64,000 bases of DNA from a virus: positions 32,001 to 96,000 of the IMG/VR virus record IMGVR_UViG_3300027806_000001. One strand, given 5' to 3'. Each line of letters starts with the position of its first letter. Positions within the stretch are counted from its first letter, which is position 1. This document shows positions 1 through 64,000 of the stretch, piece after piece. The position numbers were made by a program, and so were the translations under genes. The notes under the pieces were generated by a model. It saw only the letters and a program-made list of their open reading frames with translations, had not been told where the DNA came from and ran no database searches.

Positions 1-292
1 CAGCTCCCGTGAGGGTAAAAGGGGCGTAGCCGGCGGCGTCAACGTTGACTCGCTGCCGCTGGGCGGAGTCCACCGTGGCGTTCGACTCCAGGAGCTTGAC
101 GATGCGACTCAGCATGACCAGGAGGTTGTCCGTCCGATCGGCCACGGCCGGCATCGGGTTGGCCGAACTGACGTCGACGGCAGTGCCGTCGGGGCCCACG
201 CCGACCTTGATCCGCTGGTGCAGGACGCCGCCGATCTCGTCTGCCGCGACCGTCGCTCCTGATCCTGGTGTATATCCGACATTATCGGCCAT
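1..292 (-). CDS. Virion structural protein, 5' part only (runs off the window edge)
   Basis: My translation from ATG at 292: MADNVGYTPGSGATVAADEIGGVLHQRIKVGVGPDG..., open to base 1. It follows the tail fibre stop (302) by 9 nt. This N-terminus type is common in phage tail modules. Confidence 0.7.
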   Translation of the reverse strand, partial: MADNVGYTPGSGATVAADEIGGVLHQRIKVGVGPDGTAVDVSSANPMPAVADRTDNLLVMLSRIVKLLESNATVDSAQRQRVNVDAAGYAPFTLTGA

Positions 293-301
293 GGTTCATT
301 C

Positions 302-3300
302 CTAGTACTTGAAGTAGAGGTCGCCGTCGGACCCCAGGCCGGCGCCGGGGGTGGTGGTGCCGCTGAAGACCTTTGGAATCCTGTTTCCGTTGTTGTTGAT
401 ATTACCCGAGGCGCTGACCAGGTTCAAGTCGCCTGCCCCGGTCTCGATGACGCCGTTCGTCGTGTCGTGGTTCAACCGCATGAAGTGGTTGGCATTCGAG
501 CTGCCCCGGCCGTAGAGGTAAAGCGTCGGGTCGGCGTGGTCGATCGTTGGAACACGGTTCGCGCCTCCTCGCTCGTTGTTCTGAACGATAACGAGCGCGC
601 CACTGCTTCCTGCGTTCTGACTGCCAAGGAGCAGACCAATCGTCATGCACCCTTGACTGCTTGCCTCTTGATATGAGAGCGTGTACCAGTTCGCGCCGCC
701 CAAAGCAAAGTCAATCGCGTTTCCCATTCTCCATGGTGTGTTACAAAGGAAGCCACCAGCGGTTGTGCTGCCATCGGAGTTCCTGCGCGTTCCGAGAGTG
801 ACACCAGAACCCCAGGATGTACCGTCAACCGTCATGGCGAAGTCGGTCGATGCAGTCCCGTTCGTACCGATGCGCACCGTGCCGTTGGTCGAGTTGCTCA
901 GAAACTCGCCGTTCCCCATCACGATCGCGCCGCTGCCCGCCGTGCCGACCGTGAGGGTTTCGGTCGCAGAGTCGTATGTCAGCCCCGCGTCGCCCGCGAA
1001 CGCACCGGCGTTGTTGAACTGGATCTGCCCGCTGCTGCCGCCAGGGCTGCCGCTGCCGCCGGAGACCGTGGCCCACTGCAAGGTGGCATCGTTTCCGGTC
1101 ACTGATGCGATCTGCAGCACCTGGTTGGCCGTGCCGACGGCAGCAGGCATGGTGTAGATGTTGCTGTTCGTGACCGAGGAGGGGGACCGCAGGGCGACGT
1201 AGGTCGAGGTGCTGCTACCGAGGCGGAGCTGGCCCTGGGAGCCGACCTGCAGGTGACTGCCATCGAAGGTGAACGCCGAGGACGCCGCCAGGGCGCCCGA
1301 GGAATTGTACTGGACCTGGTTGGTCGATCCGGCCACCAGGCCCACCGTGCCGCTGGCGTTGGGCAGGGTGATGGTGCGGTTGGCGCCAGGGTCGGCTGCC
1401 TGCAGCCTGGTGGTGAAGGAATTGGCCGTAGCTCCCTCGAACAGGATGCCGACGTCCAACGAGTCGGTTCCGTCCGTGCTGTAGGTGCCCAGGTAGAGGT
1501 TTCCACCGGTGACGCGAACCTGCCCAGCGCCATCCACAGCGTTGGTGACCTGCAGCTGAGCCATGGTTCCGCCCAGGCTGCCCAGCGAGGTGGTAGGGGC
1601 GATCGTCAGGTTTCCGCCCGGCGAGATCGTCAGGCTGTTTGTCGAGCCGCTGTTGGTGGTGATCGACGAAGTCGTGTTGCCCAGCCGGAGCGTCGGATTG
1701 CGCAGCGCCGCGGTGCCGGTCGTGGCCCCGAGGGTAAGGGCGGTGGCGGCTCCTCCGATGTTCAGATTGGTTACGAACGTGTTGAACAGGTTGCCAAGGC
1801 CGGACGTGACCGTGGTGGCAAGGGTGGCGGTGCCCAGGGAGTTGGCCCGGATCGTCAGCGTAGAGTCGCCGGAGGTCGTGCCGATGTTGACCGATGCCGC
1901 GGCTCCGCCCAGGTTGATGGTGGAGGCGCCGCCGGTGGCCATGTTCAGGGTGCCGGTGGTGATGCCGGTGAACAGGTTGACTATGCCGGTGGTGACGTTG
2001 ACGTCCAGGTTCGACGTGCCTGCGGCGATGCCGTTCAAGGTTACCGTGTTGCCGGTAATGTTCGTGCCCAGCCTGATGGTCGGGGCCGCGGCCGCGGCCG
2101 CGGCGATTCGCACGTCTACCGAGGTGGCAGCAAGATTGAAGTTCGACGAGGAGCTGGTGATGTCTCCGCCGTTGACCGCCAGGTCGCCCGCGACGGTCAG
2201 CTCGGACGTGCCGCTGTTGTAGGTCAGGCCGGAATGCCCTCCCAAAGCGCCGCCGTTGTTGAACTGCACCTGGGTCGTGGAGCCGCTGGCTGTGACGGCC
2301 AGGGTGCCGGCGGACAGCGACAGGTTGGATCCGACGGAGATCTCCTCCACCGAACCTGCGGCAGCCGTGGTCCGGCCAAGGATCCTCGCCGTGTTGATGT
2401 TCTGGAACTTGGCGAAGGTGACGGCCTGGTTGGCGATCGTAGTCGTGTTGGAATTGACGCTGGCGGTGACATCGCCGCTCAAGGCTGCCCGCTCGAACGA
2501 CACCTGGCCGGCGGTCACCCAGTTGGCCGAGACAGTGTTGGAGTTGCCAACCACCCGTTCGTTGGTCAAGGTGGCATCCGCGGTGCGAACCAGGTAGTCG
2601 ACCGTGGTGGGGGCGCCGCCGCCTCCGCCGGAGACCGTGGCCCACTGCAGGGTGGCGTCGTTGCCGGACACCGAGGCTATCTGCAGCACCTGGCCGTTGG
2701 AGCCCACCACATCCGGCAGCGTGTAGATGTTGCTGTTCGCAACGCTGGACGGCGAACGGAGCGCGACGAACGTGGCTCCGCTGCTGCCGAGGCGGAGCTG
2801 GCCCTGGGAGCCGACCTGGACATTGGAGCCGTCGAAGGTGAAGACCGAGGAGGCTGTCAGGGCGTTCGAGGAGTTGTACTGGACCTGGCCCGTCGAGCCG
2901 CTGGCCGTGACGGCCAGGGTGCCGGCGGACAAGGACAGGTTGGCTCCGGCCGACAGCTCCTCGACCACCCCGGCGCCTGCCGTGGTCCGGCCCAGGATCC
3001 TGGCCGTGGCAACGTTCTGGATCTTGGCGTAGGTGATCTGGCTGTCGCCGATGCCGGCGGTCGCGAGGGTGCCGAAGCCAAGGGTGGTGCCGCTGAGCCT
3101 GAGCACCTGGCCGTCGACCGTGGCCTGAATGTCGGCCGGATCTCCAGCAGTGGCTGCAGCGCGCCCGATGACCGAATTTGCAGCGCTGTCTCGGATCGCA
3201 GTATTGGTGACGGCATTGGCGGCAATTCCGGGATCGGGGTAGGTGCCGGTCAGAGAGCCGCCGGCCGCCCCGGTCGGCGTCCTGGAATTGGTGAGCCTGC

Positions 3301-4510
3301 TGTCGTTGCCCTCGCAGAAAGTTCCGGTCGTGGAGCCGAAGGATCCGGCCTGCAAGACGCCGCCGGTGCCGGTGATGATCGGCAGGCTGGCGGTCGAGCC
3401 GATGGCGCCGGCATTGGTGATGTTGCCGTGCGTGTGGCTGGATGCGGCAAGACCGGCCTCGGCCGCGGTCTGGTTCTTCCAGAGGCCGCTCGAAAGGTCG
3501 TAGGCCAGCAGGTCGTTGTCCGCCGGCGAAGCGCCGATCAGGACGTCGTGCAGCTCGTCCAGCTCCTGGCCGTTGATGACCTTGACGTAGGCTCGGCCAG
3601 CTGCGCCGTTGCTGGCGTCTTGCACCCAGCCGAGGAACACCAGGTGCGCGGGCTGGACCGGCTTCGTGGTCGTCCAGTTTCCGGCCGTCTGCGAAAGCCA
3701 CAGCGCGTTGCCGTTGACGAACGTGCCAGTGGGCAGGTTGCTCAGGCCGGTCAGCAGGCCCTGGGTGATGATGTAGCCGCTGACGGTGTTCGTGATCGTC
3801 TCGGCCGCCACGCCGATGGTGGTGGCTGCGGTCAGCTCGCTGTCCGCGTCCGCCAGCTCGACCGTCAGGTGGGTGCCCTGGCTGCCGACGATGTAGACGA
3901 CCTGGCCCTTGGTGATGGTGCCGGCGCTGGCCTTGCGCACGATCTTCATCAGGGCCTCGTTGGCCGGGCTCTGGTAGGTGCCGGTGACGACGTTGACGCC
4001 GGAGATCGTGCCGCCGGTCAGGGCGACGGCGTTGGCGTCCTGGGTGGCGACGGTGCCAAGGCCGAGGGTGGTCCTCTGGGCGACGTTGTCGAGGTCGTCC
4101 AGCAGGGCCTTGCCTGCCGCGGTGATGTCCCCGCCGAGCTTGCTGGTGCCGATCGCACCCGGGGCGACCGTCGGATTGGGGTAGTTTCCGCTGAGGTCGC
4201 CGCCGGCTGCGCCGCTAGGGGATCCGCCGGCGGTCGAGTTGACCCACTTCTGCAGGCTGGCGTTGTAGACCAGGGCCTGGCCGTCGGCCAGGGTGCCGAG
4301 GTTCAGCTGGACGTCCTTGAGGGAGGCCAGGAACGCTTCGGCGTCCATGTAGTCGAGGTCACGCCACGCCGTGATGCCGTCGCCGACCTTGAGCAGGTCG
4401 TTGGTCTCGTCGTAGACAGGCTCTCCCCGCCCGTACACCCGGTTGGTGGCGTACAGGTTGGCGTAGGTGTCCCTGCGGATTCGCAGGCGGGCCAGCAGGG
4501 TGGTCGGCAT
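302..4510 (-). CDS. Long tail fibre / adhesin, 1402 aa
   Basis: Mtd_N-like N-terminus (LRIRRDT...GEPVYDETNDLLKVGDGITAWRDLDY). G/S/T/A-rich beta repeats with internal duplications. C-terminal PGAGLGSDGDLYFKY motif typical of fibres. Confidence 0.85.
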   Translation of the reverse strand: MPTTLLARLRIRRDTYANLYATNRVYGRGEPVYDETNDLLKVGDGITAWRDLDYMDAEAFLASLKDVQLNLGTLADGQALVYNASLQKWVNSTAGGSPSGAAGGDLSGNYPNPTVAPGAIGTSKLGGDITAAGKALLDDLDNVAQRTTLGLGTVATQDANAVALTGGTISGVNVVTGTYQSPANEALMKIVRKASAGTITKGQVVYIVGSQGTHLTVELADADSELTAATTIGVAAETITNTVSGYIITQGLLTGLSNLPTGTFVNGNALWLSQTAGNWTTTKPVQPAHLVFLGWVQDASNGAAGRAYVKVINGQELDELHDVLIGASPADNDLLAYDLSSGLWKNQTAAEAGLAASSHTHGNITNAGAIGSTASLPIITGTGGVLQAGSFGSTTGTFCEGNDSRLTNSRTPTGAAGGSLTGTYPDPGIAANAVTNTAIRDSAANSVIGRAAATAGDPADIQATVDGQVLRLSGTTLGFGTLATAGIGDSQITYAKIQNVATARILGRTTAGAGVVEELSAGANLSLSAGTLAVTASGSTGQVQYNSSNALTASSVFTFDGSNVQVGSQGQLRLGSSGATFVALRSPSSVANSNIYTLPDVVGSNGQVLQIASVSGNDATLQWATVSGGGGGAPTTVDYLVRTADATLTNERVVGNSNTVSANWVTAGQVSFERAALSGDVTASVNSNTTTIANQAVTFAKFQNINTARILGRTTAAAGSVEEISVGSNLSLSAGTLAVTASGSTTQVQFNNGGALGGHSGLTYNSGTSELTVAGDLAVNGGDITSSSSNFNLAATSVDVRIAAAAAAAPTIRLGTNITGNTVTLNGIAAGTSNLDVNVTTGIVNLFTGITTGTLNMATGGASTINLGGAAASVNIGTTSGDSTLTIRANSLGTATLATTVTSGLGNLFNTFVTNLNIGGAATALTLGATTGTAALRNPTLRLGNTTSSITTNSGSTNSLTISPGGNLTIAPTTSLGSLGGTMAQLQVTNAVDGAGQVRVTGGNLYLGTYSTDGTDSLDVGILFEGATANSFTTRLQAADPGANRTITLPNASGTVGLVAGSTNQVQYNSSGALAASSAFTFDGSHLQVGSQGQLRLGSSTSTYVALRSPSSVTNSNIYTMPAAVGTANQVLQIASVTGNDATLQWATVSGGSGSPGGSSGQIQFNNAGAFAGDAGLTYDSATETLTVGTAGSGAIVMGNGEFLSNSTNGTVRIGTNGTASTDFAMTVDGTSWGSGVTLGTRRNSDGSTTAGGFLCNTPWRMGNAIDFALGGANWYTLSYQEASSQGCMTIGLLLGSQNAGSSGALVIVQNNERGGANRVPTIDHADPTLYLYGRGSSNANHFMRLNHDTTNGVIETGAGDLNLVSASGNINNNGNRIPKVFSGTTTPGAGLGSDGDLYFKY

Positions 4511-5814
4511 CAGGCGGCTCCTCCGTCTATGTCCGGAACGTCGTCGACGGTAAAGGCGTCGCCGCCATCGAGATCCAGATCACCGGGGATAAGTATTGTA
4601 CTTGGAACCCAGGTGGAGGTCGCCGAATCCCACGTCAGGGTCTGCCCCTGGGTCGGAGCGACGGCCGACACCGAGCGGTTCTGTATCTTCGCCACCGTGG
4701 GGTTCGGATAGGTGCCGCTGAGGTCGCCTCCGGCCGTGCTCGGAGGAAGCACCGGAGCGGCGGGAACCCAGGACAATCCGTTCCAGGTCAGGACGTTGTC
4801 GACCGCCGGTGCCGTGGGGGACACCAGCCGGCCCTGCAGGCCCACCACGGTCGGATTCGGGTAAGTGCCGCTGAGATCTCCTCCTGCGGCTCCGGAACTA
4901 CCTCCCCCTCCTCCGCCTGTGCCAGGAGTGAACGGCACCTGCGGAGGAATGACCGAGATGCCGGTGGGGCCTGGCAGCGGGGCGGGCTTGATGACGTCGA
5001 CCGAGATGTCCGGATCCCTGGTCGACGAGATGATCAGCGAGATGGTGTCGGTGAGCGGCAGCTCCCGCATCTGCAGCTTGGCCGCCACGGGGTAGTAGGC
5101 CATGCGGCCCACCACCGAGTACTCCCTGACCTCGTAGGCCCGGGACGTGTCGGCCTCGAGCCAGATGTCCTTGGCCTCCGCCACGGGATTGGCCAGGCAC
5201 CGCACCACCAGCTCGCGCACGTCCGCGGTGCCTATCTTGGTAATATTGGCGTGCCTGGTCTCCTGGTTCTCGATCAGCACCGGGAAGGGTACACCGGGGA
5301 AGTACCCGTCGACGTACCCGGTGCCGGCGCACTTCAGGCAGGCCGAGCTGACCAGGATGCCGGTGTTCTTGTCGGTGCACTCGCAGGTCGGGCCGTAGTA
5401 CCTGCGCTTGAACAGGTAGCCCTGGACTCCGCCCCGCTCCTTGCGCAGGGCAAGGTTCTCCTTGCGGACGAGCTCCTTAAGCAGGCCGGCGTTGATCCCG
5501 GGGATGTTGCCCTCGAGGCCCTTGTTCCTCGAGACGTACTCGCCGGCCGGGGTCTTCAGGCGGACCCGATAGTAGGCCTGGCTGGCAATCGACGCATCGC
5601 GGAAGACGCGGTCGGTAAGGAAGGGGACGCGGTCGCCCTCGTCCAGGACCTGGAACTCGCCGGTATCAAAGCCGGACTGGCTGCGGGCGAACTCGAGGCT
5701 GAAGACGTGGGGGAACGGATCGTCGAACCGCGGGTCCAGCTTCCACGAGACCATCGTGCGGCCGAGGCCGTCGTACGAAACCGACAGGTCTTGGAAGGGC
5801 TGGCCCTGGATCAT
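4510..5814 (-). CDS. Neck/head-closure-like protein with a fibre-type C-terminal extension
   Basis: FN3-like N-terminus, then GYLFKRRYYGPTCEC...CLKCAGTGYVDGY (Zn-ribbon-like), then two AGGDLSGTYPNPTV repeats and an acidic DGG tail. Position between capsid and fibre genes. Confidence 0.55.
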   Translation of the reverse strand: MIQGQPFQDLSVSYDGLGRTMVSWKLDPRFDDPFPHVFSLEFARSQSGFDTGEFQVLDEGDRVPFLTDRVFRDASIASQAYYRVRLKTPAGEYVSRNKGLEGNIPGINAGLLKELVRKENLALRKERGGVQGYLFKRRYYGPTCECTDKNTGILVSSACLKCAGTGYVDGYFPGVPFPVLIENQETRHANITKIGTADVRELVVRCLANPVAEAKDIWLEADTSRAYEVREYSVVGRMAYYPVAAKLQMRELPLTDTISLIISSTRDPDISVDVIKPAPLPGPTGISVIPPQVPFTPGTGGGGGGSSGAAGGDLSGTYPNPTVVGLQGRLVSPTAPAVDNVLTWNGLSWVPAAPVLPPSTAGGDLSGTYPNPTVAKIQNRSVSAVAPTQGQTLTWDSATSTWVPSTILIPGDLDLDGGDAFTVDDVPDIDGGAA

Positions 5815-6671
5815 ACGTCGCTATACGGTCCCGGCAGCCAGACGAAGCCGCCCATGATGTTCGCCTCGAACTTGCGCTCCATGCAGAAGCGTTCGAAGTT
5901 GGCCAGGGCCTGCTCCCCCATCTGGATGTAGGCAGGCCCCTTGTTCTTGTCGTCGACCGAGAGGCCGCCCGAGCTGTAGGCCAGCTGGTTGCGCACGTAG
6001 CTGCGGCCGGCCAGGATCAGCAGGTGGCCGATCGTGGCGGAGATGTGCTGCTGCCTCCAAGGGAAGTCTGCGATGTCGTACTGGCCGACGTCCGGGGTCA
6101 TCTCGTTCCAGATCTCGACGGGCTTGGAGATGCAGTAGGCGATCTCGTTGTCCGAGAACTCCACGTCGCTCAGCAGGCTGTTCAGCTCGGGGTAGTCCCT
6201 GAGGTTGAACCGCACCTCGGCGACCGTGACCGGGCGCTTGACCGAGGTGATCCTGGGGCTGATCTCGAGGTACCGCGGCGACTGGTAGAGCAGCTTGCCG
6301 TCGAGGTTGTACACCTGGATGGCGGCCAGGTGCAGGCCCGGGGCCTGCATGATGCCGTCGGGGATGAAGACCTCGATCTCGCCGTAGTCCGGCCGGACCA
6401 CCGAGCAGTCGACCTCGGCGTAGTCCGCCGAGAACAGGGAGGCCCGCACCACGTAGACGATCCGCATGTCCACGATGTTGAGCGGGTTGTTGTCCGGGGT
6501 GAAGACGTGGGTGCGGAAGAAGGCCGGGCCGTTCTCCGGGACCTGGTCGACCGGAAGCTGGTTGGACTTGGACCGGTAGGGGCTGGCCGGGATGCGGTGG
6601 CGGTTGGCGCCGACCACCACGGCCACCGGGCCCAGGATCACGCTGCTCTGTGTGCTTGGGTACTGAGGCAT
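5811..6671 (-). CDS. Head-tail adaptor / neck protein (T4 gp13-like)
   Basis: Ig/BppU-like N-terminal half. The C-terminal half (VAEVRFNLRDYPELNSLL...EFSDNEI...GGLSVDDKNK) resembles large-phage neck adaptors. ATGA coupling to the next gene. Confidence 0.55.
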   Translation of the reverse strand: MPQYPSTQSSVILGPVAVVVGANRHRIPASPYRSKSNQLPVDQVPENGPAFFRTHVFTPDNNPLNIVDMRIVYVVRASLFSADYAEVDCSVVRPDYGEIEVFIPDGIMQAPGLHLAAIQVYNLDGKLLYQSPRYLEISPRITSVKRPVTVAEVRFNLRDYPELNSLLSDVEFSDNEIAYCISKPVEIWNEMTPDVGQYDIADFPWRQQHISATIGHLLILAGRSYVRNQLAYSSGGLSVDDKNKGPAYIQMGEQALANFERFCMERKFEANIMGGFVWLPGPYSDV

Positions 6672-6683
6672 GGCGAACCCGGG

Positions 6684-7202
6684 TCAGACGGTGAGGTTTG
6701 CGGAGGTGAGGACCTTGGCCTGGCAGTTGGCGTCGCCGGGGTAGAAGTTGCCGTCCCAGGTCGGGAACCCCAGGTTGGCCGAGGTGGACGCCGAGGCGGT
6801 GGCCGGGGCCGGGTCGAGCCTAAGCAGGTCTCCGGTCTCGGCTCCGCCCACGGTCAGCTCGGCGTAGCCGTAGAGCTCGCCGCGGAAGACGCTGGAGGTG
6901 GACCCCGGGCGGGCGGCCTCGTAGGCGTCCAGGGCCGAGGAGTAGATCTGGATCGAGATGGACGAGGTGCCGATGGAGAACCTGGCCGGGGTGACGGAGT
7001 AGGTCACCGTCTCGATGATGGCGTTGGGGTTCGGATTTCCGACATTTCCGATCAGCCTGGCGTCATAGAGCTTGAAGACGACGTTCAGGACGTCCGCCGG
7101 CACGATCGTGTGGAAAAAGCGCTCCGTCGAGAAGGACATCTTGAAGTCCTCCCCGACGGGGATCGCCTGAAAAACGGTGTTGCTGGAATTTCCGGCGGAC
7201 AT
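6684..7202 (-). CDS. Hypothetical virion protein
   Basis: 172-aa beta-rich ORF with strong GC3 bias, in the structural operon. Confidence 0.6.
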   Translation of the reverse strand: MSAGNSSNTVFQAIPVGEDFKMSFSTERFFHTIVPADVLNVVFKLYDARLIGNVGNPNPNAIIETVTYSVTPARFSIGTSSISIQIYSSALDAYEAARPGSTSSVFRGELYGYAELTVGGAETGDLLRLDPAPATASASTSANLGFPTWDGNFYPGDANCQAKVLTSANLTV

Positions 7203-7214
7203 GAGCAGGCCCCC

Positions 7215-7222
7215 ATTATAGC
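7215..7222 (-). promoter_or_regulatory. Candidate late -10 element GCTATAAT
   Basis: Perfect TATAAT 12 nt upstream of ATG 7202. GAAACA lies 15 nt upstream of it. Confidence 0.5.
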
Positions 7223-7244
7223 AGCCCCGGCCGGTTGTTTCGGA

Positions 7245-8297
7245 TCAGTGCAGCGGGTGGACCAGGACCTCGATCGACCAGTCTGAGCTGCCGGCCGCGG
7301 TGAACGAGATGCACCGGTACGGGGCGCTGCCCTGGTTGAAGTCCGGCCTGTGCTCGAAGGTGTAGTTGCAGTTGTACCGGGTGGCGGGCGTGCCTCCGTC
7401 AAGCTGGACGTACATCTGACGGCCGTTGGCGGCCAGGGCCGCCGACGAGGTGATGAGCGTGCTCGACGGGTTGATCAGGCCTGCGGGCTTGGGGTCGGAG
7501 CCGGAAGGATCCGGAACGAAGAGTCCGGCCGGGTTGGCCGTCGGGTACGACAGGTTCACGGCAGCCGACAGTGCCGCGGTCCAGTTGCTTGCCGACGACA
7601 CCTGCACCTGCAGGCGGTTGAATGAGAGGCCGACGGGATTGGTGGCCGCACCTGGGGAGGCTCCGGCGAAGAACACCAGGTCGTAGGCCGGCCAGTTGCC
7701 TGAAGTACCTGTGCGGTATCCCTGCACGGCCGTGGTCACGATCGGAACGCTGAACTCGATCACCAGCCGGTCTGGACCGCCCTTCTGCCGGACCGCCGTG
7801 ACGACGGCCACCGAGGTGAAGCCGGCCGCATCGCCGATGTTGCTGCCGACGGTGGCCGCCTGCACCGGATTGGTGAAGGTGAACGTGTCGCCAGGACGAA
7901 CCCAGTAGTTGTTAGACGAAGCGGCCCTGGCCGTGCTCGGCTGGACGTTCTCCAGGGTGGCCGAGTAGACCACGTGGATGCCGAGAGCCGGGGTGGCGTT
8001 GTTGGCGTAGACCGAGTTGCCGCGCAGGAAGATGTAGCTGTCGGCGTCGGACAGGCAGACGTTCGGAGCAGCGACCAGGTTGTTGGGGCTGGCCGTGGTC
8101 TGACCCTTCACTTCGACCTTGTGGCTCGCCGTGGGCCAGCCTGGGGTCTCGAAGAACACCGTGACGTTTCGGCCCAAGGCCTGGCCTGTGGCGGCCGGGT
8201 AGACGCCTGTGGCAGGGACCACCGGAACAGCCGCCGAGGTGGTGTCCCTGGCGACAAGACGAATGAACCTGGCAATAGGCGCCTGGTAGAAATTCAT
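7245..8297 (-). CDS. Hypothetical beta-rich virion protein
   Basis: 350 aa, A/T/S/N/P-rich, with SD GAAGGAGGAG before the ATG. Confidence 0.65.
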   Translation of the reverse strand: MNFYQAPIARFIRLVARDTTSAAVPVVPATGVYPAATGQALGRNVTVFFETPGWPTASHKVEVKGQTTASPNNLVAAPNVCLSDADSYIFLRGNSVYANNATPALGIHVVYSATLENVQPSTARAASSNNYWVRPGDTFTFTNPVQAATVGSNIGDAAGFTSVAVVTAVRQKGGPDRLVIEFSVPIVTTAVQGYRTGTSGNWPAYDLVFFAGASPGAATNPVGLSFNRLQVQVSSASNWTAALSAAVNLSYPTANPAGLFVPDPSGSDPKPAGLINPSSTLITSSAALAANGRQMYVQLDGGTPATRYNCNYTFEHRPDFNQGSAPYRCISFTAAGSSDWSIEVLVHPLH

Positions 8298-8326
8298 GGA
8301 GCTCCTCCTTCAAGGACGGGTCAGGA

Positions 8327-8719
8327 TCAGCTGACGGCGTCGATGTAGGCGACGAGCTCTTCGTCCGAGACGCCTCCGGCGAGGTCGGCCGCGGCCGCCT
8401 TGTTCATCGGGGCGACAGGGATGCCTGCTGCAGTGAGGCCGCCGTCGAGCGAGTGGTTCATCGCGGCGAGCGAGATCTTGATCTGGCCCTCGCTCGCGTG
8501 CTTGACGTTGAGGCCGGAGACGATCGTGTCGACGAGAGCGTCGATCGAGACGCCGGTCGAGACCATCGCCGCGAACTTGCCGTTGAGCTGCAGGGCGTGC
8601 GCAAGGTCCTCGGCGCTTTCGAACTTGAGGCCGTGGTCGGCGCAGGCCTTGACGAAGGCCGGGACGTAGTAGGTGCCAACGAGGGTCTGAACAGCTGCGA
8701 TCTTGGTGGTGTCGGGCAT
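8327..8719 (-). CDS. Small head-associated protein with K-x-A motifs
   Basis: Start re-called at MPDTTKIAA (ATG 8719, SD AAGGA). Contains KIA, KHA, KAA. Confidence 0.65.
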   Translation of the reverse strand: MPDTTKIAAVQTLVGTYYVPAFVKACADHGLKFESAEDLAHALQLNGKFAAMVSTGVSIDALVDTIVSGLNVKHASEGQIKISLAAMNHSLDGGLTAAGIPVAPMNKAAAADLAGGVSDEELVAYIDAVS

Positions 8720-8760
8720 CTTGGATTCCTTGTAGGGGCGCATCGGGCGCCGGAGAGTGC

Positions 8761-8768
8761 ATTGTAGC
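8761..8768 (-). promoter_or_regulatory. Candidate late -10 element GCTACAAT
   Basis: Intergenic, downstream of the capsid terminator and upstream of ATG 8719. Confidence 0.45.
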
Positions 8769-8805
8769 CGGAATGCACGATGCTGCAAAATCCGGATGGC
8801 AAGGA

Positions 8806-8833
8806 CAAGGGGCCCCCTTGCGGGAGCCCCTTG
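8806..8833 (-). terminator. Stem-loop after the major capsid gene
   Basis: CAAGGGGCTCCC-GCAA-GGGGGCCCCTTG: 12-bp stem with one wobble and a GNRA loop. The U-tract is weak. Confidence 0.55.
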
Positions 8834-8854
8834 CGGTTCAGGTCAGGTCACCGA

Positions 8855-9832
8855 TCAGGTGAAGTCGACGCGGGAGAGGGCCGCGACGTTCGCGATGCCG
8901 CCGCCGAGCATCTCGTAGGCGTACCACGAGAGCATCGGACCCTTGCGCTCGACGAACATGGTCGTGTCCTCGAGGAAGTACAGGCGACCGAGGTACTCGG
9001 GCGAGCTGAAGAGGAACATCGTGTTGTCGCGGACGAGGTCGTCCTTGATCGTGGTGATCCAGTTGAGGGCGCACCACTTGTTCGCCTCGCCGGCCCAGCC
9101 GTTGACCATGATGTCCTGCGACATATCGCCGCCGACCTCTTCACGGGTCCACTTCTCGAACTCGAGCGCCGTCTTCTGGTTGACGAGGGCCGTCTGCGGG
9201 CGCAGGCGGGCGTTCGCAGCCATCATGATCTTCTTCGCCTCGACGACGTTCTCACGGGTGAGGCCGCCGGAAAGGGTGCGCCAGAGCTTGATGTTCGAAC
9301 CGTTCGGGCCGAACGGAAGGTCGACGTCCGCGACCATCGTGTCGTTCGAAAGGAGCGAGTTGCAGGTCTGGATGAACTTGCCGTCCTCCTCAGCCTGGAG
9401 GTCCTTCAGCGAGTTGTCGCTGATGACCTGGCGGATGTCGAGGTCGTAGTCATGCAGCTCCGCGACGTCCTTGTTGAACATCGGGGTCGCGATGCGGGCG
9501 AAGGTCACGAGCCAACGCTTGCCGTAGATGTAGGTGCCGGTCGGGAACTCGCCGAACGGGATCGACATCGCGCCAGGCGAATCGGGCTCGAGCTCGATCA
9601 CCTTCGACGGCTTGTCGGTCGAGACCTGCTTGGTGAGGTCGTCGCCGGTGATGGTCTGCGCCGGAAGGATCTTCCGGAGGAAACCCTCTTCGCGGAGACG
9701 CATGCGGATGAAGTCGGAAGTCGCCCGGCTGACCTTGATGGCCGACTCGGGGTTGAATTCCATGTCCTGGATGTGCTGGCGAACGACCTGGTTCGCGCGC
9801 TTCTCCATGTCTGTGAGATGCTCAAGGGCCAT
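8855..9832 (-). CDS. Major capsid protein, HK97 fold (encapsulin-like size)
   Basis: Order protease-scaffold-decoration-this gene-terminator. Motifs FIRMRLREEGFLRKILPAQTIT and IATPMFNKDVAEL. Extreme codon bias. N-terminal EKRA candidate cleavage site. Confidence 0.8.
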   Translation of the reverse strand: MALEHLTDMEKRANQVVRQHIQDMEFNPESAIKVSRATSDFIRMRLREEGFLRKILPAQTITGDDLTKQVSTDKPSKVIELEPDSPGAMSIPFGEFPTGTYIYGKRWLVTFARIATPMFNKDVAELHDYDLDIRQVISDNSLKDLQAEEDGKFIQTCNSLLSNDTMVADVDLPFGPNGSNIKLWRTLSGGLTRENVVEAKKIMMAANARLRPQTALVNQKTALEFEKWTREEVGGDMSQDIMVNGWAGEANKWCALNWITTIKDDLVRDNTMFLFSSPEYLGRLYFLEDTTMFVERKGPMLSWYAYEMLGGGIANVAALSRVDFT

Positions 9833-9868
9833 CTGGTGGTACTCCTGTGTGGATTCGTGGTTGGGGGA

Positions 9869-10546
9869 TCAGATCGCCGGCCACCAGTTGACGTAGAAGT
9901 ACAGCATGGGGACGCCATACTGGTTCTTGACGCCGCCGGAGCTGGTCGCGATGCCGATGACTTGGTTCGTGTTCTTGGCTCCGGTCACCGCGTATCCGTA
10001 CGTGGCATCGGCGCCTGCCGAAGCAGCCCACTGACGGATCTTGCCGCGGCCCGCCGTGGCGATCGCGCCAGTCGAGTCGAACGAGCTCGAGGTGTCCGCC
10101 ATGAGGAGGTCGCCGGCGGCGATTGCCGAGGCTGCAACCTGGAAAGCGGTCGTGCCGAGCTCGTAGGCGCCGGTGCCGACGAGGCACGAGATGCCGACGT
10201 TGCCTGCGTCCGCGTCCGCGCCGGTGCCGCCGGTCAGGGCCGGGGTGCCCTGGGTGCGGGTAGCGCGCTGCGAGGCGAAGTTGCCCTCGTAGCGGACGGC
10301 GTCGTTGTCAAGCGAACCGCCGCGGGCGAAGAGCGGGATCTTGTTGACGCTCGCAGCGCTGACGTTGCCTGCAGCGAAGCGGTTGCTGGAGTCGAGGAAG
10401 CCGACCATGCCGGCCGTGACGGCGTCGACATCGGCCTGGCTGGCGCCTGCCACCGGGCAAACGCGCGAGAGCTGACGCTCGTCCCACCATCCGCGGACGG
10501 GGTCGAGCATGTTCCTGGTCATCTGGGTGAGTGTCTTGTAGGGCAT
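9869..10546 (-). CDS. Capsid decoration / head stabilising protein
   Basis: 225-aa G/A-rich beta protein immediately upstream of the MCP, strongly biased codons. Confidence 0.55.
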   Translation of the reverse strand: MPYKTLTQMTRNMLDPVRGWWDERQLSRVCPVAGASQADVDAVTAGMVGFLDSSNRFAAGNVSAASVNKIPLFARGGSLDNDAVRYEGNFASQRATRTQGTPALTGGTGADADAGNVGISCLVGTGAYELGTTAFQVAASAIAAGDLLMADTSSSFDSTGAIATAGRGKIRQWAASAGADATYGYAVTGAKNTNQVIGIATSSGGVKNQYGVPMLYFYVNWWPAI

Positions 10547-10577
10547 TTCTGGATCTCCGAATCAAAGGATTCGATGG

Positions 10578-10585
10578 ATTTTACC
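10578..10585 (-). promoter_or_regulatory. Candidate late -10 element GGTAAAAT
   Basis: In an AT-rich intergenic gap upstream of the decoration/MCP genes. Confidence 0.5.
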
Positions 10586-10605
10586 GGAAAACGATTTTGT
10601 TCTCC

Positions 10606-10986
10606 TCAGCCGAGGAGAGCCTCGCACCACGCGGCCGAGGACTGCTTGTCGCCGGCCGAGGCCGTCTTGCGAGAGGGAAGGGAGCCGGGACCGCCGACCG
10701 AGAGGTTGCGAGCAGAGTTGAGCTCGGCCTGGAGGCTAGCGATCTTGTTGGTGAGCGAGCCGATCGTCTTGATGGCGCCTTCGTCGGTCTGGATGAACGC
10801 CGCGAACTCATCGCAGCGGTTCGGGTCGAGGCCGGCGTGCTTGACGAGCTCCTGGGCGCAGGCAGCCGCCTGCTTGCGAGTCTCGGGCTTCGCCGGCGCC
10901 GAGATGGCGCTGACGACCGAGGGGACGCTTTCCAGGAAAGAAGCGATCTTCTCAATGGTGGAAGCGGGGATCTGGATCTTGGTCAC
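10606..10986 (-). CDS. Small coiled-coil head assembly protein (K-x-A rich)
   Basis: 126 aa with KIA, KQA, KIA, KTA. GTGA-coupled to the scaffold gene. Confidence 0.65.
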   Translation of the reverse strand: MTKIQIPASTIEKIASFLESVPSVVSAISAPAKPETRKQAAACAQELVKHAGLDPNRCDEFAAFIQTDEGAIKTIGSLTNKIASLQAELNSARNLSVGGPGSLPSRKTASAGDKQSSAAWCEALLG

Positions 10987-12494
10987 GACTGGATTCCTTT
11001 GTGGATCAGATTGAGTTCGTTGCGGAGCCGGCTGGCCGAGCGAAGGGTCTGGAACTTGGCCCCTGCCCGCTTGACCGCGCCGTCACAGGTCTGGAGGAAC
11101 GCGGCCTGGGCTGCCGAGAGCCTGCTCGGATGCAGCTTGCCGGACGCCAGGAGGCTGGACACCTTGGCGAACGAGCGGACGTCGGAAGCCTTCATGCCCT
11201 CCTGCTGCAGGAGAGCCATGAGAGCGGCCTCCTCCTCAGGGGCGAGGGCAGGAGCGCCCTCAGGGCCCATGCCGGCCATTTCGGCGTCAGGAGCTCCGCC
11301 GCCGGCCGGCATGGCCGCCATGTCGGCAAGCACCTGCTCGGCGTCGTCCGAGGCCTCCTGGCCACCCTCTTCGGGCGACTCGGCGGTCTCTTCGGCGTCT
11401 TCGTCCTCCGAAGGATCCTCGTCTACCGAGTCTTCTTCGGCGCGCTTACGAAAGGTGCCACCCTTACGGGCAGCAGCTCCCTTCTTCTTGAGGGCCTCGT
11501 TCTCGGCCGCGAGCTTGGCGATGAGACGGATGGCCGCCTCCTTCTCGCCTTCGTCGGCCCAGTCCGGAACGCCGTCGCCGTCCGCGTCGGGCTTCTTGTT
11601 GTCGTCCTTCTTCTTGGCCTTCGGCGGCATCGGGGCCGAACCGCCGGCGCCGCACATCTCGGCGAACTTCGGCATGCCCTCGCGCTCGGCGAGGAGGTCG
11701 TAGAGGGCGATCTTGGTGATCGTGTCGTTGAGTTCGGCGCGCTCCGCGGCCTGCTTCTGAGCCTGGATGGCCGGGAGGACGTGCGGAGCCGCGAACTTGT
11801 CCATGACCAGGGTGACGGTCTGAACGAACGACTCCGCGTCGCGCTCGGCCGCCGACTTCATCTCCTCGCGGGTCGCGACGAGCTCGGCAGTGGCCTGGGC
11901 GCGGAGGGCGGCGAGGTGCTCGGCCGCCATCTTGCCCTCTTCCTCGCTCGAGTCGCCCTCAGGGAGACCGCCGCCGTCGCCGCCGCCGGCCTCGTCGTGA
12001 GGAAGCTTGTTCTTGGCCTTCTCGGGAGCCTTGCCCTGGACGTACGAGTCGCCCTCGGCAGCCTGCTTCACGAGGTTGCGAAGCTCCGCGGCGATGCCGC
12101 TGGCCTGCGCGAGGAAGTCCGCCGCGGCCTTGCCGCTCGGATGCGAGGTGCCCGGGTCGTTGTGGTCGGCGAGGTTGTACTTGCGCTCGACCTCCGGAGC
12201 TCCGCCGGTCGGACGCGGATGAAGACCCTTGTTGTTGCCCGGGTCGCTTTCCTGCGTCCCGTTCTGGATCTTCTTCGCGCTGTCGGTGCCCTTCGGATAC
12301 ATCGTCCGGTTGGCCGACGAGTTCTCGTCGTAGCGCGTGCCGGTCGAGACCGACCGGGTCTGGTCGTCGTCGCCCGAGTCGCTGCCACTGGGGTGAGTGG
12401 TCTTGAGGATCTGCTCACCGGGATTCTCAGCCCGCTTCTGGTTCATGCTGCGGAGCTGCTCGACGAGCGCACGGTGTTCGATGCTGGTTGCCAT
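10983..12494 (-). CDS. Prohead scaffold / core protein
   Basis: Acidic, low-complexity, helical 503-aa protein between protease and MCP. About 14 K-x-A sites and a DADGDG loop. Confidence 0.7.
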   Translation of the reverse strand: MATSIEHRALVEQLRSMNQKRAENPGEQILKTTHPSGSDSGDDDQTRSVSTGTRYDENSSANRTMYPKGTDSAKKIQNGTQESDPGNNKGLHPRPTGGAPEVERKYNLADHNDPGTSHPSGKAAADFLAQASGIAAELRNLVKQAAEGDSYVQGKAPEKAKNKLPHDEAGGGDGGGLPEGDSSEEEGKMAAEHLAALRAQATAELVATREEMKSAAERDAESFVQTVTLVMDKFAAPHVLPAIQAQKQAAERAELNDTITKIALYDLLAEREGMPKFAEMCGAGGSAPMPPKAKKKDDNKKPDADGDGVPDWADEGEKEAAIRLIAKLAAENEALKKKGAAARKGGTFRKRAEEDSVDEDPSEDEDAEETAESPEEGGQEASDDAEQVLADMAAMPAGGGAPDAEMAGMGPEGAPALAPEEEAALMALLQQEGMKASDVRSFAKVSSLLASGKLHPSRLSAAQAAFLQTCDGAVKRAGAKFQTLRSASRLRNELNLIHKGIQS

Positions 12495-12515
12495 GGATTG
12501 GTGTCCTTGAAAAGC

Positions 12516-13868
12516 CTATTGTAGTTGGTTCTGGCATATCCCGCAAAAGATCATCTCGTCCAGGTCCGCGGCCTCGCACGAGGCCTTGATGCTCCTGAAC
12601 GCCTCCAGCTGGTACCGGAAGTACTCCCGGTGCCACCCCGAGTCGACCCCGCAGGCGGTCTTGGTCTGAGCGCCAGGCGCCGTCGCCTGGCCTACGATCC
12701 TGCCCATGATGGGCTGCACGACGCTCCGATAGGGCCTGAGCCTCGAGCAGAGCTCCGCGATCTTACCTGAAACCTTCATTTCCGAGGGCTCGTACAGCGA
12801 GCTGGAGACCAGCTCCTCGGACTGGAAGGCGGCCGAGCCGCGGTCCATGGCGGCCTTGTCGAAGGACGAGGCCTCGCCGGCCGGGATGCGGTTGCCGGTC
12901 ATCAGCAGGTGCAGCTCGGACGGCCGGAGCACGACGCCGTTGTCCGAAAGGCCCCTCATGACGGAGTCCAGGTGGACGGGGACGTAGGACGCCAGCTTGG
13001 CGACCGTGTCCTCGACCTCGTCGCAGGAATCCAGGAGGACCGGCTTGGCGATTCCCTCGATCTTCTTCTCCATGCGGGAGAGCTTCTCGAGGATCCGGCG
13101 CTTCTGCTCGGAGTGCTTGACGTTCGAGACCAGGGTGGCCTCGAGGAAGGGAATCTGGTCCGCCGAGTAGCCCAGCTCCTCGGCCAGGGCGGCTCCGCCG
13201 ATCGGGCCGGCGCTGGCCGTCTTCAGGGTGTAGGCCACACGGTCGGCCGGGCGGACCACCCTGGAGATGTCGAAGAAGGTCGAGTTGGGGTTGTCCACGC
13301 CGACGATCTTGCCGTCGTCCATGATCTTGCCCAGGGCCTCCTTGACGTGCCAGCAGTACTCCCTGGGGGTCTTGGCCTTGTTCTCGCAGATGGAGCAGAC
13401 GTCGTGGGCGATCTTGCAGGCCATGGAGACCGGGTAGCTGCCCTTCCTCTCCAGGAGGGAAAGCTCCTCGGCGCACTTGGTGTTGTCGAGCTCCATGAGC
13501 AGCTCGACCCGGTCCATGTCGTCGTTGTAGAGGGCGGCCTTGACCGTGCCGTAGCTGGGGTCGAGGGAGGTGTTCTTGTGATGCCGGAAGACCTTGGCGT
13601 GGCTGATGAAGGTCGGATGGTCCCTGAGCAGGTTGGCGCGCTTCCAGCCGTCGCCGTTGCGGTTGAAGCCGAAGCGCTCCGAGGCCGTCATGGCAATCGT
13701 GTGCACGGCGGTCTTGTCCCGGCCGGGGGTGTAGCCGTCGATCAGGCGGGAGAACATGTTGGCCCGCTTGACCTGGCCGGAGTCGAGGCCCCGCGAGGAG
13801 AACCTGAGGATCTCCGACTGGGCCTCGTCGCCGAGGTTGAAGTGGTCCGGGCTGAATGCCTTGATCAT
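12516..13868 (-). CDS. Prohead maturation protease (HK97/herpes-like fold, with Cys cluster)
   Basis: GFNRNGDGW, KVFRHHKN (His), YPVSMACKIAHDVCSICEN...YCWH (Ser plus Cys motif). Sits directly upstream of the scaffold and MCP. Confidence 0.75.
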   Translation of the reverse strand: MIKAFSPDHFNLGDEAQSEILRFSSRGLDSGQVKRANMFSRLIDGYTPGRDKTAVHTIAMTASERFGFNRNGDGWKRANLLRDHPTFISHAKVFRHHKNTSLDPSYGTVKAALYNDDMDRVELLMELDNTKCAEELSLLERKGSYPVSMACKIAHDVCSICENKAKTPREYCWHVKEALGKIMDDGKIVGVDNPNSTFFDISRVVRPADRVAYTLKTASAGPIGGAALAEELGYSADQIPFLEATLVSNVKHSEQKRRILEKLSRMEKKIEGIAKPVLLDSCDEVEDTVAKLASYVPVHLDSVMRGLSDNGVVLRPSELHLLMTGNRIPAGEASSFDKAAMDRGSAAFQSEELVSSSLYEPSEMKVSGKIAELCSRLRPYRSVVQPIMGRIVGQATAPGAQTKTACGVDSGWHREYFRYQLEAFRSIKASCEAADLDEMIFCGICQNQLQ

Positions 13869-13877
13869 GGTTGACCT

Positions 13878-14951
13878 CTATCGCCTGATGACGTTGCGGT
13901 TGTCTTGGGTCGCCTCGCCGCCGAGCAAATAACCAGCTCCAAATCCCGCCGCCGGAATCCCGATGTCAATGCCAAAGTTCAAAAGGCGTCCCGCTGTGCC
14001 GCGAGGTATAGCCCGATTGATCCGTCTGGGATCAAGAGCGTAACCACCTGCAGGGTAACCAGGCCTGAATACGCCGGCCCCGCCTGGCGTGGTTACGGAG
14101 ATACGACCGACATCGGGATTGCTCATATCTCGCACGAATCCCTCGGCAGCATCCGGGACCTTTCCTTGAACCAGGTCCTCGCCAATCACGCCTCCACTCT
14201 GGTTCTTGCTCTCCAAGGAGACGCTGCTATCCGCATCAGGGTTGCCCATCAGCCGAAGAGCTGCAACTCGGCCCGCAGGGCCTCTAGCGGAGGGTGGGGC
14301 CGCCGGAATAGGAGCCGCAGCGCCCTCGCCTGCCAGAGCGGCCAGACTTCCCGGCTGAGGCCGTCCGGGCTCACCATAACCATACATCCAGGCATTCTGA
14401 TCGTCGGCAATCGGGATGGGTCCAGCTGGAGATGAAGGCGGTGGAAGAGGAATGGAGTCCGGCGGCAGGACCGGCACCAGCGAAGGAGCCTTGGAAGCCG
14501 AAATGACCGACGGAGCCCGACCTCCGCTGACCGTAGAGTTGGTGGCTTGCGCAATCAGGTTGCTGAGGAGCGAACGCCCGGTCGGAGATCCAGGGATGCG
14601 GCCAGCTGTTTCCGCCGGAGAGGCGGCAGCGACCGGAGGTTGATCCGTGAAAGCCTCCCTTATCGGCTTCCGCGAAAACGAATTCCTACCCAGGGCCCTA
14701 TTCGTACCGACCCGATGAATCTGCTGTCCCAGGGCTCTGCCTAAGCCTGCGCCCCCTAGTCCGAAACCCCACTGCGCCCACGGGTTCTCCGACCCGGGGA
14801 CAGCCTCTTGCGTCACCGCAAACTCGCCAGGTTTTGGATCGGCTCCAACCCGGCCCTGACTCACGGGAATAGTGCGCCGGCCCTCCTGGGCCCGCTTCGT
14901 GCGGGCCTGGGCGTACTTGGCCATGATGTCGGAGATGTCGTGTCGGCTCAT
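13878..14951 (-). CDS. Pro/Gly/Ala-rich protein with glycine-zipper segments
   Basis: Start re-called at MSRHDISDIMAKYAQARTKRAQ (ATGA overlap). Contains GFGLGGAGLG and GIPAAGFGAGYLLG. Most of the body has lower GC3. Confidence 0.6.
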   Translation of the reverse strand: MSRHDISDIMAKYAQARTKRAQEGRRTIPVSQGRVGADPKPGEFAVTQEAVPGSENPWAQWGFGLGGAGLGRALGQQIHRVGTNRALGRNSFSRKPIREAFTDQPPVAAASPAETAGRIPGSPTGRSLLSNLIAQATNSTVSGGRAPSVISASKAPSLVPVLPPDSIPLPPPSSPAGPIPIADDQNAWMYGYGEPGRPQPGSLAALAGEGAAAPIPAAPPSARGPAGRVAALRLMGNPDADSSVSLESKNQSGGVIGEDLVQGKVPDAAEGFVRDMSNPDVGRISVTTPGGAGVFRPGYPAGGYALDPRRINRAIPRGTAGRLLNFGIDIGIPAAGFGAGYLLGGEATQDNRNVIRR

Positions 14952-16237
14952 CGCGGGGACTCCTTGGCTGAATCGAGGCCGGTAAGCTTCGGCACGACCG
15001 AGTACTCCTTGCGCTGGTCGCGGATCCTGTCCTCCATCGTCAGCATCTGGTTCAGGGAGAAGTCGTCGATCTGCTGGCCGGCCTCGAGCCTGCGGCGAAG
15101 CATGGAGCGGAGCAGGGGCTCGTGCTTGGCGGCCTCCGGGGCGATCGAGACGATCTCCTGGAAGGACTGCTCGATGTCGTTCGGATTGCGGCCGGCCACG
15201 ATCGGATCGGTCTTGATCAGCTTGTGCAGCAGGCGGGCCTTGTCTATCCGCTCCAGCTGGTCCTTGAAGTCGGGCTCCATCAGGCTCTCGAGCACGCCCT
15301 TGCGGATCGCGTCGGAGGACGAGCCATGACTGGGAAACGCCGTCTGGATGGCCGAGCTGGCGGCCTCGGGGGCGATCATGTCCTTGATGCCGGACCGCTT
15401 CACGCCGGCCGCCTGGTCCAGCAGCTCCTGCCGCTCGATGCCGTTGACGTAGGCGTCGTGCTCGGCCTGGGCCACCTTGAGGGACAGGTTCCTGCAGTGG
15501 TCGAGGGTGCCGACGATCGCTCCGAGGGAGTTGACCTCCTCGACTCCGACCGAGAAGACTCCCAGGCGGCTCGAGGCCAGCTTGACGCACTCGTCCTCCG
15601 AGATCCCGGTGGCCAGGGCGACCGCGTCCGCGGCCTCCTTGCCGTGGCGTTCCAAGGCCTCGCGGGCCCACTGGGCCTTGCGGGTCCGGGAAACCGACGA
15701 GGTCTTGCTGCGGAAGTCCTCGACGGACTTGGCCAGGCTGGCCAGGGCCGACTCGTGGGCCGACCTGGCCTGCTCGACGGCAAGGCGCTCGGAGCGGTCC
15801 AGCATCGACGCCTGCCGCTGCATCTGGGCGAAGTCGGGCGCCGACGCCTGCTTGGACTGCAGGACGACGTCCTCGTTCCAGTTCGGATCCTCGAGGTAGC
15901 TGCCGAGCTCGACGGCCGACGCCAGCGGGTCCGACGCGACCTTGGACGGCAGGCTGACCGAATCGACCACCCTGCGCACCGCCTCCTGGGCGTCGATGAG
16001 CGGGAAGGAGTTGCCCCTCGAGTCCGTCGACGCGTGCTTGAAGTGGGCCAGGTGCGCCGCGCCGTTGTACGACTCGGCGGCCCGGAGGATGTACTCGGCC
16101 GGGTATTCGCCGTCGGATGCGGCCTTGACCAGGGCGTCCGTGGGGGCCACGCCCTGGTTGACCAGGGAGGCGGTCTTGCGGACCAGGCCCATGAGGCGCT
16201 CCTTGTTTGCCGAGGAGATGTGCTTCAGGTCGCTCAT
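14948..16237 (-). CDS. Head core protein, K-x-A rich
   Basis: 429-aa helical protein with KTA, KAA, KHA, KVA, KQA, KLA, KVA. Confidence 0.65.
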   Translation of the reverse strand: MSDLKHISSANKERLMGLVRKTASLVNQGVAPTDALVKAASDGEYPAEYILRAAESYNGAAHLAHFKHASTDSRGNSFPLIDAQEAVRRVVDSVSLPSKVASDPLASAVELGSYLEDPNWNEDVVLQSKQASAPDFAQMQRQASMLDRSERLAVEQARSAHESALASLAKSVEDFRSKTSSVSRTRKAQWAREALERHGKEAADAVALATGISEDECVKLASSRLGVFSVGVEEVNSLGAIVGTLDHCRNLSLKVAQAEHDAYVNGIERQELLDQAAGVKRSGIKDMIAPEAASSAIQTAFPSHGSSSDAIRKGVLESLMEPDFKDQLERIDKARLLHKLIKTDPIVAGRNPNDIEQSFQEIVSIAPEAAKHEPLLRSMLRRRLEAGQQIDDFSLNQMLTMEDRIRDQRKEYSVVPKLTGLDSAKESPR

Positions 16238-17127
16238 TGGCCGTCCATTTTACCTTTGTGCTGGTTTTCCACGAACCGGGGCGGGTTGTCCCCATACAGG
16301 GCAAGCATCTTGGCGTCGTCGGTGCCGGCCCGGAGCGGATCGGCCGGCATGGAGTTCTGGGTCATCAGGCCGTAGGTGAACGACTTGAGCATCACCGACA
16401 CGACCTGGGAGGCGAAGCCGTCCTCCTCCTTCTGGGGACCGGCCAGGGCCTCGATCTTCTTGCGCTCGTTGATGTTGTCCTTGGCCAGGCCGATCAGCTC
16501 GACCGCGTTGCGGGCGTTCGGCGTGACGCCGTTGGCCGCCTGGATGCCCTTGGAGAGGACCAGGTTGTTGAACACGGTCTCGAACATGGACTGCAGCTGG
16601 TGCTCCGAGCAGCGCTCGAGGGCCTCCAGCATCTTCCGGCCGCCGAAGACTGCCATGCGCTTCCACATCGCCTCCGTGCTGAACGGAGCGGACCTCAGGG
16701 TGGGCTCGATGACCCACCGGTTGATGTAGCCGTGGTTGCCCAAGTTGTCCTGGACGTCGAAGAAGCACTTCACGTACTGCTCGATGACCTCGGCCCTGTG
16801 GCCGACCACCGACGCCACCTCGGAGTAGGAGTAGCCGGCCAGGATCCGGGTGTCGACGTCGGTCCGGTAGGCCGGCCCGTGCTCGAACATCATCATGGCG
16901 TCGGCGACGTCCGGGTGCTCGTCCTTGTAGGCCTCGACCTCGTCGACGGGGGCCTGCCGGATCTTCTTCATCAGGTCGAACAGCCCGCGGACGTAGGAGT
17001 CGTCCTCCTTGCGGGGCTCGCGCCACTCGTCCAGGAGCTTGGAGACGTAGACATACCGCCAGTCGGGGCTCTTCAGCCTGCGCGGGGCGGGAGTCTTGTC
17101 GGAAAGCGGGACCTTGGCCTTGCGCAT
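16234..17127 (-). CDS. Hypothetical protein with possible helix-turn-helix
   Basis: 297 aa. The segment RILAGYSYSEVASVVGHRAEVIEQY looks like an HTH. Confidence 0.6.
   Translation of the reverse strand: MRKAKVPLSDKTPAPRRLKSPDWRYVYVSKLLDEWREPRKEDDSYVRGLFDLMKKIRQAPVDEVEAYKDEHPDVADAMMMFEHGPAYRTDVDTRILAGYSYSEVASVVGHRAEVIEQYVKCFFDVQDNLGNHGYINRWVIEPTLRSAPFSTEAMWKRMAVFGGRKMLEALERCSEHQLQSMFETVFNNLVLSKGIQAANGVTPNARNAVELIGLAKDNINERKKIEALAGPQKEEDGFASQVVSVMLKSFTYGLMTQNSMPADPLRAGTDDAKMLALYGDNPPRFVENQHKGKMDGQ
16247..16254 (-). promoter_or_regulatory. Candidate late -10 element GGTAAAAT
   Basis: 9 nt upstream of ATG 16237, embedded in the 3' end of the previous gene. Confidence 0.45.
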
Positions 17128-19352
17128 CAGAACATTTGGTTGAGGTCGGTCTCGACCGCCGAGCCAGCGTCGGACTGGATCTTGCGTTCCTTGAACTTCA
17201 GGATGAGCTCCCCGAGGCTGAGGAAGACGGTGCGGACCGACTCCTCCATGCTGGGCAGGTCTTCCTGGCTGAACCTCTCGGCGAACTTGTCGCCGTGGAA
17301 CAGGATAAGGAAGTAGATCCGGCCGAGGCGGTCGAGGGAGGTCGTGAGGTCCGCCATGTACTGGTCGAGCGGGGTGTCGATGTCCGTCCGGCTGATCAGC
17401 TCGGAGATGTTGGCGACGTCGAACACGTCGCGGTCGCCCGACTGGGCGGCCTGCATGATCGAGTCGACCGACTCCTGGGGCAGGGCCGGCTGCGTCTGGG
17501 CCATGCCGCTCAGGCTGTTCATGATCATCTGGTTCTGGATGTTGCCCGGCTGGCCCGTCGAGGCGCTCATGGTCTGCGCCTGCGGGTACTGCTCCGGCAC
17601 GCCCAGGACGGGGTTCATGCCCATCGGGACCGGCGGGATGTCAGGAGTGGCGACCATGCCGGGGGCGAAGAACGGCTGGGCGCGCTTCTCGTAGCGGGCG
17701 ACCGGCGCCTCCTTGGCGGCGGCCTTGGTCAGCAGCCCGCGGGCGTCCTCGCTCGAGAGGCCGACGTCGCGCACCAGAGCCACGTAGGCCTGCTTCCTGG
17801 GCAGCTGGCTGAAGGCCACCTTGCCGTTCAGCACGGCGGTGAAGCCCAGGGGGTCCGAGGCCATCTTGACCTCGTCGTAGCTGTGAAGGATCTTGTGGTC
17901 GATGTCGCGGGCGGTGCCCAGGCGAAGCTCCGGATCGCCGTAGTCGTGCTTGTAGCTCTTGGCCTTGGCGGTCTCCGGGACGTAGAGGACCCGGTCGACG
18001 ATCTTGATCCGGCGGTGGGCCGGAGAGACGACGACCTCCTCGATGTCGAGGTCCCAGCAGCCATCGGCCTTGTAGGTCTTCGAGCCGCCGGAGCTGACGC
18101 CGGGACTAAGCTTGATGGGACCGATGGCCTGGCTGCCGTCGGCCTCGATGAAGATCGTCCGCTTGGTCTTGGAGTCGGAGGGGTAGGGGTAGCTGGCGTT
18201 GACCTGAGCCTCGCCGGCCGGCTTGAGTCCGTTCAGGAACTTCTGGAAGGCGTCCTTGTCGCCCAAGGTGCCGAGCGTGAACATCTCGGTGCTGGGCGCC
18301 TTGACCGGAGCCTTGGAACCCTCGAGCGGGAAGAAGAACTGGACGGTCGACTGCGGGGTGCTGCCGAAGTTGGGTCCGTGGCCCAGGCTGGAGTCGGTGC
18401 CGGGGGTCTTGCACAGGCGCATGCACTGGATGACGGCGCCCTTCATCAGGTCGCCGCCGCGGACGAGCACGTCGTAGACGCCTGCGCAGTCGCAGACGTT
18501 GAAGGCCATGGGGGCCTGCATCTTGTACGGGATGCGTGGGCCGTTGTCGCGGTTGTCGCGGACGACCACGCCCTCGAAGAGCAGGTCCTTCTTCTGGGAC
18601 TCGGTCAGGGTGTCGAGCACGTCCTGCTCGCAGCAGGCGTCGATGACCTCGACGTCGACCTTCTTCTCGGTGTCGAGGAGGATGTTCTCGGCCTCCTTGC
18701 AGCCGTCGAGGGCCTCGTACAGCCCCGGGCCATACATGTCGGAGGCCAGCTTGTGCAGCTCGGGATGCGCCATCAGGGTGCCGATGTAGGCCTGGGAGAA
18801 CCGGCAGTCGGCCTGCTTGATGAACGACAGGAAGGAGAGCGGCGGGAAGTCCGGCATCTCCATCATCCGGTCCATGCCCAGCTTGGTGTTCATCGTGGGG
18901 TTGTAGATCTTGTTCAGATCCGCCCCGCCCTGCATGTTGGTGAACAGCTGGCCCCGGGTCAGCTCGGACGGGACGCCGAGCTCGGCCGGGTTCGTGTTCA
19001 GCAGGCTGTCGACCCAGTTCTCCTTGTTGGGGACGAACAGGTCCTGGTCCTGGTTGTAGAGCAGCTCGGCGCCCTTGAGCTCGCCGTTCTTGTAGAACAC
19101 CGGCACGTAGAGGGACCTGCCGTTGACGTCGAAGCGGAAGAGGCCGACGGCCTGGGTGCCGTCGTCGTTCTTGTTGACGACCTCGAAGCCCAGCATGTAG
19201 TCCATCAGGTTGGGGATCTTGTCCCTGATGTACGCGAAGGCGAGCTGGAAAAAGTTCTGCTCGAACGTGGCGTCATCAGCCAACTTGATGGAGGTCTTTC
19301 GGGGCATCGTGGGTTCCTGGCGGGAAACCCCCGGGCCGGCTTTCGCCGGCAC
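17127..19352 (-). CDS. Large head/core protein, K-x-A rich
   Basis: 741 aa with KLA, KQA, KLA, KMA, KAA, KRA. Globular N-terminal domain (FFQLAFAYIRDKIP...LYVPVFYKNGELK). Confidence 0.65.
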   Translation of the reverse strand: MPAKAGPGVSRQEPTMPRKTSIKLADDATFEQNFFQLAFAYIRDKIPNLMDYMLGFEVVNKNDDGTQAVGLFRFDVNGRSLYVPVFYKNGELKGAELLYNQDQDLFVPNKENWVDSLLNTNPAELGVPSELTRGQLFTNMQGGADLNKIYNPTMNTKLGMDRMMEMPDFPPLSFLSFIKQADCRFSQAYIGTLMAHPELHKLASDMYGPGLYEALDGCKEAENILLDTEKKVDVEVIDACCEQDVLDTLTESQKKDLLFEGVVVRDNRDNGPRIPYKMQAPMAFNVCDCAGVYDVLVRGGDLMKGAVIQCMRLCKTPGTDSSLGHGPNFGSTPQSTVQFFFPLEGSKAPVKAPSTEMFTLGTLGDKDAFQKFLNGLKPAGEAQVNASYPYPSDSKTKRTIFIEADGSQAIGPIKLSPGVSSGGSKTYKADGCWDLDIEEVVVSPAHRRIKIVDRVLYVPETAKAKSYKHDYGDPELRLGTARDIDHKILHSYDEVKMASDPLGFTAVLNGKVAFSQLPRKQAYVALVRDVGLSSEDARGLLTKAAAKEAPVARYEKRAQPFFAPGMVATPDIPPVPMGMNPVLGVPEQYPQAQTMSASTGQPGNIQNQMIMNSLSGMAQTQPALPQESVDSIMQAAQSGDRDVFDVANISELISRTDIDTPLDQYMADLTTSLDRLGRIYFLILFHGDKFAERFSQEDLPSMEESVRTVFLSLGELILKFKERKIQSDAGSAVETDLNQMF

Positions 19353-19370
19353 GGGGGAGGAGAGAAGGGA

Positions 19371-20567
19371 TCAGACCGAGAAGCGGGCGACCGCGAACGT
19401 CACGCGGGCCGCGGAGAGGGGGCCGCCGCCGGCCAAGGTGGCACTCAGACGGCCGCCGGGGAGGATGTCGCACGGATGCATCACATCGATCGAGCGGATG
19501 CGGCCCGAGGTGATCGCCGCGGCGTAGATCGGAGTGCCGACGGCGCCCGAGGTCGTGCCGAGGGTGACCGTCGGCGCAGTCAGGTAGCCGCAGCCCTGGC
19601 TGGCAAGGTTGATCTTCACCGGGGTGATGCGGGTCGAGCCCGAGACGACGTCGGTCGAGAACGTGCCGGTGACCGTGGCGGTCGGCGAGGTGAGGCCGGA
19701 GGCATCGCCGAAGGCTGCGTTCGGAGCAATGACGGTCACGACCGCGCTGGAGGCCGACTGAGCGCCGCCGGTGCCAGCAAGGGCGGCCGCCTGCGTCAGG
19801 TGGATGGTGAAGGTGGTGTTGGCGCCGCTGCGGGTGATGTTGCCAAGGAAGACCACGGTCGTACCCGACGTCACGCCGGTGATCGTACCGGTCGTGTAGG
19901 TCAGGATCACCGCGTCGCCGTTAACGAACGGAAGCGGATCGGTGACGGTGACGACACCCGGGGTCGCATTGGTGACCGCGTAGGTCTTGCCGGTGATGTT
20001 GGCAGGGGCCGAAAGCGTAACCGAGCCGCTCTGGGTGGCGAAGTACGCGGCGGACGGCAGCAGGCCGCTGAGATCCGTCTGCTCGGTTCCGGTGATGATG
20101 CCGTTGGCCGCCGAAATGACGTCCGTGGCGGTGTTCAGAATCGACGAGCCGAGGGTGTTGGCCGCGGCAATGCGGTTCTGAACCTGAAGCGACGCGCGGG
20201 CATCGGCTGGAGTCGGACCGGTGACGTTGAGGTTCTCAGGCTGGTCGACGAAGACGCCGACGAGACGACCCGGGTAAAGGAAGTCGTTCGTGTTCCACGC
20301 AGTGCCCTGGACGACGCGGTTCGAGATGAATTCGATGCCGAAGTTGCCGTACTTCAGGTCGCTGTTGGCGATGTCCCGGAGAATGGCTGCGCGGGTAAGG
20401 AGACCCTGCGGGTGGACGAAGGTGTCCTGGAACGTGGTGCACTCCTTCGGGCCGAGCGTGCGGCCGTTAGGGCCGACGTAGCCGAAGAAGCGCGTCGCGC
20501 CCTCGTTCTTGTAGGAGTGGGTGGCGAGGAGCAGCGAACGGTAGTAGGGCAGTGCGTTGAGTGACAT
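19371..20567 (-). CDS. Hypothetical virion protein (T/G/A-rich beta domain)
   Basis: 398 aa with strong codon bias and an Ig-like/beta-rich C-terminal two thirds. Confidence 0.65.
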   Translation of the reverse strand: MSLNALPYYRSLLLATHSYKNEGATRFFGYVGPNGRTLGPKECTTFQDTFVHPQGLLTRAAILRDIANSDLKYGNFGIEFISNRVVQGTAWNTNDFLYPGRLVGVFVDQPENLNVTGPTPADARASLQVQNRIAAANTLGSSILNTATDVISAANGIITGTEQTDLSGLLPSAAYFATQSGSVTLSAPANITGKTYAVTNATPGVVTVTDPLPFVNGDAVILTYTTGTITGVTSGTTVVFLGNITRSGANTTFTIHLTQAAALAGTGGAQSASSAVVTVIAPNAAFGDASGLTSPTATVTGTFSTDVVSGSTRITPVKINLASQGCGYLTAPTVTLGTTSGAVGTPIYAAAITSGRIRSIDVMHPCDILPGGRLSATLAGGGPLSAARVTFAVARFSV

Positions 20568-20618
20568 GGTGTCTTTTTCCTAAAAAGGGGTGAGAGACGG
20601 GTATGAGCTCGTCCTGGA

Positions 20619-21332
20619 TCAGCCCAGGACGTTCTGTGCGGAGGTTCGGGCCGAGTCCGGCAGGTAGCCGAGGCCCTTGTCGATCATGTTCTTGCCGCCC
20701 TCGGTGCCGTAGGCTCCGCGGAGGCCTGCGCCGGCCAGGCCGCCGACGCCGCCGCCGATCAGGGCGCCCTTGAGGGCCGTCATGAGGTAGCTGGGAAGAT
20801 CCGAGTCCTCCTCATCCTGGGAGAACAGGGCGCGGGCCAGGAGGGCGATCGGAATGCCCGCGAGGGCGCCTGCGCCGGCGCCGTAGCCGATGGACTGGCC
20901 GTAGGAGCCGGTGTTTCCGGTCCAGGGCTCCCCGCCTTCGCGCAAGCCTGCTCCGGTCATTGCCGCCGAGTCGGTCATGGAGCTGGAAACCGAAGGATTG
21001 TTCCTGGTGTCGGTTTCTCGGGCTTTCAAGCGAGCACCGGCGTTGTCGGCGTTGACTCGGGCCTGTGCGGCTTCCAAGTTAGCCCGGTTGACTCTCTCCC
21101 GGGACGAGGTGTTTCGAATGTTTTCGACGTCGTCGTAGCTGCGGTCTGCAGGCGTACCAAGCATCCCCTGGAGCTGCTTTTGCAACTGTGCTGCCTCGCG
21201 CGCCTTCTGGTAGTCCTGTCGGGTACCAATAGGCGCCATACCGGGAGGGAGCGTCTGTGCGATCTTGACCAGGAGGGCCGGCTTGCGGGCCTCTGCGGCC
21301 TTGCTGAGCTGGAGGATGGTTTCACGGAGCAT
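20619..21332 (-). CDS. Glycine-zipper membrane-active protein with K-x-A leader
   Basis: N-terminus LSKAAE...LVKIAQ. Hydrophobic helices GYGAGAGALAGIPIALLA and GALIGGGVGGLAGAGL. Confidence 0.65.
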   Translation of the reverse strand: MLRETILQLSKAAEARKPALLVKIAQTLPPGMAPIGTRQDYQKAREAAQLQKQLQGMLGTPADRSYDDVENIRNTSSRERVNRANLEAAQARVNADNAGARLKARETDTRNNPSVSSSMTDSAAMTGAGLREGGEPWTGNTGSYGQSIGYGAGAGALAGIPIALLARALFSQDEEDSDLPSYLMTALKGALIGGGVGGLAGAGLRGAYGTEGGKNMIDKGLGYLPDSARTSAQNVLG

Positions 21333-21355
21333 GTTGGATTCCTAGGTTGCCCAGA

Positions 21356-21363
21356 ATTGTAGC
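21356..21363 (-). promoter_or_regulatory. Candidate late -10 element GCTACAAT
   Basis: In the 39-nt gap after the RNAP beta'-C gene, upstream of ATG 21332. Confidence 0.45.
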
Positions 21364-21371
21364 ATTTGGGT

Positions 21372-23231
21372 TCAATAGGTGCCCTTCGGTCCCTTAGAGA
21401 TCTCGCCCGAGGCGAGGGCCGGGATCCACGACGTGCCGTGCAGCTGGGACGTCGAGCCCCGCTGGACGTTCTCGAGGAAGGTCTTCTTGAGGTTGAAACC
21501 TCCGAGCTGCACCATCCAGTCGCGGTCGCCCACCAGGGACTCCATCGCCCTGGTCATGGTCGGCTTGAACGGCGGCGGGTTCGGATGGGCGATCACCTCG
21601 TTGAAGCCGCTGTCCTTGAGTTCCTTGACGACCGACGGCGTGAGCCTGGTGCCGATCGAGTAGTGCATGACAGGCTTCTCCAGGTACTGGCCCTGGAACT
21701 TGCCGGGCTCGCCCACCTGGAATCCCTTGCGTGGCTCGTACTTGGCCGCCACGTAGTCGTAGCTGACGATGTCCTCGGGGTAGGCCCCTGGGATGGCGTC
21801 GGGCTCGGTGACCTCGACCTGGTTGATCAGGCCGCGGGCCACGACCTCGACGTTCCGCCGGTGGACCGGCAGGCCGTTCTCCTGGAGGGCGGACTTGAAC
21901 TGCTGGACGAACCGGCGCCGGGCCTCGCCGATGCCCTTGAGGTCGGCGATGTCCTTGGGGTTGATGACGCCGTCGGACAGGGCGTCGCCCGCCTCCAGGG
22001 TCTGGCCGGGCTTGACCGTGACGGCCTGCTCGGCCGGCACGTAGTAGCGCTCGTTGTTGACGTAGACGTAGTTGCCGCCCTGGGGAGCCGGCTCGATCTT
22101 GCCGACCGATCCGTCCACCTTGGACACGGGGGCGCCGTCGGTGAAGGTCTTGGGAACCTCGACCAGCTGGTTCAGGTACGCGAAGCCGGTGACGGTCCGC
22201 TTGGCCTTGCCCTTGGCGACGCCGCCTCCGTGCTTCGAGTTGAGCATGCCCTGGCTTACAGGTTCGGCGATGGCCTGCGCCGCGGTGATGCCGACGTTCA
22301 TGCCGGTCTCGGCCAGCTTGCCGTGCTCCCGTATGCCAGCGGCGATCCTGGGCAGGCCTCCCATGGCGCTTACCGCGGCGATCGGGGAGTAGACGAAGGC
22401 GCGCTTGACGCCCTTGGCGTTTAGCGCCTTGAGGACCTTGGAGTCGATGTAGGTGCCGCGCTTGAACTCGCCTTCGTCCCGGGCCAGCACCGAGCCGATG
22501 CTGTCAGGGTCGTCGGTCTCGACCATCAGGCCCTGGCCGTCCGGAATGTCCTCGTCGGTGGCCACCAGGCGGTGCGCGGCGGCGGTGAGGCGCTTGGCGA
22601 AGTAGCCCGCCTCGCCGACCGCCAGCTTGACGTCGATCGAGCCGGCCCGGGCGCCGTAGGATCCAGCCCAGTACTCGACCGGGTCCACGCCCTCGGCGTA
22701 GGAGTTGAGCACGGGAATCGGCACCGGCCGGCCCTTGTTGTCCGAGTAGAGCAGGTCCGTGCCGATCATGGACGCCAGCTGGTTCTTGTTGCCGCGGGCG
22801 CCCGCGAAGACCTGCATGGCGAATGGGTTGTCGTTCTTGAGCGCCTCCTGGTAGACGCCGTCGACCAGGTCGCCCTGGTACTTCAGGGCTGCATCGACGA
22901 TGCGTTCGTTCCGGATCTTCGGGTTCTGCTCGGAGCGGACGATCGCCCGGACCTCCTTGCGGAGCTCGTCGGCCAGCTTCTGCTTGATCTTCGGCGGCTT
23001 CAGGTCCTCGAGCGTGAAGCTGGACCTGGTGGACTGCCGGGCGCTCTTGAGGCCGGTCAGGGTCAGGCGATGGATCATCTCCCGGTACTCGTCCGGGTTC
23101 ATCTTCTGCGCCATGTCCGTGAGGAACTTGCGCATGGACGACTTGTCCCAGACGCGCTCGTAGTCGCGGTGCTCCTCCGGCAGCACGGAGTTGATCACGA
23201 GCTGCCCGACGGTGGTCAGCTTCGGTTCCAT
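21372..23231 (-). CDS. rpoC: DNA-directed RNA polymerase beta' subunit, C-terminal half
   Basis: TTVGQ (cf. TTVGR); AGARGNKNQLASMIG (SGARGSAAQIRQLAG); YGARAGSIDVKLAVGEAGYFAKRL (bridge helix, [24 protein letters not shown]); AAQAIAEPVSQGMLNSKHGGG (trigger loop); HRRNVEVVAR. Confidence 0.93.
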   Translation of the reverse strand: MEPKLTTVGQLVINSVLPEEHRDYERVWDKSSMRKFLTDMAQKMNPDEYREMIHRLTLTGLKSARQSTRSSFTLEDLKPPKIKQKLADELRKEVRAIVRSEQNPKIRNERIVDAALKYQGDLVDGVYQEALKNDNPFAMQVFAGARGNKNQLASMIGTDLLYSDNKGRPVPIPVLNSYAEGVDPVEYWAGSYGARAGSIDVKLAVGEAGYFAKRLTAAAHRLVATDEDIPDGQGLMVETDDPDSIGSVLARDEGEFKRGTYIDSKVLKALNAKGVKRAFVYSPIAAVSAMGGLPRIAAGIREHGKLAETGMNVGITAAQAIAEPVSQGMLNSKHGGGVAKGKAKRTVTGFAYLNQLVEVPKTFTDGAPVSKVDGSVGKIEPAPQGGNYVYVNNERYYVPAEQAVTVKPGQTLEAGDALSDGVINPKDIADLKGIGEARRRFVQQFKSALQENGLPVHRRNVEVVARGLINQVEVTEPDAIPGAYPEDIVSYDYVAAKYEPRKGFQVGEPGKFQGQYLEKPVMHYSIGTRLTPSVVKELKDSGFNEVIAHPNPPPFKPTMTRAMESLVGDRDWMVQLGGFNLKKTFLENVQRGSTSQLHGTSWIPALASGEISKGPKGTY

Positions 23232-24172
23232 CGCTCAAGCACCTCCGCCCCGCAGGGCATCGTGGCGACGCGCCGGTAGTGGGAGTACGGGTCGACCCTC
23301 GCCGACGCAGGCTTCTCCGTGCCGTAGGGCTGGCCGTTGACCAGGAAGCTGGGCGCCGTGTTGAACTGGATGTTCCCCATCGGCCCGCTTTTAGGCCGGT
23401 CAGGGGTGAAGGAACCCAGCAGGCTGCTGAATCCTGGCACCTTGCTGATCATGGTCAGCAGCCACTGCATGAAGTTGTTGGCCGGCTGGGCAAACCCGCC
23501 GAGGCCGGACGTCCAGTCCTTGAACGTGTTCGACAGGTAGTTCTTCGCGCCAAGGTCCTTGTAGTACCTCATGGCCGGAGAGTTAGGATCGAGGACCTTT
23601 TCCTTCAGCCGGGCTGTCATGGCCTCATGGGTGGCTGCGTTCATGCCGCCCAAGCCAAATGCTTTACCTGCGCGAAGCAGCGCCTGCTCACCCCAGCCTC
23701 TGTCGCCGAGGTCGATCGTCGCCTGCACGTCCAGCTTTTCATTGGGATTCAACGCCACCTGGCGGGCCAGGCCCCCCAGGGCCCTGACGCGGGCGGCACG
23801 GTCGGGATTCAGCCGCTCGAAGAGCCTGAAGCCCGCGTCGTCGTTCTCCAGACGACCTCCCCAGTACTTGAAGTCGGCCGCGGTATCGTCGACGAACTTC
23901 TCCATGCCCTGCCGCCCATCCCAAATTGAGACGTTAAAGTCGCGGGCAGGAATATTAAGGCCATAGACTCTAGGAGCCTGCGGAGCCTGCTGGGCCTGCG
24001 GAACCTGCGGAGCCTTCGGGGCCTGCTGAACCTTCGGGGCCTGCTGGACCTGAGGAGCCGGAACCTGCGGAGCCTGCTGGGCCTGAGGAGCCGGAACCTG
24101 CGGGGCCTGCTGAGGCGAAGCCGGTACGGTCTGGGCCAGCTTGAGGAGGAACGTCCGGGTAAGGTCATCCAT
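23216..24172 (-). CDS. Hypothetical protein with QQAPQVPAP repeats and K-x-A leader
   Basis: MDDLTRTFLLKLAQT, then Gln/Ala/Pro repeats. Overlaps the start of the beta'-C gene by 16 nt. Confidence 0.6.
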   Translation of the reverse strand: MDDLTRTFLLKLAQTVPASPQQAPQVPAPQAQQAPQVPAPQVQQAPKVQQAPKAPQVPQAQQAPQAPRVYGLNIPARDFNVSIWDGRQGMEKFVDDTAADFKYWGGRLENDDAGFRLFERLNPDRAARVRALGGLARQVALNPNEKLDVQATIDLGDRGWGEQALLRAGKAFGLGGMNAATHEAMTARLKEKVLDPNSPAMRYYKDLGAKNYLSNTFKDWTSGLGGFAQPANNFMQWLLTMISKVPGFSSLLGSFTPDRPKSGPMGNIQFNTAPSFLVNGQPYGTEKPASARVDPYSHYRRVATMPCGAEVLERWNRS

Positions 24173-24404
24173 TCTTCAGGTCCACCACGTGAAGCTTTGC
24201 GTCGTCGACGGCCATGCCGGTGATGCGGCGGACCTCCGCGGCGAACTCGGGCTGGCCGACGTGGGTGAAGGAGTAGGTGCCCGCAGGGGTCAGCGTGACG
24301 GCGAACAGAACCCGGTCCTGGTCGTCGTAGACCAGCACCGAGCCGACGTCCTTCTCGTACTTCGGCGGAACGAGGATGTTGGCCTTCTGCGTCCTGACTC
24401 TCAT
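24165..24404 (-). CDS. Small hypothetical protein
   Basis: 79 aa, overlapping both neighbours, good codon bias. Confidence 0.6.
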   Translation of the reverse strand: MRVRTQKANILVPPKYEKDVGSVLVYDDQDRVLFAVTLTPAGTYSFTHVGQPEFAAEVRRITGMAVDDAKLHVVDLKNG

Positions 24405-24931
24405 CGGAGGAAGTCCATGGCGGCCCTGACCAGGCTGGCCGCGTCGTCGTCGCCTTCGAAGGAAGCCTGGGCGACCATTCCCGGCGGGGGAGCCGCCGGC
24501 AGGCCCATCATCGAGGGATCCATGGGCATTCCCTGCGGGGGAGCGCCCGGGGGCGGACCCATGGGGGGCATGCCGGCGCCCGGCGGCATCATGGTCTGCA
24601 TCATGGCCATCTGGGCGTCCATGAGCTGCTGGACCATCTGCTTGAGGGACTGGACCTCGACGAACAGGTCGGCCGGAGTGGGCTGAGGAGCCCCGCCGCC
24701 CATCATCGAGGGATCCATGGGCATTCCCTGCGGGGGAGCGCCCTGGGGAGGCATTCCGCCCATCATCGAGGGATCCATGGGCATTCCCTGCGGGGGAGCG
24801 CCCTGCGGGGGAGCGCCCTGCGGGGGAGCGCCCTGCGGGGGAGCGGCTGGGACGCCGCCCGGCGCCGCCACGACGGCCTGCTTGAAGGGACCGCCCGGGC
24901 GAAGCATGTGTTGCGTGAAGAAGTCGGGCAT
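24401..24931 (-). CDS. Pro/Gly/Met/Gln low-complexity protein
   Basis: Tandem GAPPQ and PPQGMPMDPSMMG repeats around one short coiled coil. Confidence 0.6.
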   Translation of the reverse strand: MPDFFTQHMLRPGGPFKQAVVAAPGGVPAAPPQGAPPQGAPPQGAPPQGMPMDPSMMGGMPPQGAPPQGMPMDPSMMGGGAPQPTPADLFVEVQSLKQMVQQLMDAQMAMMQTMMPPGAGMPPMGPPPGAPPQGMPMDPSMMGLPAAPPPGMVAQASFEGDDDAASLVRAAMDFLR

Positions 24932-24940
24932 GGTCGCGCC

Positions 24941-24948
24941 ATTCTACC
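24941..24948 (-). promoter_or_regulatory. Candidate late -10 element GGTAGAAT
   Basis: 9 nt upstream of ATG 24931, the same geometry as at 16247. Confidence 0.45.
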
Positions 24949-24980
24949 CTTTTCCCGCAAATGGCCCCAACACGAAGCCG

Positions 24981-25769
24981 TCAGGCGGTTCCCGAGAGCG
25001 GATTGTAGGGATTCAAGGGTCCGTCGATCGGGATGATCGACTCGCCCTCGTCCCCCGGGAGCAGTCTGGCGACCTTGAAGTCCGAGACGCAGACGCGGGT
25101 CGAGCATCGGATGGAGACCGGACCGGCCTCCATGCGGATCTCAGGGACGATGAGTCCGGAAAGGTCCCCTGGCCTGGTGGACCTGTCGAAGGCCTGGACC
25201 GAGAGCTGGGCGCCTCCGGCCAGACCCTGGCCTGCATCGAGCGCGGCGCCGGAAGTGGCAAAAGAGAGCCGGCAGGAAGGAGGCCTGTCGGAGAACAGGG
25301 ACTTGGCCGTGCCCAGCGGCGGCCGGGCGGGGGCGGTGGAGCCCGTGTCCAGCGAGGCTGCGGCAGACCCCTGAAGGAAGCAGGGCAGCTCCAACTCGGG
25401 AGCGGAGCCCGGCGGACCTACCTCCAGGCAGCCGTACGGCGTGTCGCAGTCGGCTCCGCCCCGGATGTCCAGCGCCGCGGCGGCCGGATCCGGAGAAATC
25501 GGGAACGCCATCCAGGCGCGGACCTTGGCCGTCTCGAGCTCGGCCCTGGCGGGAGCCGGGATCAGGTTGAACGTGACGAATCCCAGTTCGGCCCGGCCGG
25601 TCGCCGGCAGAGTCTGGGACCCGGTGAAGAGGACGATCTGGGCGGAGCCGTAGAACCCCATGTGGGCCGGGCCCGCCTGGAAGGACACGGTCGCCGTGCC
25701 GTTGAATCCATGCATCGGCCCGGCGGACATGGAGATCGAGGCGTTGGCGAAGAGCGGGATCGTCGGCAT
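24981..25769 (-). CDS. Hypothetical tail-associated protein
   Basis: 262-aa ORF with SD AGGA, downstream of the Cys-rich module. Confidence 0.5.
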   Translation of the reverse strand: MPTIPLFANASISMSAGPMHGFNGTATVSFQAGPAHMGFYGSAQIVLFTGSQTLPATGRAELGFVTFNLIPAPARAELETAKVRAWMAFPISPDPAAAALDIRGGADCDTPYGCLEVGPPGSAPELELPCFLQGSAAASLDTGSTAPARPPLGTAKSLFSDRPPSCRLSFATSGAALDAGQGLAGGAQLSVQAFDRSTRPGDLSGLIVPEIRMEAGPVSIRCSTRVCVSDFKVARLLPGDEGESIIPIDGPLNPYNPLSGTA

Positions 25770-25778
25770 CGGTCGTTC

Positions 25779-26189
25779 CTAGGAGTGCCATCGGCCCTGG
25801 GGACAGGTGGCGGCGGGCAGCCGGGCCTTGCGGGAGAGCTCGGCTGCCGGCGAGTCGCCGCAGCCGCACTTGGTGCAGTGCCCGACGGGATCTCCGGGCT
25901 TGCGGTACTCGCACGTCATGCAGGCCGAGATCCGGGCCTGGATCTGCTCCTCCGTGATGGAGGACACCAGGGCGCTGGCCTCGGCCTTTGCCCAGGACGC
26001 CGCGCGCGCAGGCAGGGAGGGGACGGGACGCGGCACCGGCTGGGGCCGGGGGACGCCCTGGTCGCACTCGGAGCAGTTCATGGGGTCGACGCCCAGCCGG
26101 CACAAGGGGGACGTTCCGGCAAGGGACCAGTGCACGCAGTCCGCGCAGTCGACCAGGGTTCCGTTGATGCTCAGCTGGACGATCCTCAT
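25779..26189 (-). CDS. Cys-rich small protein (DUF6171-like, R..AC..C...C..CGC...K....CP..W)
   Basis: Start re-called at MRIVQLSING (ATGA overlap). C-terminus RISACMTCEY...HCTKCGC...KARLPAATCPQGRW. Confidence 0.6.
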   Translation of the reverse strand: MRIVQLSINGTLVDCADCVHWSLAGTSPLCRLGVDPMNCSECDQGVPRPQPVPRPVPSLPARAASWAKAEASALVSSITEEQIQARISACMTCEYRKPGDPVGHCTKCGCGDSPAAELSRKARLPAATCPQGRWHS

Positions 26190-28705
26190 GTCACGGTTAC
26201 CGTAGAAGGGGGAGTCCAGGCGTTGAAGCAGCCGCAAGCCATGAAGGACCCGTAGCCGGTAAGCGGATCGTAGAGGGAGTTGTCCCAGGCGAGCGGACCC
26301 ATGGACGCCAGAGGCAGCGGCGTTCCGTACACCTCGACCGACGTCGGACCGATGTAGGCCGTCGCGACGGCCCGGCAGGCGTCCACCGAACTGCACGAGC
26401 ACCCCGCAGGCCCGTTGAACTCTCCTCCGTAGCCTGTCCAGTCGGACTCCAGATTCCAGGCAGAGGAGTGCCTGCAGTAGATCTGGGAGACGGTGGTGCT
26501 GACGGGTACGACCTGAACCTCGTCCCCGGGCGCAACGCCGCTCCAGTCGCAGCAATCGGCTCCCGGAGGCAGCGACCTGTAGCGAGGTCCCCACCAGAAG
26601 TTGCCGGCAGCCGAGGCGGTCACCCTGTCGCCCAGGACCTCGTTGATCCTGGCGGCGAACGAGGAGACCCTGCCGCTGCCGTAGAACCTGCAGCCGCTGG
26701 AAAGAGTCGACGAGCCGTCGGCTATCACCACCTCGCCCTCACCGCTGGCCGAGAGCCAGTTGTCGTCGTCGGCAGGGCACGTCCTGGTTATGGTCATGGC
26801 CAGGCTGAAGGAACCCGACGGGACGGCCTGCACGAGGCGCAGGTTGGACTCGATGAGCCGCTTAGGGCAGGTGCAAGGCCAGGTGCACGGATTCGGGTTG
26901 CCCGGTTGGGCGCATATTCCGATCGAGGTGCTGGCCCGGGGAAGATCGCACGGAGGCCCCAGTCCGTTGGCGCAGCCGCACTTGGGGTGGTTGCCGAAGC
27001 ACTGGGGGTGGGACTTGTCGCCTATGGGCGTGCCGTAGAGGCAGGGAGTGCGGTAGACGTGGGGAACAGGACCAGGGGTGACGTTTGGAACGCAGGCCTG
27101 GAACCCGGCTCCGCACCACGGATAGGCTGAGGCGTCCCAGGTGACGGTGCACGAGTCGCCCAGCTGCAGGCCTCCCACGAAGACCTCCGGCCCGACCTCC
27201 CACTCGTTGGGTTCCGCGGACGGGAAGCAGTCCTTGAGCTCCCAGCCTGTGCCGACGTTCCTGGGCAGCGTTTCCGAGGCGGCAGGGCACTCGGCGTTCA
27301 ACGACAGCGAGGTGTACAGGTAGTCGCAGCCCTGGTACTGGACGAAATAGCATTTGCCGGGGTCCGGGGTGCAGACGGGACTGGGAGGCAGCGCCAGGTC
27401 GCGACGGTACTTGTCGCACATGTAGATGAACGGAGGGCAGTTCCCGGAGTCGCATCTGCGGGTGCATAGCCCGGTGCTCGGGGTGGCCTTGGGCAGTTTC
27501 CAGACCCGGCAGCAGTAGTCGCTGAACGAGGTCCAGAATCCGCCGGATAGGTCGCTGGAGGTCACGACGCGGCTGCAGGGCCTCGGAGGCTCGATCTGGG
27601 AGCCCTGGGGATTTATGTAGAACGGCCAGTTCTTGTAGTTGAAGGCTATGAACTGAGGGTTGATGGGATCCGGAACGCAGGGATTGCTCCCCGCCGCGGC
27701 CAGCAGGTTGTCCAGCTGGGTCTGGGTCAGGCAGATGTGCAGGGCGGGCGGAACGCCTGCCGGCATCTCCGGACACGGGCAGTTTCCGCACGCCCTCCAC
27801 TCGAACACGACCCTGCCGTCGAAACCGGAGGTCAGGCCTCCGTCGCCTGTTCCGCGCTGAAGGTTCTTGGAGGTGAACGGACTGGCCTGCGCGTAGCTTG
27901 AAAATCCCTCGTGAGCAAGAAAGATGTTGTTGGTGAGCGAGGAACCCCCCGTCCCGGCTCCCCCATAGGTGACGGCGCCGACGGTCCTGGTGCCGCCTCC
28001 ACCTCCGCCAGCCTGGCCACCTCCGCCTCCGCCTCCGCCTGTAGTCGATCCGCTGGCGCCCGTTCCACCTGAGCCAGGGCTGGGCAGGTTTCCAAGAGAG
28101 CCTGTGCCTCCGAAATCGATTCCGCCTGCGCCTCCGTTGGTGGTCGTGGATCCTCCGGCGACGGCGATGTCGGTGGCAGGTCTTGCCGATGCGGAGATGC
28201 CTGCGTCGCCACCGCGGGATGTCTGGGACGTCTGGCTGGTGAAGTTGGGCGACCCTGCGGCACCGCCTCCCCCGGCGACGAAGTCCGTCGAGGTGTTCAA
28301 CCTGAAGGCGCTGGCTCCGCCGCCCCACCTGGTGTTGGACGCACCCGACGCCCCTCCAAACGGAGCTCCGCCGGAGGTGTTGTCGACCGGCCCGCCCTTC
28401 GCCACCCGCACAAACATCGACGTGGCCGGAAAGGTGACCTGGCTTTCCACGTATGCCCCGGCGCCGCCAGGGTCCGTTCCGTTGCCTGCTCCTCCTGCTC
28501 CAATCAAAACCACCCTGGATACCGTTCCCGAAGGAGGGTTGCTGTCGTCGGTCGAGGCTCCGCTGGCTATGAACGTCTGCGCGTTCCCCGGATTCTGACT
28601 GTTTATGAAGAACGTCCGCTGCTGCCTGTTCCAGCAGGGGTAGGCGATGTACATCTGCTCCGGACCCCCGCAGCAGCAGGGGGCGGCCATGATGGTCTGA
28701 GGCAT
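26186..28705 (-). CDS. Receptor-binding/adhesin-like protein: ALK/LTK-type Gly-rich domain plus very Cys-rich C-terminal region
   Basis: Starts MAAPCCCGG. Contains LIGAGGAG...GGAGAYV...WGGGASAFRL...FVAGGGGAAG...GGGGGGGQAGGGGGG, followed by dozens of Cys. Confidence 0.6.
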   Translation of the reverse strand: MPQTIMAAPCCCGGPEQMYIAYPCWNRQQRTFFINSQNPGNAQTFIASGASTDDSNPPSGTVSRVVLIGAGGAGNGTDPGGAGAYVESQVTFPATSMFVRVAKGGPVDNTSGGAPFGGASGASNTRWGGGASAFRLNTSTDFVAGGGGAAGSPNFTSQTSQTSRGGDAGISASARPATDIAVAGGSTTTNGGAGGIDFGGTGSLGNLPSPGSGGTGASGSTTGGGGGGGGQAGGGGGGTRTVGAVTYGGAGTGGSSLTNNIFLAHEGFSSYAQASPFTSKNLQRGTGDGGLTSGFDGRVVFEWRACGNCPCPEMPAGVPPALHICLTQTQLDNLLAAAGSNPCVPDPINPQFIAFNYKNWPFYINPQGSQIEPPRPCSRVVTSSDLSGGFWTSFSDYCCRVWKLPKATPSTGLCTRRCDSGNCPPFIYMCDKYRRDLALPPSPVCTPDPGKCYFVQYQGCDYLYTSLSLNAECPAASETLPRNVGTGWELKDCFPSAEPNEWEVGPEVFVGGLQLGDSCTVTWDASAYPWCGAGFQACVPNVTPGPVPHVYRTPCLYGTPIGDKSHPQCFGNHPKCGCANGLGPPCDLPRASTSIGICAQPGNPNPCTWPCTCPKRLIESNLRLVQAVPSGSFSLAMTITRTCPADDDNWLSASGEGEVVIADGSSTLSSGCRFYGSGRVSSFAARINEVLGDRVTASAAGNFWWGPRYRSLPPGADCCDWSGVAPGDEVQVVPVSTTVSQIYCRHSSAWNLESDWTGYGGEFNGPAGCSCSSVDACRAVATAYIGPTSVEVYGTPLPLASMGPLAWDNSLYDPLTGYGSFMACGCFNAWTPPSTVTVT

Positions 28706-28866
28706 CAGAAGAACCTGGGAATGGCCTTCTCGGCCACGGGCGGCTGCGCTTCGGGCGCCGGGAGGCTGTCAGGAACCTGCACCTGTTCCTCTGACACGGA
28801 GGCGGTCTCCGGAGGCTGCTCCGGAACATCGACCTGATCTTCGGGATTCTGCTTCTTCTTGGCCAT
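28705..28866 (-). CDS. Small acidic Pro-rich protein, 53 aa
   Basis: My translation: MAKKKQNPEDQVDVPEQPP...KAIPRFF*. SD GAGGAG; stop overlaps the ATG at 28705. Confidence 0.55.
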   Translation of the reverse strand: MAKKKQNPEDQVDVPEQPPETASVSEEQVQVPDSLPAPEAQPPVAEKAIPRFF

Positions 28867-28885
28867 GCTGCGTCTCCTCATGACA

Positions 28886-28909
28886 AGGGCCGCACCTGCG
28901 TGCGGCCCT
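28886..28909 (-). terminator. Intergenic stem-loop
   Basis: AGGGCCGCAC-GCAG-GTGCGGCCCT, a perfect 10-bp stem with a weak U-tract. Confidence 0.45.
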
Positions 28910-28940
28910 GTGTTCGTTCAAGGCCGGAGGCCTGGTCCTG

Positions 28941-29069
28941 TCACTTCTTGTTCCACGGAAGCTTCGGCGAGATCCAGTCGTACAGCGGACGGCCTGCGAA
29001 GCCGCCGGCGATGAAGACGACGGCTGTGTAGAAGATGGTTCCGAGGATCGACGAGAAGAAGAGTTCCAT
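28941..29069 (-). CDS. Small single-TM membrane protein, 42 aa (holin-like?)
   Basis: My translation: MELFFSSILGTIFYTAVVFIAGGFAGRPLYDWISPKLPWNKK*. SD GGAGA. Confidence 0.6.
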   Translation of the reverse strand: MELFFSSILGTIFYTAVVFIAGGFAGRPLYDWISPKLPWNKK

Positions 29070-29128
29070 TGCTGTTTTCTCCAGTGAACCGGTCCGCTCC
29101 TGCCGCGCAGGCCGCGGGTGCCGGGGTG

Positions 29129-29380
29129 TCAGTTCTTTTTCTGCTCCAATGCTCGAAGACGGATCTCGAGCTCCCGATACTCCCCCTCGAGCCTGGTGAC
29201 CCTGCCGTCGGTGTTGTTCTGGCCCTGCTGGATGGTGCCCAGGATGCCCTTCAACTCCGCGATCTCCAGCTGGATCGAGGTGGCGATACGCCCCAGCTTC
29301 CAGCCGACGCCCAGGATGGCGCCAACGATCGCGACAAGGGATCCGAACTGCTCAATCGACATCGCATTGCTCCTGATCAA
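29129..29380 (-). CDS. Small TM + coiled-coil protein (holin-like)
   Basis: N-terminal TM helix LVAIVGAILGVGW followed by a heptad coiled coil ending LRALEQKKN. Confidence 0.55.
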   Translation of the reverse strand: MIRSNAMSIEQFGSLVAIVGAILGVGWKLGRIATSIQLEIAELKGILGTIQQGQNNTDGRVTRLEGEYRELEIRLRALEQKKN

Positions 29381-30063
29381 TCGAGGGTGATGACGACCGC
29401 CTGGCTCGTGAACGACGGGGTGTCTCCCTGGGAGACGGTGCGGGCGAAGCTGAGGTCGCCGTATGCCAGGATGGTGGGGATGCCGGGGCTGCCGGTGACC
29501 ATCTGCGTGGCGCTGGTCGGAACGCTAGGGTTTCCGGCCGACGCGGCGTTGGCGGTGACGCACCAGCCCCAGATGTGAATGGCGGTGCTTCCATTGAAGG
29601 TCGGGAAGGTGATCGGGCCGTTGTTGACCGCCTGACCCTTGTTGCTAACAGTGCTCAGGGTCCAGCCGTTCCAGTTTCCCGCGCCCGAGTTCATGGCGAC
29701 ATTTCCGCCGTTGGTGCCCGAAAGAGCCAGGTATTTGACGTTGGTGCAGAACTCCAAGGTGCCTGCGCTTGGCGTGGGCGTGCCGGCGGCCAGGGTGTTG
29801 GCAAGAACGTGGGTGTCGTTCAGACCAACACCTGGAGCCGGATTGCCCGTGGCCGAGGTGCTGCCGGCGATGAGGGTCATCTGATGGATGACGTTGGACG
29901 TCACCCTGGAGTAGATGCCGACGGTGTCCGCCGACGTGGTGTTGTAGATCCGCAGACTGCCGGCGGTAGCACCTCCTCCGGTGATCGGGGCAAGGCCGGT
30001 GATCGAAGCCGGAAACAGGGCCTGCATGATGTTGAGGGAGGCGGTGTTCGTCAGGGAACCCAT
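29377..30063 (-). CDS. Virion structural protein (Gp80-like tail/baseplate family)
   Basis: C-terminal NNGPITFP...ILAYGDLSFARTVSQGDTPSFTSQAVVITLD is characteristic of this family. First gene of the late block. Confidence 0.6.
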   Translation of the reverse strand: MGSLTNTASLNIMQALFPASITGLAPITGGGATAGSLRIYNTTSADTVGIYSRVTSNVIHQMTLIAGSTSATGNPAPGVGLNDTHVLANTLAAGTPTPSAGTLEFCTNVKYLALSGTNGGNVAMNSGAGNWNGWTLSTVSNKGQAVNNGPITFPTFNGSTAIHIWGWCVTANAASAGNPSVPTSATQMVTGSPGIPTILAYGDLSFARTVSQGDTPSFTSQAVVITLD

Positions 30064-30091
30064 GTGGTGTCAACTCCAGGTTTGGAACTCG

Positions 30092-30099
30092 ATTCTAGC
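30092..30099 (-). promoter_or_regulatory. Candidate late -10 element GCTAGAAT
   Basis: Intergenic, after the early-block terminator and upstream of ATG 30063. Confidence 0.5.
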
Positions 30100-30170
30100 A
30101 AAAGGTGCCCCGGCGGGCAACTGAAGGCGGACAAAGGAGAAATCAACGTGATCCAGGGACCTGACGGCTA

Positions 30171-30199
30171 AGAAAAAGGCCAGGGCCCCGAAGGGCCCC
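30171..30199 (-). terminator. Rho-independent terminator closing the early block
   Basis: GGGCCC-TTCG-GGGCCC stem with a UUCG loop, followed by TGGCCTTTTTCT. Confidence 0.7.
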
Positions 30200-30212
30200 G
30201 ACCCGGAGGAAA

Positions 30213-30587
30213 TCACGCTTTCCTGAACCCGCGCTCCCGGAGGACCCGGGCGACGGCCTCGAGGGACGCCTCGACGTTCCGCTCCATGGCCTTGCTGTCC
30301 TGCAGCTGCTTGCGCGCCGCCGCCGCCAGCACCGGGTCTTCCTGCTCCATCGCCAGGGCCACGTTGACCAGGGACAGAGATCCACTGACCTGGTTCAGCA
30401 GGGCGTAGCAGGCCAGCAGGTCGTTGAACCGCTGCAGGTACGCCCACTCGGCCGTCACCGGCCTGAGGTGCAGCTCCAGCAGGACGGTCAGCTCCGGCCG
30501 GCCCGAGACCTCCTCGATCCTTCCGTCCTTGAGGACCACGGTGCAGTCCTCCTGTGCGCCCTTGGGCAGTTTCTTCGTCCTCGGCAT
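30213..30587 (-). CDS. Hypothetical protein
   Basis: Start re-called at MPRTKKLPKG. Helical, good codon bias. Confidence 0.55.
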   Translation of the reverse strand: MPRTKKLPKGAQEDCTVVLKDGRIEEVSGRPELTVLLELHLRPVTAEWAYLQRFNDLLACYALLNQVSGSLSLVNVALAMEQEDPVLAAAARKQLQDSKAMERNVEASLEAVARVLRERGFRKA

Positions 30588-30697
30588 TCCAGCTCCAATC
30601 CGAATTCCACGATCATCTCGTCCATGTGCTCGGCCAGCGCGGCGTGCAGCCCCTCGAGATCCTCGGTCATCATAGCCCCCTTGGTTGAAAAGTCCAG

Positions 30698-31024
30698 TCA
30701 CGCGTTCGAACCCTTGGACGGCCCTCCCCGACGCAGGGCGCCGTCCGCCAGCTTCCACTTGACGAACTCCTGGATCATCCGCTCGGCCCGGACCAGATGG
30801 TCGGCCTGGGCCTGCGGCTCCAGGGCGTGGAATGGCACGAAGAGCTTCCTGAGGGGCTCGACGTACTCCTTCGCGATCACGCCCTGGTCGATCATCGAGG
30901 CCGCCCACTCGGCCCACATGCCGTGGATCTCCGCGGCGACGGTCTGCCTGAGGATGTCGTGCTGCAGCCTGTCCCGGACATGGGGATCCCTGGGGTCGTA
31001 GAGGTCCTTCGGATCATGCTTCAT
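30698..31024 (-). CDS. Hypothetical protein
   Basis: 108 aa, ATGA-coupled. Confidence 0.55.
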   Translation of the reverse strand: MKHDPKDLYDPRDPHVRDRLQHDILRQTVAAEIHGMWAEWAASMIDQGVIAKEYVEPLRKLFVPFHALEPQAQADHLVRAERMIQEFVKWKLADGALRRGGPSKGSNA

Positions 31025-31286
31025 CCGGCGATCCCCCTGCCATCCGCTGAACCGCGGCCATCGACCGCTCCGGAGTCATGCCGCCGAACGGGTCGGGCGT
31101 GGCTCCGCTGTCGGCGAACTGGTAGCCCTGCCTCTGCGGCGAGTACGAGGGAGTCCTGCCCTGCAGGCCCTCCGTCCAGATGCAGCCGCAGCACGCGCAC
31201 CTGTAGGCCCGCCGTCCATCGGTGGCCCTGCCCTTGTCGTAGGACCTGGCCCGGCACTGCCCGCAACTCCGCCTATCGCTCGTCAT
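31014..31286 (-). CDS. Small Zn-finger-like protein
   Basis: CGQC...CACCGC motif, coupled to both neighbours. Confidence 0.5.
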   Translation of the reverse strand: MTSDRRSCGQCRARSYDKGRATDGRRAYRCACCGCIWTEGLQGRTPSYSPQRQGYQFADSGATPDPFGGMTPERSMAAVQRMAGGSPDEA

Positions 31287-31851
31287 TCGTCCTCTCCTTT
31301 CGAAACGGCTTGAAGTCCTTCCCCGCCATGATCTGCCGCACCTTGGCCAGAGACACCGGGGCGTAGCCGTTGCAGTCGACCCCGACGTCCCAGGACAGAG
31401 CCTGGGGATCGTCAGGCAGCCTGCCGTGGCTGTGCCCGTACAGGTGCCAGGAGCCGTAGTGGGACTTGTTCCACCTGCGCATGGCGTAGTGGCACAGCAC
31501 CACCGGCTGCCGCCTGCCGTCGACCGTCAGGTTCCGCTCGACCAGGGGGCAGACCTCCGTGAACAGCCCGGCGAAGGCCTTGCCCCTCGAGTTGCCCGCC
31601 GGCCACGGATCGTGGTTGCCGGGCACCAGCACGATGTTTCGGCACCGGATCCTGTTCCGGTAGTCCGCGGCCTGCTCCGGCCTGAAGCAGAAGTCGCCCA
31701 GGTGGAACAGCACGTCCTCCTCCCTGACGGACCTGTTGATCGAGTCGATCAGCGCGGCGTCCATCTCCTCTGCCGACGTCCACGGCCTCGAGCAGTGCCT
31801 CAGGATGTTGGCGTGACCGAAGTGCGTGTCCGCTGTGAACCAGTAGGCCAT
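31273..31851 (-). CDS. Calcineurin-like metallophosphoesterase
   Basis: ADTHFGH, HLGDF, PGNHD, LCHY, YGHSHG motifs. Confidence 0.9.
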   Translation of the reverse strand: MAYWFTADTHFGHANILRHCSRPWTSAEEMDAALIDSINRSVREEDVLFHLGDFCFRPEQAADYRNRIRCRNIVLVPGNHDPWPAGNSRGKAFAGLFTEVCPLVERNLTVDGRRQPVVLCHYAMRRWNKSHYGSWHLYGHSHGRLPDDPQALSWDVGVDCNGYAPVSLAKVRQIMAGKDFKPFRKERTNDER

Positions 31852-31891
31852 GGGTGCAGTGTACCTCCTTCGAACCCGGCTCGAAACCGTG

Positions 31892-32012
31892 CTATTTCTT
31901 TTAAGAAATAGGCCTCGACTCCTGCGTACGTTAGATGGCCTCTATATACCTAGGGGTTCTACCTATGGGTATACCTATTAGGTTAAACAATCATCTAACG
32001 TACGCAACAGTC
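31892..32012. repeat. AT-rich intergenic element with two inverted repeats
   Basis: CTATTTCTT-TT-AAGAAATAG (31892-31911). Perfect 15-bp IR TGCGTACGTTAGATG (31923-31937) / CATCTAACGTACGCA (31992-32006) enclosing three TACCTA copies. Confidence 0.8.
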
Positions 32013-32691
32013 AGGGGGTCGCCACGACGGTCTTGGAGGTCGCCTGCAGGTACCAGTCCGGGGGCTGCGCGCCCCACTTCCAGGTGGCGAAGGGCTTGCA
32101 CTCCACGTAGAACTTCCGGTAGGCCTCCACGGGGTCGATCCCGTGGAACCGCTCCGGCATCCCCATGTAGAACGGCGTCCGCGGCCCCTTCGGGATGTTG
32201 GCCGGCGGCTCGCTCAGGTGGGACTTGATCAGCTTGCCGGCCTTGTGCGGCTTGCCGCGGCGCCGGGTGAACTCCACGGCCATCTCGAGGCCGTGCTCCG
32301 CCAGCCAGCGGTAGTTCGCGTCCGACGCCCTGGCCCAGACGGTGCAGCCGTGGTTGAGGTGGGTGGTCTTGTACAGGATCTTGTCCAGCGGGTCCGGCAG
32401 GACGAACTCGACCTTCCAGCGGCCGGTCTTGGTCAAGGTCTTGACCGGCTGGCCGGCCAGGACCCGGTGGGCCACGGACAGCATCTGCGCCGTCTCGGTG
32501 ATCATCTTGTTCACGTGCTCGTCGCAGAGGGACCGGGCGGCCTCCCTGGGATCGTCGTCGACCGCGAAGATGTTGAAGTGCATGAACTCCCGCACTTTGT
32601 CGGGATCGATCCACAGGCGGTGGAGCATGTCGCCGATGCAGATGATGGTGGTGTTGCCTGTCCCGCCCAGGAGGATGTCCGTAGGCTTCAC
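32011..32691 (-). CDS. Pyrimidine-dimer DNA glycosylase / endonuclease V family protein
   Basis: NIFAVDDDPREAARSLCDEHVNKMITETAQMLS, YKTTHLNHGCTVWAR, DPVEAYRKFY. The true start may be the internal Met (MHFNIF). Confidence 0.8.
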   Translation of the reverse strand: MKPTDILLGGTGNTTIICIGDMLHRLWIDPDKVREFMHFNIFAVDDDPREAARSLCDEHVNKMITETAQMLSVAHRVLAGQPVKTLTKTGRWKVEFVLPDPLDKILYKTTHLNHGCTVWARASDANYRWLAEHGLEMAVEFTRRRGKPHKAGKLIKSHLSEPPANIPKGPRTPFYMGMPERFHGIDPVEAYRKFYVECKPFATWKWGAQPPDWYLQATSKTVVATP

Positions 32692-33098
32692 CTCTTCCCC
32701 GCTTCCAGGATCGGCAGCCCGGCCTCCGTCGGGATGTAGATGACGGAGTTGTTGCCCTTGTCCAGATTTTCGATCCAGAGCCAGCGCAGGTAGGACTCGT
32801 TGTCCTTCAGGCTGTTACCGATGATCTTGTTGGCCTGGGCCACGCCCTCGGCCCGCTTGATCTCGGCCTGCGCCAGGTGGGTGGCGGCGTCCAGCTTGGC
32901 CTGAGCCTCGAGCACGGTGATGCGGCGGTTGCCTTCGGCCTGGGCCAGCTGAGCCTGGCCTTCCTTTTCGGCCGACCAAACGCGGTAGATTGGCGCAAAG
33001 AGCAGCCAGCCTCCGACCACCACCACAATGGCCATCAAAACGATGCCTGCCAGAAAGAGAAACGCCACTTCTGTCTTCTTATCATTGCTGTTGTACAT
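32688..33098 (-). CDS. Membrane protein, SPFH/band-7-like coiled-coil
   Basis: TM helix, then AQAEIKRAEGVAQANKIIGNSL...YLRWLWI...VIYIPTEAGLPILEA, a recurrent phage family. Confidence 0.7.
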   Translation of the reverse strand: MYNSNDKKTEVAFLFLAGIVLMAIVVVVGGWLLFAPIYRVWSAEKEGQAQLAQAEGNRRITVLEAQAKLDAATHLAQAEIKRAEGVAQANKIIGNSLKDNESYLRWLWIENLDKGNNSVIYIPTEAGLPILEAGKR

Positions 33099-33111
33099 GT
33101 TTTCATTCCTT

Positions 33112-33735
33112 TCAGAGATTCATCAGAATTCCGTCGTGCACCGCGCGGTACCGACGGTCGAGCATCGACGCGTTGACCAGGACGGACTTGCCGCGCTGGT
33201 AGTGTCCCCTGGCCTCGTGGATGTGGCCAAAGACGTGCAGCTTCGGCTGGACCCTGTCCAAGGCCCCTAGGAGCTCATTACAGCCGACCTCTTCGCCCTC
33301 TTGCGTACGGTCCCCCAGACCGAACGGCGGGCCGTGCGTGACCAGGACGTCGATCCCTGAGGGAATCAGATCCCACTTGGCCTTCAGGGCCTCGCCACGC
33401 GGCAGGTTGAACGCCCAGTCGTTGAACCACGGTTGCCAGGGCGAACCCCAGATCCTCAGACCCTCGACCGTCACTTCCTCGTCCTGCAGGTAGTGGATGC
33501 CTGCGTCCTTGAACCACTTCGTTGCCGGGTCGCCGTTTTGAAGGCAGAAGTCGTGGTTGCCGGCGATGACCACCTTGTGCGGATGCGGCAACGACTCCAG
33601 CCAGGCCACGGCCTGGGCCATCTCCGACAGTTTGCCTTCCATGGTCAGGTCCCCTGCATGGATCAGCAGGTCGCCGTCGGGCACGAACGAGCCCTCGCAT
33701 CTGTTGTGCGTATCGGAAATCAGGACCACCCTCAT
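33112..33735 (-). CDS. Metallophosphoesterase (MPPED/Rv0805-like)
   Basis: ISDTH, IHAGDLT, IAGNHD, LVTHGPP, VFGHIHE motifs. Confidence 0.9.
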   Translation of the reverse strand: MRVVLISDTHNRCEGSFVPDGDLLIHAGDLTMEGKLSEMAQAVAWLESLPHPHKVVIAGNHDFCLQNGDPATKWFKDAGIHYLQDEEVTVEGLRIWGSPWQPWFNDWAFNLPRGEALKAKWDLIPSGIDVLVTHGPPFGLGDRTQEGEEVGCNELLGALDRVQPKLHVFGHIHEARGHYQRGKSVLVNASMLDRRYRAVHDGILMNL

Positions 33736-33932
33736 TGCGACATCCCTCCGTAGTTCTTCTTCAAGTCCTCCAGCTGCCGCAGCCTGGCCAGCACGCAGTC
33801 CGTGCAGACCGTCAGCGGCTTTCCAGGTCTGGCTCGGTCAACCGGCAACCTCAGCGGCCACCTGCCGGGGTTGCCGGCAAGTTTGCAGGTCGGATCGCCG
33901 CAGTAGAAGCAGTCTCCGTCTTTGACGTCCAT
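33732..33932 (-). CDS. Small Cys-motif protein
   Basis: CFYC...C...CTDC, ATGA-coupled. Confidence 0.5.
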   Translation of the reverse strand: MDVKDGDCFYCGDPTCKLAGNPGRWPLRLPVDRARPGKPLTVCTDCVLARLRQLEDLKKNYGGMSQ

Positions 33933-34250
33933 TCAGCTTCCTCCTTGGCCGTTGCCGTAGTCGTCGCCGGTGCCGTAGCCTGTGCCCCTGCCGTCGCCAT
34001 AACCCCTGCCGTTGCCCATGCCGTAGCCCTTGCCCCCACCGCAGCCGTTGCCGTTGCTGCCGCCGTTGCCCATGCCGCCGCCCCAGCCCATGCCGCTGCC
34101 GCTATCACAGCTGCCGCCCCAGCCGTAACCTCTGCCGGTGCCTTCGCCGCCGCCAATGCCATTGCCGCTGCCGTAGCCGCTGCCATCGCCGTCGCCGTAG
34201 CCGCTGCCGTTACCCCTATGGATGTCCCTCGTTTTGTCCTTGTAGCTCAT
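33933..34250 (-). CDS. (Gly-X)n low-complexity protein
   Basis: MSYKDKTRDIHRGNGSGYGDGDG...; about every second residue is Gly. SD AAGGAGG. Confidence 0.65.
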   Translation of the reverse strand: MSYKDKTRDIHRGNGSGYGDGDGSGYGSGNGIGGGEGTGRGYGWGGSCDSGSGMGWGGGMGNGGSNGNGCGGGKGYGMGNGRGYGDGRGTGYGTGDDYGNGQGGS

Positions 34251-34637
34251 TCAATTTCCTCCTTGGCCGTTGCCGTAGCCCGCGCAGGTGCCGTAGCCTG
34301 TGCCCTTGCCCTTGCCGTCGCCTCTGCCGTGGCCGCCGCCGCAGCCGTCGCCGGAGCCGCTGCCGCCGCCGCAGCCGCCGCCGCTGCCATCCCAGCCGCT
34401 GCCCCAGCCGTAACCTCTGCCGGTGCCATCGCCGCGACCAATGCCGTACTTTAAGTTGCCTACACCGTAGCCCCTGCCGTCGCCGTAGCCGCTGTCCTGA
34501 TTGCTGCCCCAGCCTCCTCCTTTGCCGTTGCCGTCTCCGCGACCGGTGCCATTGCCGCAGCTGCCCCGGCCCTCACCTGTGCCGTTGCCGAATCCGGCGC
34601 CGCTGCCACAGCCGTAGCCACTGCCTTTGTCGCTCAT
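34251..34637 (-). CDS. (Gly-X)n low-complexity protein
   Basis: Start re-called at MSDKGSGYG (ATGA overlap, SD AAGGCAGG). Confidence 0.65.
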   Translation of the reverse strand: MSDKGSGYGCGSGAGFGNGTGEGRGSCGNGTGRGDGNGKGGGWGSNQDSGYGDGRGYGVGNLKYGIGRGDGTGRGYGWGSGWDGSGGGCGGGSGSGDGCGGGHGRGDGKGKGTGYGTCAGYGNGQGGN

Positions 34638-34984
34638 TGCATCCTGCCTTTCTTGGCCGTTGCGCAGGCCCGGCACGCCGGTCGGCGCAGTCCCAGCCCC
34701 GCTCCTTCGTACCCGCACTCCGCGCAGACCTTCCTGGACCGTTCGGCGTACGCCCGCAGCAGTCCGGAGACGTCCTCGGGCCGGAACCTGCCGGCCAGGG
34801 CCATCGCCAGGCCGTCGCTGGAGGCGAACACCTGGGTGACCTGGAAATTCTTGCCCAGGATGCCCTTGGTCCGCATCTCGTCCAGCTCGTGCAGCAGGCC
34901 GGACACCAGCGTCGTCCAGCCGGGCGGCACGCGGTACACGGTGTCCCTGTTGATCTCGTAGTCGGGATATCCTCCTCGGGTCAT
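34634..34984 (-). CDS. Hypothetical protein with C-terminal Zn ribbon
   Basis: VPPGWTTLVSGL...SRKVCAECG...CRAC. Confidence 0.6.
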   Translation of the reverse strand: MTRGGYPDYEINRDTVYRVPPGWTTLVSGLLHELDEMRTKGILGKNFQVTQVFASSDGLAMALAGRFRPEDVSGLLRAYAERSRKVCAECGYEGAGLGLRRPACRACATAKKGRMQ

Positions 34985-35168
34985 CGCACCTCCACGCCGA
35001 CGGCGAGCCGCTTGCGCAGCACGAAGTGCTTGATCTCGAGCAGGGTGCGCCGGCTCACCCCTGGGTGCGGATCGGTGTGGCTGAGGACCAGCAGGAGCAT
35101 GTCCTTGTGGTCCTCGAGCTCTCGCTCCAGGGCGGACACCTCGGCCAGGGCCTGCTCGAGCAGCCCTC

Positions 35169-35675
35169 TCAGTATGGCCGCGTCCCCGCGGGGTTGTCCA
35201 GGAGCTGCTCGACGCTCGTCAGGACCGTCTCCATCGCCGTCAGCCAGCCGTGTCCCTCCAGTATCCACCCCGCCCTGTTGAAGAGGGAGGTGCGGCACTC
35301 CGTCCCAAGCCTGCGGATCACCGGCCTGCACCGGTGCTTCAGGTCCGCCTGCGCCGAGTGCTGGCTGATCATGGACAGCCTGTCCAGGGCGGCCAAGGCC
35401 GCGGTCCTCGTCTCCGGCGTGACGCGGGGGGAGGCATGCAGCTTCTCCGCCCGCTCCCTCAGGTCCCGGATCCTGCACGTCGTCCAGTCCATCCTGGTCC
35501 TGGCGACCTTTCTCAGCCCCCGCAACAGCTGCGTCGCCTCCCATACGTCCTCCGGGATGGTCACATGCTCCGTCTGCGTCCCCCGCTCTGGCGACCAGTC
35601 GGTCACCGCCATCGTCGTAAACTCCGGGTCCATGCATGGTTCCTGCCTTTTTCGTTCAAGGTTCAAAGCCTTCAT
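35169..35675 (-). CDS. Hypothetical protein
   Basis: Start re-called at MKALNLERK (SD GGAGGAG, overlapping the upstream stop). Confidence 0.5.
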   Translation of the reverse strand: MKALNLERKRQEPCMDPEFTTMAVTDWSPERGTQTEHVTIPEDVWEATQLLRGLRKVARTRMDWTTCRIRDLRERAEKLHASPRVTPETRTAALAALDRLSMISQHSAQADLKHRCRPVIRRLGTECRTSLFNRAGWILEGHGWLTAMETVLTSVEQLLDNPAGTRPY

Positions 35676-36298
35676 CACTCCTCCAGGCCCTCGATGATGC
35701 GGTCCAGGAGGGACTCCTTCGAGTAGCCCGAGCGGTTCCTGCCCCAGCGGCGCCGGACGTGGTAGCTGTCCGGAGGGGCCGTCATCCTCTGCCCCATGCG
35801 CTGCGGCGGCAGGAACGTCCTCAGGGCGAAGCCGAGGCCCAGCCTTCGCATGAAGATGCCTGCCGGCACCAGCAGCTCGGGCTGGCCTCCCCGGCCGCGC
35901 CGCGGCGTCAGCCAGTGCGCAGGCAGCAGGGACGCCCAGAGCTCCTCCTCGTTCATCGTGGCCAGGTCCCTGCGGCGCAGGTCCCTCGCGTCCAGCCGGC
36001 ACGCCTCGCACACCGGCGGATCCTCGAACACCAGGTTCCAGCGGCCGCACCTGGCGTTCACCAGCTGCGGTTTGGCAGGAGGGCGCACGGTGGCCGTGCA
36101 GCGGCGCCAGCCCGGCACGGGGTGCAGCTCCCCGGCCGTGGCGAAGAAGCACGGCTCCCGAAGCCTGCGCCCGTCGCGCCGGCAGTCGGCCAGCGCCCTG
36201 ACGTAGGCGTGCAGCGGATCGGGGTCGGCGCAGAACTCTTCCTTCAGCAGCCGGTCGAACGAGCAGACGCGGTTCTCGATCATCTTCATCCAGCTCAT
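35675..36298 (-). CDS. Hypothetical protein with Cys motifs
   Basis: 207 aa, ATGA-coupled. Confidence 0.55.
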   Translation of the reverse strand: MSWMKMIENRVCSFDRLLKEEFCADPDPLHAYVRALADCRRDGRRLREPCFFATAGELHPVPGWRRCTATVRPPAKPQLVNARCGRWNLVFEDPPVCEACRLDARDLRRRDLATMNEEELWASLLPAHWLTPRRGRGGQPELLVPAGIFMRRLGLGFALRTFLPPQRMGQRMTAPPDSYHVRRRWGRNRSGYSKESLLDRIIEGLEE

Positions 36299-36476
36299 GC
36301 CTTGCTTCCTTTCTGCCTGGGCGCCTCGGGGTCGAGGTCAGGCACCTCCCTCGGGGACGGCCGTCGAAGCTCACTCTGACTCATGCCCCAGGCGCCCAAG
36401 GGCACCAGTACGGCCTGCACGTACAGCCGGTCTTTTTCGTCGAGGAACTCGACGTGCTCGATCATGACCAAGCGGG

Positions 36477-36833
36477 TCACACCGCCTCCAGGTCGATCAC
36501 GGTCATGCGGTCCTTGACCCGAGTCTCCCGGATCTTCTCCTCCATGCGGTTCAGCACCTCCTGCAGGTCGGCGATCTTGCAGTAGCAGGAGACCGTCCTG
36601 TCGTGGGGCTCGCCGAACGAAACCGACAGCCATGGCTGCGATGCGTGCGCTATCGCCCTCCGCAGCCGGGCGTCGAAGCCGCAGCCCAGGACGACGTGCA
36701 GGTTTTCGAGCTCCGGGCCGTGCCTCACCTGCCACTTGCCGTCCTGCTCGTGCAGGAACAGCGTGCCGCCGGAAGGGACCTCGTCCTTCGACGGCAACCT
36801 CCAGAACACCTTCAGCTTGCTTTTTCCTGCCAT
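36477..36833 (-). CDS. Hypothetical protein
   Basis: 118 aa, with SD before the ATG. Confidence 0.55.
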   Translation of the reverse strand: MAGKSKLKVFWRLPSKDEVPSGGTLFLHEQDGKWQVRHGPELENLHVVLGCGFDARLRRAIAHASQPWLSVSFGEPHDRTVSCYCKIADLQEVLNRMEEKIRETRVKDRMTVIDLEAV

Positions 36834-36834
36834 G

Positions 36835-36951
36835 TCATCTTCTTCCTTTCCGGATCCTCTTGATCAGCCAGTCGGTGATCTTTCCGGCGATCTCACCCAG
36901 GAGCGCCCCGATGATGATCCCCGAGACGGCGGCCAGCACGTACACGCTCAT
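36835..36951 (-). CDS. Small single-TM protein, 38 aa
   Basis: MSVYVLAAVSGIIIGALLGEIAGKITDWLIKRIRKGRR, ATGA-coupled. Confidence 0.55.
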   Translation of the reverse strand: MSVYVLAAVSGIIIGALLGEIAGKITDWLIKRIRKGRR

Positions 36952-37157
36952 TTCCGACGCTCCAAAATCAGTTTCAGCAAAAAGCCGGTCACGTGCAGCA
37001 AGATCAACGGGGCCACGAGCATGGCCGCAGGCAGCAGCACCAACCACCACGACCAGTCGATTGTTCCTGCCAGCTTCAGCAACAGCAGCGGGAACGCCAG
37101 GAAAAACATGACGAACATGTACGGCGAGCACCCCGGGTTCGAATCGCCGCGGTTCAC
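36948..37157 (-). CDS. Small membrane protein (LKL.G.IDWSWW.VL.P family)
   Basis: Two hydrophobic helices with LKLAGTIDWSWWLVLLP, a common phage membrane motif. Confidence 0.65.
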   Translation of the reverse strand: MNRGDSNPGCSPYMFVMFFLAFPLLLLKLAGTIDWSWWLVLLPAAMLVAPLILLHVTGFLLKLILERRK

Positions 37158-37405
37158 TGCTGCACCTCCTTCCTGTCAAGCTCGGCGACCCCCAGGGCGT
37201 CGAAGGCCGACCGGTTGATCGCCCGCAGCACGCCGCGCAGCTGCTTGACCTGGGCCTCGAGTTCAGCAATGCGGGCCCTCTGCTGAATGACCTGGTTGGT
37301 CAGCGTTTTGATGAAGTCCGTCGCGTCGGCCACTGCTTCGCGATGCCTCTTGTTCTGCTCCTCTATCGTGACGTTCATGTCTTCCATGGGTTTCTCCTGC
37401 TGCAT
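37154..37405 (-). CDS. Small coiled-coil protein
   Basis: Heptad pattern RARIAELEAQVKQLR. Confidence 0.55.
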   Translation of the reverse strand: MQQEKPMEDMNVTIEEQNKRHREAVADATDFIKTLTNQVIQQRARIAELEAQVKQLRGVLRAINRSAFDALGVAELDRKEVQQ

Positions 37406-37472
37406 GTGTTTTTCTCGAACAACGGCCCGTCGATCGCTCCGCTCTGCCGCTCCTGGACCCGGGCAGGTCCGT

Positions 37473-38069
37473 TCAGGGTCCGCGCGCCAGGCTGCCCAAG
37501 GCGGCGCTCCAAGGATGCAGGGCCTTGCCCACCCTGGGCCACGGATCGGTCCTGTTGTACGCCGGCAACAGCTCCTTGCGCTCGCCGGGGCGCAGGCACA
37601 GCGCCTGGAGGAGGTTGTCCTGCAGCTTCCAGTAGTCGAACAGATGGCGAAGCTGTTCGGCCGGGATCTCGTTGATCATGAAGTCGCGCCTGGCGCGCCG
37701 CTCCAGGGAGGCCCGCCAGTCCGCCGCCCCGACCGCCCCTACGATCACCTCCCTGGAGCAGACCAGGCGCCCGTCCGCCGGTAGCTGCATGCCCGGGAGG
37801 TCGTACTCCCTCATGGCCCGGCTCACCGACTTGGCGTGCAGGTCCAGGCTCTCCTGCACGTCCCCCGAGAGGTTTTGCAGGTACCCTCCGTCCTGCAGGT
37901 TCCTGGTGCGCTGGGCCAGGGCCGCGACCAGGTCCGGCGAGTCGACCAGGTGCGTCACCCTCCACGCCTGGAGCAGGGCCTTGCCCACGTCGCGCCTCAT
38001 TCCTCTCGATGTCGTCGCAGCGTAGCTGTCCGCGACAGCCTCCCCGTACTTGTCTTCCAAAGACGCCAT
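37473..38069 (-). CDS. Hypothetical early protein
   Basis: Start re-called at MASLEDKYGEA (SD AAGGGAG). First gene after the promoter at 38110. Confidence 0.6.
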   Translation of the reverse strand: MASLEDKYGEAVADSYAATTSRGMRRDVGKALLQAWRVTHLVDSPDLVAALAQRTRNLQDGGYLQNLSGDVQESLDLHAKSVSRAMREYDLPGMQLPADGRLVCSREVIVGAVGAADWRASLERRARRDFMINEIPAEQLRHLFDYWKLQDNLLQALCLRPGERKELLPAYNRTDPWPRVGKALHPWSAALGSLARGP

Positions 38070-38109
38070 GCATACTCCCTTCTCGACGGCGGCCGGGAGG
38101 CCGTCGTGT

Positions 38110-38137
38110 ATTCTCACACGAGGCAGGACGCTGTTTA
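38110..38137 (-). promoter_or_regulatory. Early-type promoter TAAACA-N16-GAGAAT
   Basis: TAAACA GCGTCCTGCCTCGTGT GAGAAT. One of four copies with identical spacing. Confidence 0.7.
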
Positions 38138-38488
38138 CAGGCCCTTCCACTCGTCCCGGTGCTCGAACACCGGGTCGATTCCGGGCCTCGTGCCCAGGTG
38201 CAGGGCATGCTTCCACCTGGCGTCGAGCGCCACGGTCACCAGGTCCTGCCTGCGCTCGAACATGGCGTAGCACCAGGTGCCGCGGCGCCGCCAGTACCGC
38301 TCCCGCAGGGAGGTCGGATCGTCCCCAAGGGCCGAGTACGTGTGCGTCTTGTGCAGAGGCACTCCGTTGAGCTGCATGAACTCCAGGGCCTGCCTCCAGT
38401 CCCTGAACCGGTACCTGACGAACTGCCCCGGCTGCACGGACGACAGGAGGGTCCAGCCTTCCGGCACCTGCTCAGAGGTCTTCGGCAT
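38135..38488 (-). CDS. Hypothetical protein
   Basis: 117 aa, SD GAAGGGGAGGG. Confidence 0.55.
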   Translation of the reverse strand: MPKTSEQVPEGWTLLSSVQPGQFVRYRFRDWRQALEFMQLNGVPLHKTHTYSALGDDPTSLRERYWRRRGTWCYAMFERRQDLVTVALDARWKHALHLGTRPGIDPVFEHRDEWKGL

Positions 38489-38762
38489 CGGAGTCCCTCC
38501 CCTTCTCGGGCAGCTCCCTCAGCAGGCACATTATGCCGATCGCCGACCCTATGCAGATCATGGACGACACCGCCAGGATCACGAACTGAATCTCGCTTAT
38601 CTCGATCACGAACTGAATCTCGCTTATCTCCATTCCTCGCTCCTTTGTCAGAATCCAAGCCACAGCAGGGCCAGGGCCGTCAGCCCGATCATCAGGACCG
38701 CCGCGGCGCCGAAGATCAGCGCGGACAGCGCGGCCTCCCGCCAGGGCCTGGCCTCGAACGGA

Positions 38763-39410
38763 TCACGTCGCATGCCCGGCCTCCCCTCTCGACACGCTCA
38801 GCCGCCACAGCACGTCCCTGGCCATCTCGAGGACCGTCGGCATGGCGTCCCTGGCCTTCGGCGCACCGCACAGCATGCAGGACCTCCACATGGAGTACGC
38901 CTGCATCACGAGCCAGCCTGGAAGCCGGCCGTCCTTCTCCAGGAAGTGCGCGCAGCAGGCGACCGTGCGGACCAGCGACGCCGCCGAGATGGCCTCCGAC
39001 CAGGTCGCGTTGAACGCCAACGCGGCCCCCGGCTCCATCGTCGACCAGACCGACATCTCCCTGTACTGCGCCACGGTGCCGTCCAGGCCGTCGTCGGCCG
39101 TCCGCAGGATCGCCTTGGCCCCCTGGCGGTCCCGCATGCGCTCGTCGTCGGTCATGGGGGTGCGGCGCCACTCGTGCGTCTTCCAGGCCAGGTACGCGTC
39201 CACCTTCCGCAGGGCCTCGACGGACGAATCGTGCACCAGCAGCGGCTCGACCTCCTCGGTCAGCCTGCGCAGGATCCCCATCTGCCTGAGGGCGGCGTTC
39301 TCGTCCCTGTTCCCCGCATCCAGCCGGTCGGCGATCCTGCCCTCGATCTCCAGCACCTCGATCAGCAGTTTGGCCCTCTGCTCCTCCCAATCTGCATCCT
39401 GCCCGGTCAT
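38763..39410 (-). CDS. Hypothetical helical protein
   Basis: Start re-called at MTGQDADWEEQ (ATGA overlap). Confidence 0.55.
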   Translation of the reverse strand: MTGQDADWEEQRAKLLIEVLEIEGRIADRLDAGNRDENAALRQMGILRRLTEEVEPLLVHDSSVEALRKVDAYLAWKTHEWRRTPMTDDERMRDRQGAKAILRTADDGLDGTVAQYREMSVWSTMEPGAALAFNATWSEAISAASLVRTVACCAHFLEKDGRLPGWLVMQAYSMWRSCMLCGAPKARDAMPTVLEMARDVLWRLSVSRGEAGHAT

Positions 39411-39829
39411 CGGACCCCCTTCCTGGCGCTCTTGAGCTTCGCCGCGGCCGCGACGTTTCGTAGGAACCTCGACATGGCCGCAACGCTTCGGGCCAGCACC
39501 TTTGCACTGCTGTTTCCAGACTCCATGGCCAGCGCCGCCTCGTCGAATCCGCGCCTCAGGCATTCTATCAGCAGCCTGTCGTGCTCCCACGACCGCCTGT
39601 CGACCTCCTGGTCCTGCTGATCTACCACGTCACCGAGCGCGTCCGAGGCCGTGTCCAGGCTGTCCGCAAAGTCCCGCACCATGCTTCGCAGCGCCATCGC
39701 CTCGTCCTTAGGTGCCTCCGCCACCTTGTCGAACACCTTGGTCAGCCGGCGCAGCTCGGAATCCAGGTCCCTTGACGCAGGGCGGCGCTTCCCGGGTGCG
39801 GCCTTCTTCTTCGTCTTCTTCTTTGCCAT
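39407..39829 (-). CDS. Hypothetical protein with basic N-terminus
   Basis: MAKKKTKKKAAPGKRR plus coiled coil, SD AGGAG. Confidence 0.6.
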   Translation of the reverse strand: MAKKKTKKKAAPGKRRPASRDLDSELRRLTKVFDKVAEAPKDEAMALRSMVRDFADSLDTASDALGDVVDQQDQEVDRRSWEHDRLLIECLRRGFDEAALAMESGNSSAKVLARSVAAMSRFLRNVAAAAKLKSARKGVR

Positions 39830-39838
39830 GTGTCGCTC

Positions 39839-40039
39839 CTAGTTCCCGTCGTCGACGGGACAGTCCAGATATTGGTCCAGCGCGTCCTTGATCTGGAGGT
39901 ACAGCGTGTCGCTCCGGGAGCCGACCGGAGGATCGTCCGGCACCAGCCCCTCGAGGACGAGCACGTTGTAAAGCGCGTTCGTCATGCGGTTCCTAATGGC
40001 GATGCGCTCGCGGTTGTTCAGCTTGATCAGATCCTTCAT
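39839..40039 (-). CDS. Small hypothetical protein
   Basis: 66 aa, ATGA-coupled to the upstream Gly-rich ORF. Confidence 0.55.
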   Translation of the reverse strand: MKDLIKLNNRERIAIRNRMTNALYNVLVLEGLVPDDPPVGSRSDTLYLQIKDALDQYLDCPVDDGN

Positions 40040-40287
40040 CCCCTCCCCCTGCCGTCGCCGCTGCCCGTGCCGCCGCCAGTGCCGCAGCCGTAACCGCCGC
40101 CGCAGCCGTCGCCCTTGCCGCCCGCCGTCACGCCGCCGGCGTTGCCGCCGCCCATGCCTCTGCCGTTGCCGTTGCCGCTGCCCTCGCCGCTGCCGTAGCC
40201 GCCGCCGGCGTTGCCGTAGCCGTAGCCCATGCCGTAGCCGTCTCCTCTTCCGCTGGCCGTTCCGCTGCCAGGTTGAATGCCGCTCAT
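40036..40287 (-). CDS. (Gly-X)n low-complexity protein
   Basis: Start re-called at MSGIQPGSGTASG (SD AAGGAGG, ATGA overlap). Confidence 0.65.
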   Translation of the reverse strand: MSGIQPGSGTASGRGDGYGMGYGYGNAGGGYGSGEGSGNGNGRGMGGGNAGGVTAGGKGDGCGGGYGCGTGGGTGSGDGRGRG

Positions 40288-40508
40288 GCAGTCACCTCCT
40301 TGGGCTCTTCCTCGTCCTTGTAGATCTCGACCCTGTACTCCGTGCCCGTCTTCGTGACCTTGGTCGCGACGTCGTTCAGCCAGTCCGCATCCTCCTGCGC
40401 CTTGGCCCTGGAGTCGTAGATGCAGGGCTTGCCGACGCCCTCGTTGAGCAGGCCGCGGTCGTCCTTGTCCTTCATCAGGCGGACGCACCATCTGCGCTTG
40501 GCCTTCAT
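40284..40508 (-). CDS. Small hypothetical protein
   Basis: 74 aa, sandwiched between two Gly-X ORFs and coupled on both sides. Confidence 0.55.
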   Translation of the reverse strand: MKAKRRWCVRLMKDKDDRGLLNEGVGKPCIYDSRAKAQEDADWLNDVATKVTKTGTEYRVEIYKDEEEPKEVTA

Positions 40509-40873
40509 CAGTCCCCCCTTCCGGCGCCGTTGCCGAAGCCTTGGCCGCAGCTCATGCCCCAGCCCCTGCCACTGCCGTTGCCGTTGCCGCCACCATAGGC
40601 AGTGCCGCAGCCGTAGCCGCCGCCGCCAGAGCCGACGCTGCAGCCATAATCACCGCCGTGGCCGTTTGCGCTGCCGTGGCCGAAGCCGCCGCCCCTGCCG
40701 CTGCCTTTGCCATCGCCCCAGCCGCTGCCATCGCCATAGCCCCTGCCGTTGCCGCTGCCACAGCCACTGCCGTAGCCATAGCCGGTGCCATCGCCCCAGC
40801 CGCTGCCGTAGCCGTTGCCCCTGCCGTCTCCCATGCCGCTGGCTGTTCCGTTGCTCTGTCGGTTGTCGCTCAT
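40508..40873 (-). CDS. (Gly-X)n low-complexity protein
   Basis: MSDNRQSNGTASGMGDGRGNGYG..., SD AGGAGGA. Confidence 0.7.
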   Translation of the reverse strand: MSDNRQSNGTASGMGDGRGNGYGSGWGDGTGYGYGSGCGSGNGRGYGDGSGWGDGKGSGRGGGFGHGSANGHGGDYGCSVGSGGGGYGCGTAYGGGNGNGSGRGWGMSCGQGFGNGAGRGD

Positions 40874-40916
40874 TTCAGTCCTCCTGCGCCCTGCAGGCTT
40901 TCACAGCTAAGCGCAA

Positions 40917-40954
40917 TGGAAAGCAGGGGCCCGGGTGCAGGCCCGGGCCCCTGC
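40917..40954 (-). terminator. Stem-loop terminator after DUF6948
   Basis: Perfect 13-bp stem GCAGGGGCCCGGG / CCCGGGCCCCTGC followed by TTTCCATT. Confidence 0.6.
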
Positions 40955-40971
40955 CTCCTGGCGAGACGATG

Positions 40972-41439
40972 TCAGGCCGCTTCGCGAATGGTCTGCACGG
41001 CCTCGTCGGTGCACGGGATGCACTCGATCACGCCGTGGACGTAGATGTCCACCTCGGCGTCGATCTTGCTGTTCTTGGCATTGACGCCGTGCTTGGCGAC
41101 GCCCGACAGGGCGACGCCCTTCTTGCCCGCGGTGATCTCCCACGACCACAGCCGGCGGCCGTGAAGCAGGTAGTACTCGCCGCCCTGGCGGCCGACCATG
41201 AATCCGAAGTGCACGCCCGACTCACCGGAGCGCACGAGGACCCACCTGCCGGCGAACGGGTGCGGCTGCCAGGCGATGCTGGCGATCTCCGGGGCGATCT
41301 CCGGCTTCGAGGTCAGCGAAACGGCCGGGGCGCACTTGAGGCCCTTGACGGCCTTGGCGACCTCGCCGGGCACGACTTCCTTCACCACGTCGGTGATGGC
41401 GGGGCGGAGGGCGTCGACGATTGGATTGCTGCTGCTCAT
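40972..41439 (-). CDS. DUF6948-like protein
   Basis: WVLVRSGESGVHFG...GRRLWSW...LSGVAKHG...VIECIPCTDEA matches the family pattern (VR...GV..G...ARRLW.W...LS..A..G...IEIIPCT..A). Confidence 0.7.
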   Translation of the reverse strand: MSSSNPIVDALRPAITDVVKEVVPGEVAKAVKGLKCAPAVSLTSKPEIAPEIASIAWQPHPFAGRWVLVRSGESGVHFGFMVGRQGGEYYLLHGRRLWSWEITAGKKGVALSGVAKHGVNAKNSKIDAEVDIYVHGVIECIPCTDEAVQTIREAA

Positions 41440-41584
41440 GTGTCTGTCCTTTTCTCAACTTAGATTTCAATCGGTCCTTGGCGATGGCCAGGACCCTGGC
41501 TCCGAACATCCGAACATCCGAACCTCGATGCAACATGACAGGACCCGGTCGTCCCGGCGGAAGGGCGAAACGGCGTGTCAGTCT

Positions 41585-41612
41585 ATTATCACACGCCTGT
41601 GCTGCTTGTTTA
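41585..41612 (-). promoter_or_regulatory. Early-type promoter TAAACA-N16-GATAAT
   Basis: TAAACA AGCAGCACAGGCGTGT GATAAT. Confidence 0.7.
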
Positions 41613-42272
41613 GCATCCCCTCCGGCGGAATCCCTCGACGATCACCCACAGCGCATGGGGCGCAAACCCCAGGCACGCCACGAGGATGCCGCCGGCGGGG
41701 TTGTCGAAGTAGGTTATGTAGCCCAGCAGCAGGAACAACGGCGTGAGCAGCAGGGTGATCCCCAGCAGGTCGGACCTCAGCGTAGGCTCGACGACGCACG
41801 CTCGGACCCCGAGGGCCGTCCAGACGAACGGCGCCGCGGCGGCCTTGGGGATGCGGACCCACCACGGCCGCCTGCGCAGTCGATCCAGGTTCCACCGTCC
41901 GTCAAAATGGCCTGCGAACCTGGTCATGCAGCTGACGACGTGATCGCACGTATACCCGTCGCCGCGCTCCCTCTGCGCCTCAACCACCCTGAACAGGTCG
42001 ACTCTTCCCGAGGCGTACCGGCGAAGCAGGTAGTCGCCGGCTCTCGGTCGCGGCTCGCCGTCGTCGCAGCTGTAGACGAAGTGGAAGAAGGTGCCGCAGG
42101 TAAGCCCCGCCCCCAGGTGGCCAGGCCCCAGGCCCTGGACGAACACCTTGCCGGCAGGGGCCTGCACCTTGGCCAGCTCCTCCTGCACCTCCTTGACCAG
42201 CTCCACCAGTTCCTCCGGTCCCTGGGTCAGCCCGATGTACCTCTGCAGCCACTGATGACTGTCCTCGCTCAT
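41610..42272 (-). CDS. Hypothetical protein with C-terminal TM helices
   Basis: 220 aa, SD AGAGGAGGA. Confidence 0.5.
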   Translation of the reverse strand: MSEDSHQWLQRYIGLTQGPEELVELVKEVQEELAKVQAPAGKVFVQGLGPGHLGAGLTCGTFFHFVYSCDDGEPRPRAGDYLLRRYASGRVDLFRVVEAQRERGDGYTCDHVVSCMTRFAGHFDGRWNLDRLRRRPWWVRIPKAAAAPFVWTALGVRACVVEPTLRSDLLGITLLLTPLFLLLGYITYFDNPAGGILVACLGFAPHALWVIVEGFRRRGC

Positions 42273-42282
42273 GGTTCCTCCT

Positions 42283-42810
42283 CTATGCCTCGGTCAGGCC
42301 CTTGAGCCTCAGCCAGCCCTTGGTGGGAAACCTCTTGGTGGCGATGTCGATGTACAGCTGCATCGCCTTTTTTCGCTCACCAGGAGGAAAATCCCGCTCC
42401 ATGCCCGCGTCGTCGTTGCCCCAGACCGCCACCCTCCACCCGGCGTCTTCCGTAAGGCACAGAAACATGACGCACACGAATCTCGTGTCAGGGTACCTGG
42501 CGTCGTCCACCAGCTTGAAGTTGCCGTACCAGTCCTCCTGCACTGCCACGAAGGCCTCCAGCTTTAGCCCCGGTATGCCGGCAGGATCGCGGTTCAGGCA
42601 CTGCTGCAGCTTCTCGGAGGTGTCGCACTCAGCGGCAAGTGCGTGAGTCGCCTCGTTCAGGCGTTCTTCGAGGAGGGCGTTCTTGCCCTCCAGCCGGTGC
42701 AGCTCGAGTTGAAGCTCGCCGGCCTGCTTGGCCAGACCCTCGGTCTTCATCTGCTCGAGTTTCTCGAGTTTCTCTTTATCCATCAGTCGGCTCCTCCGGC
42801 TTTTCTTCAC
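42283..42810 (-). CDS. Hypothetical protein (coiled coil plus globular domain)
   Basis: 175-aa ORF. The start may be the internal MDKEK. Confidence 0.55.
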   Translation of the reverse strand: MKKSRRSRLMDKEKLEKLEQMKTEGLAKQAGELQLELHRLEGKNALLEERLNEATHALAAECDTSEKLQQCLNRDPAGIPGLKLEAFVAVQEDWYGNFKLVDDARYPDTRFVCVMFLCLTEDAGWRVAVWGNDDAGMERDFPPGERKKAMQLYIDIATKRFPTKGWLRLKGLTEA

Positions 42811-43090
42811 CGAACCTCTGCACGGTCTCCGAGTCGATGACCACCGTCGGAGCGCCCGTCAGGACGACCCTCCGGTTGTCCACCGTGTAGACGACCCAGT
42901 TCGGCTCGTCGTTCGTGGGGGCTCGGAGCAGGCTGGCCGGGTACGAGGACCCGGACGCCGACACCACGGTCATAGACCCCCTCACCTCCACCACCTTGGC
43001 CGGGGTACCTATTATGGCAAAAACTATGACCAACCCTATGACGACCAACGATGCCGCTGCAATAACTGGACCTACCCCATCGTCACGCAT
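42776..43090 (-). CDS. Small membrane-anchored protein
   Basis: N-terminal TM helix VIAAASLVVIGLVIVFAIIG. Confidence 0.55.
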   Translation of the reverse strand: MRDDGVGPVIAAASLVVIGLVIVFAIIGTPAKVVEVRGSMTVVSASGSSYPASLLRAPTNDEPNWVVYTVDNRRVVLTGAPTVVIDSETVQRFGEEKPEEPTDG

Positions 43091-43574
43091 CTGGTTTCTC
43101 CTCGTTCATGTTGTCCGGCTTCTCCGGGGTGTGCGGCGGATCCTCGGGATGAGGCATCCACCACCTGGGATTGGACCCGTCGTTTCCCCATCCCAGGTGG
43201 TCCGTAGCCCAGTACGAAGACGCCGGTTCGTATCCGTTCGGGCTGTTCATGCCGGGGTCCTCCACCCAGCAAGCCGAGTAGACGCACTCGTTGACGTCGT
43301 CCCACAGCAGGACGTACGTTCCATCCCTGGGGGCCGTCTCGATCGGCTGCCACGACTTGGCCTGCAGGGCCTCGTCGCGCTGCTTCTCCAACTTCACGAT
43401 GGTTTCGATGAACTCGCCCTGCTGCTTCCCGAGAGCCTCGTTCTCATTGACATGGGCGGCGAGTTCGGCGCGGAGGCGCTTGTTTTCTTCGACCATTCGC
43501 TCGATGTTGGGGTAGTGCCACTTCGTGCCGTTCCACTCCCTCGCAGCAAGTAGTTCGATTGGCATGTCACTCAT
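43083..43574 (-). CDS. DUF551-like protein
   Basis: Start re-called at MSDMPIELL. Contains WQPIETAPRDGTYVLLW...WWMPHP. Confidence 0.65.
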   Translation of the reverse strand: MSDMPIELLAAREWNGTKWHYPNIERMVEENKRLRAELAAHVNENEALGKQQGEFIETIVKLEKQRDEALQAKSWQPIETAPRDGTYVLLWDDVNECVYSACWVEDPGMNSPNGYEPASSYWATDHLGWGNDGSNPRWWMPHPEDPPHTPEKPDNMNEEKPDA

Positions 43575-43933
43575 TGCTCCCCCTTCCGCATCGCGGCGAG
43601 CGTTGCATCGGCAACAGCGACAACCTCGGCTGCCATTGCATCTGGCGACATCCATCCCTCCAGACTCGATGCGCCCGTCAGCGCCGCGCGCACAAGCCGC
43701 TCGCGCAGTTTGCGGTCGCGGTCGGCGGGCGGGTTCTTGGGCGGGATGTAGAAGGCGGTCTTCTCAAGTTCCGCAACGCGCTGCTTCAACCCGTTCCGCT
43801 CCGCGACGAGCGCGGTGAGGGAGGCGTGGTAGTTCCCCGCGACATCGCTTGGGAGCGTGTGACAGGAGTAGCGGTCGGCGCATATGCTCAGATACCCGAG
43901 CAGCGCGTCGATGTCCTTGGTGGGGTCGGTCAT
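43571..43933 (-). CDS. Paralogue A of the LRERLV...AAMRK family
   Basis: DPTKDIDALL...LRERLVRAALTG...ADATLAAMRK. Confidence 0.6.
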   Translation of the reverse strand: MTDPTKDIDALLGYLSICADRYSCHTLPSDVAGNYHASLTALVAERNGLKQRVAELEKTAFYIPPKNPPADRDRKLRERLVRAALTGASSLEGWMSPDAMAAEVVAVADATLAAMRKGEQ

Positions 43934-44244
43934 TCGTCCCCCTTCCGTATCGCGGCGTACCTAGAACGCCACCACTCGTCAAACTCCTGATCCGTCATGC
44001 GCTTGCGGTTCCATTCCCGAAGACACGCATGCATGCCGATGCGGGCTTGGATCGCATCCATGATGTATCCGCGTCGGCTGCGCCTTTGGTACTTCGGCGA
44101 TTCCGGCTCGCCAAGTCCGTTGCTCGGCCACTCCCATCGGTTCAGCGTGCACCACCAGACCGCCAGAGTTTGATCGCTCGCAGCCGCAATCGCCTTGCGG
44201 TCGTCGTCGGTGATTGCCGTCGTGCGTTCCGTGTCACTCTCCAT
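43930..44244 (-). CDS. Hypothetical protein
   Basis: 104 aa; its 3' end shares the AA(I/M)RKG junction repeat. Confidence 0.55.
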   Translation of the reverse strand: MESDTERTTAITDDDRKAIAAASDQTLAVWWCTLNRWEWPSNGLGEPESPKYQRRSRRGYIMDAIQARIGMHACLREWNRKRMTDQEFDEWWRSRYAAIRKGDE

Positions 44245-44719
44245 TCGCCTCCTCCTTCCGCATCGCGGCGAGCGTTGCGTTGGCTATACCTACGACATGG
44301 TCTGCGATAGCCTCTTGAGACACCCAGCCATCCTGACTGCAAGCGCCCTCAAGCGCCGCGCACACCAGCCGCTCGCGCAGGTTGCTGGCGGCTGGTGGCT
44401 GCGCCTCCAGTTCCGCCACGCGCTTCCGCAGTTCGACCATATCCCACACCCGATCCGCCTCCTCATCCTGATGCGCCTTGCACCGAGACCTGAGTGCGTT
44501 GTTTTCCTCCTGCAGCGCGTTCCGCTCCGCGATGAGATCCTTGATCGTCTCGGAATCGAAGCGCCTGCTGCATTGCGCCTTCAGCGCGTTCCGCTCCGCG
44601 ACGAGCGCGGTGAGGGCGGCGTGGTGTCGCTTCAAATCTGCAGTGTGGATGATCCCGCCAAACCGCTTCGGGTCTAAGGCGCGCAACAGCGCGTCGATGT
44701 CGTTCGTGATATCAGCCAT
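44234..44719 (-). CDS. Paralogue B of the LRERLV...AAMRK family
   Basis: DITNDIDALL...LRERLVCAALEG...ANATLAAMRK. Confidence 0.6.
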   Translation of the reverse strand: MADITNDIDALLRALDPKRFGGIIHTADLKRHHAALTALVAERNALKAQCSRRFDSETIKDLIAERNALQEENNALRSRCKAHQDEEADRVWDMVELRKRVAELEAQPPAASNLRERLVCAALEGACSQDGWVSQEAIADHVVGIANATLAAMRKEEANGE

Positions 44720-44987
44720 TCGTGTCCTCCTCGATCATCTCGACCACGATCGGGGTGCGAGGCCCGAGCCAGCCGCCCTCGATGTTCACGGAGCAGAACT
44801 CTGAGGCCTGCTCCTCGGTCATGCCGTCACGCTCGACCAGGAGGCGGACGATCCGCCCCCGGTCGTAGACCACCACCGCGGGCTCGCCGCATCGGACCCC
44901 CATGCCGACGACAGCGGCGTCGAGTCCGTCGAACATCACGGCCTCGTCGTCGCGCTCGGCGATCCACTCTCGTGTGCGGTCACTCAT
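44712..44987 (-). CDS. Conserved small phage protein
   Basis: DGLDAAVVG...VVYD...DGMTEEQASEFCSVNIEGGWLGPRTP, a recurrent phage family pattern. Confidence 0.65.
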   Translation of the reverse strand: MSDRTREWIAERDDEAVMFDGLDAAVVGMGVRCGEPAVVVYDRGRIVRLLVERDGMTEEQASEFCSVNIEGGWLGPRTPIVVEMIEEDTNG

Positions 44988-45322
44988 GCGCCACCTCTCT
45001 TCCGCATCGCGGCGATGGCGGCATCGGCTGCCTCAACGCCTTTCTCGATGTACGAACTGAGTTCATATCGCTCTGCAGGCACGGTGTCATTCCAGCTTGC
45101 CAGCATCACGGGAAACGCCCCCACGACCAGCCGCTCGAAAAGTTCGCGCCGTTGCTTTTCGAGCACTTTGTTCATCGCTTCGCGCTGAAGCTTGCACTCC
45201 TCCTTGTATTTATCCCGATCCTCGACGAGCCTGCGGATGGCTTTAGCCCATCGGAGATCGGCGGACAGACTGCCGTCCAAGTATTCCAGCGCCGCCTCGA
45301 TGTGGATGTCGTTGTCGCTCAT
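44984..45322 (-). CDS. Paralogue C of the RERLV...AAMRK family
   Basis: Start re-called at MSDNDIHIEAAL. Contains ELFERLVVGA...ADAAIAAMRK. Confidence 0.55.
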   Translation of the reverse strand: MSDNDIHIEAALEYLDGSLSADLRWAKAIRRLVEDRDKYKEECKLQREAMNKVLEKQRRELFERLVVGAFPVMLASWNDTVPAERYELSSYIEKGVEAADAAIAAMRKRGGA

Positions 45323-45720
45323 TCGTCCTCCTCCGGCGCGGTCACGGCCTTGCCCTCGTCGAACGACATGAGGCGCTCGCCGCAGCAGCCCCACTCGGCC
45401 ACCCACATCGGGGTGGACTCGCTCATGGTGAAGTCCCCGCCCTTGTAGCCCTGCAGGGTCCGGCCCATGACGTCCCTGCACTCCTGCAGGAGCTCCGAGG
45501 CCGGGCGGGTGCCCGCGCCCCGGGAGAACGCCAGGTCCGAGTAGTAGCCCCGGTAGCTGTGCCTGGCGCACAGGTTGTCCACCTGGGCGTCGCCCGGCAT
45601 CTTCTCGAGCACCTCGATCAGCTTGCCGAGGGTCATCTGGGTCCTGGACCTGTCGACGCGGCCCGCCTCGCTCATCGCGTCCACCAGCGCCTGAAGGGGG
45701 CTGATTTTTCCGTTGTTCAT
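45319..45720 (-). CDS. Conserved phage hypothetical protein
   Basis: Start re-called at MNNGKISPL. HSYRGYYSDLAF...GYKGGDFTM...TPMWVAEWG. Confidence 0.65.
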   Translation of the reverse strand: MNNGKISPLQALVDAMSEAGRVDRSRTQMTLGKLIEVLEKMPGDAQVDNLCARHSYRGYYSDLAFSRGAGTRPASELLQECRDVMGRTLQGYKGGDFTMSESTPMWVAEWGCCGERLMSFDEGKAVTAPEEDE

Positions 45721-46214
45721 TCCTTGTTCTCCTTGGCAGGGTCCTTCCCCTGCGATTCGATGAATTCTCCAAACACGTCCTTGTCCTCCGGCCACACCTC
45801 CTCGACCGGCCAGCCCGCCGCCATCCTGGCCTCCTTCAACCGCTCCCGGAGCTCCTCGATCTCTGCGGCATCTCCCTCGCACTTGACCCAGGCTCCCTCC
45901 TGGTAGCCCTGGGCATCCACCGACCGGGACCACTCCCACCGGTACCCCATGCTCTGCAGCTTCTCCACTGCAGCCTCGCCGACGATGTCGCCGCCGTCGG
46001 ACCAGATTGCGATCTCGTCGCCATCCAGGGACCGCCCGTAGACGGCCTTGGGGTTCCTCATGGGGTGGTCCGGATCCGAACCCTCGTCCACGGCCTCCTG
46101 GGCCTTCTCGACGACGCACCTGTAGGTCGCCACCAGCGTGCCGGACGGGGCGGTCCACGCCACCCCGTCGCAGCAGCCTCCGTCCGCACCGTGGGTTTCG
46201 CGCTGCTCGTTCAT
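45717..46214 (-). CDS. Hypothetical protein
   Basis: 165 aa, ATGA-coupled. Confidence 0.55.
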   Translation of the reverse strand: MNEQRETHGADGGCCDGVAWTAPSGTLVATYRCVVEKAQEAVDEGSDPDHPMRNPKAVYGRSLDGDEIAIWSDGGDIVGEAAVEKLQSMGYRWEWSRSVDAQGYQEGAWVKCEGDAAEIEELRERLKEARMAAGWPVEEVWPEDKDVFGEFIESQGKDPAKENKE

Positions 46215-46900
46215 GCTTCCTCCTTTTCTTCGGGTTCCGACGAGGTGTCGAGCTCGTCGTCATCGGCCAGGGGCACGATCGCCAGGTCCCGCCTGGAGGC
46301 CGCCCAGACGATCCGCAGGCAGGGCTGCTCCTTGCCCTCGCCGTCCTCGAAGGTGCCGTCCTCGAGGTGGGCGCCGAGTCCGTGGGCCAGTTCCCAGATG
46401 ACCTCCGCCAGGGTCTTCTTGGAGAGCTTGCTGAGGATCCGCGGCTTCTCCGCCAGCGGCTCGACCGCGGCCTCCTCCTCCAGCATCCCCACCTTGCTCC
46501 TCAGGATGTTCAGGATGCGCTTGGCCTCCAGGCCGCGCGCCTCGTCGGTCATGCCCTGAGGGAAGGCCAGGTCCCGCCGGCCGAGCATGAGGGCGACGTA
46601 GCCGCGCATGCCCGACTCGCGCACCTGGGCCTCCAGGGAGGCCTTGCTCTCCTCGTCCAGCTCGAGCTCGTGGAGCATGATCGTCCGGGCGACCTGGTCC
46701 TGGACGACCAGCTCGATCACGTGCAGCATGGCCTTGTCCATCTGCTCGAGGGCGGCCTTGTGCCGGGCCGTCAGGATACGGGCCTCGAGCAGGACCTTGT
46801 CCACGTCGAAGAACCTGGTCTCGAAGGGCAGCTTGGCCCGCACCTGCCCGATCTCCGCCCTCAGTCCGTCCATCTCCGTCTTGGGATCCTGTGGCTTCAC
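46211..46900 (-). CDS. Hypothetical helical protein
   Basis: 229 aa, GTG start overlapping the upstream stop. Confidence 0.55.
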   Translation of the reverse strand: MKPQDPKTEMDGLRAEIGQVRAKLPFETRFFDVDKVLLEARILTARHKAALEQMDKAMLHVIELVVQDQVARTIMLHELELDEESKASLEAQVRESGMRGYVALMLGRRDLAFPQGMTDEARGLEAKRILNILRSKVGMLEEEAAVEPLAEKPRILSKLSKKTLAEVIWELAHGLGAHLEDGTFEDGEGKEQPCLRIVWAASRRDLAIVPLADDDELDTSSEPEEKEEA

Positions 46901-47232
46901 TTCTTCCTGCCTTTCTTGTTGGTCTGCTTCCTGGGTGGAAGGATGGTACGCCTCTCAAAACACTCGATCATCTGCCTGACGATCTCGTAGTCCTCCTTCT
47001 TGGTCTTGCCGGGAAGCTCTTCCTCGGGCAGGTCGGCCAGCCAGTTGCGCGCACAAGAGTGAGAACTCTTGGCGATCACGTTCCATTTGTTTGGATCGTC
47101 GATAAGGCTCAGCTTGCTGCCCGTCTCCGGATACCTGAGGTACGTGCCAGACCCTCGGCACCGGAGTAGGTGGTAGAAGTGCACGAAGCTCTTCCTGATC
47201 TTTCCGTCTGACTTCCTGTGTCGCCTGCCCAT
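46897..47232 (-). CDS. Hypothetical basic protein
   Basis: 111 aa, ending NKKGRKK. Confidence 0.55.
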   Translation of the reverse strand: MGRRHRKSDGKIRKSFVHFYHLLRCRGSGTYLRYPETGSKLSLIDDPNKWNVIAKSSHSCARNWLADLPEEELPGKTKKEDYEIVRQMIECFERRTILPPRKQTNKKGRKK

Positions 47233-47235
47233 GTG

Positions 47236-47517
47236 CTACTCCTTGCGCTCGAGCGCGTCTTCCATGCGGAACACCTCGCGCCCCTCGGCGTCGAGGTACA
47301 CGGTCCGGGTGACCTCGTAGGTGCGCACCGTCAGGCCCTCCACCGTCAGTCCGTCCAGCAGGACGCCGGACGTCACGGTGTTGTCCCGGACGTACTGCTC
47401 CTGCCGCTCGTCCTCGGCCTTACGGACCAAGACTATGGCGATCATGCCGCCCATGACCGCGATCACCAGGATCAGCACGAGCACCCCCTGCGACCACTCC
47501 TTGAATTCCTTTTTCAC
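47236..47517 (-). CDS. Membrane-anchored protein
   Basis: TM helix VLVLILVIAVMGGMIAIVLV. Confidence 0.6.
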   Translation of the reverse strand: MKKEFKEWSQGVLVLILVIAVMGGMIAIVLVRKAEDERQEQYVRDNTVTSGVLLDGLTVEGLTVRTYEVTRTVYLDAEGREVFRMEDALERKE

Positions 47518-47819
47518 TTCTTCCTGCCTTTCTTCTTAGCCTGCTTCTTTTTGGACTTCCGGGGTCTGGGGGCGGTCGCCTTTCCGCCACCCTTGGCGTC
47601 GATGCCTCCAAGGGAGTCCGCGACGATCATCCCCGCGGACTCGACATCGTCCAGAGCCTCATCGATCGCGTCGTGCACCTGCTCGAACTTGTGATTGCCG
47701 AGCTCGGCAGCCTGATCGTCGGTCAGAAGCCGGTCGAACGCCAGGAGGGACGTGGTACCTTTGTGCTCCGCCTTGAGCTGCTTCAGCGCGGAGATGTACT
47801 CGTTGATGGTGAGGATCAC
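47514..47819 (-). CDS. Hypothetical protein
   Basis: GTG start re-called (ILTINEYISAL...). Ends AKKKGRKK. Confidence 0.55.
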   Translation of the reverse strand: MILTINEYISALKQLKAEHKGTTSLLAFDRLLTDDQAAELGNHKFEQVHDAIDEALDDVESAGMIVADSLGGIDAKGGGKATAPRPRKSKKKQAKKKGRKK

Positions 47820-48148
47820 TGCTTCCTGCCTTTCTTCTTGGTCTGCTTGGCCGCATTCTCGCGGCGGTGGATCTCGCTCCATAGACGTGGGCCGCCCGTC
47901 CAGGTCCTGCCCTGGAGCTCGATGTACGCATCCTCGATCAGGGCGGCCAGCTTGGGCGCGTTGCCGGTGAAGGTCTTGGCGTAGAAGTAGCCGTCCCAGT
48001 CGTAAAGAGTCATGCTGGCCGCGGCAATCCTGCGCTCTAGATCCTTGATGCGTTTCTGCGCCTTGAGCAGCTCCGAGGTCGCACACCCGCACGTCGCAGG
48101 CTTGGCCTTGGAGGATCCCGTCTTACGACTCTTTGCCTGCTTGCTCAT
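47816..48148 (-). CDS. Hypothetical protein using the Gly-array junction
   Basis: Start re-called at MSKQAKSRK. It has the same junction as the Gly-X ORFs but a non-repetitive body, and ends TKKKGRKQ. Confidence 0.6.
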   Translation of the reverse strand: MSKQAKSRKTGSSKAKPATCGCATSELLKAQKRIKDLERRIAAASMTLYDWDGYFYAKTFTGNAPKLAALIEDAYIELQGRTWTGGPRLWSEIHRRENAAKQTKKKGRKQ

Positions 48149-48447
48149 CCTGCCCCCTTTCCGTTGCCATCGCCATAGCCGTAGCCGCTGACGTAGCCAA
48201 AGCCATAGCCACTGCCGTAGCCGCAGCCTCTGCCGCAGCCGTAGCCTGTGCCATCGCTGCTGCCAGATCCAGTGCCACGGCCGTTGCCCCAGCCGTAGCC
48301 ACTGCCGGTGCCGTGGCCACTGCCCCTGCCATCGCCGAACTCGCCGCCGCACTTGCCGAAGCCTACGCCTCTGCCGGAGCCATCGCCCTCGCCGCAGCCA
48401 CTGCCGCTGCCGTCGCCATTGCAGTACTCGATGTTCTGCGTGCTCAT
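48145..48447 (-). CDS. (Gly-X)n array protein 8
   Basis: MSTQNIEYCNGDGSG...GNGKGAG, ATGA-coupled. Confidence 0.7.
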   Translation of the reverse strand: MSTQNIEYCNGDGSGSGCGEGDGSGRGVGFGKCGGEFGDGRGSGHGTGSGYGWGNGRGTGSGSSDGTGYGCGRGCGYGSGYGFGYVSGYGYGDGNGKGAG

Positions 48448-48764
48448 CCTGTCCCCCTTCCGTTGCCATCGCCCTCGCCCCTGCCGTAGCCCCTGCCGTA
48501 GCCTGTGCCGTTGCCCATGCCGCGGCCATAGCCAAAGTCGCCGCCTGCGCCGCCTACTCCGCCACCCACTCCGCTGCCATCGCCCCTGCCGTTACCCCAG
48601 CCTCTGCCGCAGCCGTAGCCTGTGCCATCGCCGTCGCCCCTGCCTTCCGCCCTGCCGCAGCCTGTACCGAGGTATTCGCGGTTGCCATGGCCCCAGCCCC
48701 AGCCGCTGCCGAAGCCTTGGCCGGCAATTGCTCCGCAGCCGTACTCGATCCTCTGCTTGCTCAT
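48444..48764 (-). CDS. (Gly-X)n array protein 7
   Basis: Start re-called at MSKQRIEYGCG. Confidence 0.7.
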   Translation of the reverse strand: MSKQRIEYGCGAIAGQGFGSGWGWGHGNREYLGTGCGRAEGRGDGDGTGYGCGRGWGNGRGDGSGVGGGVGGAGGDFGYGRGMGNGTGYGRGYGRGEGDGNGRGTG

Positions 48765-49162
48765 CCTGCCCCCTTTCTGCGGCCATTGCCCCAGCCGCGG
48801 GCCGTGCCGCAACCGTGACCTCTGCCCATGCCGTCGCCGTAGCCGCTGCCCTGGCCGTCTCCAGCAAAGAAGTACGGGCCGCCGCCGGAGCCCTGACCAT
48901 TGGTGTAGCTGGGGCCGAAGAAGCTTGTAGTGCCGTAGCCTGTGCCGTCGCCGCAGCCCTTGCCGTCGCCGTCTCCATAGCCATCGCCGCGGCCATCGCC
49001 ACCAAAGACAAAGCCATGCGCCGAGCCGTGGCCGTAGCCTGTGCCGTCGCCGCAGCCCTTGCCGCTGCCGCTGCCCCAGCCTGCGCCCCAGCCGTCGCCG
49101 TCCGCGTCGCCGCGGCCTGTGCCGAGGCTATTGCAGTTGCCTAAGTTGCGTTTCTTGCTCAT
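48761..49162 (-). CDS. (Gly-X)n array protein 6
   Basis: Start re-called at MSKKRNLGNCNSLG. Aromatic inserts FVFG, SFFGP, PYFFAG. Confidence 0.7.
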   Translation of the reverse strand: MSKKRNLGNCNSLGTGRGDADGDGWGAGWGSGSGKGCGDGTGYGHGSAHGFVFGGDGRGDGYGDGDGKGCGDGTGYGTTSFFGPSYTNGQGSGGGPYFFAGDGQGSGYGDGMGRGHGCGTARGWGNGRRKGAG

Positions 49163-49497
49163 CCTGCCCCCTCCCCGTTGCCGGCGCCCAGGGTTGCACC
49201 CCCGCCATTGCCAGTGCCGTTGCCGTTGCCCCTGCCGTTGCCCTGGGCTAAGCCGCCGGTCCAGTTCCGGCCATCGCCGTAGCCATAGCCGCCGCCAGTG
49301 CCGTAGCCGCCGCAGTTGCCGCCGCCGTAGCCGCTGCCACTGCCGTCGCCGTCGCCGCCGTAGCCGGTGCCGCGGCCTTGGCCGCGGCCGCAGCCCTCGC
49401 CGCTGCCGCTGCCCCTGCCCCAGCCTGCGCCCCAGCCGCTGCCGTCGCCATGGCCGGAGGCCGTGCCCTTGCCGTACTCGATGTTCTGCGTGCTCAT
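49159..49497 (-). CDS. (Gly-X)n array protein 5
   Basis: MSTQNIEYGKGTASG...LGAGNGEGAG. Confidence 0.7.
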   Translation of the reverse strand: MSTQNIEYGKGTASGHGDGSGWGAGWGRGSGSGEGCGRGQGRGTGYGGDGDGSGSGYGGGNCGGYGTGGGYGYGDGRNWTGGLAQGNGRGNGNGTGNGGGATLGAGNGEGAG

Positions 49498-49856
49498 CCT
49501 GTTCCCTCCCCGTTGCCGGCGCCCAGGGTTTCACCATGGCCGCTGCCACTGCCCATGCCGTTGCCCTTGCCATCGCCCCTGCCGTCGCCGCCGCCGCAGC
49601 CGCTGCCACTGCCCATGCCGTTGCCCTTGCCATCGCCCCTGCCGTCGCCGCCGCCGCAGCCGTTGCCACGGCCTGAGCCGTCGCCACTGCCGTCGCCGAA
49701 CCCGGCGCTGCCGCCGCCGTAGTTGTTGCCATCTCCCCAGCACCGGCCGTAGCCTTGGCTATCGCCGCAGCCTGAGCCGCTGCCGTAGCCCCCGCCTCTG
49801 CCGCAACCGTGGCCGGAGGCCGTGCCGTAGCCGTACTCGATCCTCTGCTTGCTCAT
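49494..49856 (-). CDS. (Gly-X)n array protein 4
   Basis: MSKQRIEYGYGTASG...LGAGNGEGTG, with an internal 60-bp tandem duplication. Confidence 0.7.
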   Translation of the reverse strand: MSKQRIEYGYGTASGHGCGRGGGYGSGSGCGDSQGYGRCWGDGNNYGGGSAGFGDGSGDGSGRGNGCGGGDGRGDGKGNGMGSGSGCGGGDGRGDGKGNGMGSGSGHGETLGAGNGEGTG

Positions 49857-50281
49857 CCTGCCCCCTTTCCGTTGCCGTCGCCCATACCTCTCTGAAACCC
49901 GTGGCCATAGCCGCAGCCCCTGCCGTCGCCCTGGCCCCGGCCCCTGACCTGAGCCGACGGGCTACCGTAGGGAAACAGAAGCCCTCCGCAACCGTGACCT
50001 CTGCCCATGCCGTCGCCGTGACCTTGGCCGTAGTCCGGCTGACTGGACTTGACCGTCCTGACCAGAGGCCCGCAACCGTCGCCAGTTCCGTTGCCGTCGC
50101 CGTGGCCACTGCCCCAGGGGGAGTAGCCTTCGTCGCCGCCGTAGCCGTTGCCACAGCCGGCGGTCGACCTGCTCCTGCCGGTGCTCCAGCCCCGGCCTTT
50201 GCCATCGCCTTGGCCTGCGCCATCGCCAAAGCCGCTGCCGCGGCGTGCAAGCGCCTCGGCTGAAAATTCATCGTTGCTCAT
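49853..50281 (-). CDS. (Gly-X)n array protein 3
   Basis: Start re-called at MSNDEFSAEALARRGSG. Confidence 0.7.
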   Translation of the reverse strand: MSNDEFSAEALARRGSGFGDGAGQGDGKGRGWSTGRSRSTAGCGNGYGGDEGYSPWGSGHGDGNGTGDGCGPLVRTVKSSQPDYGQGHGDGMGRGHGCGGLLFPYGSPSAQVRGRGQGDGRGCGYGHGFQRGMGDGNGKGAG

Positions 50282-50625
50282 TTCTTCCCCTTTCCGTTGC
50301 CTCGACCTTGGCCGTTGCCGCTGCCGCAACCATCACCAGAGCCGTTGCCGTTGCCGTCACCGTTAGCGGTTCCGCTGCCGAAACCGAAGCCGCGGCCGTC
50401 GCCCATGCCGCAACAGCAACCACGGCCCATGCCATCGCCGCTGCCGCTGCAATAGCCGGAGCCGCTGCCGTTGCCGCTGCCGATGCCACTGCCGTTGCCA
50501 TAGCCCCAGCCGCTGCCAGTGCCGTTGCCGTAGCCCTCACCTGTGCCGTTGCCGAACCCGGCGCCGCTGCCACTGCCGTAGCCCCTGCCGCTGCCGTCGC
50601 CATAATCGATCCTCTGCGTGCTCAT
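50278..50625 (-). CDS. (Gly-X)n array protein 2
   Basis: MSTQRIDYGDGSG...GNGKGKK. Confidence 0.7.
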   Translation of the reverse strand: MSTQRIDYGDGSGRGYGSGSGAGFGNGTGEGYGNGTGSGWGYGNGSGIGSGNGSGSGYCSGSGDGMGRGCCCGMGDGRGFGFGSGTANGDGNGNGSGDGCGSGNGQGRGNGKGKK

Positions 50626-50696
50626 CCTGCCCCCTTTCCGTTGCCGTCGCTGCCACCCTGCGCCGAGCCGTGGCCCATGCCGTTGCCTTGAGTCAT
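50622..50696 (-). CDS. (Gly-X)n array mini-ORF 1, 24 aa (possible remnant)
   Basis: My translation: MTQGNGMGHGSAQGGSDGNGKGAG*, coupled by ATGA at both ends. Confidence 0.45.
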   Translation of the reverse strand: MTQGNGMGHGSAQGGSDGNGKGAG

Positions 50697-50827
50697 TCGA
50701 AGTCCTCCGTCTCGTGGGGCTCCAGGATCGGGCACCCTGCGCCGACCCAGGAGTCCATGCATTTGTGGCACCACGGCCACGACTCGTTCTCGTCGTATTC
50801 CCGCTTGCAGTTATCGCACTCGGCCAT
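50693..50827 (-). CDS. Small Zn-finger-like protein, 44 aa, heading the Gly-X array
   Basis: My translation: MAECDNCKREYDENESWPWCHKCMDSWVGAGCPILEPHETEDFE*. SD GAAAGGGGG. Confidence 0.55.
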   Translation of the reverse strand: MAECDNCKREYDENESWPWCHKCMDSWVGAGCPILEPHETEDFE

Positions 50828-50846
50828 AAAGCCCCCTTTCAACGGT

Positions 50847-50888
50847 GCAGGGAGGTCCTCCGCCTGATGGCGCGGAGGACCTCCCTGC
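50847..50888. repeat. Perfect 17-bp inverted repeat at the predicted transcription start
   Basis: GCAGGGAGGTCCTCCGC-8 nt-GCGGAGGACCTCCCTGC, 1 nt from the -10 box. Confidence 0.85.
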
Positions 50889-50889
50889 T

Positions 50890-50917
50890 ATTCTCACACG
50901 CGCGCCCCCGCTGTTTA
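50890..50917 (-). promoter_or_regulatory. Early-type promoter TAAACA-N16-GAGAAT
   Basis: TAAACA GCGGGGGCGCGCGTGT GAGAAT. Confidence 0.7.
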
Positions 50918-52864
50918 GCGGGTGGATTGCGGGGCCCAGACGCCCACGCAGTTCTCCGCGATCCACGTGAACAGCTCGGCCTTGAGGTCGGACTGGCTGC
51001 TCATGAGCCTGCGGAGCTCCTCCCACTGCGCCTGGGCGATCTCGTCGGTGCCGTAGAGGATCGACCCCGAGGCCAGCTCCTCGTCGAGGATCCGGAGCTT
51101 GTCGAAGTCGCCGCGGATGAACGAGACGTCGATGCCCATCTCCCTGAGCCTGGGGCTGATCATGCGCGCGGCCCGGACGGCGTAACCGTCGCGGATGTCC
51201 TCGAGCTTGTACTCCTCGCCCAGGAGCTCCTGGTCGACGCCTTGCTCCTCCAGGACGGACGAGACGATCGCCTGCAGCTGCTCCAGCCGGGTCTGGCCCG
51301 AGGCCGGATCCAGGGGCACGGCCAGCGCCTCGACCAGGGACGCGTGGATCGCCTGATGCACGGCCGGGCCAAGCACCTGGTCGAGCGGCACGGCCTTGCC
51401 CTCCGCCTCCGGCTGCTTGCCCTTGCGGGAGCTCTTGCCGGTGGCCTTGGGGAACGCCGTGACCAGGATGGGATCGGCCATGTCGTTGATCTGCATCAGG
51501 ATCAGCAGGCAGTTCGTCCTGTCGGTCAGGAACTCCCGCTTGTCCAGCTCCTGGCCCTCCACGGGGTCGGGCAGCATGGGCACGTAGTAGTCGACCTTGA
51601 CGCTATTCTTCAAGGATATGTTGTCCGCGGTTACGAACTTGCGGAATGCACGGCCGATCGTCTGCACGGCTAGGGACGAGCTGCCCTCGGGCGACGTGTG
51701 GTGAATGCGGGAGCAGGGGCACCAGTCGGTGCCCTCGCGGCCCAGCATGCACGTGACCACGACGTCGAACTTGGAATCGCCGTCCTCGGGCTTCTTGGGC
51801 TCCTGCAGCAGCAGGGCCTTGTGAGCGTCCTGGGTGGCCCGGGTGACCAGGTCCAGGATCCGGACGCCGGGCCAGGCCGCCCGGATGTCGTCCATGAGGG
51901 CGCGGATCTGGCCGGTCTCGTCCTGGCCCTTGCCGGCCTTGTCCTCGGTGCGCCACTTCTGGCCGATCGACGGAACGATGACCAGGTGCTTCTGGTCCTG
52001 CTCGCTGGCGATCGCCTGGACGACGTCGACCAGCGGGCCCTGCTCGTGCTCGTACTCGAGGAACTGCACCCGGAAGTCCGCGATCTTCAGAGTCTTCCAG
52101 TGGTCGATCCAGTCGCGCCAGTAGGTCGTGAAGCGGCCCTTGATGGAGTCGTCCAGGATCGCCGTCTGGTCGCCGCGGAACGGCGTGGCGGTCGTCAGCT
52201 GCAGCCGGGCCGAGTCCGCGGCCGGACGGCTAAGGACGAAGTTGCAGATCTTGCCCAGCTTGACCGACTCCTCCGTGCCCTCCTTTTCCGTGACGCCGTT
52301 GACGTGGTGCGCCTCGTCGATGCGGATCGTCAGGTTGCGCACCGCCTGGGCGCGCTCCGTGGCGTCCAGCTCCGACCAGAGGCGGGCCAGGGCGGCGTGG
52401 GAGGTGACCGCCGAGACCAGGCCCGAGCCGTCGGACTGGCGGAGGAGCCAGCGCTTCAGGTCGGCCATGATGGTCGGCGAGGAGGTGTTGCAGAAGTCGT
52501 GGCGGATGGCCCAGGTGAGGGTCTCCCACGTGGTGCGGATCTGGACCTCGGCGCCGTCGTCCCACTTGCTGAAGCCGCCGGAGATGTGGCTCTGCGGCAC
52601 GACGATGAGCTGCCGCTGGCGGAACCTCGTGTGCTCGGCCTCGTAGGCCGCGAGGGCGCACTGCAGGGTGGACTTGCCCGCGCCGCAGGGGGCGACGAGG
52701 AAGCTGTGCTCCGCGAGGTGCAGCTTGAGGAAGGCGTCGGGCTGCCAGTCCCGGAGCTCGCGGACGCCGGAGACGGCCTTGGGCTCGAGGACGATGGTGC
52801 TCCAGGTCGGGTTGGTGCCCGAGGTCGAGAGACGTGAGTTGCTGCGTGTCTTGGTCTTGTTCAT
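50915..52864 (-). CDS. Superfamily 2 (DExD/H, Res/UvsW-like) helicase/ATPase
   Basis: Q motif LRDWQ; I APCGAGKS; Ia LIVVP; II IDEAHH; III TATPFRGD; V GREGTDW; VI QTIGRAFR. Confidence 0.9.
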   Translation of the reverse strand: MNKTKTRSNSRLSTSGTNPTWSTIVLEPKAVSGVRELRDWQPDAFLKLHLAEHSFLVAPCGAGKSTLQCALAAYEAEHTRFRQRQLIVVPQSHISGGFSKWDDGAEVQIRTTWETLTWAIRHDFCNTSSPTIMADLKRWLLRQSDGSGLVSAVTSHAALARLWSELDATERAQAVRNLTIRIDEAHHVNGVTEKEGTEESVKLGKICNFVLSRPAADSARLQLTTATPFRGDQTAILDDSIKGRFTTYWRDWIDHWKTLKIADFRVQFLEYEHEQGPLVDVVQAIASEQDQKHLVIVPSIGQKWRTEDKAGKGQDETGQIRALMDDIRAAWPGVRILDLVTRATQDAHKALLLQEPKKPEDGDSKFDVVVTCMLGREGTDWCPCSRIHHTSPEGSSSLAVQTIGRAFRKFVTADNISLKNSVKVDYYVPMLPDPVEGQELDKREFLTDRTNCLLILMQINDMADPILVTAFPKATGKSSRKGKQPEAEGKAVPLDQVLGPAVHQAIHASLVEALAVPLDPASGQTRLEQLQAIVSSVLEEQGVDQELLGEEYKLEDIRDGYAVRAARMISPRLREMGIDVSFIRGDFDKLRILDEELASGSILYGTDEIAQAQWEELRRLMSSQSDLKAELFTWIAENCVGVWAPQSTR

Positions 52865-53736
52865 GGTTTCTTCGCTTTCTTGTTGGTTGTGCGTGAGTTT
52901 CTTAGCTGTGTGGAACGAGTGAACCAGTCCGGCCTCAAGGACCGGAGCTCCTGGTCGAACACCGGGTCGTAACTGTCGGACTTGGAGTTGGTGTAATCGC
53001 AGAGAGGATGGCCCAGCGGGTGCTTTTTCGCATTAGGCCTAGACTCCTCCCTCAGGGCCATGGCCTTGAGCTCGGCCTTGTTTAGTGCGGCAGTGTCCAG
53101 GAACCAATCGGGCCTGAGGGCCCGGATCTCCTGATCGAAGGAAGGGTCGTAGTTGTTGGACTTGGGGTTGGTGTAACGGCAGAGCGCTCCGCCCATCGGA
53201 TGCTTTTTCTGATTAGGCCTAGACTCCTCCCTCAGGGCCATGGCCTTGAGCTCGGCCTTGTTTAGTGCGGCAGTGTCCAGGAACCAATCGGGCCTGAGGG
53301 CCCGGATCTCCTGATCAAAAACCTGGTCGTAGCAAGCCCGAGAGGGGTGAGTGTACTCGCAGAGAGGATGGCCCAGTGGGTGCTTTTTCTTGCCGTTTTT
53401 TGAAGGCCTTGGATCGCCCCGCAGAGCCATGGCCTTGAGTTCGGCCTTTTTGCTTGTTGAGTCCTTGTCGCCCCACCACTGTGGTGCAACCGCCCTCAAC
53501 CTGGCCTCGAACTCAGGTTTATAGCTCGAGCTGCTTGGGTTCTTGTAGTTGTGCAGCGCACTCTTCAGCTGCTGCACCTTGAACCCCGTGGCCTCCGCCA
53601 CGGCCTCCCACAGCTTCCTGCTGTTGCCCTCGCCCCACTGCACCTCCGGCAGCTGCTCCGGGGCGATGCCGAGCTTCCCGCAGATGGCCTCGGTGACGGC
53701 CTTAATCTTCTCCCCTGTCAGGTGCCTGAGGTGCAT
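52861..53736 (-). CDS. Helical repeat protein 3 (three HA-like repeats)
   Basis: Three copies of KAELKAMALR.E.RP...KHPLG..LC.YT......YD..FDQEIRALRPDWF. Stop overlaps the helicase ATG. Confidence 0.8.
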   Translation of the reverse strand: MHLRHLTGEKIKAVTEAICGKLGIAPEQLPEVQWGEGNSRKLWEAVAEATGFKVQQLKSALHNYKNPSSSSYKPEFEARLRAVAPQWWGDKDSTSKKAELKAMALRGDPRPSKNGKKKHPLGHPLCEYTHPSRACYDQVFDQEIRALRPDWFLDTAALNKAELKAMALREESRPNQKKHPMGGALCRYTNPKSNNYDPSFDQEIRALRPDWFLDTAALNKAELKAMALREESRPNAKKHPLGHPLCDYTNSKSDSYDPVFDQELRSLRPDWFTRSTQLRNSRTTNKKAKKP

Positions 53737-54440
53737 GCCTGCTCCTTCTTCTTCTTGGCGCGTGTTTTCCTGCGCTTGTCGGATCGTGTGAACCAGTCCG
53801 GCCTTAGGGCCCGGATCTCCTGGTAGAACACGGGGTCGTAGGACTTGGAACTGGGGTCGGTGTAGTTGCTGAGCACCCTGCCCAGGGGGTGCTTGTTCTT
53901 GCCTTTGGACACTGGCCTCGGCTCTCCCCTCAGGGCCATGGCCAGGAGCTCGGCCTTCTTAATGTCGGCTTTCTCAGATTGCGAGACAAACCAGTCCGGC
54001 CTCAAGGCCCGGATTTCCTGGTCGAACACCGGGTCGTAGGACCTGGACGAGCGGATGGTGTAGAGGACGAGCGCGTGCCCCAACGGGTGCTTGTCTCCAG
54101 CAGGCCTCGGCTCTCCCCGCAGGGCCATGGCCAGGAGCTCGGCCTTCTTGCCCTCCGGGTCGGCACTGCTCCACCACTGCGGCGCAACCACCTTCCACCT
54201 GGCGGCGAGCGCAGGCCTATAGGAGCAGTGGCTAGGGGTCTTGTAGCTACTCAACGCAGTGCTCAGCTGCTTTTCCGGGAATCCCACGACCTCATGGGCG
54301 ACGCTCCAGACGACCTTGGACCTGTCACGGTTCCAGTCGACCTTCCCTCCCTGGAGATCCTCCACGGTCACCCCCAGCCTGGAGCACATGAGCTCCAGCA
54401 TCCGGCTCTTTATTCCCTCCGTCAGACTGTTCCTAGGCAT
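53718..54440 (-). CDS. Helical repeat protein 2 (two HA-like repeats)
   Basis: Start re-called at MPRNSLTEG (SD AAGGAG). Same N-terminal domain and repeat as its neighbours. Confidence 0.8.
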   Translation of the reverse strand: MPRNSLTEGIKSRMLELMCSRLGVTVEDLQGGKVDWNRDRSKVVWSVAHEVVGFPEKQLSTALSSYKTPSHCSYRPALAARWKVVAPQWWSSADPEGKKAELLAMALRGEPRPAGDKHPLGHALVLYTIRSSRSYDPVFDQEIRALRPDWFVSQSEKADIKKAELLAMALRGEPRPVSKGKNKHPLGRVLSNYTDPSSKSYDPVFYQEIRALRPDWFTRSDKRRKTRAKKKKEQACTSGT

Positions 54441-55504
54441 GCCTGCTCCTTCTTCTTGGCTGCGCGCGAGTTTTTGAGCTTGTCGGATCGCGTGAACCAC
54501 TGCGGGGCCAGGGCCCGGATCTCCTGATCGAACACAGGGTCGTAGCACTTGGAACCGGAGTTGGTGTAGTTGTAAAGCGCCCTGCCCAGCGGATGCTTGC
54601 CTGCAACAGGCTTGGGCTCACCCCGCAGGGCCATGGCCAGGAGTTCGGCCTTGTTCAGGTTAGCTTTCTCAGATTGCGAGACAAACCAGTCCGGCCTGAG
54701 GGCCCGGATCTCCTGGTCGAACACGGGGTCGTAAGAATCGGACGAGGGGTTGGTGTAGTCGCAGAGCACCGCACCCAGCGGGTGCTTGCCTGCAACAGGC
54801 TTGGGCTCACCCCGCAGGGCCATGGCCTTGATCTCAGCCTTCTTCAGGTCGGCTTTGTCAGATTTTGAGACAAACCAGCTTGGAGCCAGGGCCCGGATCT
54901 CCTGGTCGAACACGGGGTCGTAAGAATCGGACGAGGGGTTGGTGTAGTTCTTGAGCACCGCACCCAGCGGGTGCTTGCCTGCAACAGGCTTGGGCTCACC
55001 CCGCAGGGCCATGGCCTTGAGTTCAAGCTTGTTCTGAGCCGCGGTATCGACGAACCAGTCCGGTCTGGCGGCGCGAATCTCTTTGTCGAACACCGGGTCG
55101 TAGGAGTTGGACGAGAGGTTGGTGTACATGCAGAGCACCGCACCCAGCGGGTGCTTCTTATTTGGCCTCGGCTCGCCCCTCAGGGCCATGGCCAGGAGCT
55201 CGGCCTTCCTACCCTCCGGGTCGGCCGTGCTAAACCACTGCGGCGCAACCACCCTCAACCTGGCCTCGAACTTAGGTCGATATGTGTCCCTGTTGCTCGG
55301 ATTCTTGTAGTTGTGCAGCGCATTCTTCAGCTGCCCCTCCGAGAATCCCACCACCTCATGGGCCACGCTCCACACGGCCTTGGACTTGTCCCGGTTCCAG
55401 TCGACCTTCCCTCCGCGGAGATCCTCCACGGTCACTCCCAGCCTGGAGCACATGAGCTCCAGCATCCGCTGCTTCATGCCCTCCGTCAGGTTGTTCCTGT
55501 TCAT
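54422..55504 (-). CDS. Helical repeat protein 1 (four HA-like repeats)
   Basis: MNRNNLTEG..., four about 59-63-aa repeats, with near-identical DNA units at 189-bp period. Confidence 0.85.
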   Translation of the reverse strand: MNRNNLTEGMKQRMLELMCSRLGVTVEDLRGGKVDWNRDKSKAVWSVAHEVVGFSEGQLKNALHNYKNPSNRDTYRPKFEARLRVVAPQWFSTADPEGRKAELLAMALRGEPRPNKKHPLGAVLCMYTNLSSNSYDPVFDKEIRAARPDWFVDTAAQNKLELKAMALRGEPKPVAGKHPLGAVLKNYTNPSSDSYDPVFDQEIRALAPSWFVSKSDKADLKKAEIKAMALRGEPKPVAGKHPLGAVLCDYTNPSSDSYDPVFDQEIRALRPDWFVSQSEKANLNKAELLAMALRGEPKPVAGKHPLGRALYNYTNSGSKCYDPVFDQEIRALAPQWFTRSDKLKNSRAAKKKEQACLGTV

Positions 55505-56120
55505 TCTTCTTTCCTTTCTTCAGAATGTACGTCGTCATGGTCAGCTTGGACCCTGAGTTCAGATAGGTAAAACACTCGATCGCGCCCCGGAGGCCCCACT
55601 GAGAGCACTCCCGTTCCGAAAGGTGCGAGTCGATGCGGTTCAGCATGTCCAGGGTCTTCCTGCTGCGCGGGTCCCTGGTGATGGCGTTCACGAACACCGG
55701 CACCCCGTCGGGCACCCTCGTCATCGTCGCCCGGACCAGCCGGGCCAGCTCTGGGCTGCCCGAGTGGCACATCGTGTCCAGGTTGACCACCGCCGGCCTG
55801 AACTCCCCGGCCAGCACCGCGGCGTTCAGCACGTCCTCCCAGTCGCCCTCGTGCCAGTGCGCCGAGGGATGGACCCGGAGGTTGGCCCGGACGACCTTGG
55901 CGTTCCGGTCGACCCCGTGGAACTGCTCCGGCTTCAGGAAGCCTGCCCTCGAGAGCTGCCCGAGCTCGGACCTGGGCGACGCGTCCTGGACGCTGCACAG
56001 GGTCCAGTACTGCAGGTCCCGGGGAACCGAGGGTCCGCCCAGGATCCGCCTCGCCCGCTGCACCAGCTCCACCCGGGACAGGACCTTCTGGTCCGCCGAC
56101 TTGCCGCCGAACTCCGTCAT
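55356..56120 (-). CDS. Class I SAM-dependent methyltransferase-like protein
   Basis: Alternating strand pattern YWTLC / FHGVD / HWHEGD / VVNLD / VFVN fits a Rossmann MTase fold, but there is no canonical GxGxG. SD AGGAGGA. Confidence 0.45.
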   Translation of the reverse strand: MTEFGGKSADQKVLSRVELVQRARRILGGPSVPRDLQYWTLCSVQDASPRSELGQLSRAGFLKPEQFHGVDRNAKVVRANLRVHPSAHWHEGDWEDVLNAAVLAGEFRPAVVNLDTMCHSGSPELARLVRATMTRVPDGVPVFVNAITRDPRSRKTLDMLNRIDSHLSERECSQWGLRGAIECFTYLNSGSKLTMTTYILKKGKKNEQEQPDGGHEAADAGAHVLQAGSDRGGSPRREGRLEPGQVQGRVERGP

Positions 56121-56131
56121 GATGTTCCTCC

Positions 56132-56164
56132 TGGAACGCCCGTGGTAGGACTCGAACCTGCAAC
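56132..56164 (-). pseudogene. tRNA 3'-half remnant (T-arm plus acceptor strand)
   Basis: GTTGCAGG-TTCGAGT-CCTAC-CACGGGC-GTTCCA. No anticodon arm upstream. Confidence 0.55.
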
Positions 56165-56213
56165 TTGAGGTATACTAGGTGTGACTCTAAACCTTTAAGT
56201 ATCGGATCTATAC

Positions 56214-56747
56214 ATGCGCCTGTGCCAAAAGTGCAACTCCTGCATACCGAGCCGAGCTCTCGTGAACGGAGTGGTGAAGGGCCTGAACACCAGGAAGTTC
56301 TGCTTATCCTGCTCTCCTTTTGGCGGCCGCAACAATCGCAATCTTTGCATTCCGAAAGACAAAAACGGGCTGCCCGAGAAGAAGACATGCGCCATGTGCG
56401 GCTTCGTCAAGCCCAGTTCTAATTTCTATAAAAGACGAAACAGGTCAACTCTCCTGTCTTACTGCAAAAGTTGCGTGGCGGCGCAGTCCAAGAGCCGCTC
56501 AGTCAAGCTAAAAGCCGATTGTGTCAAACACAAAGGCGGAAAATGCTCTCTGTGCGGATACTCCAAGTGCCTTGCTGCCTTGGAGTTTCATCACATAGAT
56601 CGGAGTAAAAAGCAATTTGGCGTAGGTGGAAAAAGGTCCACGACTTTCGAGAACCTCAAGGAGGAACTGGAAAAGTGCGTTTTGCTGTGCGCCAACTGCC
56701 ACAGGGAGGTGGAATACGGAACTTCTGCAATTCCGGACTCCGTCTAA
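56214..56747 (+). CDS. HNH endonuclease with Zn fingers (free-standing homing-type)
   Basis: KGGKCSLCGYSKCLAALEFHH...ELEKCVLLCANCHRE. It is the only plus-strand gene and has visibly lower GC. Confidence 0.85.
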   Translation: MRLCQKCNSCIPSRALVNGVVKGLNTRKFCLSCSPFGGRNNRNLCIPKDKNGLPEKKTCAMCGFVKPSSNFYKRRNRSTLLSYCKSCVAAQSKSRSVKLKADCVKHKGGKCSLCGYSKCLAALEFHHIDRSKKQFGVGGKRSTTFENLKEELEKCVLLCANCHREVEYGTSAIPDSV

Positions 56748-56748
56748 G

Positions 56749-56822
56749 CGTCCGCACCAGGACTTGAACCTGGAACCGCCTCGTTAGGACCGAGATGCGC
56801 TATCCAATTGCGCCATGCGGAC
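56749..56822 (-). tRNA. trnR: tRNA-Arg (anticodon CCT)
   Basis: GTCCGCA TG GCGC AATTGGATA GCGC A TCTCG GTCCTAA CGAGG CGGTT CCAGG TTCAAGT CCTGG TGCGGAC G: full cloverleaf, CCA not encoded. Confidence 0.9.
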
Positions 56823-56832
56823 AACAAGCTTT

Positions 56833-56859
56833 CATTCTATCCAGCTGAGCTAAGAGGGC
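56833..56859 (-). pseudogene. tRNA 5'-half remnant (acceptor strand plus D-arm)
   Basis: GCCCTCT TA GCTC AGCTGGATA GAAT G, with an Arg-like D-loop. It also reads as TTGCCC-N16-TAGAAT. Confidence 0.5.
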
Positions 56860-56894
56860 AAAACCCCTGGCGGCCCGGATGAAGCCGCCAGAGG
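56860..56894 (-). terminator. Rho-independent terminator
   Basis: CCTCTGGCGGC-9 nt-GCCGCCAGGGG followed by TTTT. Confidence 0.65.
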
Positions 56895-56951
56895 CAGAAA
56901 AGAAAAGCGCGCCCGCATGCAACCTTGACGGCTACGCGCGGTGCGCACTTT

Positions 56952-56979
56952 ATTCTAACCTGCGAGGTGGGGTTGTTTA
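56952..56979 (-). promoter_or_regulatory. Early-type promoter TAAACA-N16-TAGAAT
   Basis: TAAACA ACCCCACCTCGCAGGT TAGAAT, overlapping the stop of the upstream gene. Confidence 0.65.
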
Positions 56980-57687
56980 GCCCTTCTTCTTGTTCTTCTT
57001 TTTGCCCTTGGACTGCGCCCTGGCCAGCTCGGCCGCCTGCACCTTGTCATAGGCGCGGGTTCCGTAGTAGCCCAGCGGAAGTCCGGCGGCGATCAACCCT
57101 CCGGCGATGTCTCCGCCCACGGCGGCAAAGGGCTTGAAGCCGTATTCGCTGGCCTCCTCGGGATCGATCCGACCCTTCATGGCCTCGATGGCCTTGGCCC
57201 GGCCGAGGTCGTGGGATCCGCCCAAAAAGAACAAAGACGAACTGGGCTCGAAGGCCTGCGGCTTCTTGGATCGAGCCTTGTCGAACTTCGCGGCGATGTC
57301 GTGCATCTTGTTGCGACGGATGGCCGACGCGATGAGATGGCCCAGGAACGCGCCGGCGACGCCTCCCCCGATCGCTCCCAGGCCCTGGACGTCGGGATCG
57401 CCGCTTGCCAGGTTGCCTATGCCATAGCCGGCCCCTGCGCCGAGGGCTATTCCCGGCAAGGTCATCAGGGCTCCGCTGGTCAGCGGGTTCTTGACGAAGA
57501 AGCCTGGATCCTCGCCGATGGCCTCGGCCATGGCGGTGGCCCGGCCTGGCCTGGACTCGAAGGCCGTGTTCCAGCCGGCAGGCCCCCAGTAGTCGCTGAA
57601 CAGACCTCCGCCCGAATCCATGTCGAGCAGTTCCTTGGCCTTGAGGGCCTGCTTGTAGCCAGGGAGATGGTGGAAGTAGTATGACAT
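56977..57687 (-). CDS. Glycine-zipper protein with YYxH...KQA leader
   Basis: MSYYFHHLPGYKQA. Hydrophobic GIALGAGAGYGIG, GLGAIGGGVAGAFLG, GGLIAAGLPLG. Confidence 0.7.
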   Translation of the reverse strand: MSYYFHHLPGYKQALKAKELLDMDSGGGLFSDYWGPAGWNTAFESRPGRATAMAEAIGEDPGFFVKNPLTSGALMTLPGIALGAGAGYGIGNLASGDPDVQGLGAIGGGVAGAFLGHLIASAIRRNKMHDIAAKFDKARSKKPQAFEPSSSLFFLGGSHDLGRAKAIEAMKGRIDPEEASEYGFKPFAAVGGDIAGGLIAAGLPLGYYGTRAYDKVQAAELARAQSKGKKKNKKKG

Positions 57688-57690
57688 GGT

Positions 57691-58182
57691 TTAGCCCTTG
57701 ACCTGAGCCTTGCTCTTCTGCTTCTTCTTACCTATCGAGTCGATGAGCTTGTCCGCGAGGAGGTAGCCGCCGAGGCCGCCTGCGCCTGCACCGAGGAGAC
57801 CTCCTCCGCCCAGCCCAAGGAGGGCGGAGCCGCCGGCGCCTGCCGCTTCGTCCATGTTGTGCCTCATCATGGCATCGGCTTCTTCGGCGGACCGAGCCTG
57901 CGTGGGGTCGACGCCGTCGAATCCATGGGCCTTGACTCCGGTGTACGCGCCAAGGCTTGCGCCCGTCAGGCCGCCCAGGATCATGCCCAGGTCCGCGCCC
58001 ATGCCCTTGCCTGCGCCGCGGAGGATCTCCCTGAAGATCGGCTCGTCGTCGTCCGCCGCGGCTCCGTGGATGAGCGCGCTGACGGTGGTGCCGATGAGGG
58101 CCTGCTTGCTGCGGGTCTGCTCGCCGTAGAGGCGCTCGAGGTTGGCTGCGATCTTGATCATGGGTGTTCCGGGATAGGTCAC
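57691..58182 (-). CDS. Glycine-zipper protein with K-x-A leader
   Basis: MTYPGTPMIKIAA...SKQA. GMILGGLTGASLGAY and GLGGGGLLGAGAGGLGGYL. Confidence 0.7.
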   Translation of the reverse strand: MTYPGTPMIKIAANLERLYGEQTRSKQALIGTTVSALIHGAAADDDEPIFREILRGAGKGMGADLGMILGGLTGASLGAYTGVKAHGFDGVDPTQARSAEEADAMMRHNMDEAAGAGGSALLGLGGGGLLGAGAGGLGGYLLADKLIDSIGKKKQKSKAQVKG

Positions 58183-58628
58183 CGCTGGAGCGGCATGTTT
58201 TGAATTCCTCGGGCATCGGCGAGCGACTGAGCGCCCGGCCGGAGGTTGGCTCCAAGGAGCTCAGCCTCGACCAGGCCCCTAGCCGCCTGATTCATCTCGG
58301 GAGTGTTGGGGTTGCGAGGATCATTCATGAGGGTGTCCACCAGGCCGAGCAGCGCCTGGCGCTTCCTGTCGGCTCCGGTCATCTGGCCGTAGGCTGCGCC
58401 GAGGCCGGCGCCCGCCAGGCCTCCGATGCCTCCGCCGACCATGGCGTCGTTGAGCCTGTAGTCGGTTCCGACGATGCCGGTCGCCTGTCGTCCCAGAGGA
58501 AGCAGCGCTGAATTCATGGAGTTGATTTCGTTTGCGGCAGCCTGATTAGCGGCCCGCCCGGCCTGGGCGATCTGATCCTGGATGCCTGCGCGCTTGGTGC
58601 GGGGAAGGGGGTGGGAGTAGTAGGCCAT
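58179..58628 (-). CDS. Glycine-zipper protein with YYxH...KRA leader
   Basis: MAYYSHPLPRTKRA. GGGIGGLAGAGLGAAYG. Confidence 0.7.
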   Translation of the reverse strand: MAYYSHPLPRTKRAGIQDQIAQAGRAANQAAANEINSMNSALLPLGRQATGIVGTDYRLNDAMVGGGIGGLAGAGLGAAYGQMTGADRKRQALLGLVDTLMNDPRNPNTPEMNQAARGLVEAELLGANLRPGAQSLADARGIQNMPLQR

Positions 58629-58636
58629 GGGTGTCC

Positions 58637-59269
58637 TCAGCTGAAGCGTTCGTAGCGTCGGATTATATCGGCAAATCGCTTATCGCTCTTTGCGCGGTTC
58701 CTGGCGATGGCATGGCCCGCGAGGCCGCCCAGCAGGGCGCCCAAGGTGCCCGCGCCTCCGGCCTCGAGCACCGGGGTCAGCGTCGGGCCGAACTTGTCGT
58801 GGCCCGCGGCGTAGGCGCCGGCGCCCGTGCCCAGGGCGGCCAGCAGGCCCGAGACGACGGCCCACCTGGTGGAGGTGCCGCTGATGTCGTCCAGCAGCTC
58901 GCGCTCCCTGGGGGTGAAGGACTCCTCGGCCTCCTCGAGGCGTCCCTTTTCCTTGGAGTAGAGATGGGTCTGGCCCATGAGCTTGCCGATGGCCAGGCCG
59001 GCCAGGGCGCCCGGCAGGCCTCCCCCGAGGTAGTACCCGGCTGCCGCGCCCGGCACCGCGTAGGCGCCCTGGTAGAGGGCCGTGTCGCCGAGCTCGAGCA
59101 GGCGCTCCTTGTTCATCAGCGACGGGCCGAAGTACTGCTGCTTCAGGTCCTCGTAGCCCCGCAGCGGGGTCTGTCCGCGATCGGCCTTGCCGACGGTGAC
59201 CCGCTCGACCGCGGTGCCGGGCAGCGAGGCGACGTCCTGGATGTTGCGCAGGTAGGGATCGGCCGGCAT
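58637..59269 (-). CDS. Glycine-zipper protein
   Basis: GAAAGYYLGGGLPGALAGLAIG, GLLAALGTGAGAY, GAGTLGALLGGLAG. Confidence 0.7.
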   Translation of the reverse strand: MPADPYLRNIQDVASLPGTAVERVTVGKADRGQTPLRGYEDLKQQYFGPSLMNKERLLELGDTALYQGAYAVPGAAAGYYLGGGLPGALAGLAIGKLMGQTHLYSKEKGRLEEAEESFTPRERELLDDISGTSTRWAVVSGLLAALGTGAGAYAAGHDKFGPTLTPVLEAGGAGTLGALLGGLAGHAIARNRAKSDKRFADIIRRYERFS

Positions 59270-59272
59270 TCG

Positions 59273-59782
59273 TCACCTCTTCAACTGGCCGTACAACTCG
59301 AACGGATCGACCACGCCGCGCATCGGATTTCGCTCGCTGTTCCACCGGTTGTAGGCATCGACGGCCATGGTCGGCCCCTGGCGCCGCGCGATGGAGGAGG
59401 CGCTGTCCGAGATGCTCTGGCCCAGGTGGCCGGCCTGAGCAGACTGCTTCCCAAGGCCTGACAGCGAGTGGCCGTAGGGCTGGTTGCTCAGGTAGAAGGG
59501 GGCCTGGGAGACAGGCGGAGGAACGGCTGCGGCAGGCAGGTCGGCCGGCGCAGGAGGTCCCACGAAGTCAGGATGGCCGTAGGAGATCACAGGACTGGCG
59601 GCCGGATGACGCAGGGAGTCGCGGGCTGGATTGTACGCGACCGGCTTGTTGAACTTGGTGAGGTTCTTCGCGGCCATGAACGGAGAGCTTCTGGTGGTCC
59701 GGCTGACCGCCTCGAGGAATTTGGCCACGCCGTCGGCCGGGCCTGCCGAGGACTTCACATGGTGGGAGTAGGGTCGGGTCAT
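59273..59782 (-). CDS. Pro/Ala-rich protein with PYSHH leader
   Basis: MTRPYSHHVKSSAG. ATGA-coupled to the RNAP gene stop. Confidence 0.6.
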   Translation of the reverse strand: MTRPYSHHVKSSAGPADGVAKFLEAVSRTTRSSPFMAAKNLTKFNKPVAYNPARDSLRHPAASPVISYGHPDFVGPPAPADLPAAAVPPPVSQAPFYLSNQPYGHSLSGLGKQSAQAGHLGQSISDSASSIARRQGPTMAVDAYNRWNSERNPMRGVVDPFELYGQLKR

Positions 59783-62700
59783 TCCAGGATCCTGACCGTG
59801 TCGGTCGCCGACACCTCGCCGCGGTTGAACGCCTTGATGGCGTCCTCGCGGGTGCGGAAGGTCTTGGCCACGTTCTTGTCGGCCTTCTGCCGGCTGGCCA
59901 GGTACAGGCCGTAGAGGAACTCGTTCTTGATGAAGGGCTGCGCCTGGAAGGTCGCCGCCGAGAGCAGGTTGCGGCTAGGCAGCATCTTGCGGTAGGCCTC
60001 GTCGACCGCGGCCTGGGTGCTGGGCACGTGCAGGCGCATCTGGTCGCCGTCGAAGTCCGCGTTGAAGCCGACGACGACCGACGGGCTCAGCCTAAGGGTC
60101 GGCCCCGCGGTGAGCACCGGCCTGGCCGCCATGAAGTTGTACTTGTGCAGCACGGGCGCGCGGGTGATCATCACCGGGCGCCGCTGCATCTCGGCCAGCA
60201 GGGCGCGGTTGGCGGTGGGCGTCCTGGACTCCACCTGCTTCATGGCCTCGAGGGGCGACGCCCCGCTGGCCACCAGGGCGCGCACCACGTACGGCCTGAA
60301 GACCGAGTAGGCCATGTCCTCGGGCACGCCCACGTGGTCCATGTCCAGGGACGGATCCGGGGTGATGACCGCGTTGCCGACGCCCTCGACGGTCGAGGAC
60401 AGCACCTTGCGCTGGAACATCGAGAACTTGGGGTTGCTGCCCAGGATGTGCCGGATCAGGCCGTTGACGTTCTTCTGGCGCAGCTTGGCGCTGGCGGGAT
60501 CCGCCAGGCCGACCGTGGCCTTGACCATGTTGTACAGCGCCAGGCGCTCCTTGCCGGACGCCTCCTGGCCGAGCTCGCCCTGCAGGTCCTTCAGGTTGCG
60601 GTTCATGCCGAAGAGCTCCTTGTACAGGTAGTTCATGTCGGCGACCATCTGCATGTTGCCCGTGTCGGTGATGGGCCGGAACCGCGGCGGCAGCACCGGC
60701 ATGTCCTCCCAGAGGAAGTCCGACGGCTTGAGGTTCCGCTTCGTCATGCCCTCGAGGTACGAGAGCCTCGAGATGGCGTTGCTGCGGCGCTGGCCCCTGG
60801 CGGTGGCGATCTCCTTGCGGGCCATCTCGGCCTCGGCCTTGAGGTCCATGCCGCCGAGGCGCTGCTCCAGGCCCGCCATGCCGTCCACGCCCTTGACCTT
60901 CTCGCCTGAGATGACCCGCTCGAGGTCCTTCTTGGTGAAGCCCATGAGCGACCTGACGGCGTCCTCCATGACGGGGTTGACCACCTTGGCCGCCAGGGGG
61001 AAGTGGCCGAACTTCGACTGGTTGGTGCCGAAGATCTTGTCGTCGAAGAAGCCGCCGTCGTAGGCCTTGCCGGTGCGGAAGTCGATGTCCCGCGGATCCT
61101 GGATCTCGCCGCCCGAGAGCTTCTTGACGTCGGAGCCGGTCATGCCATAGATGTTCACGGCGCCGCCCTGGCGCTCGACGTTGACGCCGGCGCCCTTCAG
61201 CTGGGAGACGAACTTGTCCCAGACGAACGGCACGTTGACCGCGGGGACGGGGGTGCCCATCTTGACCGCGCGCCAGTACTCGTCGTTCTTCTGGCCCCGG
61301 ACCAGGCGGGCGTCCTTGATGACGTCGATCGCGCCGTGGGCCAGCAGGGCGTTGATGTCGCTGATGGAGATGCGCTTGGCGCCCTCCTCGCCGCCCTTCA
61401 CGGGGGCCTCCTCGGTGCTGTAGCCTCCGAGGTCGCGGGCCGTGAGCTTCTTCTCCGCCTGGTGGTGCAGGTTCATGAAGTAGCGGTTGCCGGTGAAGAT
61501 GCCCTCGATGTTCCGGCCGAGCCTGGGATCGAACAGCGTCTCGGTGTCGGTCAGGCCGTTCTTCTTCAGCTCGCGCTGGGCCATGTCGATGTAGGACTCG
61601 TCGACGAAGGCCGGCAGCTTGTAGGGCACCCCGGTCTTCACCGCGATCTTGCCCAGGGCGGCCTCGACGGCCTGCACCGGGTTGACGCGGCTGGTGAGCG
61701 CCAGCGGGTTGAAGGCGATCTCGTAGGGGTTGCCGTCCTTGTCCTGCGGCATGTCCTTGTCGTCGACCACGGCCGAGACGACGCCCTTGTCGCCGTACCT
61801 GCCGACGAGCTTGTCGCCGACGCCCATGGGCTTGTAGCTCTTGATGGCCACCTGCCAGCCGCTGCGGGTGCGGGTGACGTCGGTGACGACGCCGGGCTGG
61901 CTGTGGTCCCAGGTCTGCGCCCGGTTGCTGTACGCCGGGCGGGTGCGCTTGACCAGGCCGAAGGTGTCGCCCTGGCGCTCGCCGACGCCCAGGATGACCG
62001 GGTCGCCGGGATTGACCATGGTGCCGACCTTGACGACGCCGGACCCGGCGTCGATGGCCTTGAGCTGCTCCTGGGAGTAGACGCCTGGGAACAGCGAGAC
62101 GAACCGGGAGTAGTCGGCCGAGTAGTCGTCCTTGGAGTCGTAGCCGATGGTGTACATGTGCTCCGAGGACATCTTCTCGGCCGCGGTCTTGGACATCACC
62201 ACGCCGTCCTCGAAGTTGGCGCCGCCGAGCTCCGGGTCGCCCCACACCGTGTAGGCCACGCGCAGGTTCTTGCCCATGGCGAGCCGGCCCTTGTCGTCGG
62301 TGTAGTTCGACTTGGCCAGGAGCTGCCCCGGCTGCACCTGGTCGCCCACCTTGACCATCGCCGTGTTGTGCAGGAACGTGTTGTGAATGACCAGGCCGCA
62401 GTTCACGGCGAAGACGTGGCTGTTGGCCACGGTGAAGTCGTAGACCCGCTCCTCGGCAGGCGCCTCGACGACCTCCTCGACGATGTCCCACATGACGTCG
62501 GACTTCGCCCAGGCCTCGAACGGACCCCTGGCGTTTTGGCGCGACACCTTTCCTGCGGATGCGTCCTTGTAGGCGCGCATCGGAACATCGTGCTCAAACC
62601 CGGCATAGACCAGCTGCCTGCTCTTGGCCGGCAGCGGTATGAACTCGAACACGGAGGTTCGGTAGGAAGAAGACCTCAACGACGAAAGTTTGAGGTTGCG

Positions 62701-64000
62701 GTCGGAATAGAGGAACCACTTGTCCAGCTTGGCCAGATGCGTCGAGATGACCCTGAGGCCGTAGGCATCCGCCCAATTCGGATTAGTGGAACTGAGCTGC
62801 CTGTCGGAAAGAACCGTGGAGAACACCCCGAGGCCGGACAGAAGATCGATGAGAGCGTCACGCATGGCGCGGGAAGTGGTCCATGCTTCCAATTGAACCG
62901 CGCCATTCGAGTCCTCGTGCAGGCATCCGTCGCCTGCGAAATAGCCTGCGACAAGGCCATGCCTGAACGCTTCGGAGCGGTCGAAGGCTCTTTCGGACGG
63001 ACACTTGTGAGCGCTGCCGTGGCCAAATTCAGCCACCAGCCACGACGCCACTTCGGAGGAGGTAAAGCTGACCTTGCCGGCGTCCGCCTTGTTGTCGTGA
63101 GGCTTCAAGCCCAGTTGAACAATCAGTTGCTCGAGTTCAGCCCTGCGAGAAGCATCCTTCACCGCGAGGATGACCATGTTCGGCTGCGAAGGCGGAACAT
63201 GGCCCTCGGCCAGGTAGATGCCGGCCAGAAGACCCCATTCGTGGGAATCGCGTTTATCGACGGAGTCCTTCGGATTGTCCATTGCGCATACCGGCAGTCG
63301 AGTCGTGCCGACCACGCACTCGTCCGGGTACAGGGGCACCAGCTTTCCGTCCTCTCCCATGGTGACCAGGGAGTGGTCCTCGGTGACGACCACGGTCCTG
63401 CCACCGCGGGTGCGCACCTGGACCATCCTGCGGTCGTTGGTCAGCTCGACGAAGGCCGTCACGGGCTCCCACGAGGACCTGCAGGTCTCCGGATCGATCG
63501 AGCGGATGAGGTCTCCTGCCGCGAAGGCGTACTGGTCCGCGCGCACGTGCATCCTGCGGTCACCCCGCAGAATCCACACCTTGGTGGACCCCTTGACGCA
63601 CTTCCTGTTGAACGGGAAGTTGTTGTAGGTCTCGTACCTGCGCTTCGTCTTGCCGTGCTTCACCTCGACGAAGTCCGGGTCGACCGCGGTGACGACGCCG
63701 GGGCCCAGCTCCTTCTCCGCCGTCACGGCCGCCAGGGCCGACTGCAGCTGCTCCTCGTAGGCGCGGCCCTCGGGATCCTCGGAGTCGAGGCCCTGCACCA
63801 GGGGCGACTCGGCGTCCCGCACCGGCAGGGCCTGGGTGAAGTACTTGCTGCCCATCAGCAGGCGGCCGCCCTTGATGCCCGACACGCCGGGCACGAGGTT
63901 CGAGTTCACGTTGAACATCGCGTTGTGCGACGGCAGCTCGAACTGCACCGCCTTGGGGTCGACGTAGGAGATCTCGCCGCCGACCATGGCGCGGACCATG
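59779..64000 (-). CDS. rpoBC: Fused RNA polymerase beta (C-terminal part) + beta' N-terminal half, intein-containing; 5' end outside the window
   Basis: Beta motifs: RLLMGSKYFTQALPV, GANFEDGVVMS, GDKLVGRYGDKGVV, NPLALTSRVN, HQAEKKLTAR, GAKRIS. In frame and with no stop, beta' motifs follow: GFFDDKIFG, PVLPPRFRP, RAPVLH, NADFDGDQM (60043-60063). Confidence 0.95.
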   Translation of the reverse strand, partial: MVRAMVGGEISYVDPKAVQFELPSHNAMFNVNSNLVPGVSGIKGGRLLMGSKYFTQALPVRDAESPLVQGLDSEDPEGRAYEEQLQSALAAVTAEKELGPGVVTAVDPDFVEVKHGKTKRRYETYNNFPFNRKCVKGSTKVWILRGDRRMHVRADQYAFAAGDLIRSIDPETCRSSWEPVTAFVELTNDRRMVQVRTRGGRTVVVTEDHSLVTMGEDGKLVPLYPDECVVGTTRLPVCAMDNPKDSVDKRDSHEWGLLAGIYLAEGHVPPSQPNMVILAVKDASRRAELEQLIVQLGLKPHDNKADAGKVSFTSSEVASWLVAEFGHGSAHKCPSERAFDRSEAFRHGLVAGYFAGDGCLHEDSNGAVQLEAWTTSRAMRDALIDLLSGLGVFSTVLSDRQLSSTNPNWADAYGLRVISTHLAKLDKWFLYSDRNLKLSSLRSSSYRTSVFEFIPLPAKSRQLVYAGFEHDVPMRAYKDASAGKVSRQNARGPFEAWAKSDVMWDIVEEVVEAPAEERVYDFTVANSHVFAVNCGLVIHNTFLHNTAMVKVGDQVQPGQLLAKSNYTDDKGRLAMGKNLRVAYTVWGDPELGGANFEDGVVMSKTAAEKMSSEHMYTIGYDSKDDYSADYSRFVSLFPGVYSQEQLKAIDAGSGVVKVGTMVNPGDPVILGVGERQGDTFGLVKRTRPAYSNRAQTWDHSQPGVVTDVTRTRSGWQVAIKSYKPMGVGDKLVGRYGDKGVVSAVVDDKDMPQDKDGNPYEIAFNPLALTSRVNPVQAVEAALGKIAVKTGVPYKLPAFVDESYIDMAQRELKKNGLTDTETLFDPRLGRNIEGIFTGNRYFMNLHHQAEKKLTARDLGGYSTEEAPVKGGEEGAKRISISDINALLAHGAIDVIKDARLVRGQKNDEYWRAVKMGTPVPAVNVPFVWDKFVSQLKGAGVNVERQGGAVNIYGMTGSDVKKLSGGEIQDPRDIDFRTGKAYDGGFFDDKIFGTNQSKFGHFPLAAKVVNPVMEDAVRSLMGFTKKDLERVISGEKVKGVDGMAGLEQRLGGMDLKAEAEMARKEIATARGQRRSNAISRLSYLEGMTKRNLKPSDFLWEDMPVLPPRFRPITDTGNMQMVADMNYLYKELFGMNRNLKDLQGELGQEASGKERLALYNMVKATVGLADPASAKLRQKNVNGLIRHILGSNPKFSMFQRKVLSSTVEGVGNAVITPDPSLDMDHVGVPEDMAYSVFRPYVVRALVASGASPLEAMKQVESRTPTANRALLAEMQRRPVMITRAPVLHKYNFMAARPVLTAGPTLRLSPSVVVGFNADFDGDQMRLHVPSTQAAVDEAYRKMLPSRNLLSAATFQAQPFIKNEFLYGLYLASRQKADKNVAKTFRTREDAIKAFNRGEVSATDTVRILE
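62380..63600 (-). mobile_element. Intein with LAGLIDADG homing endonuclease, 407 aa, in the RNAP beta moiety
   Basis: Starts C-VKGST, block B VTEDHSL, endonuclease motifs GLLAGIYLAEG and GLVAGYFAGDG, ends VYDFTV...VIHN followed by Thr. Removing it restores FNRK/TFLHNTAMVKVGDQV, which aligns with RpoB SNQNTCINQ.P.V..GE.V. Confidence 0.93.

Follow-up and report, generated by a model that had tools for sequence, protein, structure and literature searches.

The only RNA polymerase (RNAP) of a freshwater phage, whose 183 kb genome is complete (direct terminal repeats), is encoded as two proteins: one is the whole of beta fused to the N-terminal portion of beta-prime, the other the remainder of beta-prime, the gene for which lies 36.5 kb off. 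This fused-and-split RNAP was first noticed in a sequence-only reading of the window, the whole 64,000-nucleotide stretch of DNA analysed here, and the observation is confirmed. The interpretation attached to it fared unevenly: fusion, split, and distance stood, whereas the claims that the architecture is distinct, that the two genes are "unlinked", and that the phage is tied to the mReC lineage did not. Positions are those of the window unless noted, and all coding features given by them lie on the minus strand.

Structure of the two polymerase genes

The fused gene (59779..64000 in the window; identified by ORF, Pfam, and alignment) is open at the window edge. The flanking sequence, in which the beta N-terminus was to be sought, shows the ORF reaching an ATG at window-equivalent position 65883 (genome 97883), so that the chain measures 2034 aa, or 1627 aa without its intein. 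Pfam domains follow in the order Rpb2_3, intein with LAGLIDADG, Rpb2_6, Rpb1_1, and Rpb1_2, and alignment to E. coli maps the ORF to beta 48-1338 and then beta-prime 30-515; both agree with the initial claim that RpoB C-terminal motifs run directly into RpoC N-terminal motifs, and beta is complete. The beta portion within the window (61186..64000 by alignment to E. coli) contains an intact catalytic double-lysine motif (61783-61818). The junction, expected near 61170, was located by alignment at 61144..61185; in a MAFFT alignment with Salmonella phage Arash, Vibrio phage D69, and E. coli it joins E. coli beta ~1338-1342 to beta-prime ~19 through a linker of ~3 residues. Beta-prime lacks its first ~18 residues at the junction and, downstream of it, the N-terminal zinc-binding domain (E. 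coli beta-prime ~64-96). The beta-prime N-terminal part (59782..61143; Pfam, alignment) carries the clamp helices (60505-60639) and the NADFDGD motif of the double-psi barrel (60043-60063; aa 1941-1947). As had been claimed, a stop follows soon after the catalytic motif: the part finishes with a hairpin near E. coli beta-prime residue 554, and the last residue of the chain, aa 2034, lies 87 positions beyond NADFDGD.

The beta portion is interrupted by an insert of 407 aa (62380..63600; aa 762-1168) with two LAGLIDADG motifs. Judged by its sequence features, the insert is an intein: it starts with Cys and ends with His-Asn, the next residue is Thr (the +1 nucleophile), and Hint and LAGLIDADG domains are present (Pfam matches PF14890 and PF14528). 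An intein-free allele (P0004, 1627 aa), 96% identical, has the empty site.

The beta-prime C-terminal gene (21372..23231; 619 aa) resumes where the sequence-only reading had placed it, beginning five residues ahead of TTVGQ (23202-23216) and continuing through the bridge helix (22572-22655) and the first trigger-loop arm with its conserved His (22221-22283). Its product matches bacterial beta-prime over about E. coli residues 570-1267. A Shine-Dalgarno sequence precedes the gene, the start of which overlaps an upstream 318-aa ORF. Pfam searches of the neighbours of this gene gave no match, and PHROGs searches of ten neighbouring proteins almost none. This protein has lost all four second-zinc-site cysteines, which Arash and D69 keep; the loss may bear on the stability of its fold and counts against the enzyme proposed below.

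A second beta or beta-prime, including the full-length beta-prime that had been named as a possible counter-case, was not found by profile search of the complete genome, which holds a single locus each for Rpb2_6, Rpb1_2, and Rpb1_5 (Pfam). Alpha and omega gave no Pfam match in the complete genome, whereas the control searches succeeded in all 14 genomes; these are profile searches only, which divergent or unrelated substitutes could escape.

A proposed two-chain enzyme and its alternatives

What the sequences show directly is the structure of the genes, their homology and conservation, the intact state of the catalytic motifs, and the gene order. The order portal, fused gene, beta-prime C, gp218-like, gp222-like, and capsid gene is that of Arash (tblastn of Arash proteins), and in every genome compared both polymerase genes fall within the block of head genes. 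A sigma-like ORF of 250 aa lies outside the window (genome 13355-14107); its Sigma70_r3 match is barely above threshold (25.9 bits; cut-off 25.3), but it also hits Arash gp10 (E 3e-11) and is kept in two relatives (genomes G001 and G004). In mass spectrometry of purified Arash virions, gp206, gp216, the sigma gp10, and the helicase gp217 were among the most abundant proteins (PMC10585845). The same paper names the two polymerase proteins simply beta and beta-prime.

What we infer from this evidence is that the two chains assemble, that the enzyme depends on sigma and is packaged in the virion, and that the fusion has a role. The reading that we prefer, with a probability of about 0.7, is of one bacterial-type, sigma-dependent, alpha-less, two-chain RNAP core, probably carried in the virion. 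The first chain would comprise the whole of beta joined to beta-prime through the end of the double-psi barrel, with its Mg-binding NADFDGD, and would mature by splicing out the intein; the second would supply the remaining beta-prime (bridge helix, trigger loop, C-terminal clamp, and jaw). The two would reassemble over a surface hairpin, at which single-chain relatives are continuous. The covalent beta/beta-prime link may do some of the assembly work of the alpha dimer, and promoters are most likely recognised through the phage sigma-like protein. If Arash is a guide, a relative only 26-32% identical from which packaging is extrapolated, the enzyme would probably be packaged in the capsid and enter the cell along with the DNA to transcribe early genes. 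It probably serves later transcription as well, being the sole polymerase encoded.

Packaging is also where the strongest rival explanation departs, in proposing a non-virion polymerase for middle and late genes only, with early transcription by the host RNAP and the Arash particle signal due to carry-over. Carry-over was raised by the Arash authors themselves, who pointed out that enzymes present in large amounts may do no more than co-purify with the particles (PMC10585845), and an extended -10-like TGnTATAAT box, 7 nt upstream of the ATG of the fused gene, would be readable by host sigma-70 holoenzyme. However, gp206 was the most-detected Arash virion protein (3516 spectra; PMC10585845). 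The placement of both genes in the head block across all genomes likewise argues for a virion enzyme, as do the lysozyme and LysM tails of some homologues, fusions that are typical of ejected virion proteins. We consider a purely non-virion role unlikely.

Less probable still is that the long chain is a precursor, processed, for instance by the protease of the prohead, to yield a beta-like and a beta-prime(N)-like part that then enter a conventional multi-chain core. Head proteases do process packaged proteins in large phages, which lends the idea some plausibility, but the linker is very short and its position is kept across relatives that are 25-40% identical. Moreover, beta/beta-prime fusions in bacteria, whether natural or engineered, function without being cleaved.

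That a frameshift or chimera falsely joined rpoB to rpoC, or that the beta-prime C-terminal gene is a dead remnant, can practically be dismissed: the stop or frameshift at the junction against which the earlier reading had warned is missing from contigs of two other studies (12,350 and 2,128 nt), which cross it without an indel, at least 162 metagenomic protein clusters from independent assemblies carry the fused chain and at least 420 clusters carry beta-prime C, third-position GC is a coding-like 0.94 in both polymerase ORFs, and the catalytic motifs are intact. A weak 477-nt "joint" in one contig was set aside, its shorter side being only 21 letters long. Perfect-match contigs were also observed in an RNA library; they are not proof of transcription.

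Distribution of the architecture and probable growth of the gap

Column for column, junction and split recur in two cultured phages: Arash (OQ632216; PMC10585845), with gp206 (1525 aa) and gp216 (606 aa), and Vibrio phage D69 (0261 and 0264). Vibrio phages D148 and D181 have the same layout. Of 119 metagenomic homologues, about 100 stop 0-4 residues from the split point. Single-chain forms of ~2015 aa make up nine clusters; of five such chains aligned at the split site, four are continuous and one has a deletion. With hundreds of metagenomic clusters sharing it, the architecture is not the distinct one originally proposed. The layout is new as a description in the literature searched (subscription journals lay outside that coverage), yet widespread across hundreds of uncultured phages and the cultured Arash; relatives with the architecture, the case that was to remove its novelty, thus exist among cultured phages, whereas no published description of fusion plus split was found.

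Arash/D69-type phages resemble the studied phage further in having lost the N-terminal zinc-binding domain, in the gene order of the head block, and in their sigma-like partner. They differ in identity (26-32% to the studied phage), in the absence of an intein, in keeping the second zinc site, in reading AADYDGD where the studied phage has NADFDGD, and in gene spacing (0.6-4.8 kb as compared to 36.5 kb). By these sequence features the studied phage appears to be of the Arash type: fusion, split, sigma-like gene, and portal-to-capsid placement were all found.

The interval between the polymerase genes (23232..59778) measures 36,547 bp, in agreement with the ~36.5 kb first reported, and holds ~50 mostly small genes. 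Raw ORF lists and GC skew had suggested an opposite-strand block here; this was overturned by third-position GC, by which nearly all of the genes are on the minus strand. Among 81 related loci in IMG/VR, 69 have the fused gene 0.9-8.5 kb upstream of beta-prime C, on the same strand and in the same order (median about 1 kb); spacing of >10 kb was seen only in the sub-clade of the studied phage and a few others. Homologues of the relatives' "gap genes" are found at both edges of the interval. Given the short same-strand spacing in most loci and these remnants at both edges, the separation is probably derived, an ancestral gap of ~1 kb having grown by accretion of small genes. To call the genes "unlinked" was therefore an overstatement, since the ancestral order and strand are kept as in Arash and relatives have the genes ~1 kb apart. 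The width of the gap does imply that the two halves need no co-transcription. A sigma-70 promoter and terminator scan gave nothing useful near either polymerase gene.

One small ORF in the interval (24165..24404; 79 aa) belongs to a family of ~75-aa proteins; in 62 of 63 related loci a member lies between the two polymerase genes, often coupled to the beta-prime C start. Arash, D69, and parts of G004 were searched with an HMM of the family, without a hit. The protein was modelled confidently (pLDDT 91); its fold has no clear match (best Foldseek E 0.95; best VIA-align Z 3.1, to FHA domains), which does not make the fold new. A complex prediction with beta-prime C scored 0.00 and, as no controls were run, is uninformative on binding. 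For another gap protein of the relatives, of 243 aa and rich in Pro and Gly, no homologue was found in the studied genome.

A more far-reaching version of the two-chain reading is conceivable but doubtful. It holds that these phages form a large undescribed family with an enzyme of two chains plus a phage sigma and neither alpha nor omega, that the beta/beta-prime link replaces the alpha dimer, and that the ~75-aa ORF encodes a new subunit or assembly factor. The enzyme would be carried in the capsid and injected, and the phage would thus need no host RNA polymerase.

Relation to known polymerases and implications

In Helicobacter and Wolbachia, rpoB and rpoC are fused from the beta C-terminus to the beta-prime N-terminus, a head-to-tail junction like that of the studied phage. 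However, those enzymes are cellular, contain full-length beta-prime in the chain, and have alpha and omega, whereas the phage chain stops after the catalytic barrel. The split between gamma (RpoC1) and beta-prime (RpoC2) in cyanobacteria and plastids breaks the same connector and also leaves the Mg and trigger loops on separate chains, but beta is separate and the genes are adjacent. The cyanobacterial break lies, by estimate, ~13-20 residues further downstream, after a TTPGR-type motif; solved cyanobacterial beta-prime chains start at ~residue 14-21 of phage beta-prime C, in line with the break after TTPGR given in the sequence-only reading.

The phiKZ/AR9-type RNAPs of jumbo phages are likewise phage-encoded, lack alpha and omega, and have beta-prime split after the double-psi barrel (PMC7598289). 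They comprise two enzymes, a packaged vRNAP and an nvRNAP that uses a fifth subunit, with beta in 2-3 pieces, no beta/beta-prime fusion, and no sigma (PMC7598289), whereas the studied phage has one enzyme, a whole fused beta, and a sigma-like gene. The placement of the Mg loop and trigger loop on different chains, put forward as a novelty, is real; however, it is nothing new, since any beta-prime broken downstream of the double-psi barrel has it, the cyanobacterial one and those of the phiKZ-like vRNAP and nvRNAP included (PMC7598289).

The mReC lineage also consists of uncultured tailed phages with bacterial-like beta and beta-prime (Weinheimer and Aylward 2020, PMC7481178). Its enzymes have separate, usually adjacent ORFs for beta (about 1000-1400 aa; range 920-1563 aa) and beta-prime (about 900-1050 aa; range 902-1370 aa; Supplementary Data 2 of PMC7481178), with T4-like capsid and portal genes, and the paper is silent on any fusion or split in mReC. 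In the complete genome of the studied phage, the Gp23-type major capsid (PF07068) and Terminase_6N (PF03237) profiles had no match at E <= 1, although profiles can miss divergent members. With beta and beta-prime separate in the one and the defining capsid and terminase matches absent in the other, the suggested mReC link is not supported by the features tested.

Phage multisubunit RNAPs test how little of the cellular enzyme suffices, and also supply host-independent transcription systems. The Arash-type family retains alignable bacterial beta and beta-prime and a sigma-like factor, without alpha, omega, or the N-terminal zinc domain, and has re-partitioned the large subunits; in the phage studied here, the intein would add a third maturation step. 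With Arash and Vibrio D69 available in culture, the questions that follow are directly testable: whether alpha is made dispensable by the link between beta and beta-prime, how sigma may act on such a core, and whether the enzyme is injected.

Fused and split genes for beta and beta-prime

The source record, of which the window covers bases 32001-96000, is 183,468 bp long with direct terminal repeats and is rated complete (IMG/VR). The sequence-only reading had proposed that beta continues into the N-terminal part of beta-prime on one chain, and had suggested looking for the beta N-terminus outside the window; the fusion was borne out by Pfam domain order and by comparison with E. coli rpoB and rpoC (BLASTP, MAFFT), and the N-terminus was found in the whole genome. 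The fused gene runs on the minus strand from window position 59779 to window-equivalent 65883 (ATG at genome 97883) and encodes 2034 aa. Its domains follow the order Rpb2 domain 3, intein splicing domain with LAGLIDADG endonuclease, Rpb2 domain 6, Rpb1 domain 1, Rpb1 domain 2. In E. coli numbering the chain covers beta 48-1338, a linker of about 3 residues, and beta-prime from about residue 19; it lacks the first 18 or so residues of beta-prime and the N-terminal zinc-binding domain (about 64-96). When compared with solved structures, the beta part aligned to a 1269-residue beta chain, stopping no more than 3 residues short of its terminus, and the remainder matched beta-prime and, as far as residue 550 of 624, the cyanobacterial gamma subunit. 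The double-lysine motif of beta is retained, and the chain terminates near beta-prime 554, 87 residues past NADFDGD (window 60043-60063, minus strand). The N-terminal half of beta contains some 160 aa (aa 263-424; window-equivalent about 64612-65097, outside the window) that are missing from the 40%-identical relative G004 and look like a lineage-specific insertion.

The remainder of beta-prime (beta-prime C) is a separate 619-aa ORF (window 21372-23231, minus strand). It starts 5 residues ahead of TTVGQ (E. coli 572-576), reaches about E. coli 1267, and includes an intact bridge helix as well as a trigger loop that lacks the SI3 insert and retains its histidine. The same E. coli alignments upheld the proposed split ahead of TTVG. 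At the second beta-prime zinc site (window 22300-22700, minus strand), all four cysteines (E. coli C814, C888, C895, C898) are replaced, whereas the cultured Salmonella phage Arash and Vibrio phage D69 keep them.

The beta part is interrupted by a 407-aa LAGLIDADG intein (window 62380-63600, minus strand; aa 762-1168), inserted near E. coli residue 750-755. Without it the fused chain measures 1627 aa, and a metagenomic relative (96% identical) whose site is empty has exactly this length. Splicing would be required first, the active centre forming only afterwards. Inteins at other sites occur in further homologues of the two chains, the proteins reaching up to 3257 aa (fused chain) and 1000 aa (beta-prime C).

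Authenticity and expression signals

In two other studies, contigs of 12,350 nt and 2,128 nt span the junction; they differ by a few substitutions and contain no indel, and none of the four aligned runs showed an insertion or deletion. Profile searches of the complete genome returned one locus each for Rpb2_6, Rpb1_2, and Rpb1_5; thus no second beta-prime is present. Both ORFs have a third-position GC of 0.94, and the phage recurs in freshwater and lake metagenomes from at least 10 studies (2017-2025). The fused-and-split layout is real.

The two genes differ in their start signals: a Shine-Dalgarno sequence precedes beta-prime C, whose start overlaps the preceding ORF, whereas at the fused gene a TGnTATAAT box (genome 97890-97898; window-equivalent 65890-65898) ends 7 nt ahead of the ATG. 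TATAAT is rare in the 183-kb genome (8 copies, 7 on the gene strand). Five copies are preceded by GC, four of these reading TGnTATAAT, and for six copies a predicted start follows within 50 nt. In three cases, the fused polymerase gene among them, the box stands 7-13 nt ahead of the start codon, which suggests that these genes may yield leaderless mRNAs. In a freshwater metatranscriptome library, four short contigs (151-215 nt) matched the fused gene without a mismatch (window 60469-62048); they are compatible with expression, and also with DNA carry-over.

Distribution of the layout and spacing of the genes

The sequence-only reading had called this architecture distinct; it is not confined to the phage at hand. 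Searches of deposited phages (tblastn) located the same pair in Arash (gp206, 1525 aa; gp216, 606 aa; 4.8 kb apart), in D69 (1527 and 609 aa; 0.6 kb apart), and in Vibrio phages D148 and D181. The junction, the absent zinc domain, and the split occupy identical columns in a joint alignment with Arash and D69. A metagenomic search limited to the junction region gave at least 162 fused-protein clusters, about 100 of the 119 examined ending within 4 residues of a common point; for separate beta-prime C proteins (about 610-620 aa) the count is at least 420 clusters. Among related variants (P0084-P0090, P0038, P0099-P0122), seven clusters begin in mid-beta, continue into beta-prime(N), and bear lysozyme and LysM tails; one chain has a SET domain; and nine clusters are single beta/beta-prime chains of about 2015 aa. 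Of five single chains aligned at the split site, four read across without a break and the fifth carries a deletion, so the fission is clean, at a hairpin tip. In a quick FastTree phylogeny rooted on E. coli, single-chain forms nest beside Arash and D69 within split forms; root support was weak (0.66), so either state may be ancestral.

The polymerase genes lie 36,547 bp apart here. In 69 of the 81 IMG/VR loci that encode a beta-prime C homologue, the fused gene precedes it on the same strand by 0.9-8.5 kb, with a median of about 1 kb. For loci whose upstream sequence extends a full 10 kb, that sequence lacks the fused gene only in the phage's own 77-84%-identical sub-clade and in two others; in one more such locus the gene lies downstream of beta-prime C. 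The spacing is about 41 kb in a complete relative (80% identical) when its record is read as circular. The gene order here is Arash-like (portal, fused gene, beta-prime C, gp218-like, gp222-like, capsid gene; all minus strand), the intervening DNA holds about 50 mostly small minus-strand genes, and both its edges carry homologues of genes found in relatives' gaps. For these reasons we read the 36.5 kb as probable insertional growth within a short ancestral gap. One gene in the interval (window 50915-52864, minus strand) encodes a 649-aa protein with weak ResIII and Helicase_C signals (SF2 helicase) and no detectable relationship to helicase gp217, which in Arash follows beta-prime C. In many relatives (L050, L052, L067, L070, L082; about 9030-9776) the gene just after the fused one encodes a protein of about 243 aa that is rich in Pro, Gly and Ala and has a single conserved helix; no homologue was found in the present genome.

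Partners, proposed working, and known polymerases

No profile match to alpha (PF01000, PF01193) or omega (PF01192) was obtained in the complete genome; all three profiles matched in 14 of 14 control genomes. A 250-aa sigma-like ORF (genome 13355-14107, outside the window; minus strand) scored just over the Sigma70_r3 cut-off and gave weak signals for regions 2 and 4. Its match in Arash is sigma gp10 (E 3e-11); each of the two genes lies upstream of gp13 or its homologue. The ORF is also conserved in two relatives. A further family of small ORFs (about 72-90 aa) occurs at 73 of the 81 loci, and in 62 of 63 cases the two polymerase genes flank it. In 43 its end lies no more than 40 nt from where beta-prime C begins, and it is often translationally coupled to beta-prime C. 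The member here (window 24165-24404, minus strand; 79 aa) is separated from beta-prime C by a sub-clade-specific 318-aa ORF. Its predicted structure (pLDDT 91) is a small beta-sheet with one helix, and it matched no Pfam family and had no clear match among solved folds. The protein may serve the polymerase as a small subunit or as an assembly factor.

Comparative alignment has shown a complete and catalytically intact beta/beta-prime complement on two chains, conserved over deep divergence. We consider a two-chain polymerase core very likely (about 95%). The chains would rejoin into a bacterial-type core, the covalent beta/beta-prime link would make up for the absent alpha platform, and the sigma-like protein would direct initiation. 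In Arash virions gp206 was the most-detected protein, and gp216, gp10, and gp217 were also abundant (PMC10585845); by extrapolation from Arash, the enzyme is probably carried in the virion, as the position of its genes in the head block and the lysozyme-tailed homologues also indicate.

Beta/beta-prime fusions occur in a few bacteria. A beta-prime split past the double-psi barrel is recurrent, in cyanobacteria and in the phiKZ vRNAP and nvRNAP (PMC7598289); the cyanobacterial break lies about 13-20 residues downstream of the one here. A suggested link to mReC, a metagenomic phage lineage with multisubunit RNAP, found no support: its subunits are listed as separate, fusion being mentioned for crAss-like phages only (PMC7481178), and the capsid and terminase families that define it were not found in this genome. 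The combination of whole beta plus beta-prime N chain, separate beta-prime C, sigma, and no alpha is described in no searchable paper, the Arash proteins being labelled beta and beta-prime in theirs (PMC10585845). The layout itself is shared with the cultured phages. It is a real, widespread, apparently undescribed variant of phage multisubunit RNAP, of which the present genome is an ordinary member, set apart only by its wide gene spacing and its intein.

Follow-up and report, generated by a model that had tools for sequence, protein, structure and literature searches.

The window, a 64,000-nucleotide stretch of viral DNA, carries eight consecutive ORFs of 24 to 142 aa on its minus strand between positions 48145 and 50696. 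By the ORF list and the sequence, each encodes a protein of 34 to 46% glycine, and all eight are present at the span where the original prediction had placed ORFs with Gly at about every second residue. We number the genes C1 to C8 in their order on the minus strand and call the array cluster C. Each full-length protein contains 37 to 46 G-x-G triplets. C2 (50278-50625; 115 aa; leader MSTQRIDYG) alternates strictly, with a single register for all 50 of its glycines, and C3 (49853-50281; 142 aa; leader MSNDEFSAE) is the least repetitive copy, at 34% Gly. An in-frame 60-bp tandem duplication (49539-49673; period 60, 2.2 copies, 97% matches) lies within C4 (49494-49856; 120 aa; leader MSKQRIEYG), and C5 (49159-49497; 112 aa; leader MSTQNIEYG) carries a GTASGHG motif found also in C4 and in cluster B, described below. 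C6 (48761-49162; 133 aa; leader MSKKRNLGN), C7 (48444-48764; 106 aa; leader MSKQRIEYG), and C8 (48145-48447; 100 aa; leader MSTQNIEYC) follow. The remaining gene, C1 (50622-50696), is a (Gly-X)n mini-ORF of 24 aa with GGAGG 7 to 11 nt upstream, an ATG start, a TGA stop, and ATGA overlaps on both sides; it is probably a truncated copy that retained the C-terminal junction GNGKGAG.

The genes are joined as had been proposed, each with a Shine–Dalgarno sequence and, in eight of eight cases, an ATG start, a TGA stop, and an ATGA overlap with its neighbor. At 5 to 15 nt before every start codon is the purine-rich GGAAAGGGGG or GGGGAGGG. The leader MS(T/K)Q(R/N)I(E/D)Y, said to occur in most genes, is found in five of the eight (C2, C4, C5, C7, and C8); Gly comes next in four of these and Cys in C8. 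The conserved end that had also been described is present, as GNG(K/E/R)G(A/T)G, but it encodes the Shine–Dalgarno sequence of the next gene and is not a protein feature. Two further Gly-X clusters of this genome, D and E, have conserved ends unlike those of cluster C, and both types spell Shine–Dalgarno sequences. The genes of an unrelated array (locus L159) likewise end in ...VVEE, which would be coded GTGGTGGAGGAG. Annotators should be aware that the conserved ends of mini-genes in an array can reflect ribosome binding and not a protein motif.

The argument for protein-level selection was that X varies freely and no stop arises, and codon counts bear it out. None of the 487 non-Gly codons in the Gly-X frame is a stop, where about 21 would be expected (mean 20.9 when the three codon positions were shuffled among non-Gly codons; zero stops in 0 of 5000 shuffles). 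Gly codon usage of the array is close to that of the genome (GGC, 82% versus 79%). Tandem-repeat periods are multiples of 3 in 31 of 31 cases and of 6 in 30 of 31, with values of 6, 12, 18, 24, 30, 36, and 60 nt plus one of 33. Collagen-like (Gly-X-Y)n proteins were rejected as a candidate, since these periods of 6 to 60 nt, with one of 33, do not follow a 9-nt, three-residue repeat. A hexanucleotide period (GGC NNC) alone leaves most frames open, and GGA motifs recur at the junctions, as they might in a DNA- or RNA-level repeat with incidental ORFs, such as a hotspot of recombination or a G-rich transcript that works as a protein sponge. We give this reading almost no credence. Matched ATG, Shine–Dalgarno, and TGA elements occur at every unit in the Gly-X frame only; stops are missing although TAC, TGC, and TGG are common; units are only 62 to 72% identical at the DNA level outside the junctions; and the protein type is kept across hundreds of phages with different DNA.

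The array had also been taken for the first operon behind a promoter of its own. The TAAACA motif is real (TAAACA-N16-GAGAAT, 50890-50917, minus strand); it is preceded by TGT, resembling an extended -10 element, and overlaps the stop of a helicase gene. The pattern TAAACA-N16-KAKAAT has four exact matches in the window versus 0.01 expected, and a slightly wider pattern has seven matches in the genome, every one on the gene strand. A sigma70 consensus scan of positions 46000-53000 returned no canonical promoter. A hairpin with a 17-bp stem (50850-50888, minus strand) lies between the motif and the first ribosome-binding site; its RNA fold has an energy of -53.2 kcal/mol (z -5.7 versus 200 shuffles), and it could be a stem-loop that stabilizes the 5' end, or it could serve the helicase operon as a T-less terminator. 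The operon of the array opens with a Zn-ribbon-like mini-gene (50693-50827, minus strand; 44 aa; Cys-rich, CxxC...CxxC), whose stop overlaps the C1 start as ATGA and which has only weak Pfam matches (Prok-RING_4, E 0.097; HypA, E 0.19). At the other end, a 110-aa non-Gly gene (47816-48148, minus strand) is coupled to C8 by the same ATGA junction. Its first 12 bases (MSKQ, ATGAGCAAGCAG) are identical to those of C4 and C7, and a GTGA overlap at 47816-47819 is the start of the gene after it. Because the ATGA chain takes in both upstream and downstream genes, the array heads a longer operon and is not the sole user of the promoter. The 110-aa gene has no family in Pfam or PHROGs, and a search of viral contigs for close relatives of this gene and of the helicase found none. 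The array sits in a block of small accessory genes, with helicase and repeat-protein genes, rather than structural ones, as neighbors.

The array proteins have pI values of 5.0 to 8.6 with balanced charge (Arg about 6%, Cys 3.4%, Trp 1.7%). Their non-Gly residues span 19 amino acids; Ser accounts for 70 of 495 and Ala for 31 of 495, and the remainder are mostly polar, charged, or aromatic. Silk fibroin-type (Gly-Ala/Ser)n sequences were rejected as a match, as X is not confined to small residues, and so were the variable proteins of diversity-generating elements (DGR), as the genome has no reverse transcriptase (PF00078) and many X codons are non-NNC. For C2, the AlphaFold2 mean pLDDT is 29 and the ESM Atlas model has a pLDDT of 0.37; the absence of an AlphaFold2 or ESM fold fits disorder of the array proteins. 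In the nearest named ESM Atlas cluster, 16% of members carry the Pfam family KRTAP. The array proteins resemble KRTAP and FUS/hnRNPA1-type domains in composition only, with Gly/Ser spacers and Tyr and Arg stickers; they share no homology with them and differ in their strict dipeptide register and high Cys, Asp, and Asn content. FUS-like phase separation would fit by composition alone. The description of the array as an early, diversified low-complexity family is thus backed by frame statistics, coupling, the promoter-like motif, and the lack of a predicted fold, with "early" holding only probably. Of the specific roles suggested for it (condensate, amyloid, shield, metal binding through Cys/His, or decoy), none is favored over the others by these results.

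Metatranscriptome contigs from two libraries, 100% identical, span 49843-50136 and 49866-50033 in the C3 region. They are a weak sign of transcription, as such libraries may contain DNA. Most of the array is uncovered by RNA-library contigs, and the joints from run X14 have short sides at repeats; neither serves as evidence. The only tRNA of the genome is tRNA-Arg(CCU), and 45% of the Arg codons of the Gly-X genes are AGG, versus 28% elsewhere. A specific tie between the two was rejected, because there are only 52 AGG codons in the Gly-X genes versus 622 in 86 reference genes.

Tandem precursor-like genes with a common short leader and abundant Gly, Ser, and Cys recall RiPP or glycine-rich bacteriocin precursors, in which a leader precedes a Gly/Ser/Cys core. 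The microcin B17 precursor McbA is likewise a small Gly/Ser/Cys-rich product with an N-terminal leader. The cores here are much longer, at least 100 aa, and come as many tandem paralogs, and typical RiPP leaders are far longer than 9 residues. Neither YcaO (PF02624) nor radical SAM (PF04055) enzymes were found in the complete 183-kb genome, control genomes being positive, and the array sequences show no signal peptide or double-glycine motif. We consider a precursor role highly improbable. Packaging into the virion as ejected internal proteins, with the short leader as a capsid-targeting or processing signal, would account for the conserved leader that five of eight genes have at the N-terminus, which contains an acidic residue (I-E/D-Y), and small disordered proteins are common among ejected proteins. 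It is nonetheless very unlikely, given the position of the array behind sigma70-like promoter motifs and away from structural genes, and given that the leader of clusters D and E, MSNPGNG, has no acidic residue.

We searched several collections for relatives. Against Pfam and PHROGs, the eight proteins and their neighbors gave only sub-threshold low-complexity matches (a TrAA12-like linker), and a word-indexed HMMER search with C5 as query returned no significant single-sequence relative at E <= 1e-3. A profile search of 1.8 billion representatives produced 534 matches, all compositional (Gly-[YDNS])n stretches; being purely compositional, they are unusable as homologs, although they did reveal the fusions described below. 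Megablast of 12 kb against deposited phages gave no match, no viral sequence matched a degenerate DNA pattern of the leader motif, and a PDB sequence search with the family profile retrieved low-complexity tails only, poly-GR among them. The statement that no function had been described holds, as there was no significant Pfam or PHROGs match and a literature search yielded no paper, either on these proteins or on the gene pair considered next.

The probable partner of the array, and the chief pointer to a function, is the Sm-like protein DUF6948, encoded by a single gene in this genome (40972-41439, minus strand; Pfam PF22253, E 8e-22) that lies 9 kb downstream of cluster C and not adjacent to it. 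Among DUF6948 loci in viral contigs, 65 of 68 have a single (GX)n ORF that starts within about 100 nt downstream, with none elsewhere in the locus. When loci were instead chosen by DNA pattern alone, DUF6948 lay directly upstream in 32 of 80, and one scan found the pair in nearly every readable contig among 304 confirmed viral contigs. The pair occurs in three deposited phages: Ralstonia phage NK-7 (XCO36016 and XCO36015, the latter annotated "fibroin heavy chain-like protein"), Pectobacterium phage Taid (XDF89793 and XDF89792), and Iodobacter phage PhiPLPE (gp84 and an unannotated ORF). At one locus (L134) the two are fused in frame, with a DUF6948 core and a (GX)n tail, and P0036 is a fusion with the order reversed. 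This gene type is a constant partner, and sometimes a fused tail, of DUF6948 across hundreds of phages, and the pair is one of the more frequent small, unexplained modules in tailed phages. Because (GX)n stretches are also joined to other, unrelated domains, the module may act without DUF6948.

Features common to the canonical partner and the cluster C proteins are small size, glycine in every other position, a short leader of polar residues, the lack of a predicted fold, and coupled translation. Median values for the homologs are 82 aa and 43% Gly. In the canonical form X is Ser (33%), Tyr (23%), or Asp (19%), and the pI of 66 single-copy homologs is 4.1. The description of X as almost only Ser, Tyr, and Asp, and of the protein as acidic, fails for cluster C with its higher pI and its Arg, Cys, and Trp. 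The canonical gene is single and directly behind DUF6948, whereas cluster C comprises eight genes 9 kb away, has a leader and junction of its own, and is charge-balanced, its X residues including Arg, Cys, Trp, His, Asn, and Thr. Its leader, (K/T)-Q-(R/N)-I-E-Y-G, places Ile at -3, and its basic residue falls at -4 or -6; it only loosely resembles the canonical short basic leader K-N-K-x-F-T-D-G, where 38 of 67 singles have Phe at -3. Cluster C is neither fused to DUF6948 nor directly behind it, being preceded instead by the Zn-ribbon-like mini-gene. Adjacency holds for the family of this genome through cluster B (40036-40873), directly downstream of the DUF6948 gene. An N-proximal G-T-A-S-G is common to C4, C5, and both cluster B genes, though a low-complexity alignment of this kind cannot prove homology. 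A near-identical promoter-like motif (41585-41612) precedes the DUF6948 gene and cluster B and has GCGTGTGA(T/G)AAT in common with that of the array; the near-identity of the two motifs suggests co-regulation of DUF6948 and cluster C.

The AlphaFold2 model of DUF6948 (pLDDT 87) has an N-terminal helix and a five-stranded bent barrel and superposes on Sm proteins. The top Foldseek matches were all Sm/LSm, with target TM-scores of about 0.6 and E of about 1e-2, and VIA-align gave Z 7.7 and an rmsd of 2.5 A over 66 of 69 residues, with Sm/LSm proteins filling almost all of the top 35 rows. DUF6948 thus models as an Sm/LSm barrel, with middling matches (Z under 8, Foldseek E about 1e-2). Its invariant residues include RLWSW and LSG.A, and no classical Sm1 or Sm2 motif is apparent in the invariant columns. 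That DUF6948 binds RNA is conjectural, because the Sm matches are middling and the invariant residues differ from Sm1/Sm2. Glycine-rich tails are familiar in this fold: SmD1 and SmD3 have Gly-Arg dipeptide tails, LSm4 has an RGG tail, and Acinetobacter Hfq has a Gly-rich C-terminus of GGFGGQ repeats. All of these combine an Sm-fold core with a disordered Gly-rich tail, and the L134 fusion has exactly this layout in one polypeptide. In the present phage, by contrast, the tail would be a separate gene, multiplied 22-fold and with many kinds of X, its binding to DUF6948 is putative, and DUF6948 lacks the classical Sm1/Sm2 sequence motifs. [quoted passage not shown] These small phage proteins with a predicted LSm-like barrel are likened to DUF6948 by fold alone, and with GoF(D25Y) there is a precedent for an effect of phage Sm-like proteins on RNA.

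The best reading of the sequences is that the array is a detached, chemically diversified expansion of the common DUF6948-partner gene. We propose, with confidence slightly better than even for the reading as a whole, that C1 to C8 are real, translationally coupled genes for intrinsically disordered proteins, and that these serve as amplified tails in trans for the Sm-like DUF6948 protein. The ancestor would have been the widespread phage gene that normally occurs once, directly after or fused to DUF6948. The array may have grown by duplication at a fixed junction of 30 to 50 nt, made up of the last codons of one gene (GNGKGAG, also the next Shine–Dalgarno sequence), the ATGA overlap, and the first codons of the next; growth of this kind would account for the conserved ends. 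The cores would then have been free to drift, provided only that every second residue stayed Gly and that no stop arose. Along the way the family would have shifted from acidic (Ser/Tyr/Asp) to charge-balanced proteins with Arg, Cys, Trp, and His, a shift that would permit self-association and many variants. Made early from the same promoter class as DUF6948, the proteins would serve a phage Sm-like ring as detachable low-complexity tails, tuning its binding of RNA or other nucleic acid or, alternatively, joining such particles into larger assemblies by way of numerous weak contacts of Tyr, Trp, and Arg.

The same features bear on a role independent of the Sm-like protein. The array proteins, at 8.7% aromatic residues and 5.6% Arg with balanced charge and no predicted fold, could be self-associating sticker-and-spacer polymers (Tyr/Trp/Phe and Arg among Gly/Ser) that form an early condensate or gel, concentrating phage factors or excluding host ones, or that serve as decoys for a host sensor or protease. 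The complete genome has 22 Gly-X genes (21 plus C1) in five clusters of similar composition, A to E, amounting to about 3.6% of its length, which suggests a role in bulk that depends on dose. Cluster C also lies apart from DUF6948, and (GX)n modules sit on many unrelated domains. The ancestral single-copy form is nevertheless tightly tied to DUF6948 by gene order and fusions, and cluster C shares its promoter class, so that we regard independent polymers as possible but rather doubtful. An unlikely extension is that the Sm-tail gene left its partner and became a self-sufficient system, a membraneless compartment built by the phage. The 22 charge-balanced proteins bearing Arg, Tyr, Trp, and Cys would be made early and in bulk and would assemble together, whether or not the single Sm-like ring and RNA take part, the mix of paralogs setting the make-up of the compartment. 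Such a structure would parallel eukaryotic RNP granules, but as a viral system encoded by many genes and based on the simplest possible dipeptide grammar.

Tails in trans, as we propose, would raise the question of whether phage Sm-like proteins use detachable disordered tails. The genes also invite the questions of how a strict Gly-X polymer acts inside a bacterial cell and whether bacterial viruses build condensates from Gly-X proteins. With 22 genes, charge-neutral and not acidic, this freshwater phage has more variants, and more diverse ones, than any other natural set that we encountered, and it recurs near-identically in freshwater metagenomes from 14 studies; on both counts it is a good starting point for study. 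One identical metagenome contig of 1.5 kb ends at the edge of the array.

The predicted array of consecutive Gly-alternating ORFs of 24 to 142 aa was borne out: eight ORFs (C1–C8, together cluster C) run on the minus strand from 50696 to 48145 and encode 24, 115, 142, 120, 112, 133, 106, and 100 aa. The viral record that contains them, of which the window covers bases 32001 to 96000, is 183,468 bp long, has direct terminal repeats, and was judged complete; G+C content is ~65% in the window, and the minus strand holds nearly all genes. All eight ORFs start with ATG and end with TGA. Each stop shares an ATGA overlap with the next start, and GGAAAGGGGG, GGGGAGGG, or GGAGG is located 5 to 15 nt upstream of every start, so that the Shine–Dalgarno sequence and ATGA coupling proposed for each ORF were found for all eight. 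Glycine accounts for 34 to 46% of residues, mostly in a G-x-G register; in C2, a single register holds all 50 glycines.

Open frames alone are uninformative here, because a (GGC NNC)n repeat keeps most frames open. Three tests (stops, glycine codon choice, and repeat periods) single out the Gly-X frame. There is no stop among the 487 non-Gly codons of C1–C8, in which codons one step from a stop are numerous (TAC, 32; TGC, 26; TGG, 14; TAT, 9). Shuffling the three codon positions among these 487 codons (5000 trials) gave a mean of 20.9 stops and never reached zero, in agreement with the original prediction that X positions vary without stops. GGC makes up 82% of glycine codons in the array versus 79% in six long genes of the window. 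Third-position G+C bias is weaker in the X codons, with increases in GAT, ACA, TTT, AGT, and AGR, the pattern expected of fast-changing positions. Tandem-repeat periods were multiples of 3 in 31 of 31 rows and multiples of 6 in 30 of 31, and C4 contains an in-frame 60-bp duplication (97% identical). DNA identity between array units is only 62 to 72% outside the junctions; therefore, the array is not a recent DNA repeat. These results show that C1–C8 are real coupled genes. Readings of the array as DNA only, as RiPP, as DGR, as collagen-like, or as silk-like each failed a defining test, which for RiPP was the presence of a YcaO or radical SAM domain in the genome.

Printing all junctions of the genome revealed two types, ...GGCAACGGAAAGGGGGCAGG-ATGA-GCA(C/A)GCAG... 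in cluster C and ...GGCAACGGCAAAGGAGGTTCCGA-ATGA-GCAACCC... in clusters D and E, two further groups of (Gly-X)n genes. In both, the apparently conserved C terminus (GNGKGAG or GNGKGGSE) encodes the Shine–Dalgarno sequence of the next gene. The junction is a ribosome-binding site, and the conserved protein end GNG(K/E)GAG of the original prediction, although present in cluster C, is accounted for by this site and differs in clusters D and E. The same junction couples an upstream 44-aa Zn-ribbon-like gene to C1, as well as C8 to the next, non-Gly gene, whose first 12 bases are identical to those of C4 and C7. A conserved start MS(T/K)Q(N/R)I(E/D)YG had been described for most of the genes; we found the leader MS(T/K)Q(R/N)I(E/D)Y in five of eight, with the following Gly in only four and Cys in C8. 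The five leaders vary at four codons (three amino-acid changes and one synonymous), and their likeness may reflect either protein-level selection or recent gene conversion.

The window has four matches to the promoter-like motif TAAACA-N16-KAKAAT versus 0.01 expected, and relaxing the −10 element to KANAAT yields seven sites in the genome, all on the gene strand. Downstream of the match at 50890 to 50917 (minus strand) follow a hairpin, the Zn-ribbon-like gene, C1–C8, and further overlapped small genes. Since the next motif downstream is at 41585 to 41612, the array heads an operon of ~9 kb and has no promoter of its own; thus, the TAAACA element ascribed to the array stands as a sequence motif but would be shared across the operon, with the Zn-ribbon-like gene ahead of C1. 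The resemblance of the motif to an extended −10 sigma70 site suggests that it is an early promoter used by the host polymerase. The hairpin (50850–50888, minus strand; 17-bp stem, z −5.7) directly follows the motif, so the predicted transcript would start at the stem or within it. The hairpin may serve as a stabilizing stem–loop at the 5′ end or, for the helicase operon upstream, as a T-less terminator. Visual inspection showed a GC-rich inverted repeat of similar kind just after the motif at 38110 to 38137.

A genome-wide screen recovered five clusters (A–E) that together comprise C1 and 21 full (Gly-X)n genes, a family of 22. Small minus-strand genes with a Zn-ribbon-like CxxC...CxxC pattern adjoin two of the five clusters (33732–33932, after A; 50693–50827, before C). 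The sole gene of the genome for DUF6948 (PF22253), at 40972 to 41439, is located directly upstream of cluster B, and its promoter-like motif (GCGTGTGATAAT) closely matches the one preceding cluster C (GCGTGTGAGAAT), which puts the two in one putative promoter class. An odd motif near the N terminus, G-T-A-S-G, is common to C4, C5, and both cluster B genes. The only tRNA of the genome, tRNA-Arg(CCU) (56748–56822, minus strand), reads AGG, which constitutes 45% of Arg codons in the Gly-X genes versus 28% in 86 long genes. An array-specific role was rejected, because with AGG already at 28% in the long genes this tRNA serves the whole genome.

tblastn with the DUF6948 protein matched 15 deposited phages. 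In all three that were opened, a (Gly-Ser/Tyr/Asp)n ORF directly follows DUF6948: in Ralstonia phage NK-7, where it is annotated "fibroin heavy chain-like", in Pectobacterium phage Taid, and in Iodobacter phage PhiPLPE, where it carries no annotation. An alignment-based scan confirmed DUF6948 in 304 viral contigs, of which 80 were kept and 68 had at least 150 nt downstream. A (GX)n run starts within ~100 nt downstream on the same strand in 65 of these 68 loci, and no run was found elsewhere in any of them. The converse scan, with the pattern (GGCNNN)11GGC, gave a (GX)n ORF in all 80 viral loci read and DUF6948 directly upstream in 32, many of the others being cut at the locus end. On another viral contig, one ORF (L134:4912–6030; IMGVR_UViG_3300002039_000015) joins a DUF6948 core to a C-terminal (GX)n tail and is followed by a second, free-standing, His-rich (Gly-X)n gene, and in protein P0036, (GX)n stands ahead of DUF6948 (43.5 bits), a reverse-order fusion. 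Together, these data show that the link of this gene type to DUF6948 across phages is almost obligate, fusions included.

Single-copy partners elsewhere are acidic (pI 4.1), with Ser (33%), Tyr (23%), and Asp (19%) as X, whereas the proteins of all clusters in this phage are charge-balanced (pI 5–8.6; Arg 4–6%, Cys 1.5–3.4%, Trp 1–2.5%). In an unrelated phage, a weak DUF6948-like gene and a 225-aa gene lie upstream of a five-gene tandem (Gly-Ser/Tyr/Asp)n array (L159:687–2971; IMGVR_UViG_3300048502_000134) whose fixed ends are MGLKAFLKFG...GEPNLTSAGATVVEE. Each gene of this array closes with ...VVEE immediately ahead of the following start; back-translated from the protein to GTGGTGGAGGAG, this end would again encode a Shine–Dalgarno sequence. 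As this array is independent, amplification of the (Gly-X)n gene type occurred more than once. Among other profile-search matches (P0016, P0024, P0035, P0070, P0078, P0094, P0095, P0104, P0111, and P0130), a recurrent architecture comprises a short leader MEx(L/I)..F, a (Gly-X)n stretch, and an unannotated C-terminal domain (KVYYIDxIP(C/T)...FAHGKT), and other (Gly-X)n stretches come after N-terminal domains with a GAC..G or TIGR02996-like WLEE motif. Pfam gave no name for the KVYYIDxIP, GAC..G, or WLEE domains joined to (Gly-X)n.

The model of DUF6948 (pLDDT 87) has an Sm-like predicted fold. Every one of its best Foldseek matches in the PDB is an Sm/LSm protein (E 5e-3 to 3e-2; target TM-scores ~0.6), and Sm/LSm proteins also fill almost all of the top 35 rows of an independent all-against-representatives search (Z 7.7, rmsd 2.5 Å, 66 residues); the scores are middling, yet both methods point to the same family. 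The invariant residues of DUF6948 differ from the classical Sm motifs. Our literature search found no paper on DUF6948 or on these (Gly-X)n proteins; the nearest published work concerns early proteins of T4-type phages that are LSm-like (PMC12152347). For C2 with its paralogues, AlphaFold2 gave a mean pLDDT of 29, and the own model of the ESM Atlas gave 0.37, low values that are compatible with disorder, not proof of it. We infer that cluster C descended from a DUF6948-adjacent gene. Its products may have kept a role as tails supplied in trans to the Sm-like protein and would then act early during infection, on RNA or on RNP assembly. In the main rival reading, the cluster C proteins form an independent self-associating polymer, which their Arg and aromatic composition makes plausible.

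The phage is widespread and sequence-stable: 17 DNA runs dated 2017 to 2024 contain window positions 47000 to 52000 nearly word for word (71–97% of words), and the 20 runs with the stretch, spread over 14 studies, are freshwater, lake, and "fungus" metagenomes. In three metatranscriptome runs, 21 to 35% of the words of the stretch were present. Their contigs are 100% identical on the flanks and C3 (49843–50136 and 49866–50033), and one touches C2; they are only a weak sign of transcription, as DNA may be present in RNA libraries and repeats interrupt contigs. One run (X14) yielded a variant contig (depth 7) that departs from the window sequence within C3 at 49926 to 49964 by seven substitutions and four small deletions (1 + 2 + 1 + 2 = 6 nt), a net change that is in frame; it may represent a strain allele or a misplaced paralogue.

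What the first reader, a model, noticed from the sequence alone, without database searches (positions are those of the whole stretch)
50915..56120. Five-gene operon: methyltransferase-like gene, three stand-alone repeat proteins and an SF2 helicase
Seen: a contiguous overlapping run of MTase-like (55356-56120), repeat proteins with 4, 2 and 3 full repeats, and a complete SF2 helicase. The three repeat proteins share an N-terminal domain (L.EG.K...LE..C..LG(V/I)..E.L....W....S...W..V.E..GF) followed by a degenerate repeat. Known: helicase-associated (HA, PF03457) helical repeats of similar length and LG..Y..R..L..W pattern are normally fused to SF2 helicases and are predicted to bind nucleic acid. 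Inference: here the repeat modules are separate, paralogous, exchangeable subunits that could dock on one helicase through the shared N-domain. This resembles the specificity-subunit logic of Type I/III restriction-modification systems and could be an undescribed phage DNA-targeting, anti-defence or phage-exclusion system.
Basis: partly seen in the sequence, partly recalled or inferred. Interest (0 to 1): 0.85.

Follow-up and report, generated by a model that had tools for sequence, protein, structure and literature searches.

The report
Split phage helicase, methylase-fold, repeat-protein module
A 183-kb phage carries a tightly packed five-gene set (a methyltransferase-shaped protein, three proteins built of a small three-helix repeat, and an ATP-driven nucleic-acid motor). 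The same set recurs in many large uncultured phages, sometimes fused into single proteins, so the parts very probably work together, but on what target is untested.

Summary
On the minus strand at 50915-56120 lie five overlapping genes: X (about 205 aa), R1, R2 and R3 (4, 2 and 3 full repeats of 60-66 aa), and a 649-aa SF2 ATPase with all core motifs.

- **X:** it models confidently as a class I SAM-methyltransferase fold. It lacks the Gly-rich SAM loop and every DNA amino-methylase motif.
- **Repeat:** each unit is three helices and matches no Pfam family. Pfam HA (PF03457) membership was not met by sequence and is inconclusive by structure.
- **Co-occurrence:** X, helicase and repeat genes are adjacent in 9 of 11 other large-phage records examined.
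- **Fusions:** about 14 long proteins join this helicase family to these repeats. At least 3 join X to the helicase. The window therefore holds a split form of one machine.
- **Repeat variation:** scaffold codons differ only synonymously between the nine units. A patch on helix 2 differs almost only non-synonymously.
- **Not found:** no nuclease domain and no defence-system match.

Docking through the N-domain could not be tested because the complex predictor was unavailable. That N-domain is lineage-specific. The best reading is a motor plus modifying enzyme plus variable nucleic-acid-binding arrays, comparable to DarB-type methylase-helicase dyads but not a member. This scan has noted the same module before in other phage genomes (e1-5401905, e1-5401914).

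The parts
55503..56120 (-). X: ~205-aa class I SAM-methyltransferase-fold protein. The ORF runs on to its stop at 55356, overlapping R1 by 149 nt.
   Evidence: AlphaFold model has pLDDT 91.7 and a 7-stranded Rossmann-type fold. Foldseek gives E 3.5e-7 to RlmCD and COMT. VIA Z is 13-14.4 to many methyltransferases. The family has 676 clusters. None of 65 members has GxGxG or (D/N/S)PP(Y/F/W); R16, Q66 and D115 are invariant and D71 is 97% conserved.
54422..55504 (-). R1: repeat protein of 360 aa, made of an N-domain plus 4 full units
   Evidence: It has 120 homologues. pI is 9.4.
53718..54440 (-). R2: repeat protein of 240 aa counted from the ATG at 54440, made of an N-domain plus 2 full units
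   Evidence: The model has pLDDT 88.5 with three helices per unit. pI is 9.9.
52861..53736 (-). R3: repeat protein of 291 aa, made of a more divergent N-domain plus 3 full units
   Evidence: pI is 9.55.
50915..52864 (-). DEAH-type SF2 ATPase/helicase of 649 aa. Its C-terminal ~170 aa has no assigned domain.
   Evidence: phrog_16 'DNA helicase' at 1e-14, and weak ResIII and Helicase_C matches. Motifs are conserved in 6 homologues. The nearest solved relatives by profile are XPB/Rad25, Hef, UvsW and SauUSI. The same family is fused to the repeats in P0283 and others and to X in P0197 and P0233.
50847..50888 (-). Perfect 17-bp hairpin 27 nt after the helicase stop codon. It is the likely 3' end of the transcription unit, although no U-tract follows.
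   Evidence: RNAfold gives -40.4 kcal/mol.
56952..56979 (-). Nearest upstream promoter-like site, TAAACA-16-TAGAAT. A tRNA-Arg gene and an antisense HNH gene lie between it and X.
   Evidence: Consensus scan only. tRNA. HNH.

Best explanation
The five genes are the split form of one conserved phage machine. It has three parts.

- **Motor:** a DEAH-type SF2 ATPase.
- **Modifying subunit:** X, a small class I methyltransferase-fold protein.
- **Substrate-binding part:** arrays of a basic three-helix repeat whose 52-56-aa core, with its linker, makes units of 60-66 aa.

In other phages the repeats form the C-terminal tail of the same helicase, and X is sometimes its N-terminal domain. Here the tail has become three paralogous genes, so one motor can probably carry alternative tails.

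Each unit keeps an invariant scaffold and varies on the exposed face of its short second helix and the loop after it. This is the likely contact surface.

The most likely target is nucleic acid, with DNA somewhat favoured over RNA. I infer that the repeats hold or select the substrate, the motor translocates or remodels it, and X methylates it. Such a machine could mark or protect phage DNA in the way DarB-type methylase-helicase dyads do.

**Shown:** gene structure, folds, synteny, fusions and the pattern of repeat variation.
**Inferred:** physical association, nucleic-acid binding, methyl transfer and biological role.
For: **Synteny**
- X, helicase and repeat genes are adjacent in L005, L008, L009, L010, L011 and L012.
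- They are also adjacent in IMG/VR records G001, G003 and G004. G001 has the window's own gene order.
- Sampling from the X side found the helicase next to X in L021 and L023.

**Fusions**
- Helicase plus repeats in about 14 long proteins, for example P0283, whose helicase part matches ours at E 2e-101.
- X plus helicase in P0197, P0233 and P0258.

**Folds**
- X is a class I methyltransferase fold, with a conserved acid at the end of strand 2 (D71) and in the strand-4 segment, model strand 109-119 (D115).
- Each repeat unit is three helices.
- The repeat proteins have pI 9.4-9.9.

**Variation between the nine units**
- Scaffold columns show only synonymous differences. One example is the Gly of LG, with 23 synonymous and 0 non-synonymous pairs.
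- Alignment columns 37, 38, 40, 41, 44, 45 and 48 show 0-2 synonymous and 21-32 non-synonymous pairs.
- The same columns have the highest entropy across 55 units from 7 phages.

**Other**
- The helicase profile is nearest to the DNA translocases XPB, Hef and UvsW.
- The methylase-helicase dyad is an established phage and plasmid theme, with DarB as archetype (PMC5512222).
Against: - No binding, ATPase or methyltransferase activity has been shown.
- X lacks the Gly-rich SAM loop in all 65 members examined, so it may not bind SAM at all.
- Its structural neighbours span RNA, small-molecule and protein methyltransferases without discrimination.
- The repeat has no significant structural or sequence match to any DNA-binding domain.
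- A hypervariable surface also fits protein recognition.
- Some records carry the repeats without X (G002, G005). Tunturiibacter phage Tunturi_5 pairs a 35%-identical helicase with unrelated helical repeats and has no X.
- RNA ligase genes (Rnl1, RtcB) lie near the module in two loci, and a tRNA gene lies beside it here. This leaves an RNA role open.
Confidence: 0.5

Rival explanations
1. RNA-directed version. The motor is an RNA helicase, X is an RNA (tRNA, rRNA or mRNA) methyltransferase, and the repeats act as PPR- or PUF-like RNA binders. The module would serve phage transcript or tRNA maturation, or protection from host RNA-targeting defences.
For: The top Foldseek hits of X include the RNA methyltransferases RlmCD, aTrm4, fibrillarin, MnmM and TrmR. 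The module sits beside a tRNA-Arg gene and near phage RNA-polymerase genes here. It lies next to Rnl1 in L008 and near RtcB in L009. DExH motifs also occur in RNA helicases.
Against: The methyltransferase hits do not discriminate between substrates. The neighbouring genes are not consistent across loci. The helicase's nearest solved relatives by profile are mostly DNA enzymes, namely XPB, Hef, UvsW and SauUSI, although Brr2 also appears weakly.
Confidence: 0.2
2. The repeat arrays are protein-recognition modules, acting as decoys or adaptors aimed at host defence or host machinery proteins. Their hypervariable patch would record an arms race, and the helicase and X would serve another role or only be tethered.
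For: The hypervariable surface patch shows an excess of non-synonymous change. Arrays expand massively in some phages, with about 50 or more units over 19 kb in G002. No match to a known nucleic-acid-binding fold was found.
Against: Repeated fusion to a helicase C-terminus is the usual position of substrate-binding accessory domains. The proteins are uniformly basic. No PADLOC or anti-defence family matches.
Confidence: 0.15
3. A phage-borne restriction-modification-like or exclusion system. X would be the Mod subunit, the helicase the Res subunit and the repeat proteins the specificity subunits, together cutting competing DNA.
For: The three-part logic resembles Type I and III systems, and there are weak ResIII Pfam hits.
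Against: No nuclease domain was found by Pfam, PHROG, NCBIfam or PADLOC. After motif VI the seven aligned helicases share only one invariant acidic residue (D588) and one invariant Lys (K419, about 170 residues upstream), which is not the close D...(D/E)xK arrangement of a PD-(D/E)xK site. X lacks the DPPY and C5 methylase motifs. There is no HsdS or TRD homology.
Confidence: 0.05

Closest known systems
SF2 helicases with C-terminal HA (helicase-associated, Pfam PF03457) repeats. One HA domain is solved: B. vulgatus BVU_0683 residues 627-691, PDB 2KTA.
   Same: Both have tandem helical units of about 60 aa placed C-terminal to an SF2 helicase. Both have three helices per unit and share a loose pattern (L-G..hydrophobic..aromatic ... 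L/I..L.P.W). True HA-like half-domains sit at the N-terminus of some family members, such as P0067 and P0077.
   Different: The Pfam HA model does not match the window's proteins. A profile of 55 units does not find 2KTA. The structural match to 2KTA is Z 4.2, no better than unrelated bundles. In this window the repeats are separate genes and are partnered with a methyltransferase-fold protein.
DarB-type DNA methylase-helicase dyad of phage P1 and of polyvalent proteins (Iyer et al. 2017, PMC5512222)
   Same: A methyltransferase-fold domain sits N-terminal to an SF2 motor, seen as fusions in P0197 and P0233 and as adjacent genes elsewhere. Both are borne by phages. A plausible shared role is motor-assisted modification of DNA.
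   Different: DarB's methylase is an EcoKI/TaqI-like adenine methylase and its motor is SWI2/SNF2. X has no NPPY-type motif, and the helicase gives no SNF2 match, only weak ResIII/DEAD hits. DarB has no repeat arrays. Packaging into the virion is not known here.
Type I / Type III restriction-modification systems
   Same: Both combine a motor, a methyltransferase-like protein and a separate variable 'specificity' protein. The helicase N-lobe weakly matches ResIII.
   Different: No nuclease was found, X carries no DNA-methylase catalytic motif, there is no HsdS or TRD homology and no PADLOC hit.
Tunturiibacter phage Tunturi_5 gp100-gp99-gp98 (PP885688.1), the only cultured-phage relative found
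   Same: gp100 is 35% identical to the helicase over 90% of its length. Two proteins made only of helical repeats of about 55 aa follow it.
   Different: Its repeats are not detectably related to those here (hhalign probability 0.4%). BLAST found no X homologue in the 13.7-kb stretch around its helicase or elsewhere in the phage collection. All three genes are annotated only as 'DNA helicase'.

Membership tests
Pfam HA (PF03457) helicase-associated domain | Match to the PF03457 HMM at or above the gathering score (28.4 bits) | tested here: not met
   R1-R3 give no hit at E<=0.1. The whole 183-kb genome gives none at E<=1. Only 3 of 41 homologues hit below threshold (26-27 bits). In the two of these looked at (P0067, P0077) the hits lie on a separate N-terminal half-domain, not on the repeat.
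Pfam HA (PF03457) helicase-associated domain | Three-helix fold superposable on the solved HA domain (2KTA) | tested here: inconclusive
   VIA-align gives Z 4.2, rmsd 4.8 A, 73 residues aligned. This is tied with many unrelated three-helix bundles. A profile of 55 units does not find the 2KTA sequence.
Pfam HA (PF03457) helicase-associated domain | Tandem copies C-terminal to an SF2 helicase | tested here: met
   About 14 long proteins carry this helicase family followed by 7-21 blastp hits to this repeat. In the window the same parts are split into separate genes.
Class I SAM-dependent methyltransferases | Seven-stranded Rossmann-type fold | tested here: met
   The model has pLDDT 91.7 with seven strands. 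Foldseek probability is 1.00 with E down to 3.5e-7. VIA Z is 13-14.4, and 982 of 1000 chains score Z>=8.
Class I SAM-dependent methyltransferases | Gly-rich motif I (GxGxG) SAM loop after strand 1 | tested here: not met
   None of 65 family members has GxGxG. The loop reads L-C-(N/S)-x-Q instead.
Class I SAM-dependent methyltransferases | Acidic residue at the end of strand 2 (ribose contact), and a conserved residue at the end of strand 4 | tested here: met
   D71 is 97% conserved at the end of strand 67-71. D115 is invariant within the strand-4 segment (model strand 109-119). SAM binding itself was not tested.
DarB-type methylase-helicase dyad | EcoKI/TaqI-like adenine methylase with an (N/D)PP(Y/F/W) motif | tested here: not met
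   None of 65 X members has the motif. No N6_Mtase Pfam hit.
DarB-type methylase-helicase dyad | SWI2/SNF2-type motor | tested here: not met
   Only weak ResIII, Helicase_C and DEAD matches were found, and no SNF2 family among the Pfam hits at E<=0.1. The nearest solved relatives are XPB, Hef and UvsW.
DarB-type methylase-helicase dyad | Methylase domain N-terminal to the helicase in one polypeptide or operon | tested here: met
   In P0197, X occupies residues 6-200 and the helicase about 250-660. P0233 is arranged likewise. The genes are adjacent in all triad loci.
Type I / III restriction-modification | Nuclease domain on the motor subunit | tested here: inconclusive
   No nuclease family was found in Pfam, PHROGs, NCBIfam or PADLOC. 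After motif VI the seven aligned helicases share only one invariant acid, D588.
Type I / III restriction-modification | Specificity subunit or TRD homologous to HsdS or Mod | tested here: not met
   R1-R3 give no Methylase_S or other R-M hit in Pfam or PADLOC.

The most novel reading that the evidence does not exclude
The repeat arrays are a new modular nucleic-acid recognition system. Each three-helix unit would read one or a few nucleotides through its hypervariable helix-2 patch, as TALE, PPR or PUF repeats do. Interchangeable arrays would then steer a single helicase-methyltransferase machine to chosen sequences.
Probability: 0.1. Interest if true: 0.9.

Novelty: new variant of a known kind. 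Interest (0 to 1): 0.62.

Why it matters
The module is widespread in large uncultured phages. The X family has 676 clusters at 50% identity, the word-based search found 120 near-length homologues of R1, and the records carrying it range from 37 to 618 kb. Neither X nor the repeat is in Pfam, and I found no paper on it.

The fusion and fission pattern gives a clear, testable prediction that three gene products form one machine. If the repeats bind nucleic acid through their variable patch, they would be a new class of modular binder. If X methylates with the help of the motor, this would be a second, independent lineage of the methylase-helicase strategy that P1 DarB uses against restriction.

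The module also shows how a helicase tail can break up into several alternative subunits.

Tried and rejected
Docking was therefore never tested.
- **Megablast** of the locus against phages found nothing.
- **tblastn** of R1, X and the X centroid P0123 against 50,697 phage records found nothing. The low-complexity filter may hide the repeats.
- **The search for related loci** with the helicase found no relative.
- **Sequence searches of solved structures** with X, R1 and the unit profile found nothing meaningful.
- **Foldseek** of the whole R2 model against PDB found nothing at E<=0.001.
- **PADLOC and NCBIfam** gave no informative match.
- **hhalign** of this repeat against the Tunturi_5 repeats showed no relation.
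- **Pfam hits on homologues** (Ribosomal_S13_N, LapD_MoxY_N, HTH_Tnp_IS1 and others) are scattered, repeat-inflated, whole-protein scores with no passing stretch. I rejected them as noise.
- **A weak lead kept only as a lead:** the helicase may end in a vestigial first helix of a repeat unit. Its end, 'KAELFTWIAENCVGVWAP', sits where helix 1 of the first unit lies in the fused protein P0283. The R N-domains lack helix 1. The unit HMM, however, does not score the helicase end.
Full report
**Setting**

The window is bases 32001-96000 of a 183,468-bp IMG/VR virus record with direct terminal repeats. GC content is about 65%. The phage encodes PhiKZ-like multisubunit RNA-polymerase beta-type proteins at 59779-63999 and 21372-23231.

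**Observation**

Five minus-strand ORFs fill 50915-56120.

| Gene | Coordinates | Length |
|---|---|---|
| X | 55356-56120 | 254-aa ORF, ~205-aa protein |
| R1 | 54422-55504 | 360 aa |
| R2 | 53718-54440 | 240 aa, from the ATG at 54440 |
| R3 | 52861-53736 | 291 aa |
| Helicase | 50915-52864 | 649 aa |

- The overlaps are 149, 19, 19 and 4 nt. Each ATG follows a purine-rich Shine-Dalgarno-like run.
- The C-terminal tail of R1 and R2, (K)KKEQAC, itself encodes the ribosome-binding site and start codon of the next gene. The genes therefore arose by tandem duplication of whole units.
- A perfect 17-bp hairpin (-40 kcal/mol) lies 27 nt after the helicase stop codon.
- X's homologues end near residue 205. 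The long 3' part of its ORF is read-through across the start of R1.
- Tandem Repeats Finder gives periods of 180-189 nt. Splitting at the P-x-W-F motif gives 4, 2 and 3 full units of 60-66 aa.

**The repeat**

- A model of R2 built on 41 homologues has mean pLDDT 88.5 and shows three helices per unit.
- The N-domain consists of extra N-terminal helices followed by a partial unit. Residues ~55-91 of R1-R3 match unit-HMM positions 19-52, i.e. helices 2 and 3, at i-E 1e-4 to 1e-9.
- R1-R3 give no Pfam family at E<=0.1, apart from one sub-threshold DUF3558 hit (13.5 bits against a 34.1 cut-off).
- PF03457 (HA) finds nothing in the whole genome.
- A profile of 55 units from 7 phages does not find the solved HA domain.
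- The structural search lists 2KTA at Z 4.2, level with unrelated three-helix bundles.
- Scattered Pfam hits on homologues are repeat-inflated noise. The two looked at that match HA (P0067, P0077) do so through a distinct N-terminal half-domain that precedes the repeats.
- I therefore call the repeat HA-like in architecture and position, not an HA member.

Comparison of the nine units in the window gives a clear pattern.

- Scaffold columns differ only synonymously. The Gly of LG, for example, has 23 synonymous and 0 non-synonymous pairs.
- Alignment columns 37, 38, 40, 41, 44, 45 and 48 (the x positions of LGxxLxxYTxxxSxx) differ almost only non-synonymously, with 0-2 synonymous against 21-32 non-synonymous pairs.
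- The same positions have the highest entropy across phages.
- R1-R3 are basic, with pI 9.4-9.9.

**X**

- A model built on 65 family members has pLDDT 91.7 and pTM 0.89, with seven strands.
- It matches class I SAM methyltransferases of every substrate class. Foldseek E-values reach 3.5e-7 and VIA Z is 13-14.4. ESM Atlas neighbours are likewise methyltransferases.
- D71, at the end of strand 2, and D115, in the strand-4 segment (model strand 109-119), are conserved.
- No member has GxGxG or a (D/N/S)PP(Y/F/W) motif.
- X is thus methyltransferase-shaped. Its cofactor binding and its substrate are unproven.

**Helicase**

- Motifs I, II (DEAHH), III and VI are conserved in six homologues.
- It matches phrog_16 and, weakly, ResIII and Helicase_C.
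- By profile, the nearest solved proteins are XPB/Rad25, Hef, UvsW and SauUSI, and the matches cover little beyond motif I.
- No nuclease or defence family matches.

**Conservation of the module**

- Six metagenomic loci reached through R1 homologues all carry X, helicase and one to three repeat genes side by side. The contigs range from 37 to 618 kb and one is T4-like.
- Of five IMG/VR records reached through a repeat DNA pattern, three carry the triad, and G001 has the window's own gene order. G002 has about 50 or more units over 19 kb, with two helicase-repeat fusions and no X. G005 has only four units.
- Starting from X instead, L021 and L023 have the helicase next to X. L022 has a different neighbour. 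A fourth contig has a 771-aa gene next to X but no DNA was held for it.
- Twenty-three long proteins carry the repeat. Fourteen of them align to this helicase family N-terminal to the repeats.
- P0197, P0233 and P0258 are X-helicase fusions and carry none of these repeats.
- These fusions are the strongest evidence that the three parts act together.

**N-domain and docking**

- The first 58 residues of R1-R3 recur only in close relatives, 20 of 143 homologues.
- Other lineages have other short N-terminal peptides, each shared by the paralogues of one genome.
- This pattern fits a lineage-specific docking element. It equally fits simple descent by duplication, or an array cap.
- In the fused homologue P0283, the helicase alignment runs into the first repeat unit exactly where our helicase ends with 'KAELFTWIAENCVGVWAP'. 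The R N-domains lack helix 1. This hints that the gene split inside the first unit.
- The unit HMM does not score that helicase end, and the complex predictor was unavailable. This remains only a lead.

**Comparison with known systems**

- The architecture parallels Pfam's HA-helicase arrangement and the DarB-type methylase-helicase dyad (PMC5512222). The defining sequence features of both are not met.
- The Type I/III restriction-modification analogy lacks a nuclease, DNA-methylase motifs and TRD homology.
- The only cultured-phage relative is Tunturiibacter phage Tunturi_5. Its helicase homologue is followed by two proteins of unrelated helical repeats, all annotated 'DNA helicase'.

**Earlier notes of this scan**

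- Notes on other genomes (e1-5401905, e1-5401914, e1-5804536) describe the same kind of module. I treated them as leads only.
- Their claim that the parts are fused in relatives was re-derived independently here.
- Their claim of a plug-in N-terminal helix could not be tested.

**Verdict**

This is a real, conserved, uncharacterised phage module. The window holds a split form of a helicase-repeat protein, partnered with a methyltransferase-fold subunit. Its mechanism and target are inferred, not shown.

Noticed in passing
window 48145-50780, minus strand: Directly downstream of the helicase lies an array of about eight small genes encoding (Gly-X)n proteins. They share conserved starts (MS(T/K)Q.IEYG) and conserved ends (GNGKGAG), and their DNA is rich in 12-60-nt tandem repeats. 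Note e1-5818508 also records this.
   Followed up: no
window 56132-56860: An HNH endonuclease gene (plus strand, 56214-56747, phrog_2255 at 7e-42) abuts a tRNA-Arg(CCT) gene (56748-56822, minus strand). A T-loop-like GGTTCGAGTCC lies at about 56145-56165, just upstream of X, as if a second tRNA gene had been disrupted. Note e1-5818514 also records this.
   Followed up: partly
IMG/VR record G002 (IMGVR_UViG_3300037067_015585), about 9.6-28.9 kb: About 50 or more copies of the same repeat unit are spread over roughly 19 kb in about ten ORFs. Two of these (1144 and 1365 aa) are helicase-repeat fusions. No X homologue occurs in the 234-kb record.
   Followed up: partly
window 55356-55504: The X reading frame stays open for 49 codons past the point where its homologues end, and this stretch overlaps the start of R1. 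A 94%-identical relative (P0121, 254 aa) shares the extension, while a 74%-identical one (P0122, 212 aa) does not.
   Followed up: partly
window 59779-63999 and 21372-23231, minus strand: Large proteins match the PHROG families of phage multisubunit RNA-polymerase beta-type subunits, the PhiKZ-like kind. The phage therefore probably transcribes with its own polymerases.
   Followed up: no
L013 (Tunturiibacter phage Tunturi_5, PP885688.1) 7902-9757: gp99 and gp98 are annotated 'DNA helicase' but contain no helicase domain. They consist of helical repeats of about 55 aa (W..AE.LA.ENGG.LP...F.HI) and begin with an HA-like half motif.
   Followed up: partly
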